Positions 1-37,785 are shown, numbered from the stretch's first letter. The stretch is 37,785 bases of DNA from an uncultured Deinococcales bacterium (GCA_964244895.1 CAXTKV010000024.1:1-37785), one strand, 5' to 3'. The notes: generated by a model not told the origin, from the sequence alone. Program-made: numbers and translations.

Positions 1-270
1 GCGTCCACCGGCAGCCAGGTCGCCCGCGCCGAAGGCCTGAGATGCGAAAGGCACGATGCCGTTGACCGTGCCGCGCAACAGCAAAAAGGCCGTGAAGTAC
101 ACGAGCGATCCCAGTCCGACCGCCCCGACGGATTCCTTGCCGATTCGACCCATGAAAAGCGTGTCGGTCGTGCCCAACAGCGCGTAGGCCAGGTTTAAAC
201 CGATGATCGGTGCGGCCAGCTTGACCATCTCGAGCGCGATGGATTGGCGTGGGATGCTCGCAGTAGCCAT
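1..270 (-). CDS. MATE family efflux transporter, N-terminal part (runs off window)
   Basis: Own translation from ATG at 270: MATASIPRQSIALEMVKLAAPIIGLNLAYALLGTTDTLFMGRIGKESVGAVGLGSLVYF...ASQAFGAGD. Has the typical MATE D-T-x-F-x-G-R-x-G and SQAFGA motifs. TAGACT -10 lies 8 nt upstream. Confidence 0.85.
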   Translation of the reverse strand, partial: MATASIPRQSIALEMVKLAAPIIGLNLAYALLGTTDTLFMGRIGKESVGAVGLGSLVYFTAFLLLRGTVNGIVPFASQAFGAGDLAAGGR

Positions 271-524
271 AACGCTCGAGTCTACCGCCGGGGGTGCCGT
301 GCGCTGCGTCTGCCCGATGGCTTAGGTCAGGGCAACCGCAAATTCCGGATTGCTCCCTCTGTCCCGGTGGGAGCCGGTCGGGGGCGAGCGCGGCCTCTTT
401 TATGGATGGAGAGGCAAAAGGCTGCCCTGAGCCACGATCTCCTGTCATTCCGAGGAGGCACGAAGAATCTTTCGCGGTTGCTCGGGCGCGAAATGTTGCG
501 AGCTTCACGAGGCACAAGAAATCC

Positions 525-546
525 CGTCTGGGACGGTGTTCTTGAG
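525..546. repeat. CGT-N5-ACG element, right arm
   Basis: CGTCTGGGACGGTGTTCTTGAG. Confidence 0.75.
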
Positions 547-633
547 TTTCATGTCGGCGAAAGCCTTTTCGGGAGCTCAGGGCGACAGCCTCATGTTGCC
601 TCTGAGGCGTTTGAAGACAAAATTGAGAACCGC

Positions 634-662
634 TTGCGCGCCCGAATCGGCTGTGCTAATCT
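634..662 (+). promoter_or_regulatory. sigma70-type promoter of rplJL
   Basis: TTGCGC (634-639), 17 bp spacer, TAATCT (657-662) with an extended TG. Confidence 0.6.
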
Positions 663-737
663 TCGCGGGCTCGGGTGTTCCCGAGCGTTCCCCTCGCGGT
701 GCGAACCCGCTGCAACACGGGTCACGAGGAGAAGGCG

Positions 738-835
738 TTCGAGACAGCGGGGGCCGCCAGGCTCAAAGATCCCGCCGAGACGCGCGACAAGACTGAAATT
801 CTTCAGAAGACTTGTGCCGCGTTTTGAGGTTGAAG
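738..835 (+). promoter_or_regulatory. ribosomal protein L10 leader (autogenous control element)
   Basis: GAGACAGCGGG...CCCGCCGAG pattern resembling known L10 leaders, in the 5' UTR of rplJ. Boundaries approximate. Confidence 0.65.
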
Positions 836-963
836 CCTCCGGTAACGCGGTGTTTTTGTTATCGGATCATTGCGAACCGAACGACCCGGCCTCAATCGCG
901 CACCACCTCAAACTTCAGCTCCAGTGATTGAACGCCAGGACGCCAGGATCGTGGGAGGAAAAC

Positions 964-1479
964 GTGGCGAACGCAAAGAACACGGAATCACTCGCCATGC
1001 TTCGCGGGGCCTTGAAGGGCCGCACGAACTTCTTCCTCGTGGATTACCAGGGCCTTTCCAGTGAGGGATTGGGTCAACTTCGCAAGGAGCTGCGCGGACA
1101 AGGCGCAAAACTTCTGGTCGCGAAGAACACGATCATCAACCTGGCGCTGAAGGACGGTGGCTTCGATTTTGCCAACGCCCTCAAAGGCCCGAGCGCACTC
1201 GTGCTGATCGACACCGACCCGGTCGGTGCAGCCAAGGCGCTCACGGAATTTGCGAAGAAGAACGACAAGGGCATCCCCACCGCCAAAGGCGGCGTCCTTG
1301 AAGGTTCGGTCATCAACGCGAAGCAACTCGAGGATGTCGCCAAGCTGCCCTCGAAGAACGAATTGCGCGCGGAACTCGTTGGAGTGCTCGAAGCGACGCA
1401 ATCGAACTTCGTCAGCGTGCTGGGTGGCAAGCAGCAGGAACTCGTCGGCATCCTGGATGCCAAAGTCCAGAAGGGCTAA
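964..1479 (+). CDS. rplJ: 50S ribosomal protein L10
   Basis: Motifs DYQGL, LRKELR, KNT and LPSKNEL. GTG start at 964 after a GGAGG RBS. Confidence 0.97.
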   Translation: MANAKNTESLAMLRGALKGRTNFFLVDYQGLSSEGLGQLRKELRGQGAKLLVAKNTIINLALKDGGFDFANALKGPSALVLIDTDPVGAAKALTEFAKKNDKGIPTAKGGVLEGSVINAKQLEDVAKLPSKNELRAELVGVLEATQSNFVSVLGGKQQELVGILDAKVQKG

Positions 1480-1571
1480 ACACCCCGAAGGATCGGCAAA
1501 CAACCCGAGCCCACCGCTCGGACGATCCTGGCGCAGCCAGGTCGGATCGAGCCAATCAAAAGGAGTGAATC

Positions 1572-1946
1572 ATGGCTTTCGACAAGGCACGTATCGTTGA
1601 AGAACTCAGCAGCGCCACCATCCTCGAGATCAAGGATTTGATCGACACCCTGAAAGAAACCTGGGGCGTGACCGCCGCCGTCGCCGTGGCTTCCGGTCCC
1701 GCCGCCGCTGCCGCACCCGCCGCCGCCGTCGAAGAGCAGACCGAGTTCGACGTGATCCTCAAAGACGCGGGCGCGAACAAGATCAACGTCATCAAGGAAG
1801 TCCGCGCCATCACCGGGTTAGGGCTGAAGGAAGCCAAGGATTTGACGGAAGCGGGCGGAGCCGTCAAGGAAGGCATCACCAAGGAAGACGCCGCCAAGTT
1901 CAAGGCCCAGCTCGAGGCCGCAGGCGCGACCGTCGAAGTCAAGTAA
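1572..1946 (+). CDS. rplL: 50S ribosomal protein L7/L12
   Basis: [10 protein letters not shown]...[22 protein letters not shown]...[16 protein letters not shown]. Confidence 0.99.
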
Positions 1947-1962
1947 TTTCAAGACTTGGATC

Positions 1963-1989
1963 AAAGAGGCCGGGTTCCCGGCCTCTTTT
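1963..1989 (+). terminator. intrinsic terminator after rplL
   Basis: AAAGAGGCCGGG-TT-CCCGGCCTCTTTT. Confidence 0.85.
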
Positions 1990-2013
1990 CGTTTGGAAGC
2001 TCAAACGTTTGGT

Positions 2014-2062
2014 CTCGAGAACACCGTCCTGCGCGCGAATTTGAGAATGCGTACAGGAGGTC
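2014..2062. repeat. CGT-N5-ACG element, degenerate right arm, 25 bp core spacing
   Basis: CTCGAGAACACCGTCCTGCGCG...GCGTACAGGAGGTC. Confidence 0.7.
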
Positions 2063-2143
2063 GCGCTTGTGGCGACACAGCTCGATCCGCAAATTCTGGC
2101 CGACGCCAGTTGACCGGGCGATTCTCATGCGCGATCAACTCAC

Positions 2144-2188
2144 CCGGAGAGGTTCCGCACTCGGGTCCGGAGAGGTTCCGCACTCGGG
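2144..2188. repeat. tandem 22-bp duplication
   Basis: CCGGAGAGGTTCCGCACTCGGG at 2144-2165 and 2167-2188. Confidence 0.9.
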
Positions 2189-2208
2189 CATTGATCTTTC
2201 GAGTTTTA

Positions 2209-2257
2209 GAGAACACCGTTCAGCGCGTATCTCAGGACTCGCGTGCTGGACGGTGTT
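2209..2257. repeat. CGT-N5-ACG element, 25 bp
   Basis: GAGAACACCGTTCAGCGCG...GCGTGCTGGACGGTGTT. Confidence 0.85.
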
Positions 2258-2265
2258 GTTCGTGC

Positions 2266-3723
2266 TTACAGCTTCGGGCGCAATGCCCAGGCCTCGAGCG
2301 AGACCAACCGCGCCTGGCCGCCCACCGCGTACAGCTCCAGGCTATCGTCTTCGGGTCGGGGAAAGATCAGGTCCGAAATCACGGTTCGCCCACCGTTGGC
2401 GAAGACCTCCACGGAACACGCATCCACGAAAACGTGAAACGAGACGCGCCCCTCAATGGCGGGCATCTGGGCGCTGTGCCGCCCCGGAAATTCCGGGCTG
2501 AAATCCACAGAACCCGAACGGCTGCGATCCACGTACAGGCTTTGCGTCAGCGCGTCGTAGCCGACCAGCGTTTCGGCATCTTGTCCGACCCGTAACTTGA
2601 GGCCGAACTCGGTCGCGGTCGAAGGCTCGAACTCCGCGATGATCTCGAGGGCGTCACCCCGGATGGGCAGCGGTCTCGCACCCTCGAGCAGCGCACCGCT
2701 CAGGCTGTAATGCTCGCCGCGCGCCCGCTCGAGTTCCCGAACGGGTTGTTGCACCAGCCGAATCTCGTTCCCAATTTGCTGCAGCGTCACCGTGCGCGGG
2801 ATGCTCATCATGCCGCGCCACGGTCGCGTTGGCGTCAGGTGCGCGTACTGCCAGTTGCTCATCCAGGCCAGCCAGATGCGGCGACCGTCTTGCGCGGGCA
2901 GATCCGACCACGAGACCGCCGCGTAAAAATCCTTGCCGCCGTCAATCCAGTTGGGTTCAGCCTGCGGGTCGTCGGGCACGAACCGCTGACCATCGAACTG
3001 CCCGATGAAATACTGCCCAGCCGAGCCCCCGAACGGCCCACCAGCGCCCACGTCGACCTTGAGCACCCAGCGCGTCCGGGTCGGATCGCCGTTTATGGGC
3101 AACTCGAACAGCTCGGGAACTTCCCAGACCCCGCCGACCGAACCAGCCGGGCCGAAATCGCTCAGGTGCGACCAGCTCTTGAGGTCGCTCGAGCCGTAAA
3201 ACTGAACCCGGTAATCGTTGGCCAGCACCAGCACCATGATCCAGCGCTGACTGGGCGCGTGCCAGAAGACTTTCGGATCGCGGAAGTCCTTCTGGTTGAT
3301 GTCCAGCACCGGGTTGCCCGCGTACAGATTCCAGCTGCGCCCGCGGTCGGTGCTGTAGGCCAGGCGTTGATCCTCGAGCGATTTGCCGTCGTGATGCCCG
3401 GTGAACGCGATCACCAGCGGCGGTTGTCCATCGATGCCCAAGCCGCTCGAGTTTTCCCAATCCACGACCGCGCACCCGGAAAACGCCATGATGCCGCCCT
3501 GAAACGGGATGGCGACCGGAAGCTGATCCCAGTGCAGCAGATCGCGGCTGACCGCGTGACCCCAACTGATGTTGCCGGGCGCGTCCGCGAGCGGGTTGTG
3601 CTGAAAGAACAGGTGGTATTCGCCGTCGACATAAACCAGGCCGTTCGGGTCGTTGATCCAGTGGCGTTCGGGCGTGAAGTGAAATTCGGGACGGCTCGAG
3701 TCGGGGTTTTCCACGGTCATCAC
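2266..3723 (-). CDS. GH32 beta-fructosidase (levanase/exo-inulinase/invertase-like)
   Basis: WINDPNG nucleophile motif, WGHAVS, FSG, FRDPKV, WEVPE acid/base motif, and C-terminal SVEVF beta-sandwich. No signal peptide. Start GTG 3723 or ATG 3720. Confidence 0.93.
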   Translation of the reverse strand: MMTVENPDSSRPEFHFTPERHWINDPNGLVYVDGEYHLFFQHNPLADAPGNISWGHAVSRDLLHWDQLPVAIPFQGGIMAFSGCAVVDWENSSGLGIDGQPPLVIAFTGHHDGKSLEDQRLAYSTDRGRSWNLYAGNPVLDINQKDFRDPKVFWHAPSQRWIMVLVLANDYRVQFYGSSDLKSWSHLSDFGPAGSVGGVWEVPELFELPINGDPTRTRWVLKVDVGAGGPFGGSAGQYFIGQFDGQRFVPDDPQAEPNWIDGGKDFYAAVSWSDLPAQDGRRIWLAWMSNWQYAHLTPTRPWRGMMSIPRTVTLQQIGNEIRLVQQPVRELERARGEHYSLSGALLEGARPLPIRGDALEIIAEFEPSTATEFGLKLRVGQDAETLVGYDALTQSLYVDRSRSGSVDFSPEFPGRHSAQMPAIEGRVSFHVFVDACSVEVFANGGRTVISDLIFPRPEDDSLELYAVGGQARLVSLEAWALRPKL

Positions 3724-3738
3724 GCGATCCTTGAGCGA

Positions 3739-3795
3739 AAAGACCGTCCTGGACGCGAAATCTGGATATCAATTTTTGCGTCCAGGACGGTGTTC
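3739..3795. repeat. CGT-N5-ACG element, 34 bp
   Basis: AAAGACCGTCCTGGACGC...GCGTCCAGGACGGTGTTC. Confidence 0.9.
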
Positions 3796-3821
3796 CTAAA
3801 CCTGGCTCGAGCATCCAATCC

Positions 3822-4709
3822 TTAGCCCTTGACGCTGCCCGCCAACATGCCGCGCACGAAGTACCGCTGGAACGCGATAAACACGAACAATGGTAAAGCC
3901 ATCGAAACGAACGCGCCAGCCGTCAAGAGCGTCCAGTTGGCCGCGTACGTGCCCAGCATCCCCATGATCCGCTGCGGCAGCACCACCAGGTTCTGCTTGT
4001 CGCCCAGGAACACCAGCGGAATCAGCAGGCCGTTCCAGACCCACAAGAACTGAAAAATCGCGAACGATGCGAAGGCCGGAACGGACAGCGGCACGACCAG
4101 CTTGGCGAACATCACCGGGTGCGATGCGCCATCCACGACCGCCGATTCAAAGACTTCCCTGGGCAACGTCACGATGTAGTTGTAGAGCAAGTACGTGGCC
4201 AGCGACAACCCAAAGCCGGTGTTGGCCAGCCAGACGCCCAAAAACGTGCCGTTCAAACCCAACGCGCGGTAGTCGCGCAGAATTGGAATCAAGGACATCT
4301 GCAAAGGCACGACCAAGAGGGCCACCAGAATCATGAACAAAATCTTGCGCCCCGGAAAAGTCATCCAGGCGAAAGCGTATGCAGCCAACGCCGCCAGGAA
4401 GATCGGAATCACAGTCGAAGGAACCGACATGATCACGGTGTTCAAAAACGCCTGATTGAGGTTGGTCGACGAAGCCGTGTTGCTGGCCGTACCGCCGTCC
4501 GTCCCCAGGACTTGGGCGTAATTTTGCAAGGTAAAACCGCCGTGATTCCCGGTGAAAACCGTCCACCAGCCGCTCGAGTTGACATCATCTGGAACCCGAA
4601 TCGAAGTGATCAACAAACCCAGCGTCGGGATCGTCCAGACGATCACGATCAAGATCAGCACACCGTAAATAACGATTTGTGAAATCGGGTTGAGCTTTTG
4701 TGCGACCAT
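3822..4709 (-). CDS. carbohydrate ABC transporter permease (MalG/AglG-like)
   Basis: EAA loop ESAVVDGAS, FQFLWVWN, FQRYFVRGMLAGSVKG. Confidence 0.93.
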   Translation of the reverse strand: MVAQKLNPISQIVIYGVLILIVIVWTIPTLGLLITSIRVPDDVNSSGWWTVFTGNHGGFTLQNYAQVLGTDGGTASNTASSTNLNQAFLNTVIMSVPSTVIPIFLAALAAYAFAWMTFPGRKILFMILVALLVVPLQMSLIPILRDYRALGLNGTFLGVWLANTGFGLSLATYLLYNYIVTLPREVFESAVVDGASHPVMFAKLVVPLSVPAFASFAIFQFLWVWNGLLIPLVFLGDKQNLVVLPQRIMGMLGTYAANWTLLTAGAFVSMALPLFVFIAFQRYFVRGMLAGSVKG

Positions 4710-4804
4710 TCGTGTCGGCTCCTTCGTTTGAACGGCACCCCAGAATTTCGAATTTCTCAGACCTTGCGCGAACGCCTCAGCTCGAGCCGAGGATCATACG
4801 GCGC

Positions 4805-5908
4805 TCAGAGCCTCGCGTCCTTGCTGAAATCGCGGATGTTGTAGTACACGACGGGCAGCACGGCCAGCAGCAGCACCATCGCGACCGCCGCGCCGCGCCC
4901 GTAGTCGAAACTTCGGAAGGTCTGCGTGTACTGCTCGTTGGCGATGATTTGCGTGCCAAAATTTCCGCCCGTCATGGCGAACACGATGTCGAAAACCTTC
5001 AGCGTGCCAATCACGATGGTGGTCGAAACCGCGATCAGCGTGCCCTGAATGTACGGGATGGTGATCTTGAAGAAACTCTGAAGTTCGGTGGCTCCGTCGA
5101 TCCGGGCCGCCTCCAGAAGCTCTGAGGGCAAGCCCTTGATGGCCGCAGAGAACACCACCAGCGCGAACCCGGTCTGCATCCAGATCAAAATCACGATCAA
5201 GAGGTACGTGTTCAAACCTCTGACGGTCAACCACGGTTGGGGTTGACCCCCGAAGGCCGTCTGGATGGCGTTCAGCAGCCCGATCTGATTTGCGCCCGGA
5301 TTGTAGGCGTACACCAGCTTCCAGACGGCGGACGCGGCGATCATGCTGATGGCCATCGGCAAGAACACCAGGGTTTTGACGCTGACCTCGAACCCCGCCC
5401 TGGTGCGATCCGCCAGCGCCGCGATCAACAAACCCAGAACCACGCTCATGCCGCCGCCGAAGATGATCCAGATCAGGTTGTTGCGAAACGATTCGAGCAT
5501 GGCCGGGCTGGTGAAGGCGTAGGCGTAATTCTCGAGCCCGACGAATTTAACCGAATTCGCATCGAACAAGCTCAGGTAAAACGTGCGGAAGGTCGGAATC
5601 AGAAGGTAATAGAAAACCAATACCAGGGCGGGTGAAACGAACACCCACGGCATCACGCGTTGCCGCCAACGCATCGGGAAGAGTTCGACGATGGAACTGG
5701 TCAGCGTGAACAAAAACCACACGCCCCCGATGCCCCAGATCAACGAGACCGCGAAGATCAACCACGGGTTGTCGCTACCATCGCGCAAGAACAAGAAGAC
5801 CCTGCGGTAAATCTCGAGCGTGACGATCAGCACCGCGATCAGGCCGATCAATTTCCCGGTTCGGGACGAATCGACGCTCGGTTTATAGGGCGCAGTCTGG
5901 TTGATCAC
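4805..5908 (-). CDS. carbohydrate ABC transporter permease (MalF/AglF-like)
   Basis: FVGLENY, LLEAARIDGA, LKVFDIVFAMTGG, YGRGAAVAM. Confidence 0.93.
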   Translation of the reverse strand: MINQTAPYKPSVDSSRTGKLIGLIAVLIVTLEIYRRVFLFLRDGSDNPWLIFAVSLIWGIGGVWFLFTLTSSIVELFPMRWRQRVMPWVFVSPALVLVFYYLLIPTFRTFYLSLFDANSVKFVGLENYAYAFTSPAMLESFRNNLIWIIFGGGMSVVLGLLIAALADRTRAGFEVSVKTLVFLPMAISMIAASAVWKLVYAYNPGANQIGLLNAIQTAFGGQPQPWLTVRGLNTYLLIVILIWMQTGFALVVFSAAIKGLPSELLEAARIDGATELQSFFKITIPYIQGTLIAVSTTIVIGTLKVFDIVFAMTGGNFGTQIIANEQYTQTFRSFDYGRGAAVAMVLLLAVLPVVYYNIRDFSKDARL

Positions 5909-6002
5909 GCGATTCTCCTCTGCAACACGAGTCGAGCTTAAAACGCCCAGGCGGACTTGAGAATTGCCATCGAGCTGTTATTGAACGTCTCAGTTTATGA
6001 AA

Positions 6003-6034
6003 TTCGGAGGCGAGGGTCAAACCTCGCCTCCGAA
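6003..6034. terminator. intercistronic stem-loop after the solute-binding protein gene
   Basis: TTCGGAGGCGAGG-6nt-CCTCGCCTCCGAA. The U-tract is not positioned for minus-strand termination, so it is probably an mRNA stabiliser. Confidence 0.6.
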
Positions 6035-6045
6035 AAAAGTGGTGC

Positions 6046-7314
6046 TTACTTCTTGTAGGCGGCGTCGATGCTCTTCAAGACCTGATCGAGATCGGTGCCC
6101 GTGACCCAGTCCGTCGTGCCCTTCCAGAACGCCTGGTTGACGGCGGAAGGCATGGCGTCCGAAGCGTCGAAGCGGGCGGCTTTGGCGCTCAGGATGATGT
6201 TCGCGAAGTCGCGCTCGAGCTTGGTCGGGTACAGGCTGACGTTCTGATCCTTGTGCGGGAACAGGCCGCCGCCCTGCTTGATCCACGGGTCAGCCGAAGC
6301 GCCGGTCGCCAGGAAGCTCATGAACTTCTGGACTTCCGGACGGTTCTTGCCTTTGAACATCACGAACTGGTCGCCGCCGACTTCGAGGGTTTGCGGCAAC
6401 TTGGTGTTGATCATCGGCAGCACGAACACACCGACGTTCGTATCGAGGTTCTTCTGGATTTCGTCCTGCATGAAGGCCGTCGCGAAGCTGCCCTGCATGT
6501 GCAACCAGCAGTTCACGGGTTTGGTGAACAGGCCCTTGGTCGAATCCAGGAAGCTGGTGGCAGCGATGGCCGCGCGACCGCCGTAGACGGCTTTCGGGTT
6601 GTTCCAGATGCCATCCACGATCTTGAAGGCGTTGCGCACGGCTTCCGAATCGAAGTTGACCTTGCCGGTGATCCAGTTGTCGTAGACAGCTGTCGGCTGC
6701 GTGCGCAGCATGATGTTCTCGAGCCAGTCGGTGGCAACCCAGCCGGTGGCCGCGCCGGATTCCATGCCGACGCACCAGGGCGCAGCTTTGGAGGATTCCA
6801 TGTCCTTGGTCAAGGCCTGGAGTTCGACCCAGGTCTTGGGAACCTTGTAACCGGCAGCTTCGAAGGCGGGCTTGTTGTAGAACACCAGGCCCTTGACGTT
6901 GACGCGGTGAAACACGCCGTAGACCTTGTTGTCAGCGCCCTTGCCGAGTCCCGCCCAGGCGGAGGCGTAATTCTTCTGGATCAGGCTGAGGGTCGAGGCG
7001 GAGACGGGTGCCAGCACGCCCTGAGCGGCGAAATCTTTCATCACGCCGGGTTGCGGGACAGCGGCGATATCCGGGTAGTCGCCGCTCTGAACGCGCACGT
7101 TCAGCACGGTGTTGAAATCGGGGCTGGTGCCGTAGTTGACCTTGATGTCGGGGTTCTTGGCTTCGAAAGCGTCGATCACGGCCTGGAAGGTCTTGGCTTC
7201 ACCGCCGCCGAATGCGCCGAGAACGTTGACGGTCTTTGTCTGCTGTGCAGCAGCGAGAGCAGCGACGGCAGCGTTCAGCACCGCGCTGGTGGCGAGAAGA
7301 GCTTTCTTGTTCAT
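6046..7314 (-). CDS. sugar ABC transporter substrate-binding protein (AglE-like)
   Basis: Signal peptide, PDIAAVPQPG, WCVGMESGAATGWVATDWLE, RFDASDAMP; GGAGG RBS. Confidence 0.92.
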   Translation of the reverse strand: MNKKALLATSAVLNAAVAALAAAQQTKTVNVLGAFGGGEAKTFQAVIDAFEAKNPDIKVNYGTSPDFNTVLNVRVQSGDYPDIAAVPQPGVMKDFAAQGVLAPVSASTLSLIQKNYASAWAGLGKGADNKVYGVFHRVNVKGLVFYNKPAFEAAGYKVPKTWVELQALTKDMESSKAAPWCVGMESGAATGWVATDWLENIMLRTQPTAVYDNWITGKVNFDSEAVRNAFKIVDGIWNNPKAVYGGRAAIAATSFLDSTKGLFTKPVNCWLHMQGSFATAFMQDEIQKNLDTNVGVFVLPMINTKLPQTLEVGGDQFVMFKGKNRPEVQKFMSFLATGASADPWIKQGGGLFPHKDQNVSLYPTKLERDFANIILSAKAARFDASDAMPSAVNQAFWKGTTDWVTGTDLDQVLKSIDAAYKK

Positions 7315-7441
7315 ACGAACCTCCTACTTTCCCTATCCCTTGATCCCAATCTTTGATCGTGCTGAGCGCCCACGAACTCGCACGGCGAAAAGCCCGTTTG
7401 AGCGCGATTCAAACCCGAGCGCGAAGCTCGAGGAACATCTA

Positions 7442-7490
7442 TTCGTAAACGCTTACGGATCAAGATAGTGCTTCATCCTGCGATTGTCAA
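7442..7490 (-). promoter_or_regulatory. ABC operon promoter with LacI-type operator O1
   Basis: TTGACA (7490-7485), 17 bp, TATCTT (7467-7462). Operator TTCGTAAACGCTTACGG at 7442-7458 covers the predicted start site. Confidence 0.75.
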
Positions 7491-7555
7491 GACTGGTGCT
7501 TTGGGGCTCAAAAAAGCGTGACAATCGAGATTTATTGAATTCAGGATTTCAGTAT

Positions 7556-7605
7556 TTGACAGCTTGACGAATCATGGCTAAGGTAGATTTCGTAAACCCT
7601 TACGG
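7556..7605 (+). promoter_or_regulatory. lacI-family gene promoter with operator O2
   Basis: TTGACA (7556-7561), 17 bp, TAAGGT (7579-7584). Operator TTCGTAAACCCTTACGG at 7589-7605 is 16/17 identical to O1. Confidence 0.7.
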
Positions 7606-7702
7606 TCAATCGAGAGTGCTCGAGTCAGCTTCTGGCTCGTGCGGTATTTGAATTGGTGGATGCGTCATTTTTACCGTTTTTGAAGCGATCAAAAGTAAAC
7701 CC

Positions 7703-8716
7703 ATGCCGAAACTGACCATCACCGAAATTGCTCAACTCGCAGGCGTCTCGATTGGGACGGTCTCGAGAGCGCTCAACGGGCGTTCCGGGGTCAGCCCGGA
7801 GACGCGCGCGTCGGTCATGGAGATCGTCAAACAGACGGGTTTCGTTCCCGATGTCAGCGCCAGACGGTTGGCGCGGGGCACGCGGCAACTCGTCGGGGTG
7901 GCTCCGTTTTCGCAGAACACGCCGCGCAGCCCGTACTACGCTTACCTGGTGGATGCCATCCAGGAGCGCCTCTACGAGAAAGGCTTCGTGGCGCGCGTGA
8001 TCGACCCGAACGACGCACAACATGCTGGAGCCTGCTCGGGTTTTATCGTGCCCGGAATGCATCTGGACGATCCCAGGGTCAACGCGCTGCAAAAACGCAA
8101 CCTGGCCGTGGTGGTCGTGGGACGCGGCGAAAGCGGCGTCTCGTGGGTCGATCTGGACAACGTCGGTGGTATGCGTAGCGCCGTCGAGCACCTGGTCAAG
8201 CTCGGGCACCGTGGAATCGCGCACCTGACGGGTTCCCCGATCGGTCAGACCACCCAGGCGCGGCTCGAATCGTACCGCGCCAGTCTCGAGGCGGCCAAGC
8301 TGGTTTTCGATCCTTCGCTGGTGCTGGACGGCGGTTTCACCGACCTGGGCGCGTACCGTGCGGTGCGCGAAATACTGGAGCGTTCCCTGATCCTGCCGTT
8401 CACGGCCATCACCGCCGCCAGCGACGAGATGGCGCTCGGTGCGATTCAGGCCATCACCGACCTGGGCTTGCAGGTTCCCCGCGACGTGTCGGTCACGGGC
8501 TTCGATGACTTGCCATCGTCGCAGCTGTCCAACCCGCCGTTGACGACCGTCCGCCAGCCGATTCGCCAAGTCGGCCACATCGCGGCGGAATTGCTCCTGG
8601 AACAGTTCGAGGGCATTTCGGCACAGAACGTGATCGTGCAGACCGAACTGGTCGTGCGCTCCTCGAGCGGACCACTGGTCGATCACCGCTCCAAAGCCCG
8701 ACCCGCTCGAGTCTGA
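7703..8716 (+). CDS. LacI family transcriptional regulator
   Basis: HTH TITEIAQLAGVSIGTVSRALNG; VPRDVSVTGFDD; PPLTTVRQP. Confidence 0.96.
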   Translation: MPKLTITEIAQLAGVSIGTVSRALNGRSGVSPETRASVMEIVKQTGFVPDVSARRLARGTRQLVGVAPFSQNTPRSPYYAYLVDAIQERLYEKGFVARVIDPNDAQHAGACSGFIVPGMHLDDPRVNALQKRNLAVVVVGRGESGVSWVDLDNVGGMRSAVEHLVKLGHRGIAHLTGSPIGQTTQARLESYRASLEAAKLVFDPSLVLDGGFTDLGAYRAVREILERSLILPFTAITAASDEMALGAIQAITDLGLQVPRDVSVTGFDDLPSSQLSNPPLTTVRQPIRQVGHIAAELLLEQFEGISAQNVIVQTELVVRSSSGPLVDHRSKARPARV

Positions 8717-8726
8717 TGTTCAAAAG

Positions 8727-8776
8727 AAGACCGTCCCAGGCGGTGTTATCTCCAATAACGCGTGCTGGACGGTCTT
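8727..8776. repeat. CGT-N5-ACG element, 29 bp
   Basis: AAGACCGTCCCAGGCG...CGTGCTGGACGGTCTT. Confidence 0.85.
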
Positions 8777-8804
8777 TTGCCCATCGCAATGCTCTCGGGA
8801 CGCA

Positions 8805-9674
8805 TCAGACGTGCTGCCGCAAGAAGACCACCAGATCATCCAGCACGGCGGGCTCGAGGAACCGCGCCAGTTTGGACATCACGCCCAGGATCATGAAGTG
8901 ATCCAGGCCGGCGTACAGGCGCAACTCCGTGATACTGCCACTTTCCAAGACGCGGTCGTGGAGGCGCTGAGCGTTCAACGGGTGAACGATGGCGTCGCGC
9001 ATGCCGTGCATCAGCATCAACGGTGGGTTCAGGCCATCCACCAGGTTGACGGGTTGCGTGCTGGGCCACGCGCCCGGGTCGCCCATCGCCAGGCGCACTT
9101 TCTCGTCGGTGTCAAACACCGTAATGAAATCGTACGGCCCGGAAATGCCGACGCTGGCCCGAATTCGGTCGCGCGAAAGCCCCACGCCCTCCAGGTAAGA
9201 CGCATCCACGGAAAGCAAACTGACCGTGTGCGCGCCGCTCGAGTGACCGACCAAGGCGACCCGTTCCGGATCGCCCCCGAAGCGCCGGATGTGCCCGCTG
9301 ACCCAGCGCACGGCCCGCGCGGCATCCTGCACGAAACCCGGAAAAACCGTCCCCGGCGCGAGCCGGTAGTTGATCGCCACGAACACGTAGCCGTGCTGCA
9401 CGAAAGATTCCGCCAGAAAACGGTACTCGGATTTGTCCCCGCCGTGCCAGTACCCGCCGTGAACGAAAACGATCACCGGCGCATCGAAGGCACCTTTGGG
9501 CGTGTACACGTCCAGCACCTGACGCGGCAGGGCACCGTAGTGCAGGTCTTCCGTCAGCGTGAATCGGTCGTGCGCGACGATGCCGTTGATCAAGGCCATC
9601 GGTGCGCGCATGATCTGCAAGCGCGCCAGGGCCTTGTAGAGTTCCTCGGAGAAACTTCGGGACTCGGTCGTCAC
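8805..9674 (-). CDS. alpha/beta hydrolase (HSL-like esterase/lipase)
   Basis: FVHGGYW, INYRLAP, nucleophile GHSSG, HGMRDAIV, catalytic His in GLDH. Leaderless-type TAGATT-6nt-GTG. Confidence 0.9.
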   Translation of the reverse strand: MTTESRSFSEELYKALARLQIMRAPMALINGIVAHDRFTLTEDLHYGALPRQVLDVYTPKGAFDAPVIVFVHGGYWHGGDKSEYRFLAESFVQHGYVFVAINYRLAPGTVFPGFVQDAARAVRWVSGHIRRFGGDPERVALVGHSSGAHTVSLLSVDASYLEGVGLSRDRIRASVGISGPYDFITVFDTDEKVRLAMGDPGAWPSTQPVNLVDGLNPPLMLMHGMRDAIVHPLNAQRLHDRVLESGSITELRLYAGLDHFMILGVMSKLARFLEPAVLDDLVVFLRQHV

Positions 9675-9749
9675 ACCAGTAATCTACGGGACGAACTTGA
9701 AAGTGGTTTCAAAGACCTGAACGGTTGCTCGAGCCTGAGGCCTCAAGGC

Positions 9750-9992
9750 TTAACGAACGCTCAAGATCAACCCAGCCAGCACCAGCGTCAAGAGCAAGTT
9801 GGCTCCGATCCGACCCCGGCGCGCGACTCCACCCCAGCGCAGGTCGCGCCACGCCCTGAAGAGCGCCTGCGCGACCACCAATCCCGCGAGAGCCCAACGC
9901 GGCACGCTGACGCCCAGCACCAAGGCCGCCAGCGTGATCGCCAGCGCGCCGAGCAGAGCCAGATTGATCCATTGCGCCGTCTGAAAATTCAC
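9750..9992 (-). CDS. small membrane protein
   Basis: 80 aa with three hydrophobic segments; fills the gap upstream of the esterase. Confidence 0.6.
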   Translation of the reverse strand: MNFQTAQWINLALLGALAITLAALVLGVSVPRWALAGLVVAQALFRAWRDLRWGGVARRGRIGANLLLTLVLAGLILSVR

Positions 9993-10090
9993 CGTTGAAA
10001 CCCCACCGTTGTTTTGAGATTCAATCTCGAATCACCCTCTGGCGTGACCGAAACCCGATCTTATCGCGCACCGACCAGGACCGTTCAGAG

Positions 10091-10143
10091 CTCGAGAAGA
10101 CCGTCCGGGACGCGTTCACTAAAATACTGTCCTGGACGGTGTT
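10091..10143. repeat. CGT-N5-ACG element, 26 bp
   Basis: CTCGAGAAGACCGTCCGGGACGC...TGTCCTGGACGGTGTT. Confidence 0.88.
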
Positions 10144-10311
10144 TTAGTGATTCGGCATCTCGGCAGGTTTTCGTAGCACTAACACGGGCTTGTTGGGTGC
10201 GCATGTGATGATAACTGCGCCCAGAACGGCAATTTCAGCGCGAATACGATCACGCTTCTCACTTCTCCTTCACCCGGATGGCCTTCGTGGATGACTAGGA
10301 TGCCATGGAGC

Positions 10312-10887
10312 ATGGACACACTCGAAGAATTCCGCGAGTACCTGCAAGGAAGGCGGGGCTCCAGCGACCGCACCGTGCGAGCGTACCTGACTGACGTGAC
10401 GATGGCCCTGTCCGAAATGGAGGGGTTCGAGACGAACGGCATCGAGACGTACCTCTCGAGCCTTTCCGGTCGCGGTACGGCCCGCAGCACCGTCGCGCGC
10501 AAGCTGGCTGCGCTGCGCGCCTACGGCGACTTCCTGGCCTACGCTGGGCAGACCACCGACAACCCGGCGCAACGCGTGGCCGCACCGTATCGCTCGTTCC
10601 GGATCGCCAGCGACGATTACTCGAGGCAGCGCGACCGCGCCCTGCACGAAATCGCGCGCGCCAGCGGCCTGAAGACCACCGACCTGGTGGCCCTGAACGC
10701 CGAAGACATCGACTGGCGCGCCAACACGATCCGCGTCGTCTCGAGCGATAAAGCCCTGCCCTTGGGTACGGCCACGCGCACGCTGCGGGCGTACTTGGGT
10801 GGGCGCTCGCGCGGCCCAATCTTTTTGTCCGCCTCGGGCGACCGATTGTCCGTGCGGTTGGCACACGACATCCTGAATCAGGATTGA
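10312..10887 (+). CDS. XerC/XerD-like protein lacking all catalytic residues
   Basis: N-terminal core-binding domain (RTVRAYLTD, RSTVARKLAALRAY, NPA) and a partial catalytic domain (RDRALHE..SGLK..LVAL..EDID, IFLS..G.RLS). Stops before HxxR and Tyr. Start may instead be 10291 or 10300. Confidence 0.75.
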   Translation: MDTLEEFREYLQGRRGSSDRTVRAYLTDVTMALSEMEGFETNGIETYLSSLSGRGTARSTVARKLAALRAYGDFLAYAGQTTDNPAQRVAAPYRSFRIASDDYSRQRDRALHEIARASGLKTTDLVALNAEDIDWRANTIRVVSSDKALPLGTATRTLRAYLGGRSRGPIFLSASGDRLSVRLAHDILNQD

Positions 10888-10943
10888 GCGCTTTGATCCA
10901 TTCATTCCCTTCAACAACAAACCATCTCGTTAAAGGAGTTCGT

Positions 10944-12143
10944 GTGTCCCAATTGATCGCTCAACTCAAGCCCAGCCTCGGGATCGCCGTGGCGCTCGCC
11001 GCCCTTTTGAGTGGGGCGTTCTCCGGTTTCGGCGCGCTCGCCCAGGGAGCCCAAACCCCGCCGCCAGCCGTGCCCGCTCAGAAACCACCGACCTGCGAGA
11101 ATTACCTGCTGTTGGGCAAGCTTTACTACTCCAACGGTCAGTTCGATTCGGCTTACGTCGCCTTCAGCCTGTGCCTCAAGCTCGAGCCCAAAAACGTCGA
11201 GGCGCTCTACAGCCTCGGGCGGGTCGAGACACGATTGCAGTTGTACTCGGCGGCCATCACGCACCTAAAGGATTGCATCGGCATTGAGGCCAAGAACGTC
11301 TCTTGCTACATCGCGCTCTCGCAGGCCTACAGCACCCAGTACGCCGACTCGAGCGACCGCAAAACCGTGGCCACGCAACTCGACGAGGGTTTGCGCGTGT
11401 TGGACGACGCCGAACGGGTCGCGGCCAACAACGACGACAAAGCCAAGATCTACAACCAGCGCGGCACGATCTACAACTACAAAAAGGACTACGACAAATC
11501 CCTCGAGTCCTACAAGAAAGCCCTCGGTTTCAAACCCGATGACCCGATCATCCTCTTCAACCTCGGTGCCTTGCAGTTGGAAACCGCCACCAACAAGGAT
11601 CAGATCCAGGCCGCCGTGGACACGCTTCATCACGCCGTAGATGTCAGCCCGCGCGATGTCATCACGCGCGCTTCCTACGCTCGGGCGCTCCGCACCGCTG
11701 GGGACATCAAGGGCTGCCTTTCTGAAAGCACCCAGGCCTACAACCTCTCCGGCGGCGCGCGCAGCAAGAACGCCTTCGTGGTCGGTCAGTACGGCATCTG
11801 CTTGTACGTCAATAAGAACCTCAGCGGTGCGCGCACCGCGCTCGAGCAGGCCGTCAAGATTGACACGCGCGTGCAGTACGGCGAGAACTTCTTTTATCTG
11901 GGCCGCACGTACCTGGACGGCACGCAGACCAAGGACGCCCGCGCGCTGTTCACGCAGGCCACCGCGATCGACCCGACCGACAACACCTACTGGTTCTGGC
12001 TCGGTCAGGCCAACGAGAAGGGCGGCGACAAGGACGCAGCCTGCAAGTCCTACGCCCAAGCCGTCAAGGTCAAACCCGGTTACGACGATGCTGTTAAAGC
12101 CATGGCGACATTGAAGTGTCCATCCACGCCCGGCGCGCGCTAA
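10944..12143 (+). CDS. exported tetratricopeptide repeat protein
   Basis: Signal peptide and many TPR units (ALYSLGRV, IYNQRGTIY, FFYLGRTY, WFWLGQA). GTG start after AAGGAG. Confidence 0.9.
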   Translation: MSQLIAQLKPSLGIAVALAALLSGAFSGFGALAQGAQTPPPAVPAQKPPTCENYLLLGKLYYSNGQFDSAYVAFSLCLKLEPKNVEALYSLGRVETRLQLYSAAITHLKDCIGIEAKNVSCYIALSQAYSTQYADSSDRKTVATQLDEGLRVLDDAERVAANNDDKAKIYNQRGTIYNYKKDYDKSLESYKKALGFKPDDPIILFNLGALQLETATNKDQIQAAVDTLHHAVDVSPRDVITRASYARALRTAGDIKGCLSESTQAYNLSGGARSKNAFVVGQYGICLYVNKNLSGARTALEQAVKIDTRVQYGENFFYLGRTYLDGTQTKDARALFTQATAIDPTDNTYWFWLGQANEKGGDKDAACKSYAQAVKVKPGYDDAVKAMATLKCPSTPGAR

Positions 12144-12162
12144 ACGACATCTTTGGCCTTTA

Positions 12163-12208
12163 GAGCACCGTCCAGCACGGTGTTCTTTTTTTGCGTCCAG
12201 GACGGTAT
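12163..12208. repeat. CGT-N5-ACG element, 25 bp
   Basis: GAGCACCGTCCAGCACGGTGTTC...GCGTCCAGGACGGTAT. Confidence 0.85.
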
Positions 12209-12437
12209 CGCGCTTCAGGATGCCGTAAGGGACACTCGGGTTGGCTCTCGAGTCACCGCGCCCGATCAGCATCGCACGCGAGATTGCGCCTCAGCTTTCT
12301 CGGAATGATCGTCGGTAGCATCGCCGCATGATTGCTGAACGCGAATCTCGAGCCTTATCTGGAAAACATCATCAGGCCGGAAACGCGGCTGTGACGGTTT
12401 CCCTCGAGCCCTGGAGACTCAACGTATGATGGGCGCG

Positions 12438-13775
12438 ATGCTGAAGCCCACCCAGTCCGATACGACCGCGGAACCGCTCCGCGTCGGCCTGTTCACGGAC
12501 ACCTACAGCCCGCAGATCAACGGGGTCGTCACCAGTTTGCGCGGTCTTTCAAAGGGCCTTCGAGAGATGGGGCACCGCGTCACCATCGTCGCGCCGCGCA
12601 TCCCCGGACAGCACGCGGAGGCGGGCGTGATTCGCCTGCGTTCGGCGGTTTACCCGCTGCAACCCGAGCATTTCATGGCCATGCCGCCATCGCCGCGCAA
12701 GCTCTTGCAGTTGCGCGCGCTCAAGCTCGACGTGGTTCACACGCACGGCATCCTGGTGCCGATGATGGCGCTCGGCATCGCTCGGGCCTTCGGCATTCCG
12801 CTGGTGCACACCTACCACACGCGGATGCGCGACTACATCCACCATTACCCGTGGTATCCGGCGCTGGCCTGGCTGACCGACGAGGAGCGCTGGTTCGCGC
12901 GCAACTCGGGCGGCTTGCGGCGGGTTTCCAGGCGGTTGCGCAAGAACCTGGATCGCAGCACCATCGCGGTCGGCGGGCGCTTCGATGTCTGGTACGCCAA
13001 CCGTTGCACCGAGGTGATCTGCCCGGCGCAACCGATGGCGGACGAGTTGCTTTCGATGGGCGTCAAGAAACCGTTGTTCGTGATCGGCAACGGCATCGAT
13101 GTCGAACGCCTGACCCGACCGCAACCCGATCCCTTCCCGGCGCTCGGCGTGCCGGACGGCGCACCCCGGTTGCTGACGGTCAGCCGTTTGGGGTTGGAAA
13201 AAAGCGTAGACGAGCTCCTGGAGCGCTTCAAACTGATTCACGACCACCTACCCAACGCCCGCTTGGTGATTCTGGGCGACGGCCCGGAACGTGAGAACCT
13301 CGAGGAACTGAGCCGCACGCTGGGCATCGGGGACGCGGTCATTTTCAGGGGTTACGTCGCGCCCGAAGCGGTCGCGGAGTTCTATCAGCACGCCGACCTG
13401 TTCGTGTTCGCCAGCACTTCGGAGGTTCACCCGATGGTCGGGCTCGAGGCTGCCGCCTGCGGCTTGCCGATCGTGGCTCGAGCCAGGATGGGCATCACCA
13501 AATGCGTGGTGGACGGCGAGACGGGCTTTCTGGTCGATCCTGATGATCGGGATCAATTCGGTGCGCGCACGGTTGAACTATTGGAAAATCCCACGAAACG
13601 CACGGCTTTTTGCGAATACTCGAAAGTATGGGCGGCGCGCGAGTGGGGTCACAGACGCATGGCGGAACGAACCCTGGAAGTGTATCAGCGCGCCATACGC
13701 GATTTCGACGGCTGGGACGAACTGCAACTGCCGCCCGAATTTCAGAAGCTCGAGTACCGTCAGGCGAGCGAGTGA
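12438..13775 (+). CDS. GT4 glycosyltransferase (diacylglycerol glucosyltransferase-like)
   Basis: FTDTYSPQINGVVTS, HTYHT, VSRLGLEKS, ADLFVFASTSE, LEAAACGLP. Start ATG 12438 (TATGAT-7nt-ATG) or 12426. Confidence 0.92.
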   Translation: MLKPTQSDTTAEPLRVGLFTDTYSPQINGVVTSLRGLSKGLREMGHRVTIVAPRIPGQHAEAGVIRLRSAVYPLQPEHFMAMPPSPRKLLQLRALKLDVVHTHGILVPMMALGIARAFGIPLVHTYHTRMRDYIHHYPWYPALAWLTDEERWFARNSGGLRRVSRRLRKNLDRSTIAVGGRFDVWYANRCTEVICPAQPMADELLSMGVKKPLFVIGNGIDVERLTRPQPDPFPALGVPDGAPRLLTVSRLGLEKSVDELLERFKLIHDHLPNARLVILGDGPERENLEELSRTLGIGDAVIFRGYVAPEAVAEFYQHADLFVFASTSEVHPMVGLEAAACGLPIVARARMGITKCVVDGETGFLVDPDDRDQFGARTVELLENPTKRTAFCEYSKVWAAREWGHRRMAERTLEVYQRAIRDFDGWDELQLPPEFQKLEYRQASE

Positions 13776-14287
13776 ACCCCAAACGATTCTTTCGGGTGCT
13801 GGCCGCGCTGCTGGCCTTGGCTTGCGGCGCGAACGCGCTGGCGCAGGACGCCAACGATCAATCGAACGTCCAGTTCTCCGTGGGCCTCGGCTATCTGGGA
13901 AATGCGGGCATCGGTGCGCAGGTTTCAGCCTCGAACCTGTTCGCGCCGGGCGTGGGGTTGCAGTTGCGGGCCGGGCTGGGTGCGCCGATCGCGGGTTTCG
14001 CATCCCCGACGGGCGCTCTTGAGCTGAACGCCTTCCTGGAATTGGATCTGTTCAACGGCGTCTCCGGGCGGGTGGCCATCGGCGGCAGTTACGATTTTCG
14101 CGGCCTGTTTTTCTTGCAGGGACGATTGGGGCTCGAGTACCACCCGGAATTCTTTCCCGACGAGATCCGTGGTCTGGGCGCGTTCGCTGAATTCGGCGTC
14201 AGCTACCGTTACCCGCAACCCGGCCAGACCAGCACCACCGACGGCAACAGTCTGAGCGTCGCGTTGGGTTTGAGCTGGAGATTCTAA
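13772..14287 (+). CDS. putative small outer-membrane beta-barrel protein
   Basis: GTG overlaps the glycosyltransferase stop. Signal peptide ending ALA-Q, alternating amphipathic beta strands, C-terminal LSWRF. Confidence 0.7.
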   Translation: MNPKRFFRVLAALLALACGANALAQDANDQSNVQFSVGLGYLGNAGIGAQVSASNLFAPGVGLQLRAGLGAPIAGFASPTGALELNAFLELDLFNGVSGRVAIGGSYDFRGLFFLQGRLGLEYHPEFFPDEIRGLGAFAEFGVSYRYPQPGQTSTTDGNSLSVALGLSWRF

Positions 14288-14314
14288 ACGCGATCTCGAG
14301 CGAGGGGACAGCAC

Positions 14315-14366
14315 GAGAACACCGTCCAGCACGCATTCCAGGATTCGTGTGCTGGACGGTGTTCTC
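14315..14366. repeat. CGT-N5-ACG element, 25 bp
   Basis: GAGAACACCGTCCAGCACGC...GTGTGCTGGACGGTGTTCTC. Confidence 0.92.
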
Positions 14367-14594
14367 ACGTCTCGAGCGGGATTGGATTTCCTGCGAGAAA
14401 CCTGGCCTGCGAGGGGAACTTTCGTGATTGCCCTTTCCTCGAGACACGCACGGCACGAGTATTGACCCGTCCTGGAGCCTCGAAACCGATCCAGGCCATC
14501 TTGAAAGGGCTTTCAAAAGACGCTCTGCGGATGGCATCGTTTCTGGTGCCAGAACGTTATAGTGAACCGAACCCAAACCTTCAAGGAGACCAAC

Positions 14595-15758
14595 ATGAGC
14601 TACAAACCCAAGCGCGAGCACAAATTTACGTTCGGCCTGTGGACGGTCGGCAATATTGGCCGCGACCCGTTCGGTGAGCCCACGCGCCTCAAGCTCGAGC
14701 CGACGTACATCGTCGAGAAACTCGGCAAGTTGGGCGCGTACGGCGTGAACCTGCACGACAACGATCTGGTGCCTTTCGGCGCGAGCGCCAAAGAGCGCGA
14801 CAGGATCGTCAAGGACTTCAAGAAAGCGCTTTCAGACACGGGCGTGGTCGTGCCGATGGCGACCACCAACCTGTTCGGCGATCCGGTCTTCAAAGATGGC
14901 GCGTTCACCAGCCCGGACGCTCGGGTGCGCGCCTTCGCGGTGCAAAAAACCATGCGCGCCATGGATCTGGGCCATGAACTGGGCGCCAGCACCTACGTCT
15001 TCTGGGGCGGACGCGAGGGCGCCGAAGTCGACGCGGGCGGCAACGCGCTGGACGCCCTGTCGCACTTCCGCGAGTGCCTGAACTTCCTGGCCGAATACAG
15101 CCAGGATCAGGGCTACAATTTCAAGTTTGCGCTCGAGCCCAAACCCAACGAACCGCGCGGTGACATCTACTTGCCGGTCGTCGGTGCAGCGCTCGGGTTT
15201 ATCGCCACGCTGGACAAACCCGAACTCTTCGGCGTCAACCCGGAGTTCGCGCACGAAACCATGGCTGGACTGAACTTCGTCCACGCCGTCGCGCAGGCGA
15301 TCGACGCCGGGAAGCTCTTTCACATCGATTTGAACGACCAGAAACCCGGACGTTTCGACCAGGATTTGCGCTTCGGCGCGGAAAACCTCAAGGGCGCGTT
15401 CTTCCTGGTCAAGTTGCTCGAGGACACCGGTTACAGCGGCATGCGCCACTTCGACGCGCACGCCCTGCGCACCGAGGACGAGGCGGGCGTCTGGGCGTTC
15501 GCGGCGGGCTGCATGCGCACGTACCTGATCCTCAAAGAAAAAGCCGCGCAGTTCAACGCCGACAAGGAAATCCAGTCGCTGATCAAGGCCTACAAGGTCA
15601 AGGACAAGACGCTTCAGAAAGCCGTGCAAAGCTACTCCAAAGCCAACGCGACCGCGCTCCTGGCGCACGAGTTCGACCTGGACGCGCTCCGCAAACGCGG
15701 CCCCGGCCTGGAGCGCTTGGATCAGTTGACGATTGAACTCTTGATGGGCGCACGCTGA
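14595..15758 (+). CDS. xylA: xylose isomerase (class I)
   Basis: [64 protein letters not shown]. Confidence 0.97.
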
Positions 15759-15766
15759 GGTTCGAG

Positions 15767-15818
15767 AAACACCGTCCCGCACGCATTCTCGAGAACACCG
15801 TCCTGGACGGTGTTCTCG
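15767..15818. repeat. CGT-N5-ACG element, 26 bp, second unit a perfect palindrome
   Basis: AAACACCGTCCCGCACGC then CGAGAACACCGTCC-T-GGACGGTGTTCTCG. Confidence 0.92.
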
Positions 15819-15912
15819 CTTTTTGCCTTTTCTATCTCATGGGGCAGGCGGCATCCGCCGAGACCGGGCGGTTGACAAAGAAGTCTCGCGTCACAGACCC
15901 TACAGGTCTCCC

Positions 15913-18231
15913 CTACCGCCTGGAGGCCAGGCGCAATCCGGCGCGGCGTCCAGGTTCGCCGGGCTGCCCGGTCTGTGCGTTCGGTGCGATCGCGGTGATC
16001 GCGCCCGTCTCGAGGTCATAAAAGATCGCGCCGTCGCGGTCGGTGCGGTAGACGCTGATGCCGCGCGACCGCAGACGATCGAGAACGTCCAGGGCGGGAT
16101 GGCCGTAGGTGTTGCGCGCGCCGCTCGAGATGATCGCGGCGCGCGGGTGCGTGCGATCCAACAGCACGTCTGAGGTGCTGAACCTCGAGCCGTGGTGCGC
16201 GACTTTCAACACCTCGAGTTGACCGGGGTAGATCTGGCTTTCGACTTCTGCGGGCGAATCGCCCAGGAACAGGCTGCGGCGTCCACGATACGAAAGCGTG
16301 AAACTGACCGAGTTCGGGTTGTCCGTGTCGTGCGGCGTCCAGGTCGGGTTGAGGAATTCAAACCTGGCCTGTCCCAAATTCCAGGTCTGACCGCGCCTGA
16401 CGGGCTGGATCGGCACGCTTCTTGATTTCGCGCTTCGGACCACCGCGTCCCAGACGGGATCGACGCCGGGTTCCTTGTCAATCCCGACGATCAAACGTCC
16501 GACCTCGAAACGCTCGAGCACCCGAGAAAGCCCTTCGATGTGATCCACGTCCGCGTGTGTGGCGACCACGGCCAGCAAGCGTTTGACGCCCAGCGCGCGC
16601 AGGGCGGGCACGACCACGCGTTCGCCCACGTCGAAGGGACTGCGGACGCTGCCGCCGCCGTCCACCAGAATGTCGCCCTCTGGTAAACGAATCAGGCTGG
16701 AATCGCCCTGACCGACATCCAGGTACACGATTTGTGCGTGGGCTCGGGTTGCGGGAATGGCGGTCACCAGCATCGCAGCGAGCGCCGCCGCCAGCGCCAG
16801 ATTCCAGCGCACGCGACCATAAAGAGCCAGCCCGATCACCGTCAAGGATGCGAAATACGTCAGAAACCCCAGGCTCGAGACCGTGCCCCACGGCAGCGCG
16901 GGCCAGGCGGACAGAACGCGCGCCGTCTCCAGCGTCAGGTGCGAGAGCGGAGCGACGATCAGATTGACGATACCGCCGAGCGCAGGCCCGAGCGCGGCGG
17001 CCAGAAACCCGAGCGGCACGAGAACCATCACCAACGGCGCAGCGATCAGATTCGCCACGGGAGATGCGAGCGGCACGATGCCGAAAGCGGATGCGGACAG
17101 CGGTAGCGTCGCGGCTTGCGCCGCGAGCGTGGTTCCCAGCGTCAGCGCCACGAACGAGAGCACCGTCCAGCGCGCTCGCTCGAGCCTGGGACTTGTGGGC
17201 GCAGGTTTGAACGGCGCGGTGGCGCGCGTCAGAAGCGGCGCAAAAACCGCCAGCCCCAGCACGGCCAGGTGCGAGAGCTGCCAGCCGAGGTCATCAATCC
17301 AGCGCGGCCCCGCCAGCAGCGTGCAGATCGCGCTCAGGCCCAGCGCGGGCAGGACTTCCAGCCGACCGCGCCCCAGCCACAGCGTCACCAGCGCCGCGCC
17401 GCCCATCAGCGCGGCCCGAACCACGCTCGGGCTGGGGCCGACGATCAGCACGTAAGCGATCAGAAATGCGATCAGCGCAGGGTAACGCCGCACCCCGAGC
17501 GGCGCGAGCACCCAGCTCAGCGCGATCAGCAAGAGCGTCACCTGCTGCCCGGACAGCGCCAGCACGTGCGCCAATCCAGACCTGGAAAAGGCCGTGCGCC
17601 ACGACGTGCCGGGCTCCGGGTCGGGCTGGCTGGAAAGATCATCCGTCCAGCCCAGCACCAGCGATTGCATGAAGGCCGCGTCCACGCTCGAGAGTCCGGC
17701 GCTCACGCCCGCCCGCAGGTGATCCCGCACGCGCCCCAAAAAACCCGCGTCTCTGGTCGGGCTACTCGAGGAGACGCGCAACCCGTGCCTGACGCCGCGC
17801 CGCTCGAGCCAGGCGGTGTAATCGAAACTGCCGGGGTTACGCGTCTGCGCGATGGCTTCCAGGTGACCCTGCACGCGCCAGAAACCCGCCGGGAGCGCGT
17901 CCTTTGGGCTGATGACCAACCGACCGGTTGCGGTGTTCAGGAATCGCCCGTCGGATTCGCCTTCCAGCGCGATGGATTGACCGTTCATGCCCTCGAAGCC
18001 GTCCGGGGCGCGTTCGACGATGCTCGAGCGCAGGTGCGCCAGCGGCAGCAAGGCCAGCGCGACCAGCCCGATGTTGACGGCTCGCGGGCCAATCCATCCC
18101 GATTTTCTGGCTTCCAGCCCGATCAAGACGGCGATGGCGAAGACAGCAAAAACCGTCAGGAACGGTATTCCAGCCCGTTCCAGGGTGATTCCAGCGATCA
18201 CCGATACCGCTCCCAGCACCGGGAAGGTCAT
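15913..18231 (-). CDS. comEC: DNA internalization competence protein ComEC/Rec2
   Basis: [30 protein letters not shown], then an MBL domain ([34 protein letters not shown]). Start estimated at ATG 18231. Confidence 0.93.
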
Positions 18232-18276
18232 CAGGCTCGAGCCGCGCGTGCTTTCACTCGAGGAGCCTCGAGATTC

Positions 18277-18294
18277 GCGTCTCGGACGGTGTTC
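18277..18294. repeat. CGT-N5-ACG element, right arm
   Basis: GCGTCTCGGACGGTGTTC. Confidence 0.7.
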
Positions 18295-18696
18295 AATAAC
18301 AGGAGAACCGTTGTCGGGAATCATTTCATCGTGCAGTAGCCAACCTGATAGGAATGGCGTTTTTTGAGTATGCACAATTCGTATATTTCAGTGGTTTGAA
18401 TCATTACACTTCGCAGTATTTCAGAAATATCTCGCATGGTGTGTGATCAGAGGCCAAACCGTGGTTCGAGGTTATGCGACTTTCCAATACACCTACCTCC
18501 TTAGTGAAAACCTAAATCGTCGGCCTATTGCCCATTGGTGTGATGTCAAAAGCCTGCACAGGACAATGCTCGAGAAAGCCATCGAGATTCGATTCAGAGT
18601 CTGTGCTAGCGTCGAAACACCGGGCCTCAAAGCTTTCAAACGTGTTTGGTAGGAATCATTCAAAACACAAATTCACAGGTCAGGGACACAGTATCC

Positions 18697-18813
18697 ATGC
18701 GTTTCGAAACCGCCAACGCCGAGTTCGAGACCTGGTTGTGCGCCCAGATGCCGATCGTCGAGAGCGACCTGACCTTCAAGCACGCGCAGATGCGCTCGGA
18801 GCCCTTCAGGTGA
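18697..18813 (+). pseudogene. 5' fragment of a DUF2252-like gene truncated at the IS end
   Basis: MRFETANAEFETWLCAQMPIVESDLTFKHAQMRSEPF resembles DUF2252 N-termini (from memory of the family). It stops exactly at the IS left end. Confidence 0.55.
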
Positions 18814-19500
18814 GAGGGTATAAAACGAAGTCTGTTTAACGGTCAAGCTGAACATCACCCCAAAGGAATCGTATGACCAAACCCGCCAACATCGACCCAA
18901 AACTCGTTAACCAGCTCCTCGCTCAGTACGAGAAGCCCGAAGACCTGCTCGGCGAGAACGGCCTCTTAAAACAGTTGACCAAGGCGTTACTCGAGTGTGC
19001 CCTCGAAGCTGAGATGACCGCCCACCTCGGTCACGCCCACGGCGAAGCCGTGGTGAACGAACACGGCAACAAGCGCAACGGTATCAACGCGAAGACCGTC
19101 CAGGCTGAGTTCGGTTTCTTGGCCCTGACAGCAGCACCCAGCCAGAGCTGACGCAGGGATTGGTCTCGAGTGATTCCGTGCTTTTCGTATCCAGCAGCGA
19201 TCAGGAGCGCCAGGCCCGTCAGGTGCCGTGGTGGGCGCGAAAGAAAGGCGGTGTATAAGACGAACGCGATTGAATCGTTAAACTTTTTCGCTGCGGAGAA
19301 TCACCAAAGCTCGAAGTTCATTCCCAAGCGTTGGGGCAGCCATCAAGTTGTTGTACCTGGGCTTGAGGAGCGTCACCAAGCGCTGGACGATGCCTGTGCA
19401 GGATTGGAAGGCAGCGTTGAACCAGTTCAACATGTTGTTTGAAGATTGAATGCCGTCACGATCACGGAAAGGCCGAAAACACAGTTCGCTTAACATGCTC
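18814..19500 (+). mobile_element. internally deleted IS256-family element with transposase pseudogene
   Basis: N-terminal piece LLGENGLLKQLTKALLECALEAEMTAHLG..RNG. C-terminal pieces W.RVIPCFSYPAAIR, VYKTNAIESLN and, after a frameshift, [31 protein letters not shown]. Degenerate terminal IRs at 18814-18844 and 19471-19500. Confidence 0.9.
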
Positions 19501-19774
19501 GACAGCCTCTAATTCGAGCTCTCTCGAGCGTATTCCCCGAAGGCATTTTCGTGACCGCTCGAGGGGCCTTGAGCCGCGATCTGGAACCACACGATTCTGC
19601 TCGGTCAGGACGCAATACTTCACACATCCAATACAAACCCGATTTAGGCTCACAGCCATGAAACGACGCGACGCGATCAGGCTGATTGTCGGCACGACTG
19701 CGCCACTTTTCATGAGTCGCGGTATAACGAAAGCCGCTGGGTTCAAACCCAACACTCGCACACCGGAGGTCGCA

Positions 19775-20380
19775 ATGGCATACTCACTTCCACCCCTTCC
19801 GTACCCCACCAACGCGCTCGAGCCGTACATCGACGATCAAACGATGCAGATCCACCACGGCAAGCACCATCAGGCTTACGTCAATAACCTGAACGCCGCG
19901 CTGGACAAGCACCCGGAGATCACGACCCCCCTCGAGGAACTGCTGGCTGACCTCTCAAAAGTTCCAGAAGACATCCGCGGAGCCGTGCGCAACAACGGCG
20001 GCGGTCATTACAACCACAGCTTCTTCTGGACGCTGATGACGCCCGGTGGCAGCAAAGAACCCGTCGGTGGGCTGGCGGCAGCCATCACCTCGACCTTCGG
20101 CGGTCTGGATGCCTTGAAGGAAAAGCTCAACGCTGCGGGCGTGGGCCGTTTCGGCTCCGGCTGGGCCTGGCTGGTCGTCAAAGGCGGCAAACTCGAGGTC
20201 GTCAGCACCGCCAACCAGGACACGCCGCTGGAATTGGGTGCGCACGGCGTGCTGGGCGTGGATGTCTGGGAGCACGCGTACTACCTGAAGTACCAGAACC
20301 TGCGCCCGAAGTACCTCGAGTCGTGGTGGAACGTCGTCAACTGGGACATCGCGGAAGCGAACTTCGCCGCCGCCAAGTAA
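19775..20380 (+). CDS. sodA: Mn/Fe superoxide dismutase (Mn-type signature)
   Basis: [46 protein letters not shown] before ATG 19775. In-frame upstream ATG at 19658 (see findings). Confidence 0.96.
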
Positions 20381-20397
20381 ACCCGTCTTTCAGAACG

Positions 20398-20427
20398 AAC
20401 CCACGAGCGTGACGCTCGTGGGTTTTT
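20398..20427 (+). terminator. intrinsic terminator after sodA
   Basis: AACCCACGAGCGT-G-ACGCTCGTGGGTTTTT. Confidence 0.85.
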
Positions 20428-20515
20428 CAATCGGAATATCCCAGATTGATTCCCAGAGATGGGTTGAGCCGTCGTCGCTCGAGCGACGCTTGAGCGCTTC
20501 ACTCGAGCGAAGCGC

Positions 20516-21664
20516 TCAATCCACCAGCTCGACGATTTCCTCGTCCTGCACGAGCCGCAGGGGCAAACGCACGAAGAAGCTCGAGCCGTAACCGCGCTCC
20601 GATTGCGCCCAGATGCGCCCACCGTGGGCTTCGACCGCGAGCTTGCAGAACGTCAAGCCCATGCCCGTATCAAAACGCGTGGTGGACGTGACCCGTGAGC
20701 GCTCGAAGGCATCGAAAATCGTCTCGAGGTCCTCTTCTGGCATGCCCTCGCCATCGTCTTGAACCACGACCTCGATCGCGTCTGGCTCGACGCGCGCCCG
20801 CACCTCGATTTGCCCGGTGCGTTCCGTGTGCTTGATCGCGTTCGAGATCAAATTGGCGAAGACCCGGCGCAAAACCTCGCTGTCCGCGTCAAACGTGGGC
20901 AGGTCGGCGGGCAAGCTGTAGCGCACCTGGCGGTGCGACGGGCCGCCAACGTCCGCCAGCGCGAGTTCCAGCAGGTGCTTCAGGCCGTCCGGCGCGACCG
21001 GGCCGCGCGTCAGCCGCAACTTACCGGATTGCATCTTGCGCACGTCCAGGATGTTCGCGGCCAGGTGCAGCAGGTGCTGGGCTTCGTCCTGCGCGAGTTG
21101 CAGCAGGCTGGAGGCGGGCCCTGGCAACCGGGAGGCATGCGCTTCGATGACTTCCTCGACGGCGGTGATAACGGTGCTGATCGGGTTCTTGAAATCGTGA
21201 ACCAGCATCTGCGTGAGCTGGTCTTTGTTGCGCTCGATTTCCAGCAACTCGCGGTGCTCGCGCTCCACCGCTTCCAGGCGCCGCTCGAGATCCATCAGGC
21301 CCTGACGGGCTTTGCGAACCATCTCGAGGCGCATCAAAAAACGTGACGGGTCGAAAGGTTCGGGTTCGACGGCCTCCAGCCCCGCGCGGTGGTATTCGGT
21401 CGCTCGCTCCAGCGGCGCGAGCGCCACGACCCAGGCGTGATGCAGTTCCGCGCGGCGCGTCAGCACCGCCGCGACCTCGTTGGCGGGCATCGAGCCGTGC
21501 AGGCCGTGATGGACGATCACCACGTCCGGCAGAACCGTGTGCGCTTCGCGAAGTGTGGCCTCGTCGGTGTCGGTGCGGTGGCACTCGAAGCCCGCACCCT
21601 CCAGGCTCGCCCGGATCGCCCGCGCGGCCTGGTCGTCGCTGGATGCGATCAGCGCGCGCGACAC
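20516..21664 (-). CDS. cytoplasmic histidine kinase with N-terminal pseudo-receiver domain
   Basis: H-box LVHDFKNP, N-box NLISNAIKHT, DDGEGM, DTGMGL, HGGRIW. Receiver-like N-terminus without acidic pocket. Start estimated at GTG 21664. Confidence 0.85.
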   Translation of the reverse strand: MSRALIASSDDQAARAIRASLEGAGFECHRTDTDEATLREAHTVLPDVVIVHHGLHGSMPANEVAAVLTRRAELHHAWVVALAPLERATEYHRAGLEAVEPEPFDPSRFLMRLEMVRKARQGLMDLERRLEAVEREHRELLEIERNKDQLTQMLVHDFKNPISTVITAVEEVIEAHASRLPGPASSLLQLAQDEAQHLLHLAANILDVRKMQSGKLRLTRGPVAPDGLKHLLELALADVGGPSHRQVRYSLPADLPTFDADSEVLRRVFANLISNAIKHTERTGQIEVRARVEPDAIEVVVQDDGEGMPEEDLETIFDAFERSRVTSTTRFDTGMGLTFCKLAVEAHGGRIWAQSERGYGSSFFVRLPLRLVQDEEIVELVD

Positions 21665-21729
21665 GGCCTGACCGCGCGGGGCTCGAGTCCGGGAACGAAG
21701 AACATGATCCGAGAATACTCGAGCTCGAT

Positions 21730-21808
21730 TGTCCGGGACGGTGATCCTGACCCGAGGGAAAGCCGCAAGCCGCAAGCCGCGAGCCGCGAGGAACACCGTC
21801 CGGGACGC
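21730..21808. repeat. two arms tail-to-tail around an AGCCGC(A/G) heptamer array
   Basis: TGTCCGGGACGGTGAT; AGCCGCA AGCCGCA AGCCGCG AGCCGCG; GAACACCGTCCGGGACGC. Confidence 0.85.
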
Positions 21809-21823
21809 AGGGATTGAACCACG

Positions 21824-21854
21824 AAAAAGCCCGTCCCAGACGGGACGGGCTTTT
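21824..21854 (-). terminator. terminator after skp (bidirectional shape)
   Basis: AAAAAGCCCGTCCC-AGAC-GGGACGGGCTTTT. Confidence 0.8.
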
Positions 21855-21868
21855 AAGAAAGACAACGT

Positions 21869-22372
21869 TTACTTCTTGAGGGCCTTGATCACGTCGTCCG
21901 TGATGTTCGTGTCGTCATCGGCGTACACGACCAGCGCGGACTGCTGCGCCACGCCGCGATCCATCACGATCGCGCAACTTTGCGCGCGGGCGGTGGTCTT
22001 GATCAGGTCGTCGATCTCCTTGGTGACCGGATCGAGTGCCTTGTTGATCTTGTCCTGCCACTTCTTGGTGGTGGCCTGCACCGTCTTGGAGAGGGTATCG
22101 AGCTGCTGGCGCTCCGCGGCGGTCGCCGTGCCCGCCGCGACCTTCTGCTGGATGGCCTGACCCTGCGCCTGAAGGGGCTGGAGTTCCTTGTTGGCGCTGT
22201 CGCGCAAGCCCTTGATTTCCGCGCCCTTGGGGTGCGCGTCCAGAATCTGTTGGGCGGTCACGAAGCACACGCGCGGCGTCTTGCTCTGCGCGCTGGTGAT
22301 GGTAAAGGCGCTGGTGATGCCGATGGCGGCGACCGTCAGTCCAGCCCAGGCGAGTCTCTCAAACTTGATCAT
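21869..22372 (-). CDS. OmpH/Skp periplasmic chaperone
   Basis: Signal peptide, FVTAQQILDAHP, coiled coil, VVYADDDTNITDDVIKAL; GAGGAG RBS. Confidence 0.88.
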   Translation of the reverse strand: MIKFERLAWAGLTVAAIGITSAFTITSAQSKTPRVCFVTAQQILDAHPKGAEIKGLRDSANKELQPLQAQGQAIQQKVAAGTATAAERQQLDTLSKTVQATTKKWQDKINKALDPVTKEIDDLIKTTARAQSCAIVMDRGVAQQSALVVYADDDTNITDDVIKALKK

Positions 22373-22626
22373 CGAATGTTCTCCTCGTACCCTTTTGGGG
22401 TGCCATCACGGTTTCTTGCGGAAACCGCGCGGCGGTAGGGGCGCGTTCGCTCGTGCGAAAACGGCCTTCCTCGGGCAAGACGGTATCACGCCGGGGCTGG
22501 GGCTTGTGAAGGCCGCGTTAAAAGTGTGAATAAAAGCATCGCGCTTCAGACCAATCGCGATCCCGAGGCTCGGTTTTTTGATTCCCTCTGATTTCTGAGC
22601 CCCGACGGCTGACCGATCCGAAAGAG

Positions 22627-22655
22627 AAAAGACCGTCCCAGACGCTTTTCTCGAG
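22627..22655. repeat. CGT-N5-ACG element, left arm
   Basis: AAAAGACCGTCCCAGACGCTTTTCTCGAG. Confidence 0.8.
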
Positions 22656-22728
22656 ACCATCCGAGGCCGCATCAGACGATGCCCACCGCGCCGATCTCGA
22701 GTAGGATGAACCCATCGGAGGCCACAAG

Positions 22729-23355
22729 ATGCTCGTTAAAGATTGGATGACGCCCGCACCGCTGACCATATCGCCGGAAACCCCGGTGCTGGACGCACTG
22801 AAACTCCTCAAGGAACGCGGCTTCAGGCGTTTGCCCGTGACCGACGGCGCAAAACTGGTCGGGATCGTGACCGACAAGGACCTCAAGGACGCCATGCCGT
22901 CCAAGGCCACGACGCTGAGCGTCTGGGAGATGAACTATTTGCTCTCCAAACTGGTCGTGCGCGAAGTCATGGCGCATCCCGTCATGACCGCCCACGCCAA
23001 CGACACCCTGGAAGACGCCGCACTCAGGATGCAGGAGCACAAGGTCGCGGGCTTCCCGGTGCTGGACGCCAACGGCGCGCTGGTCGGGATATTGACGATC
23101 ACCGACGTACTGCGCGCCCTGGTGACCGTGCTCGGCCTCAAAGAAGGCGGCGTGCGCGTGACCTTGCACATGCCCGACGTGCCCGGCAGCTTGGAGCGCG
23201 CCGCCGCCGCGATCAAACCCGCCAACATTGTTTCCGTGGCCACCGCCGGGGAATCCGACGGGCGGCGCCAGTTCGTGATGCGCGTCACCGGGGATGTCGG
23301 CGGCGTGGCCGAACGCTTACGCGAGGCCGGAATCGAAGTCGAAACGCACCCTTGA
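22729..23355 (+). CDS. acuB: AcuB-like CBS+ACT domain protein
   Basis: MLVKDWMT, two CBS domains ([24 protein letters not shown]), C-terminal ACT (PDVPGSL). Confidence 0.85.
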
Positions 23356-23372
23356 AGCTCCAGACACCGAAG

Positions 23373-23396
23373 CTCGAGCACACCGTCTCGCTCGAG
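23373..23396. repeat. degenerate arm between two CTCGAG sites
   Basis: CTCGAGCACACCGTCTCGCTCGAG. Confidence 0.5.
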
Positions 23397-23407
23397 AAAC
23401 GCTAACG

Positions 23408-24019
23408 ATGCTGACCCTTTCCAGCCCCTACGGACCCATCGAGATCTGGCCGTGCGGCGACCCCGCCGTGATCCAGCGCCTCGAGATGGACGCCTCCTTG
23501 AACGCCTTCCGCGCTGCCGCGCAACAACACGACGCCCTGGTCGGGATCGCGGCCTTGCAGGACGGCTGCCTGAGCTTCGCGCGGCTGGCGCACCGCTTGA
23601 TCGGCTACTGCACCGTTCACCCGCCCGACCGCATCGAACGCTGGAGCCAATCCCGCCTGCCGGGGCTGTTTGAATTGGGCGCGGTCGAAACCTCCGACGC
23701 CCACCGGGGCCGCCACCTGGCGCGTCGATTGCTCGAGGTGACGTTCTCCACCGGGCGATTCGAGAACAAAATCGTGATCGCCACGCTCTACCACTGGCAT
23801 TTCGACCTGGAAGGCACCAGCCTGACCACCTACGCCTACCGCCAGTTGCTCGAGCGGCTGTACGGCAGCGTGGGCTTCAAGGTCTACCCCACCGACGACC
23901 CAGAAATCGCGTACTACCCCGGCAATTCGTTGATGGCCCGCGTCGGGCCGGGCGCGAGCCTGGAATTGATCGCGGAATTCGATCGCTTGCGGTTCCTGGG
24001 GAAAGAGGCGGCGCGGTGA
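23408..24019 (+). CDS. acuA: AcuA-like GNAT protein lysine acetyltransferase
   Basis: PDRIERWS, ELGAVE..HRGRHLA, YHWHFDLEGT.L...YR, TDDPEI....N.LMARVG match the Bacillus AcuA pattern. Confidence 0.85.
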   Translation: MLTLSSPYGPIEIWPCGDPAVIQRLEMDASLNAFRAAAQQHDALVGIAALQDGCLSFARLAHRLIGYCTVHPPDRIERWSQSRLPGLFELGAVETSDAHRGRHLARRLLEVTFSTGRFENKIVIATLYHWHFDLEGTSLTTYAYRQLLERLYGSVGFKVYPTDDPEIAYYPGNSLMARVGPGASLELIAEFDRLRFLGKEAAR

Positions 24020-24073
24020 GCGAGACTTCCCCGGCTCGCGTTCTCGTCAGCCCCGTGCGGAGCAGGCGAATCA

Positions 24074-24125
24074 AAGAACACCGTCCCGCACGCGATTTCA
24101 AATATGCGTGCGGGACGGTGTTCTT
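24074..24125. repeat. CGT-N5-ACG element, 25 bp, perfect 20-bp inverted repeat
   Basis: AAGAACACCGTCCCGCACGC-GATTTCAAATAT-GCGTGCGGGACGGTGTTCTT. Confidence 0.95.
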
Positions 24126-24164
24126 GCACCTCGAGCGCGCGTTTTCTCGGGCGTCGGGGAACGC

Positions 24165-25310
24165 ATGACCCGCACCGCGTTCGTTCACTCACCAGAGACG
24201 CAAAAATACGACCTGGGCGCGAACCACCCGTTCAAAGCGATCCGGCCCGAAGCCACCAAATCCCTGCTCGAGCACGCGGGAATCCTCGCGCCATCCGCGA
24301 TCATCGCGCCGAAGTCAGCGACGGAAGCCGATCTCCTGGGGGCTCACGCGCAACGTTACGTCTCTCGGGTCGAACGCGCATCCAGGGGCGAAGCCGTTCC
24401 AGATCACCTCGAGTACGGCATCGGCACGTCGGACACGCCGATCTTCAATGCCATGCACGAAAGCACGCTGGCCGTCGTCGGCGCGACGCTCGAGGCGGCG
24501 CGGCTCGTGGCCAACGGCACGTACCAGCGCGCCGTCAACCTTTCCGGCGGACTGCACCACGCCAGCCACGACAAGGGATCGGGATTCTGCGTGTACAACG
24601 ATCTTTCGGTGGCGATCCACCACCTGAAATCCCAGGGCTTGCGCGTGGCCTACATCGACGTGGACGCGCACCACGGCGACGGCGTGCAATGGATTCACTA
24701 CGACGACCCCGCCGTGCTGACCATCAGCCTGCACGAGACGGGCCGCTACCTGTTCCCCGGCACGGGCTTCACCTTCGAGATGGGGCGCGGCGACGGGCTG
24801 GGCTACAGCCTGAACGTGCCTTTAGAGCCGTTCACGGAGGACTCGAGCTACCAGGAAGCCCTCGAGCGCGTCCTCGAACCTGCACTGCGCTGGTTCAAAC
24901 CCGACGCGATCGTGCTTCAGGCCGGGGCGGACGCGCACCAGTTCGACCCGCTCGCGGATTTGGCTCTGACCGTGCCAGGATTCGAGCGGATTTTTGCACT
25001 GATCTCGAGCCTCGCGGATGACCACGCGGGCGGCAGGATCGTCGCCACGGGCGGCGGGGGTTACGCGACCTGGACGGCTGTGCCACGCGTCTGGGGTGCG
25101 CTGTACGCCGCGCTCGAGGGCGAGAAGTTGCCCACGGATGTTCCGCGCGGTTGGCTCGAGCAATGGCAGCCGCACACGCTTGAACCTCTGCCGGACACCA
25201 TGCTTGACCCCGAACCCGACATTCCCAGAAAGCCAGAGATCGAGGTCAGGAACGCGAAGATGGTCACGCAGTTGCTCGAGGACTGGAAGAGGGTCACTGG
25301 TCAGAGTTGA
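24165..25310 (+). CDS. acuC: AcuC class I (Zn-dependent) lysine deacetylase
   Basis: HPFKAIR, GGLHHA...GSGFCVYND, YIDVDAHHGDGVQ, SLHE...FPGTG, QAGADAH..DPL, GGGGY. Confidence 0.93.
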   Translation: MTRTAFVHSPETQKYDLGANHPFKAIRPEATKSLLEHAGILAPSAIIAPKSATEADLLGAHAQRYVSRVERASRGEAVPDHLEYGIGTSDTPIFNAMHESTLAVVGATLEAARLVANGTYQRAVNLSGGLHHASHDKGSGFCVYNDLSVAIHHLKSQGLRVAYIDVDAHHGDGVQWIHYDDPAVLTISLHETGRYLFPGTGFTFEMGRGDGLGYSLNVPLEPFTEDSSYQEALERVLEPALRWFKPDAIVLQAGADAHQFDPLADLALTVPGFERIFALISSLADDHAGGRIVATGGGGYATWTAVPRVWGALYAALEGEKLPTDVPRGWLEQWQPHTLEPLPDTMLDPEPDIPRKPEIEVRNAKMVTQLLEDWKRVTGQS

Positions 25311-25316
25311 TTTGGG

Positions 25317-25374
25317 GAACACCGTCTCAGACGCTCTTTCTACATCTCGAGAAACGCCGTGCTGGGCGGTGTTC
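25317..25374. repeat. CGT-N5-ACG element, 35 bp
   Basis: GAACACCGTCTCAGACGC...CGTGCTGGGCGGTGTTC. Confidence 0.85.
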
Positions 25375-25408
25375 TTGCGCAGGCACGACTCGAGGCTCGA
25401 GTCAGTTG

Positions 25409-25813
25409 TTACGGGTTCTCGAGTTGCCAATTCTTCCACTTCACGCCGGACACGGCGGAAAAGTCCTTGACGTTCTCTGTCAACACCGTTCGGCGCAACT
25501 CTCTGGCCGTGGCCGCGATCATCAAGTCGTTCAACCCGCTCGGCGTGCCCAACTTGAGGCGCAGCGCCTCGCGCCCCGCAAATGATGCTGCCGCGACCGT
25601 CAAGGGCAGTTGCTCGAGGCTGTTCAACACACCCAACGTCCTTGAACGGTTGGCCGCCGTGCGACCCGCCGCGATCTCGCCGCGCACGAACTCGAGGTAC
25701 GTCACGACCGAAATTGATATGTTCGCGCGCCAGAGGTTGGCGAAAACCTCAATAGCGCGCGGTTGGTTTCTGAAAACGGCAATCAAGAAATTCGTGTCGA
25801 GCACGTACTTCAA
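25409..25813 (-). CDS. vapC: VapC-type PIN domain toxin
   Basis: YVLDTN, conserved E in TYLEF, NDLMIAATA, LTENVKDF. TTG start overlaps the upstream stop codon. Confidence 0.9.
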   Translation of the reverse strand: MKYVLDTNFLIAVFRNQPRAIEVFANLWRANISISVVTYLEFVRGEIAAGRTAANRSRTLGVLNSLEQLPLTVAAASFAGREALRLKLGTPSGLNDLMIAATARELRRTVLTENVKDFSAVSGVKWKNWQLENP

Positions 25814-25998
25814 GGCAGCTTGCGCCCCATCGCCTTGACGACTTTCGTGCCGGATGGCCCCTTGAGCGCTCCAGCCGCGCGACGGGCCAGCTTGACCATC
25901 TCAGGGTCTTTTGCTTTCCCCGTTTTGCCCACGGAAACTGGGCCGCTCTTGGTCGAAGACTTGGCGGTCACGGCTCGAGTTTTGAATGACATCGCCAT
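25810..25998 (-). CDS. putative antitoxin (62 aa, very basic)
   Basis: Directly upstream of the PIN gene with a 4-nt overlap; TATACT-6nt-ATG leaderless start. Confidence 0.65.
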   Translation of the reverse strand: MAMSFKTRAVTAKSSTKSGPVSVGKTGKAKDPEMVKLARRAAGALKGPSGTKVVKAMGRKLP

Positions 25999-26077
25999 GC
26001 TCCAAGTATACGCCAGGGCGAGGATAAAAAGACCTTGATGGCGAGCCTCAGCCCAGGATTTACCCTGAAACATCAGG

Positions 26078-26734
<657 letters not shown>

Positions 26735-26910
26735 GTCTCGCGTTTCATCTCGAGATTTCTGGTGTTGTCTTCATTGCCTGACGGCGGGTGGCTCGAGCGC
26801 CACACAATCGGTGACGCGAGAGACGAACGGGTCTGGCGCACGATTTTTTCGTCATCAACCGTGTCATTTGGACTGCGCTCAGATTGGCCACCCGAGCGTA
26901 CACTCGCGTG

Positions 26911-27801
26911 ATGGATTCGTACCTGATTCGCGGTACGGCGGCGCAGGACACGTTGCGCGTTTTGGCTGCCGACACGACAAAAGTGGTTGAAGAGGCGCGC
27001 GCCAGGCATCGGACTTCTCCGACGGCGACGGCGGCGTTGGGGCGTTCGTTGACGGCTTCGCTGCTGCTGGCGCAAGTCTTGTCGAAAACGGACGATGCGC
27101 GTTTGACGCTTCGCATTCAGGGCGACGGGCCGCTCGGTTGGATCGTGACGGAGGGCAGCCGGGATGGTCTGACGCGAGGTTACGTCAAGCACGCGGAGGC
27201 GGATTTGCCGGGTCGGGCGGATGGCAAGCTCGACGTGGGCGGTCTGGTCGGCAGTGACGGCGAGATCGCGGTGACGCGCCTTCTGGAAAACGCGGAGCCG
27301 TACACGGGCAGCGTGCCGCTCGTCTCCGGTGAAATCGCGGAGGACGTGGCGACGTACCTGATGCGTTCGGAACAGATTCCCAGCGTGACGATGTTGGGCG
27401 TGTTCGTCAACGATCGTGGCGTGTCGCACGCGGGCGGGTTGATCGTGCAGACCATGCCGGGCGTGAGCGAGGAAACGCTTTCCGCGCTCGAGCAGAACGT
27501 GCGCGAGATGGGTCAGTTCACGACCGTGCTGCGCCAGGAAGGGCTGCTGGGCGCGGTCGAACGCGTCACGAAGGGCCTGGATTTCGTGATCCAGCCCGAT
27601 TCGCTGGGTTTGAAATTTCAGTGCCGTTGCTCGATGGATCGGGCTTTGCGGGCGTTGACGTTCTTCGGGTCTGATGAACGGCTCGAGATGATCGAATTGG
27701 GCGGGCAGGAAGTCGTGTGCCACTGGTGCAACGAGAAGCATTTCGTGACGCCGGATTTGATTCGTTCCCTGGATGCCGCACCGAGCGTCGCCGACGCGTA
27801 A
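26911..27801 (+). CDS. hslO: Hsp33 redox-regulated chaperone
   Basis: TATAALGR, GDGPLG, SGEIAED...Y...SEQIPS, CRCS and CHWC zinc motifs; TACACT-6nt-ATG. Confidence 0.95.
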   Translation: MDSYLIRGTAAQDTLRVLAADTTKVVEEARARHRTSPTATAALGRSLTASLLLAQVLSKTDDARLTLRIQGDGPLGWIVTEGSRDGLTRGYVKHAEADLPGRADGKLDVGGLVGSDGEIAVTRLLENAEPYTGSVPLVSGEIAEDVATYLMRSEQIPSVTMLGVFVNDRGVSHAGGLIVQTMPGVSEETLSALEQNVREMGQFTTVLRQEGLLGAVERVTKGLDFVIQPDSLGLKFQCRCSMDRALRALTFFGSDERLEMIELGGQEVVCHWCNEKHFVTPDLIRSLDAAPSVADA

Positions 27802-27806
27802 CCTGA

Positions 27807-27860
27807 CTCGAGAACACCGTCCTGGACGCATTTCCTTACTTGCGTGCTGGACGGTGTTCT
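27807..27860. repeat. CGT-N5-ACG element, 25 bp
   Basis: CTCGAGAACACCGTCCTGGACGCA...TGCGTGCTGGACGGTGTTCT. Confidence 0.92.
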
Positions 27861-28408
27861 TATTTCAGATCGAGTTGCTCGAGGAGTGCTGCGATCTGTA
27901 GGCCGTCTGGCGTCAACGCGTAGCTCGCGTCAGCGTTTCGTTGCAGCAGGCCGTTCGTCTCGAGGTCGCGCAGGCTCAGGGCGAGGGCACGCGAGGTCAG
28001 ACCGGGAAAGGCGTCCAGCAGCGGGCTGAATCGCTCAAAGCCTGTACGAATCGCGAGCGTCACGGGCAAGGACCATTTTTTGAGCATCGCGTCGGTGATG
28101 TCCAGGTCGCGCAAGCGGTTGATCAACTCGAGCGCGCTCGAGCCGACCAGTTGACCCGATGGCGTCGGGACGTACTCGGGCCGGAGCGGGTGGCCGTAGC
28201 CGGGGTTCTTGACGGCCAGCCCGAGGGCTCGCAGATGCTCGAGCGTTCGGGATAACGAGTCGCGGCTGATGCCGAGCCGGTTGACCAGCGTGACGAATTT
28301 GCAGCCGTCGTCGCGGTACAGCTCCGCCAGGATGGGAATCGCCCAGCGGTGGTGCGCCAGGACGCTCAGGCGTTCGAGTTGGGTTTTGTCGGCGGTGAGT
28401 TCTGGCAT
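27860..28408 (-). CDS. tandem HxlR-type winged-helix regulator
   Basis: Two repeats of the HxlR pattern: RWAIPIL..LSRTLEHL..EYVPTPSG and KWSLPV..LALSLRDLE..YALTPDG. Confidence 0.8.
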   Translation of the reverse strand: MPELTADKTQLERLSVLAHHRWAIPILAELYRDDGCKFVTLVNRLGISRDSLSRTLEHLRALGLAVKNPGYGHPLRPEYVPTPSGQLVGSSALELINRLRDLDITDAMLKKWSLPVTLAIRTGFERFSPLLDAFPGLTSRALALSLRDLETNGLLQRNADASYALTPDGLQIAALLEQLDLK

Positions 28409-28515
28409 GGTGTCGGGTTTACACAGAATAGCTTATTTTTATTTTGCTCTTGACATAACAGCTCTCGGTGCTGTAAAACATTCTTGTATAAAAACCGTAC
28501 CGAAAGGAGAAGGAC

Positions 28516-28926
28516 ATGACCACAGCGGCAGCCACAATCGAGCCAGGTTCAACACTCGGATTCACCACAGGGATCACGATCTCACTCGAGGTCAGCGACC
28601 TGGAACGTTCCAAAGGCTGGTACCAGGACGTGCTCGGTTTCAGGTTCCTCTACGAGATGCCGGAAATCGCCTGGTGCGAACTCGAGACGCCGACCAAAGG
28701 CGTGAACATCGGGCTTTCAAAAGTCGAGGAGGTCAAGCGCGGCGGGGGTCTCGTCCCAACCTTCAGCGTGACCGACATCGAGTTCACCCGCACCAAGCTC
28801 GAGGCGCAACACGTGCGCTTCGACGGCCCGACCACCACCATGCCCGGACAGGTCAAGCTCGCCACCTTCTTCGACCCGGACGGACACGCGTTCATGCTCT
28901 ACCAAAACCTCGCGAGCCAAAGCTGA
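28516..28926 (+). CDS. VOC/glyoxalase family protein
   Basis: VSDLERSKGWYQDVLGF, FSVTDIE, FFDPDGH; AAGGAG RBS; divergent from the HxlR gene. Confidence 0.9.
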   Translation: MTTAAATIEPGSTLGFTTGITISLEVSDLERSKGWYQDVLGFRFLYEMPEIAWCELETPTKGVNIGLSKVEEVKRGGGLVPTFSVTDIEFTRTKLEAQHVRFDGPTTTMPGQVKLATFFDPDGHAFMLYQNLASQS

Positions 28927-28932
28927 GGCGAC

Positions 28933-28965
28933 CCCGAGAACACCGTCCAGTACGGTGTTCTCGGG
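28933..28965. repeat. collapsed single-core element
   Basis: CCCGAGAACACCGT-CCAGT-ACGGTGTTCTCGGG. Confidence 0.9.
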
Positions 28966-29140
28966 ATACCATCCGTGAGGATCTAGCTGAAAGAATCACC
29001 TTGATCCAACCTGATCTCGAGGCGGGCGGTTCGGTCACACTCGGTCGGAGTCTCGAGGGTCACGGGTTCTGTCGCCCTGGATAGAATTATCGTCGGCAAA
29101 TCCGGCGCAATCTGAAAGCAATGTGATCCATAACACGCCC

Positions 29141-29188
29141 AAAGACCATCCGGGACGCAGCTTTTGACTCGCGTCCCGGACGGTCTTT
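29141..29188. repeat. CGT-N5-ACG element, 25 bp
   Basis: AAAGACCATCCGGGACGC...GCGTCCCGGACGGTCTTT. Confidence 0.88.
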
Positions 29189-29307
29189 TCTCGATTCGAG
29201 TTTCGTGAATCGAAACCGTGCAGCACGAAGCCGAGGGCCGCATGCGGGATCAAAAACGGGATCGGACGTATCCTGAAAGAACCTTTGCACCAAAAGGAGG
29301 ATCAGGA

Positions 29308-30435
29308 ATGAACCACAAACCGCTCCTGGGTTTCGCGCTCGCCATCGCGCTGGTGGCCTGCCCGTCAACGACCACACCGACGCCGCCGCCCGCCCTGCCA
29401 TCGCTCGAGGGCGTCTGGGCGGCGCAGTCCGGTTCGGGCATCTTCGATGCGCTGACTGACACCACGCCGCTCAAATTCTTGCAATTGACCACCTCGGGTT
29501 CCGGCAAGGCCTTCGCGGTCAACACCTCCTCGAACGTGCTGGCCTGCGCGCCGCTGCTGTTCGCGGTCAACAACGCGAACGTGGTTTCGGTCTCCTCGAG
29601 CGTGCTGTTCGGTTTCAACAACGCCGGAGGAGCCAGCACCAAACTGCTGAATTTCGCGCTGACCAACGCCACCACCCTGAGCCTGACCGACGAGAACGGC
29701 AACGCGCAGACCTTCACCAAAGCCGCCAGCGTGCCCAACAGCAACCAGTGCGCGGGAGCCAACATCACCGCCAAGCTCGAGAACCTGCCGGTGGTTCCTG
29801 CTAGCTTCACCAACCTCGTCAGCGACGGAACGAACCTGCGGCTGGCCGATGACACCAGCACCGTTCGGATTCTGAACCCGACCACCGGCGCTCAGGTCAG
29901 CACGGAATCCCTTTCGCTGGCTGGGCAGTACACGCAAATCATGGCGATGCAGGGCGCGGATTACTGGGCGCACTGCGGCTGCGGCGGCTCCCAGGACGTT
30001 CATCGCGTCAAACCGAGCGTCTCCACGCCCGTCAAGGCGATCGACACGGACACCAACCTGGGCAGGCGCATCGGCGTCCGGGCCGGAGCCTGGGATGGCA
30101 CGAACCTCTGGCTGGGCGGTTACGGCGCGGACAGCAAGCAGCACGTCCTGCGCGTCAATTCCGAAGCGGCCACCGTCACGCTGATCAGCCAGTTCGAGTT
30201 CGGCTCGAGCCTTCAGGCCCTGACCTTCCAGGATGGCGCGCTGTGGGCGCTGGTCTACGAACTCGGGCCGAAGCTGGCGCAGATCGATACGACCACCGGC
30301 AAGGCCACGCGCACCCTGGATTTACCCGCCGTGACCAACGGCAGCTACCAGGGTCTGGCCTCGCTCAATGGTCGGTTGTACGTGATGATCCGGAATTACG
30401 CGAACACGACCACGATCCTGAACGTGCTGCCGTAG
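29308..30435 (+). CDS. lipoprotein, probable C-terminal beta-propeller
   Basis: AGGAGG RBS, lipobox LVA-C, Pro/Thr linker, repeated blade-like motifs (SDGTNLRL, AWDGTNLWL, TFQDGALW, LNGRLY). Confidence 0.75.
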   Translation: MNHKPLLGFALAIALVACPSTTTPTPPPALPSLEGVWAAQSGSGIFDALTDTTPLKFLQLTTSGSGKAFAVNTSSNVLACAPLLFAVNNANVVSVSSSVLFGFNNAGGASTKLLNFALTNATTLSLTDENGNAQTFTKAASVPNSNQCAGANITAKLENLPVVPASFTNLVSDGTNLRLADDTSTVRILNPTTGAQVSTESLSLAGQYTQIMAMQGADYWAHCGCGGSQDVHRVKPSVSTPVKAIDTDTNLGRRIGVRAGAWDGTNLWLGGYGADSKQHVLRVNSEAATVTLISQFEFGSSLQALTFQDGALWALVYELGPKLAQIDTTTGKATRTLDLPAVTNGSYQGLASLNGRLYVMIRNYANTTTILNVLP

Positions 30436-30436
30436 G

Positions 30437-30661
30437 GGTCAGAGGTCGCGAGTCATGGGTCAGAGGTCAGAGCATTTCTGGTCGGTCAGGCTCGAGCGCA
30501 CCGTCCCGCACGCGATATAGAGAACATCGTGTGGGACGGTGTTCGTGCGTGCCACTCCGAGCGCTCCGGCGCGAGATCGCCAACCGATTTTGCTTTTCAC
30601 CCTTGACCTCTGACTCCTGAATTGTTCGACCCGCGACTCGCGACCTGTGTCCCGTGACATC
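30437..30661. repeat. composite: 26 bp element (30491-30544) inside inverted GGTCAGA-type heptamer arrays
   Basis: GGTCAGA GGTCGCG AGTCATG GGTCAGA GGTCAGA; CTCGAGCGCACCGTCCCGCACGC...CGTGTGGGACGGTGTTC; TGACCTC TGACTCC, CGACCCG CGACTCG CGACCTG. Confidence 0.85.
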
Positions 30662-30663
30662 TT

Positions 30664-32952
30664 TCACTCGAGCAGATCGCTCAGGCTGCGCGGGTTCACG
30701 TCCACGCGCACGCGAGCGCCATCGCGGAAGCGGCGGGCGGGCTCGAGGAGGTGCATCAATCGTTCCTGGGTGTCGGTGCGGATCAGCAGGTTATAGGCGT
30801 ACAGACCCTTGATGCGCGCGATCGGGGCCGGGGCTGGCCCGAGGATTTCCGCGTCGGTCGCGCCGCGATCCCGCAGCAGGGCCGCGAGCGTGTTCGCAGC
30901 GCGTTCCGCGTCCGGCGCGCGGCGCGCGGCGAGCTGCACCTGCGCGAGTTGCACGAACGGCGGGTAGTGGTGATTGCGGCGAAGCTCGAGTTCTTCTGCC
31001 GGGTACGCGGCTGCATTCTCACCGTCCAGCACGGCCCGGAGCGCCGGGTGGGTTCCCGCATACGTCTGCACCAGCAACAAGGGCGCTCGGGACGGATGCC
31101 ATTCCAGCAGCGTCCGAAGGAGCGCGTGGTAGCGCTCAGAAGACCTGAAATCCGGGTGCGTCACGAAGGTATCGGCGAACGTGAGCGCCACCAGCGCCAG
31201 GTCGGGCGGCGGCTCGAGGCTCAGCACGGCGGTCGTACCGACGATCACGCCGGGTTCACCCCGGTAGATCGTCTCGAGGTTGTCCTTGCGGTCGCGGTCG
31301 TAACGGTAAATATTCACGCCGGGAAGCAAGCGCTTGAGTTCCTCCGCGATCCATTCGCTGCCGGGACCTTTGGGCGTGAAGATCGTGCCCTCGCAGCGCG
31401 GGCAGCGCTTCTGCGGATGACCCACGTGACCGCACTGGTGGCATTCCAGCGCGCGCCGTTCCGCGTGGTAGCGCAACGGCACGTCGCAGTTCGGGCAGTA
31501 CGGCAACCAGCCGCAATCCTGGCAGCGGATCACGGCGCTGTAGCCGCGCCGGGGCGCGATCAGCACGGCCTGCCGACCGCGCTCCGCGACTTGCTTCAAA
31601 ACTTTCTTGAGCCCGGTCGAAAGCGGCCAGGATTCGCGCGCCATCGGCATCCGGGACAACGGCCCCATCTCCGGGGCTTCGGCCTGCGCGCTGTAATCCA
31701 CCACGTGCAACCGGGCGCGCGGCGGCTCGAGGACGATGCCGGGGCGCAGCAGGGATTCCACGGCGGGCACGGTTCCGGTCGTCACGACCCGCGCGCCGGA
31801 TTGTTCGGCGCGGACGCGCACGGCGTCCGGCACGAAGGTTCTGGTGCCGCCGTGCAGCTTGTACGCGTCCGAGCCCTCGTTTTCCAGCACGATCAGGGCC
31901 AGGTCGGGCAAGGGCGCGAGCAGGGCCATCGGCGTGCCAAAAACGATGTCCGTCTGCCCGTCGCGGGCGCGACGCCAGACTTCCTCGCGCTCGCGGGGGT
32001 TCAGGTCGAAATGCAGCAAGCCGGACGGTCGCACGCCGCCCAACGCCCTGAACGCCCGCTCGAGCGCCGCCCGATCCGGCGCGAGGTACAGCACCCGTCC
32101 GCGCGCGCTTTTGATCAACCTGGCCAGCGCCGCGAAGCGCTCGCCGGGCCTGCCGCCGTGAATTCTGCAATCCTGATCGGTGATTTCCAGGTCGGAATGC
32201 ACCGTCTTAGACGATACTTTCGGCGTTCTGGGTTCGGGCGGCGGCGCGAGTTCAATTGATGTTTCCGCCAGCCCGCGCCGCACCAGCGCGGTCGCGACGG
32301 CGGTGCTGACGCCCGCCTCTCGCGCCCAGGACGCCACGGATTCCGCGCGTCCCAGGCGGTGCAGCACCTCCAGGGCGCGTTTTTGCTTGGGCGTCAGCTT
32401 GAGTTTCGGGTCAACGAAAAGGGCGGGTCGCAAGACCTCGCGCTTGAGTTTCTCGAGGTGCGCAGTTTCCAGCAGCAAACCCTGCGAGCGCAAGAATTCC
32501 AGCAGCGCCGGATCGTGCCCGAGCGCGTCCGACCAGTCCGCCAGAGCTTCCGCGCCGCGCGGCAGTTCAGAAATGTTGACGCCATCCACCAGTTTGACCC
32601 GGTGATCCACGCTGGGTTCCAGCCCGAACGGCACGAAATCCGAGTACGCCAACCCGTCCGGCGCGAGCGTCATCCGGGCAACTTCCAGCACCGTCCTGCA
32701 CGCGTCCGCCGTCAGAAAAGGCGCATCGTCCAGCACGGCGATGGCTTCCTTGAGGTTCAAGCCCCGATCCTGGTTGCCCGCCAGCACCTCGACCACCGCG
32801 CCCACGCGCGACCCGCCCTGCCACGGCACCAGCACGCGACGGCCCAACGGATCGCCCTCGAACCCGTGAGGTTCGAGGAAATCGTAGGCGGGCACCGGCA
32901 GGGGGACGACGACGCGCCAGCGTCCGGGCTGGCGCGCGGGAACTCGAGACAC
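30664..32952 (-). CDS. priA: primosomal protein N' (pseudohelicase type)
   Basis: GRRVLVPW 3'-binding domain, RRGYS, four CxxC pairs, HPDFRSSER, YPPF, ILGPAPAPI. Walker A/B are degenerate. Start estimated at GTG 32952 after TACAAT. Confidence 0.9.
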   Translation of the reverse strand: MSRVPARQPGRWRVVVPLPVPAYDFLEPHGFEGDPLGRRVLVPWQGGSRVGAVVEVLAGNQDRGLNLKEAIAVLDDAPFLTADACRTVLEVARMTLAPDGLAYSDFVPFGLEPSVDHRVKLVDGVNISELPRGAEALADWSDALGHDPALLEFLRSQGLLLETAHLEKLKREVLRPALFVDPKLKLTPKQKRALEVLHRLGRAESVASWAREAGVSTAVATALVRRGLAETSIELAPPPEPRTPKVSSKTVHSDLEITDQDCRIHGGRPGERFAALARLIKSARGRVLYLAPDRAALERAFRALGGVRPSGLLHFDLNPREREEVWRRARDGQTDIVFGTPMALLAPLPDLALIVLENEGSDAYKLHGGTRTFVPDAVRVRAEQSGARVVTTGTVPAVESLLRPGIVLEPPRARLHVVDYSAQAEAPEMGPLSRMPMARESWPLSTGLKKVLKQVAERGRQAVLIAPRRGYSAVIRCQDCGWLPYCPNCDVPLRYHAERRALECHQCGHVGHPQKRCPRCEGTIFTPKGPGSEWIAEELKRLLPGVNIYRYDRDRKDNLETIYRGEPGVIVGTTAVLSLEPPPDLALVALTFADTFVTHPDFRSSERYHALLRTLLEWHPSRAPLLLVQTYAGTHPALRAVLDGENAAAYPAEELELRRNHHYPPFVQLAQVQLAARRAPDAERAANTLAALLRDRGATDAEILGPAPAPIARIKGLYAYNLLIRTDTQERLMHLLEPARRFRDGARVRVDVNPRSLSDLLE

Positions 32953-33167
32953 ACACGATTGTACCGCGCCGCTTTCCAACCCTCTCGATTCAATCCACGG
33001 TTTCCACAGCGCAACCCCAACGCTGCTTTTTGCCTCCCCCGTCAACAGAGAAGGTGGCTCGAGCATCGCCGGTTCTGCGACGTGAGAGACGGGGCTCGCG
33101 GCAACCCCTCCGTGCTGGATCAAAAACGGGCTGATGACACCTCCCGTATTTTGTAGGGGAGGACAAA

Positions 33168-33219
33168 AACACCGTCCAGCACGCGGATCGAAAATCGCGT
33201 GCTGGACGGTGTTCTCGAG
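33168..33219. repeat. CGT-N5-ACG element, 25 bp
   Basis: AACACCGTCCAGCACGCG-GATCGAAAAT-CGCGTGCTGGACGGTGTTCTCGAG. Confidence 0.95.
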
Positions 33220-33230
33220 CAGGGAACATC

Positions 33231-33257
33231 AAAAAAGCGCGCCCCGTGGGGCGCGCT
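33231..33257 (-). terminator. intrinsic terminator after the BMP gene
   Basis: On the minus strand: AGCGCGCCCC-AC-GGGGCGCGCT-TTTTT. Confidence 0.8.
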
Positions 33258-33273
33258 CGATGTTGCGGCGTGC

Positions 33274-34425
33274 TTACTTCTCGGGTTCGTTCGGCCACGG
33301 GCCGACCACGCCAGCGGCGGCCCACTCGAGGCTGGTCAAGTCGCCGACGGTCGCGGTTTTGCCCGCCGCGATGCGCAAGATGCCCTTGCGATCCTTGATC
33401 GGGCCAGTGTACGGATCGAAGCTCGGCTTGGCCTGGCTCATCTGCTTGAGACGCGTCAGAACCGTGTCGTAGACGGTGGTCGTGCCGAACTTCTTGGCCT
33501 TCAAGGGCGCCACGAAGGCCGGGTTGATCGGCTCGCCGACCGCGCCGCCGAGCGACACCGCTTTCTGGCCGAGCAACCACCAGTAATCGACGTTCTCGAG
33601 GTTCTTGTTGGTGTACTCGCCGGACTGGACTTTCTTGACGAAATCGATGTAGATCCCGCTCCAGTCGGCCAGTTGGCCGCTCGGCACGAACTTCGGCGCG
33701 AACTTTTCCATCGGGCTGTAGTGCGAGAACGCGATCGCGCCCTTGGCGGCGGCGGTCTGCACCACGGTCGGCGTGTCTTCGGTGAAAGCGAACGCGTCGT
33801 TGCCGTCGGCCAGCAAGGATTCGGTGGCTTCCTTGGCCTTGTTCGGGTCGAACCAGGCGTTGATCCAGCGCACGTTGACGACGGCTTTCGGGTTGACGGC
33901 TCGAGCCCCCATGGCGAAGGCGTTGATGTGGCGCTTGACTTCGGGGATCGGGAACGCGCCGACGTAGCCCAATTTATTGGTCTTGGTCAGGGCGCCCGCG
34001 ATCATGCCGTTCAGGTAGTAGACCTGGTAGAAATCCGAGAAGTACGTCGCCAGGTTCGGCGCGCGTTTGAAACCGCCCGCGTGCGCGAAGATCACGTCCG
34101 GGTACTTCTTGGCGGCCTCGACGGTGCCGTCCATGTAACCGAAACTGGTCGTGAAAATGACTTTCGCGCCGTCCTGCACGACCTTGTCGATGAACGGGCC
34201 AGCCTGGGCTTCCGGGACGCTCTCGACCTTGACGGTCTCGATGTTGGGGATGGCTTTTTCCAGGGCCAACCGACCCTGCTCGTGCGCGTAGGTCCAGCCG
34301 TAATCGCCGGGCGGGCCGATGTAGATGAACGCGACCTTGAGCTTCATCGCGTCCTGCGCGCCCGTCAGGCCGAGACCCAGCGCGGCCAGCGCCACCAAAC
34401 CGAATTTTGCGAGTGTATTGACCAT
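33274..34425 (-). CDS. BMP family ABC substrate-binding protein (purine/nucleoside)
   Basis: KVAFIYIGPPGDYGWTYAH, IFTTSFGYMD, PIPEVKRHINAF..GA, WFDP; GAGGAGG RBS; divergent from uricase. Confidence 0.92.
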   Translation of the reverse strand: MVNTLAKFGLVALAALGLGLTGAQDAMKLKVAFIYIGPPGDYGWTYAHEQGRLALEKAIPNIETVKVESVPEAQAGPFIDKVVQDGAKVIFTTSFGYMDGTVEAAKKYPDVIFAHAGGFKRAPNLATYFSDFYQVYYLNGMIAGALTKTNKLGYVGAFPIPEVKRHINAFAMGARAVNPKAVVNVRWINAWFDPNKAKEATESLLADGNDAFAFTEDTPTVVQTAAAKGAIAFSHYSPMEKFAPKFVPSGQLADWSGIYIDFVKKVQSGEYTNKNLENVDYWWLLGQKAVSLGGAVGEPINPAFVAPLKAKKFGTTTVYDTVLTRLKQMSQAKPSFDPYTGPIKDRKGILRIAAGKTATVGDLTSLEWAAAGVVGPWPNEPEK

Positions 34426-34529
34426 TCCATCTCCTCCTCGAGTCGGAACTCCGCGCGAATCATACCCGGTGTCAGGCAAAAAGTAGATACCTGATCGGGT
34501 TTGGCGTGACACCGCGAAAGTGACTGGTG

Positions 34530-34665
34530 GCCGCGAGCCATCAGCCGCAAGCCGCAAGAACACCCTCCGGCACGGTATTCCCAGGTGCATGACGACACCG
34601 TCCGGGACGGTCTTCGGCTCGAGGCTTCTCGCTCGAGGCTTGCGGCTTGCGGCTTGCGGCTCGAG
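34530..34665. repeat. composite: 35 bp element (34558-34613) inside inverted GCCGCAA/TTGCGGC heptamer arrays
   Basis: GCCGCGA GCCATCA GCCGCAA GCCGCAA; GAACACCCTCCGGCACG...ACACCGTCCGGGACGGTCTT; GGCTCGA GGCTTCT CGCTCGA (GGCTTGC)x3 GGCTCGA. Confidence 0.85.
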
Positions 34666-34706
34666 CTTATGCCTTACAATCTTGAACACGCTCCGAGGGG
34701 GATTTC

Positions 34707-35627
34707 ATGCGAACAGAGATCAGCTACGGCAAGTTCAACATCTCGTTCCACCGCACCTACGCCAGACCGCTCTCGGGCGTCAGCGCCATCCCGGAGTCGG
34801 CGTTCACGGGTCGAGGCAACGTGCTGTTCGCCGCGGACGTGGATGTCGAGGTCTTCGGGGACAACTTCTTGCCCGCCTACACGGACGGGGACAACTCGAT
34901 GGTGGTCGCCACGGACAGCATGAAAAATTTCGTGCTGACCGAATCCGCCAAGTTTGAAGGCGCGACCCTGGAAGCGTTGCTGGAATTCCTGGCGCGGCGT
35001 TTCATGGAAACCTACGCGCAGATGATGGGCATTCGCGTCAGCGCCCGCGAGTTGCCGTTTAGCGCCGCGCAGATTCCGGGTGCGAACGGTTTCGAGCCGA
35101 GCGGCCTGCTGTACGCGCCCACGCACGACGATTGCGGCACGGCCATGATCGAACTGGAGCGCTCAGAAGGTGGCGTGCGCGTGGTCGATCACCAGTGCGG
35201 ACGGATCGGGATGCAGCTTCTGAAAATCACCGGATCTTCTTTTGCGGCCTTCGTGCGCGACGATTACACGACCCTGCCGGAACTCAAGGACAGGCCATTG
35301 TTCATTCATGCCAACATCCTCTGGCGCTACAAAAGCATCAACGAACTCTTTTCCGGCGATCCCGCCAGGTACGTCGCGCCCGAGCAGATCGCGGACATCG
35401 CGCGGGTGGTCTTTCACGGCTTCAACTCGAAATCGATTCAGGAACTGGTCTACAAGATTGGCGAGCGCATCTTCGAGCGTTTCCCGCAGCTGCGCGAGCT
35501 CGCGTTCGAGGCGCAGAACCGCACCTGGGATAAGGTCGCTGAAGGCGCCGACGAGAAGATCAAGGTCTACTGGCAACCCCGCGCACCCTACGGTCACATC
35601 ACCTTGCGGATGTCCCCGGAAAGCTGA
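34707..35627 (+). CDS. pucL: urate oxidase (uricase)
   Basis: SYGK, GDNSMVVATDSMKN, LLKITGSSF..F.RDDYTTLPE..DRPL, SIQ, NRTW. Confidence 0.93.
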   Translation: MRTEISYGKFNISFHRTYARPLSGVSAIPESAFTGRGNVLFAADVDVEVFGDNFLPAYTDGDNSMVVATDSMKNFVLTESAKFEGATLEALLEFLARRFMETYAQMMGIRVSARELPFSAAQIPGANGFEPSGLLYAPTHDDCGTAMIELERSEGGVRVVDHQCGRIGMQLLKITGSSFAAFVRDDYTTLPELKDRPLFIHANILWRYKSINELFSGDPARYVAPEQIADIARVVFHGFNSKSIQELVYKIGERIFERFPQLRELAFEAQNRTWDKVAEGADEKIKVYWQPRAPYGHITLRMSPES

Positions 35628-35751
35628 TCCCGCGCGCTAGACGGGGGGACCTCGTCCGGTTCGTCCCTCGAAATCGCCGATGCTCGAGCCCCCGATTCAT
35701 CTCGAGGTCGCGCTGGCGAGCCAATTATCACCCCCGACCTCTGATCGGCAA

Positions 35752-35800
35752 AACACCGTCCCAGACGCGATTCTCCGATTCCGTCCGGGACGGTGTTCTC
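35752..35800. repeat. CGT-N5-ACG element, 25 bp
   Basis: AACACCGTCCCAGACGC...CGTCCGGGACGGTGTTCTC. Confidence 0.9.
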
Positions 35801-35840
35801 GCGCACCACACGCGGCGGCGGCGACGTGGTTTTCTAGGGC

Positions 35841-36191
35841 ATGGGAAAGCTCACCACGCACGTCCTGGATACGGCGCACGGCACGCCCGCCGCGAACCTG
35901 GAAATACGCCTGTACGCCGTGCTGAACGGTACGAAAACGCACGTCAAGACGGTGCGCACCAACGCGGACGGTCGGGTGACGGGCGCGCTCTTGGAGGGCG
36001 CAGACCTGAACGTCGGCGTTTACGAACTGGAGTTCTTCGTGGGTGCGTACTTCACCGGCAAGGGCGTGCGCGGGCTCGAGCCGAGGTTCCTGGATGTCGT
36101 ACCCGTGCGCTTCGGTGTGATGGATGGCGCGCACTATCACGTGCCGCTGCTGGTGTCGCCGTTCGGGTACAGCACCTACCGGGGCAGTTGA
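35841..36191 (+). CDS. uraH: 5-hydroxyisourate hydrolase
   Basis: LTTHVLDTAHG.PA, TNADGR, HYHVPLL.SPFGYSTYRGS. Confidence 0.96.
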   Translation: MGKLTTHVLDTAHGTPAANLEIRLYAVLNGTKTHVKTVRTNADGRVTGALLEGADLNVGVYELEFFVGAYFTGKGVRGLEPRFLDVVPVRFGVMDGAHYHVPLLVSPFGYSTYRGS

Positions 36192-36218
36192 TGAGCCCCG
36201 TTCGTTTCAGAGGGAACC

Positions 36219-37466
36219 GTGGCTGACCCGACCGCGCACGCGCTGGCCTCAGAAGCCCTGGAGCGCGTGGATGAACTGGCGCGCCACACCGAGGAACCGG
36301 GGCGTCTGACGCGCACCTACCTGAGCGCCCCGATGAAGTCCGTGCACCAGTTGCTCGAGTTCTGGATGCGCGACGCGGGCATGGCGGTGCGCGTGGACGC
36401 CGTGGGCAACGTCATCGGCAGGTTGGGAAGGGACGACCAGAAAACCCTGATCATCGGTTCGCACGTGGACACCGTGCCGAACGCCGGGCGTTTCGATGGC
36501 AACCTGGGCGTGGTGCTGGGCATCGCGGCGGCCAAAGCCATGAAGGATCGCGGCTTGCCGTTCGCGCTCGAGGTGATCGCGTTTTCCGAAGAAGAAGGTG
36601 TGCGCTTCAGCACGCCGTTCATCGGTTCCCGCGCGGTGGCGGGCACGTTCAACCCGTCCCTGCTGGATCTGGTGGACGCCAAAGGCGTGAGCTTGCGCAA
36701 GGCGATCCTGGACTTCGGCCTCGAGCCGGGCGACATTCCGCGCGCCACGTACAACGCGCAAACCCTGGTCGGGTACCTGGAAGTCCACATCGAGCAAGGC
36801 CCCGTGCTGGAGAGCCTGAACTTGCCTCTGGGCGTGGTCGAGGGCATCGCGGGGCAGACCCGATCGAACCTGGAATTCTACGGTCAGGCCGCGCACGCGG
36901 GCACGACCCCGATGCACCTGCGCCGCGACGCGCTGGCGGGCGCGGTCGCGTTCATGAATGAAATTGAACGCGTGGCCAAGGCCGCGCCGGGACTGGTCGC
37001 GACCGTCGGCAAGCTGGAGGTTTCACCCGGCGCGGGCAACGTCATTCCGGGCGATGTCAGACTCAGCCTGGACGTGCGCCACGTTTCGGACGCCATCCGA
37101 AATCGCGCGGTGGCGGAACTGCTGGACATCGCCTGGCACACCGCGCAACGCCGCAAGCTCGAGTTCAAATTCGAGACCACGCTGGAACAACCCGCGTCCT
37201 TGTGCGACGAATTGCTCTCAGATTTCCTGGCCGACGCGCTGGAAGATTCCAACTACAAGGTTCACCGTCTGCCGTCCGGCGCGGGCCACGACGCGATGAT
37301 CATGGCGGAACTGACGCGCACCGCGATGCTGTTCATCCGTTCCCCGAAAGGTTTATCTCACCACCCGGACGAGAGCGTGATCCCGACCGACGTGACCGCT
37401 GCGCTGCGCGTGATGCTGGAATTCGTCAACAAACTCGAGCGCTGGCAACGCGCCATCCCAAGTTAA
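36219..37466 (+). CDS. allC: allantoate amidohydrolase (M20)
   Basis: GSHVDTVPNAGRFDG, EEEGVRF, EVHIEQGPVLE, HAGTTPM, SGAGHDAM, SHHPDE; lies in the urate cluster. Confidence 0.9.
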   Translation: MADPTAHALASEALERVDELARHTEEPGRLTRTYLSAPMKSVHQLLEFWMRDAGMAVRVDAVGNVIGRLGRDDQKTLIIGSHVDTVPNAGRFDGNLGVVLGIAAAKAMKDRGLPFALEVIAFSEEEGVRFSTPFIGSRAVAGTFNPSLLDLVDAKGVSLRKAILDFGLEPGDIPRATYNAQTLVGYLEVHIEQGPVLESLNLPLGVVEGIAGQTRSNLEFYGQAAHAGTTPMHLRRDALAGAVAFMNEIERVAKAAPGLVATVGKLEVSPGAGNVIPGDVRLSLDVRHVSDAIRNRAVAELLDIAWHTAQRRKLEFKFETTLEQPASLCDELLSDFLADALEDSNYKVHRLPSGAGHDAMIMAELTRTAMLFIRSPKGLSHHPDESVIPTDVTAALRVMLEFVNKLERWQRAIPS

Positions 37467-37520
37467 ACACCGTCCAGCACGGTGTTCTTGGAATGCGCGC
37501 TGGACGGTCTTTTGCTCGAG
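37466..37520. repeat. CGT-N5-ACG element, 25 bp
   Basis: AACACCGTCCAGCACGGTGTTC...CGCGCTGGACGGTCTTTTGCTCGAG. Confidence 0.88.
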
Positions 37521-37542
37521 ACGCAACACAGGAGGCTGCACC

Positions 37543-37785
37543 GTGCCGGAGTTCGATCTCATCGTCAGAAACGGAACGCTCGTCAAGATGGGCGGGCTCG
37601 AGCGGGCGGACATCGGCGTCAGCGATGGTCAGATCTTGGCGTTGGAAACTGAACTCTCGGGTTCCGGGCGCGAGGAAATAGACGCCCGAGGTCTGCACGT
37701 CTTTCCCGGCGCGATCGACGTACACGTACATTTCAACCAGCCCGGACGCACCTACTGGGAAGGCATCCAGACCGGCTCGAGCGCC
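37543..37785 (+). CDS. allB: allantoinase, N-terminal part (runs off window)
   Basis: Own translation: MPEFDLIVRNGTLV...DARGLHVFPGAIDVHVHFNQPGRTYWEG; GGAGG RBS. Confidence 0.88.
   Translation, partial: MPEFDLIVRNGTLVKMGGLERADIGVSDGQILALETELSGSGREEIDARGLHVFPGAIDVHVHFNQPGRTYWEGIQTGSSA

Follow-up and report, generated by a model that had tools for sequence, protein, structure and literature searches.

Palindromic arms in the gaps between genes

The window, a stretch of 37,785 nucleotides from the draft genome of an uncultured Deinococcales bacterium (GCA_964244895.1, CAXTKV010000024.1:1-37785), carries a dense family of short palindromic units that lie mostly between genes. A sequence-only reading had described it as holding about 24 loci of a bipartite element. 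This was borne out by a scan with a 22-nt matrix built on (GAG)AACACCGTCCnG(G/C)ACG, which gave 45 arm centres at about 24 loci, 40 of the 45 being outside gene calls (Table 1). The core CGT-N5-ACG occurs 79 times in the window, compared with 18.5 ± 4.3 in shuffles, and AASACCGT-N5-ACG with at most two mismatches occurs 103 times, compared with 22.3 ± 5.0. The family also extends genome-wide: the matrix scan found 4,615 distinct centres in the whole draft (5.12 Mb, 91% complete), whereas a shuffled genome scored with the same cut-off gave 29 strand hits. The arm consensus, observed directly, is (GAG)AACACCGTCCnG(G/C)ACG(C or GTGTT), and each arm is a 21-bp palindrome that stands either alone or in an inverted pair. 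Core positions are 95-98% conserved among the genome-wide copies, with two conserved blocks, ACCGT and ACG(GT), about 10 bp apart within one arm; of 1,472 arms, 283 have the commonest 17-nt sequence.

Table 1. Arms and pairs in the window, with distances given between arm centres unless stated otherwise.
Position	Feature	Detail	Basis
520..540	single arm	centre 530; right half palindromic; minus strand	matrix score 28.3
2020..2040	single arm and degenerate partner	centre 2030	motif and matrix scans
2212..2257	46-bp pair	25 bp	matrix scan
3740..3794	pair	34 bp; between two co-oriented genes	matrix scan
8727..8776	pair	29 bp (outlier); convergent gap	matrix scan
10097..10143	pair	26 bp; divergent gap	matrix scan
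12164..12209	pair	cores 25 bp apart; left arm full 21-bp palindrome, then T run; right arm weaker	
14318..14363	46-bp pair	25 bp	matrix scan
15768..15814	pair	26 bp; right arm perfect 21-bp palindrome; CTCGAG between arms	
18273..18293	single arm		matrix scan
21792..21847	pair	35 bp; right member overlaps terminator-like hairpin	
22629..22649	single arm		matrix scan
24077..24122	46-bp pair	25 bp; arms perfectly complementary	
25318..25373	56-bp pair	35 bp; CTCGAG in spacer	
26084..26171	two arms	67 bp apart (outlier)	matrix scan
27813..27858	46-bp pair	fills 58-bp convergent gap; N5 CCTGG vs GCTGG, unpaired	
28939..28959	solitary arm	full 21-bp palindrome	matrix scan
29142..29187	46-bp pair	25 bp	matrix scan
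30497..30543	pair	26 bp; in gap replaced in ~92% identical relative	
33168..33213	46-bp pair	perfect arms	matrix scan
34559..34614	56-bp pair	35 bp	matrix scan
35752..35797	46-bp pair	25 bp	matrix scan
37466..37511	46-bp pair	25 bp; left arm full palindrome	

Some loci have other small features beside them. An array of four AAGCCGC heptamers (21760-21787) lies just upstream of the pair at 21792, inverted heptamer arrays (34543-34558 and 34637-34661) flank the pair at 34559, and a separate canonical terminator on the minus strand (33235-33258) stands between the pair at 33168 and the gene.

Genes were called with a simple caller of our own (79% coding), so the gap classes are approximate. By these calls the intergenic share is 90% for all centres and 96% for strong ones, and arms are present in 79% of the gaps between convergent genes, 58% of those between tandem genes and 56% of those between divergent genes, in agreement with the initial observation that the elements occur in gaps of every orientation. 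An arm is found within 150 nt in 1,993 of 3,256 gene 3′ regions, and in 804 tandem gaps the element sits at a median of 25.5 bp past the stop codon and 105 bp ahead of the next start; no polarity of the elements relative to transcription was found. Gaps with arms are longer than gaps without, the medians being 212 versus 87 bp for tandem, 177 versus 104 bp for convergent and 343 versus 222 bp for divergent gaps, and some whole contigs of the bin have no arms.

Pair geometry, linkers and arm-to-arm pairing

A genome-wide plot of spacing, proposed as a check along with the initial reading, proved to be sharply quantised and not smooth. Distances between successive centres concentrate at 25 bp (n = 736), 26 bp (116), 35 bp (493) and 36 bp (184), with minor classes at 24 (16), 30 (29), 31 (14), 34 (37), 37 (12) and 41 bp (24), and the space between these classes is almost empty; at 27 bp, next to the main peak, there are 4 copies. 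Inward-facing half-sites pair at 0 bp (n = 401, the full palindromes), 25 bp (616), 26 bp (89), 35 bp (261) and 36 bp (121). The distances measured by hand in the window were reproduced: 25 bp at 2217, 14323, 24082, 27818, 29147, 33173, 35757 and 37471, 26 bp at 10102, 15773 and 30502, 34-35 bp at 3745, 21797, 25323 and 34564, and the outliers of 29 bp at 8732 and 67 bp at 26089, as well as the 25 bp at 12169, whose partner core at 12194 was seen by motif count, below the matrix threshold.

Copies of one spacing class have a common build. The main builds measure 46 and 56 bp, and the difference lies in a block of 10 bp at the centre: the class-35 profile best matches the class-25 profile once such a block is taken out, and in 262 of the 493 class-35 copies the best removable block begins at element position 22-24. 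The 41-bp variant, which has its own consensus, and the 30/31-bp arrangements, which are back-to-back arms, are out of phase; no periodicity is visible at larger centre distances genome-wide, and spacings of 25.5 and 35.5 bp correspond to about 2.4 and 3.4 helical turns, not to whole turns. Since there are just two major length classes, they provide only one independent 10-bp difference (35 minus 25). Of the helical quantisation originally claimed, then, the two sharp classes 10 bp apart stand, but a general rule is backed by that one difference only and the 41-bp variant does not follow it. We infer that the two spacings are two fixed geometries of a paired site, like BIME linker classes, with no continuous helical-phase rule.

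The linkers are AT-rich (56-61%), and 713 of 736 are distinct, so that their sequence varies and their length does not. They had also been called unrelated, a description that holds less well: they carry a common position-specific pattern of Y followed by R (pairwise identity 0.40-0.43, versus 0.25 when shuffled), and exact CTCGAG occurs at fixed mirror offsets in 44-47% of the 35/36-bp spacers. Even among the 105 elements with perfect arms, linker identity is only 0.50. On the flanks, CTCGAG is found on both sides of 8 elements, on the left only of 111, on the right only of 99 and on neither side of 515, which is a negative association. The hexamer is hyper-abundant in genes and gaps alike across the whole family of genomes; it is a background feature of the bacterial family, distinct from the element itself. 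It resembles HIP1 of cyanobacteria, as outlined in the cited part of PMC5861425, in being a short palindrome hyper-abundant across a genome family, but it is another word in another phylum.

As for pairing between partner arms, the covariation test suggested earlier gave no signal in class 35, where true partners mismatch at 4.35 positions out of 17 and shuffled ones at 4.30, and a weak one in class 25 (2.56 against 3.02). The class-25 gain comes mostly from a surplus of perfect copies (105, with 32 expected), and in 26-41% of cases the partner carries the change that matches an arm variant, compared with a 9-17% baseline. The N5 positions are often unpaired, as had been noted by eye, Watson-Crick pairing between arms amounting to 55% at the centre and 59% at +2. 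Sense-strand mismatches of the G:T and A:C kinds number 307 versus 320 and 216 versus 257, with no strand asymmetry of the G:U type. The median folding energy of the elements as single strands is -17.3 kcal/mol, and that of shuffles -5.1; because of this good folding and the class-25 compensation a hairpin or cruciform form may exist.

An orthologous element was found on a metagenome contig (L078) whose adjoining coding sequence is 76-87% identical. In this copy the left outer bases (10 of 10), the right arm with its flank (24 of 24 bases) and the length of 46 bp are all retained, while about half of the 13 central linker bases are changed. The comparison is of a single locus, and conservation is poor in another gap on that contig. 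A relative about 92% identical (run X1) has 125 other letters in place of the whole gap 30436-30661, element included. Given the null result in class 35, the weak covariation in class 25, the equal mismatches and the orthologous copy, sequence and length appear constrained and pairing does not, which supports the initial placing of selection on arm sequence and length above hairpin pairing.

Lineage restriction and likeness to known repeats

The arm pattern has 1,263 exact hits in its own genome, and none of the 362 other genomes compared from the order has more than 10. That set takes in one unpublished genome, G325, which has 1 hit and was used for this count alone. In a second count, the own genome had 2,170 hits and none of 30 relatives more than 20. 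Samples of 28-100 kb from five family members showed no dense repeat. Of the 363 genomes of the order, only this one carries the family. An identical 16-nt arm occurs inside an unrelated-looking repeat of about 80 nt in G189, a genome of another family. Rfam 15 families gave 0 matches in the window at the gathering score.

A cognate RAYT flanked by the motif had been suggested as something to look for, and none was found: PF01797 (Y1_Tnp, which covers RAYT and IS200/IS605 TnpA) gave no hit in the draft (91% complete) at E ≤ 0.01, the control search matching in 6 of 14 reference genomes, D. radiodurans included. An unassembled copy of a Y1 transposase may lie outside the draft. With the search for a cognate RAYT negative in the draft, strict membership in a RAYT-REP system is not supported either. 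A MITE, which should have terminal inverted repeats, a target-site duplication and a parent insertion sequence sharing its ends, was rejected, as no target duplication accompanies the elements, CTCGAG on the two flanks is negatively associated and the assembly has only 10 repeated segments of at least 300 bp.

The idea that the family resembles no known kind did not survive comparison. E. coli REPs are mostly paired inversely, with conserved REP parts and variable linkers of discrete types, and 584 of them are quoted for K-12 in the cited part of Ton-Hoang et al. (2012, PMC3333891). As described there, REP/BIME elements share with the present family short palindromic extragenic units in high copy number, inverse pairs of conserved units with variable linkers of discrete types (here 25/26 and 35/36 bp), and the occurrence of solo units. 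The present family differs from that description in that no TnpA-REP/RAYT was found in the draft; in lacking a GTAG-like tag at the 5′ foot of the palindrome, the flank consensus being (CTC)GAG-AACACC; in that each arm is itself a near-perfect 21-bp dyad; in having about eight times as many units (some 4,600 arms in 5.1 Mb) as E. coli; and in that long tandem BIME arrays were not seen in the genome. Because inverted palindromic arms with discrete linkers, placement after genes and confinement to one lineage make up the REP/BIME pattern, the family is new but of REP/BIME type.

The REPIN-RAYT systems of Pseudomonas, E. coli and Neisseria, in so far as they are covered by the cited parts of Bertels and Rainey (PMC3116915, PMC3337134), likewise have two inverted arms at a fixed distance with long-hairpin potential, restricted to one lineage and diverse in sequence. 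No RAYT was found in the draft with the present elements, however, and their whole copies are unlike. In a REPIN the doublet is what replicates, so that arms should covary and many copies agree with a master sequence; here class 25 has its weak covariation and excess of perfect copies, class 35 has no arm-to-arm covariation, and nearly every linker is unique. Closer at hand taxonomically, the SNRs of Deinococcus radiodurans (295 copies of at least 9 types, none in D. geothermalis, according to the cited portion of PMC1978522) are also lineage-specific intergenic repeat families of the same bacterial group. They are described as mosaic repeats and are set apart from the present arms by that description only; in the searched genomes of the order other than this one, the arm pattern never exceeds 10 matches.

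Alternative explanations and putative role

We consider it somewhat better than an even bet (about 0.55) that the elements are genome-specific REP/BIME-like repeats whose arms are kept by selection on their sequence, as putative protein recognition sites, and not for pairing. The family would have spread through the gaps by some copying process, since the median gap is about 70-125 bp longer with arms than without, and there are whole contigs free of arms; with almost no two linkers alike, copying of whole elements would not be recent. Purifying selection at the DNA level would afterwards have preserved the arms and the spacing.

The sharply bimodal spacing, the 10-bp distance between conserved blocks within an arm, the AT-rich linkers, the lack of covariation in the 35-bp class, the arms and length retained at one orthologous locus and the failure to find a transposase in the draft could also be read as non-mobile sites of an abundant protein that binds double-stranded DNA, two dimers in helical register fixing the 25 and 35 bp. 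We think this unlikely, as the two major classes yield a single 10-bp difference, the 41-bp class and the back-to-back arrangements are out of phase, larger distances show no periodicity and the linkers are related through CTCGAG at fixed offsets and the Y/R pattern; moreover, thousands of 17-21-bp sites in 1 of 363 genomes, together with longer gaps, point to insertion by copying. It is quite improbable that the elements are neutral relics of a decaying REPIN-like population, hairpins once copied by a RAYT-type transposase now lost or unassembled. REPIN populations do decay following RAYT loss, according to the cited part of a preprint (bioRxiv 10.1101/2021.07.10.451892), and long-hairpin potential, the excess of perfect palindromes, the partial compensation in the 25-bp class, the draft without a Y1 transposase and the scarcity of identical whole copies would all fit. 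Neutral decay, however, should hit arms and linkers equally, and here the cores are conserved far above linkers near saturation, length is retained around the 25-bp peak, the arms are identical at a locus whose neighbour genes have diverged, and a population of about 4,600 arms is very large, not shrunken.

Position close behind stop codons and in most convergent gaps would suit elements working in RNA, as intrinsic terminators or mRNA-stabilising 3′ hairpins, and by a looser test 10.9% of element-bearing 3′ regions have the element hairpin followed by a T-rich tract (for example, 12162-12186 and 15790-15818). Yet the share of elements followed by a T4 run is 6% on the sense and 4% on the antisense side, the G:T and A:C mismatches are balanced, arms are common in divergent gaps too, and a canonical terminator, where there is one as well, lies before the element in 87 cases and beyond it in 17. 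Intrinsic terminators as a class were rejected on the T4 and mismatch counts, and we regard an RNA-level role as very unlikely; the elements probably act at the DNA level. DNA uptake sequences often come as inverted pairs. That the present motif is lineage-specific, very abundant and often in inverted pairs after genes, in a genome with a ComEC gene, recalls such sequences, built up by biased uptake and recombination for natural transformation. We give this hardly any credence and rejected the class, which should span coding and non-coding DNA, as only 4-10% of arms lie within genes; nor would uptake drive be expected to produce a fixed-length paired geometry, a defined linker pattern or longer arm-bearing gaps.

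If the elements are REP/BIME-like repeats with selected arms, the conservation patterns suggest that the arms bind a protein, and they would most likely serve, with the protein bound, as boundaries or structural sites where transcription units have their 3′ ends. A more specific proposal, which we advance tentatively and hold to be rather doubtful, is that the arms are candidate docking sites, in two fixed paired geometries, for an abundant DNA-binding protein peculiar to the lineage, by which the 3′ limits of most transcription units would be marked, and that they spread like a repeat and are now maintained by the host without a RAYT or a hairpin. Were this so, the family would represent a genome-wide protein-DNA architecture, and the G189 repeat with the same 16-nt arm would imply a recognising factor that predates the expansion.

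An abundant intergenic arm and its position relative to genes

The core CGT-N5-ACG occurs 79 times in the window, against 18.5 ± 4.3 in shuffled sequence, and the longer arm pattern, allowing up to two mismatches, 103 times against 22.3. We then ran the genome-wide scan that the sequence-only reading had proposed, using a 22-nt weight matrix trained on strict hits and a threshold score of at least 11. In the draft assembly (5.12 Mb in 328 contigs, 62.7% GC, 91% complete) the matrix gave 5,641 strand hits, compared with 29 in a shuffled genome, so the motif is real and well above chance both in the window and beyond it. Behind these hits lie 4,615 distinct arm centres, of which 1,026 score on both strands, with the dyad sequence AACACCGTCCnGGACGGTGTT; the arm is therefore itself a dyad. 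The window holds 45 centres at about 24 loci, and every distance that had been measured there by hand was reproduced.

Genes were called with a simple codon-bias caller (4,311 genes, 79% coding), which agrees with the Pfam-supported ORFs in the window. By these calls, intergenic DNA contains 90% of all centres and 96% of the strong ones. As had been noted from the window, arms occupy gaps of every orientation, namely 79% of those between convergent genes, 58% of the tandem and 56% of the divergent ones, and the gaps that carry them are 70-125 bp longer at the median than arm-free ones. Over 804 tandem gaps the element lies at a median of 25.5 bp past the stop codon and 105 bp ahead of the next start, and it is closer to the stop in 75% of them. 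An arm is found within 150 nt of the gene end in 1,993 of 3,256 3′ regions, that is, after about 60% of genes. The family accounts for most of the conserved intergenic sequence of this genome and should be masked before operators or sRNAs are searched for.

Inside a priA-like gene of the window there are two arm-like cores, each with one or two mismatches to the pattern and under the matrix threshold, which either stem from an insertion that decayed and was tolerated in frame or resemble arms by chance. Elements also flank a ComEC-type competence gene (Competence, Lactamase_B and DUF4131 domains), an observation that bears solely on the idea that the repeats are DNA uptake sequences.

Features located in the window (contig C24) and arm-free stretches on other contigs of the same assembly
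Feature	Contig	Positions	Strand	Remark
ComEC-type competence gene	C24	15913-18231	minus	elements on both sides
Heptamer array	C24	21760-21787		
CTCGAG example	C24	25380-25400		
Gap replaced in a relative	C24	30436-30661		125 other letters in the relative
priA-like gene	C24	30664-32895	minus	
Arm-like cores in the priA-like gene	C24	32687-32742		35 bp apart
Terminator between gene and element	C24	33235-33258		adjoins element 33168-33213
Heptamer array	C24	34543-34558		
CTCGAG example	C24	34615-34640		
Heptamer array	C24	34637-34661		
Arm-free stretch	C5	1-55057		
Arm-free stretch	C15	2383-40409		38 kb
Arm-free stretches	C50, C130, C164, C173			

Element builds, linkers and arm pairing

Distances between successive centres are sharply bimodal across the genome, with no smooth distribution: 736 fall at 25 bp, 116 at 26 bp, 493 at 35 bp and 184 at 36 bp, with minor groups at 24, 30/31, 34, 37 and 41 bp and nearly empty intervals between them. 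An independent count of inward-facing 10-nt half-sites gave 401 at 0 bp (full palindromes), 616 at 25 bp, 89 at 26 bp, 261 at 35 bp and 121 at 36 bp, and since the picture is the same, the bimodality is not an artefact of measuring by hand. Copies of the 35-bp class (centres 35 bp apart, a 56-bp element) best fit the profile of the 25-bp class (25 bp, a 46-bp element) once 10 bp are cut from their exact centre; in 262 of the 493 copies the best block to cut starts at position 22-24. The two spacings are two builds of one element. Tandem duplication was rejected as the source of the extra 10 bp, as the elements show the same self-identity at offsets 4-14 as the between-element control. Neither a third build of 41 bp, which has 24 copies and a consensus of its own, nor the back-to-back arms at 30/31 bp are in phase with the main two. 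The helical rule that had been read into the spacing is not established.

The linkers had been described as AT-rich and mostly unrelated. They are indeed AT-rich (56-61%, against 37% for the genome) and nearly all different, with 713 distinct sequences among the 736 of the 25-bp class, but their sequence is not random, with a pairwise identity of 0.40-0.43 (0.25 when shuffled) and a pyrimidine-then-purine pattern. Of the 35/36-bp linkers, 44-47% contain an exact CTCGAG at mirror offset 11/12 or 18/19; in the 25-bp class it stands centrally in 7%.

Folded as single strands, the elements reach a median of −17.3 kcal/mol in the 25-bp class and −14.4 kcal/mol in the 35-bp class, compared with −5 to −6 kcal/mol for shuffles. 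Nevertheless, the proposal that selection acts on sequence and length more than on hairpin pairing held up when true partners were set against shuffled ones. Covariation is weak in the 25-bp class, where true partners mismatch at 2.56 of 17 positions against 3.02, and absent in the 35-bp class (4.35 against 4.30). The gap in the 25-bp class comes mainly from elements with perfect arms (105 against 32 expected); those with two or more mismatches are about as frequent as independent arms predict, and an arm variant is matched by its partner in 26-41% of cases against a baseline of 9-17%. Complementarity at linker positions is, if anything, below chance. Stem pairing is thus weakly maintained, while the core arm positions are conserved at 95-98%. 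Recent copying of whole elements does not explain this conservation, because the linkers of perfect-arm elements are only 0.50 alike.

Terminators, transposases and resemblance to REP/BIME

The RNA-level tests led us to reject intrinsic terminators as the general reading. Sense-strand mismatches in tandem gaps are equally often G:T and A:C (307 vs 320; 216 vs 257), T4 runs come after 6% of elements in the sense direction and after 4% in the other, neither arm strength nor CTCGAG position is polarised along the direction of transcription, and Rfam gave no match in the window. A strict scan of the genome yielded few canonical terminators (at 5.3% of the 3′ regions that carry an element and 7.1% of those that do not), and where both occur together the terminator is gene-proximal in 87 cases and beyond the element in 17. 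Roughly one element in ten may also serve as a terminator.

The motif had not been recognised as any of its known analogues, yet the kind is known. E. coli REP/BIME elements (PMC3333891) share with the present family the conserved palindromic units in mostly inverse pairs, the variable linkers of discrete types, the extragenic position and the restriction to a lineage. Neither the Y1 transposase nor the GTAG tag, both of which define the RAYT-REP system, was found, and the arm covariation typical of REPINs is weak. A search for a cognate RAYT with PF01797, which covers the Y1 transposases, found no match in the 91%-complete draft, while control genomes responded. Neutral decay of REPINs after RAYT loss, as treated in a preprint (bioRxiv 10.1101/2021.07.10.451892), is not the explanation here, because the arms are kept far better than the linkers. 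CTCGAG or TCGA as a target-site duplication was ruled out by an analysis of the flanking CTCGAG, and a parent insertion sequence was rejected, as a self-BLAST of the assembly yielded 10 repeated segments of at least 300 bp and no more. Taking together the REP/BIME build, the missing Y1 and GTAG, the weak covariation and the arms conserved well beyond their linkers, we therefore file the repeats as a new family of the REP/BIME kind acting at the DNA level, whose arms are most likely putative protein-recognition modules. No description of this arm family was found in the literature on Deinococcus repeats, CTCGAG/HIP and REPIN/RAYT, and the arm strings returned unrelated primers only, among the full-text matches listed.

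If this reading is right, the family would be an extreme case of the REP/BIME type, following so large a share of genes with no RAYT partner visible and with its constraint in arm sequence and spacing instead of stem pairing. It would then offer a clean system for studying which host function maintains such repeats, a question long debated for REP elements, and a 46-bp oligonucleotide could serve to isolate the putative binder.

Distribution, relatives and accompanying repeats

The exact arm pattern has 2,170 hits in this genome and at most 20 in any of 30 relatives, including 18 members of its own family; a stricter pattern has 1,263 and no more than 10 in any of 362 further genomes of the order, a set that includes the unpublished G325 (1 hit). 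No comparably dense repeat was found in 28-100 kb samples from five family members. Within the genome the arms are unevenly spread: 75 of 857 5-kb intervals are free of them, as are entire contigs such as C5 (55 kb). The arm-free stretches are normal in GC and CTCGAG density, and C5 carries ordinary sugar-metabolism and transport genes, with two histidinol dehydrogenases. These contigs could be a second replicon, DNA recently acquired from a family member, or mis-binned (contamination is estimated at 2.3%). The patchy distribution fits a resident, lineage-specific repeat missing from newly acquired or mis-binned DNA, and arm-free contigs could accordingly mark such DNA in the bin.

A metagenome scan gave at least 120 loci with arms; among the matches listed, only one, L078, has two or more, and the rest look like chance single hits. 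L078 is orthologous to contig C273 of our genome, with neighbouring coding sequence 76-87% identical, and its element stands at the same place, both copies being 46 bp long. The copies agree at all 10 left outer bases and at the 24 bases of the right arm and flank; they differ at roughly half of the 13 bases in the middle of the linker, and the gap around them aligns poorly. The comparison is of a single locus, a second gap on L078 being uninformative; still, it matches what purifying selection on arms and length predicts. Two DNA sequencing runs contained relatives only (word shares 0.10 and 0.06); one of them, X1, contained a relative at about 92% identity, along with other copies of the arm family. 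One gap of the window is replaced in that relative by 125 other letters, which may or may not include an element.

G189, from another family of the order, has 10 copies of a conserved repeat of about 80 nt (L150-L159) that holds the same 16-nt arm: AACACCGTCC(A/G)GGACG, then CAGTTTGTGTTTTT, with inverted heptamer-like arrays on its flanks. Rfam gave no match to this repeat at E ≤ 0.1, and a Y1 transposase is absent from this 99%-complete genome. The repeat may be distantly related to the element, or may hint at a factor recognising the arm that predates the expansion. A different local repeat, CTACAACGGCGCGTGATACC, occurs in 5-7 copies within 60 kb of contig C1 of the family member G010 (L012-L014).

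Period-7 arrays (AAGCCGC, AGCCTCG, AGCCGCG and others) number 291 in our genome, 173 of them intergenic; some stand inverted on both sides of an element, and similar ones lie close to the orthologous element in L078. As 78 of 286 measured arrays are within 60 bp of an arm, we rejected them as part of the element and treat them as a separate feature.

CTCGAG itself is hyper-abundant, with 21,883 sites against about 1,700 expected from base composition. This is common to the whole family (18 genomes, 12,000-35,000 sites per genome at 46-60% GC), while the palindrome GAGCTC, of the same composition, almost never occurs (0-161 sites in each relative, 568 in our genome). Of the 15,227 sites in genes, 11,218 fall in the Leu-Glu frame, and the proteins contain 18,911 Leu-Glu dipeptides where 8,935 would be expected, which suggests that a drive at the DNA level shapes protein sequence. 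The abundance resembles that of the HIP1 palindrome of cyanobacteria (PMC5861425).
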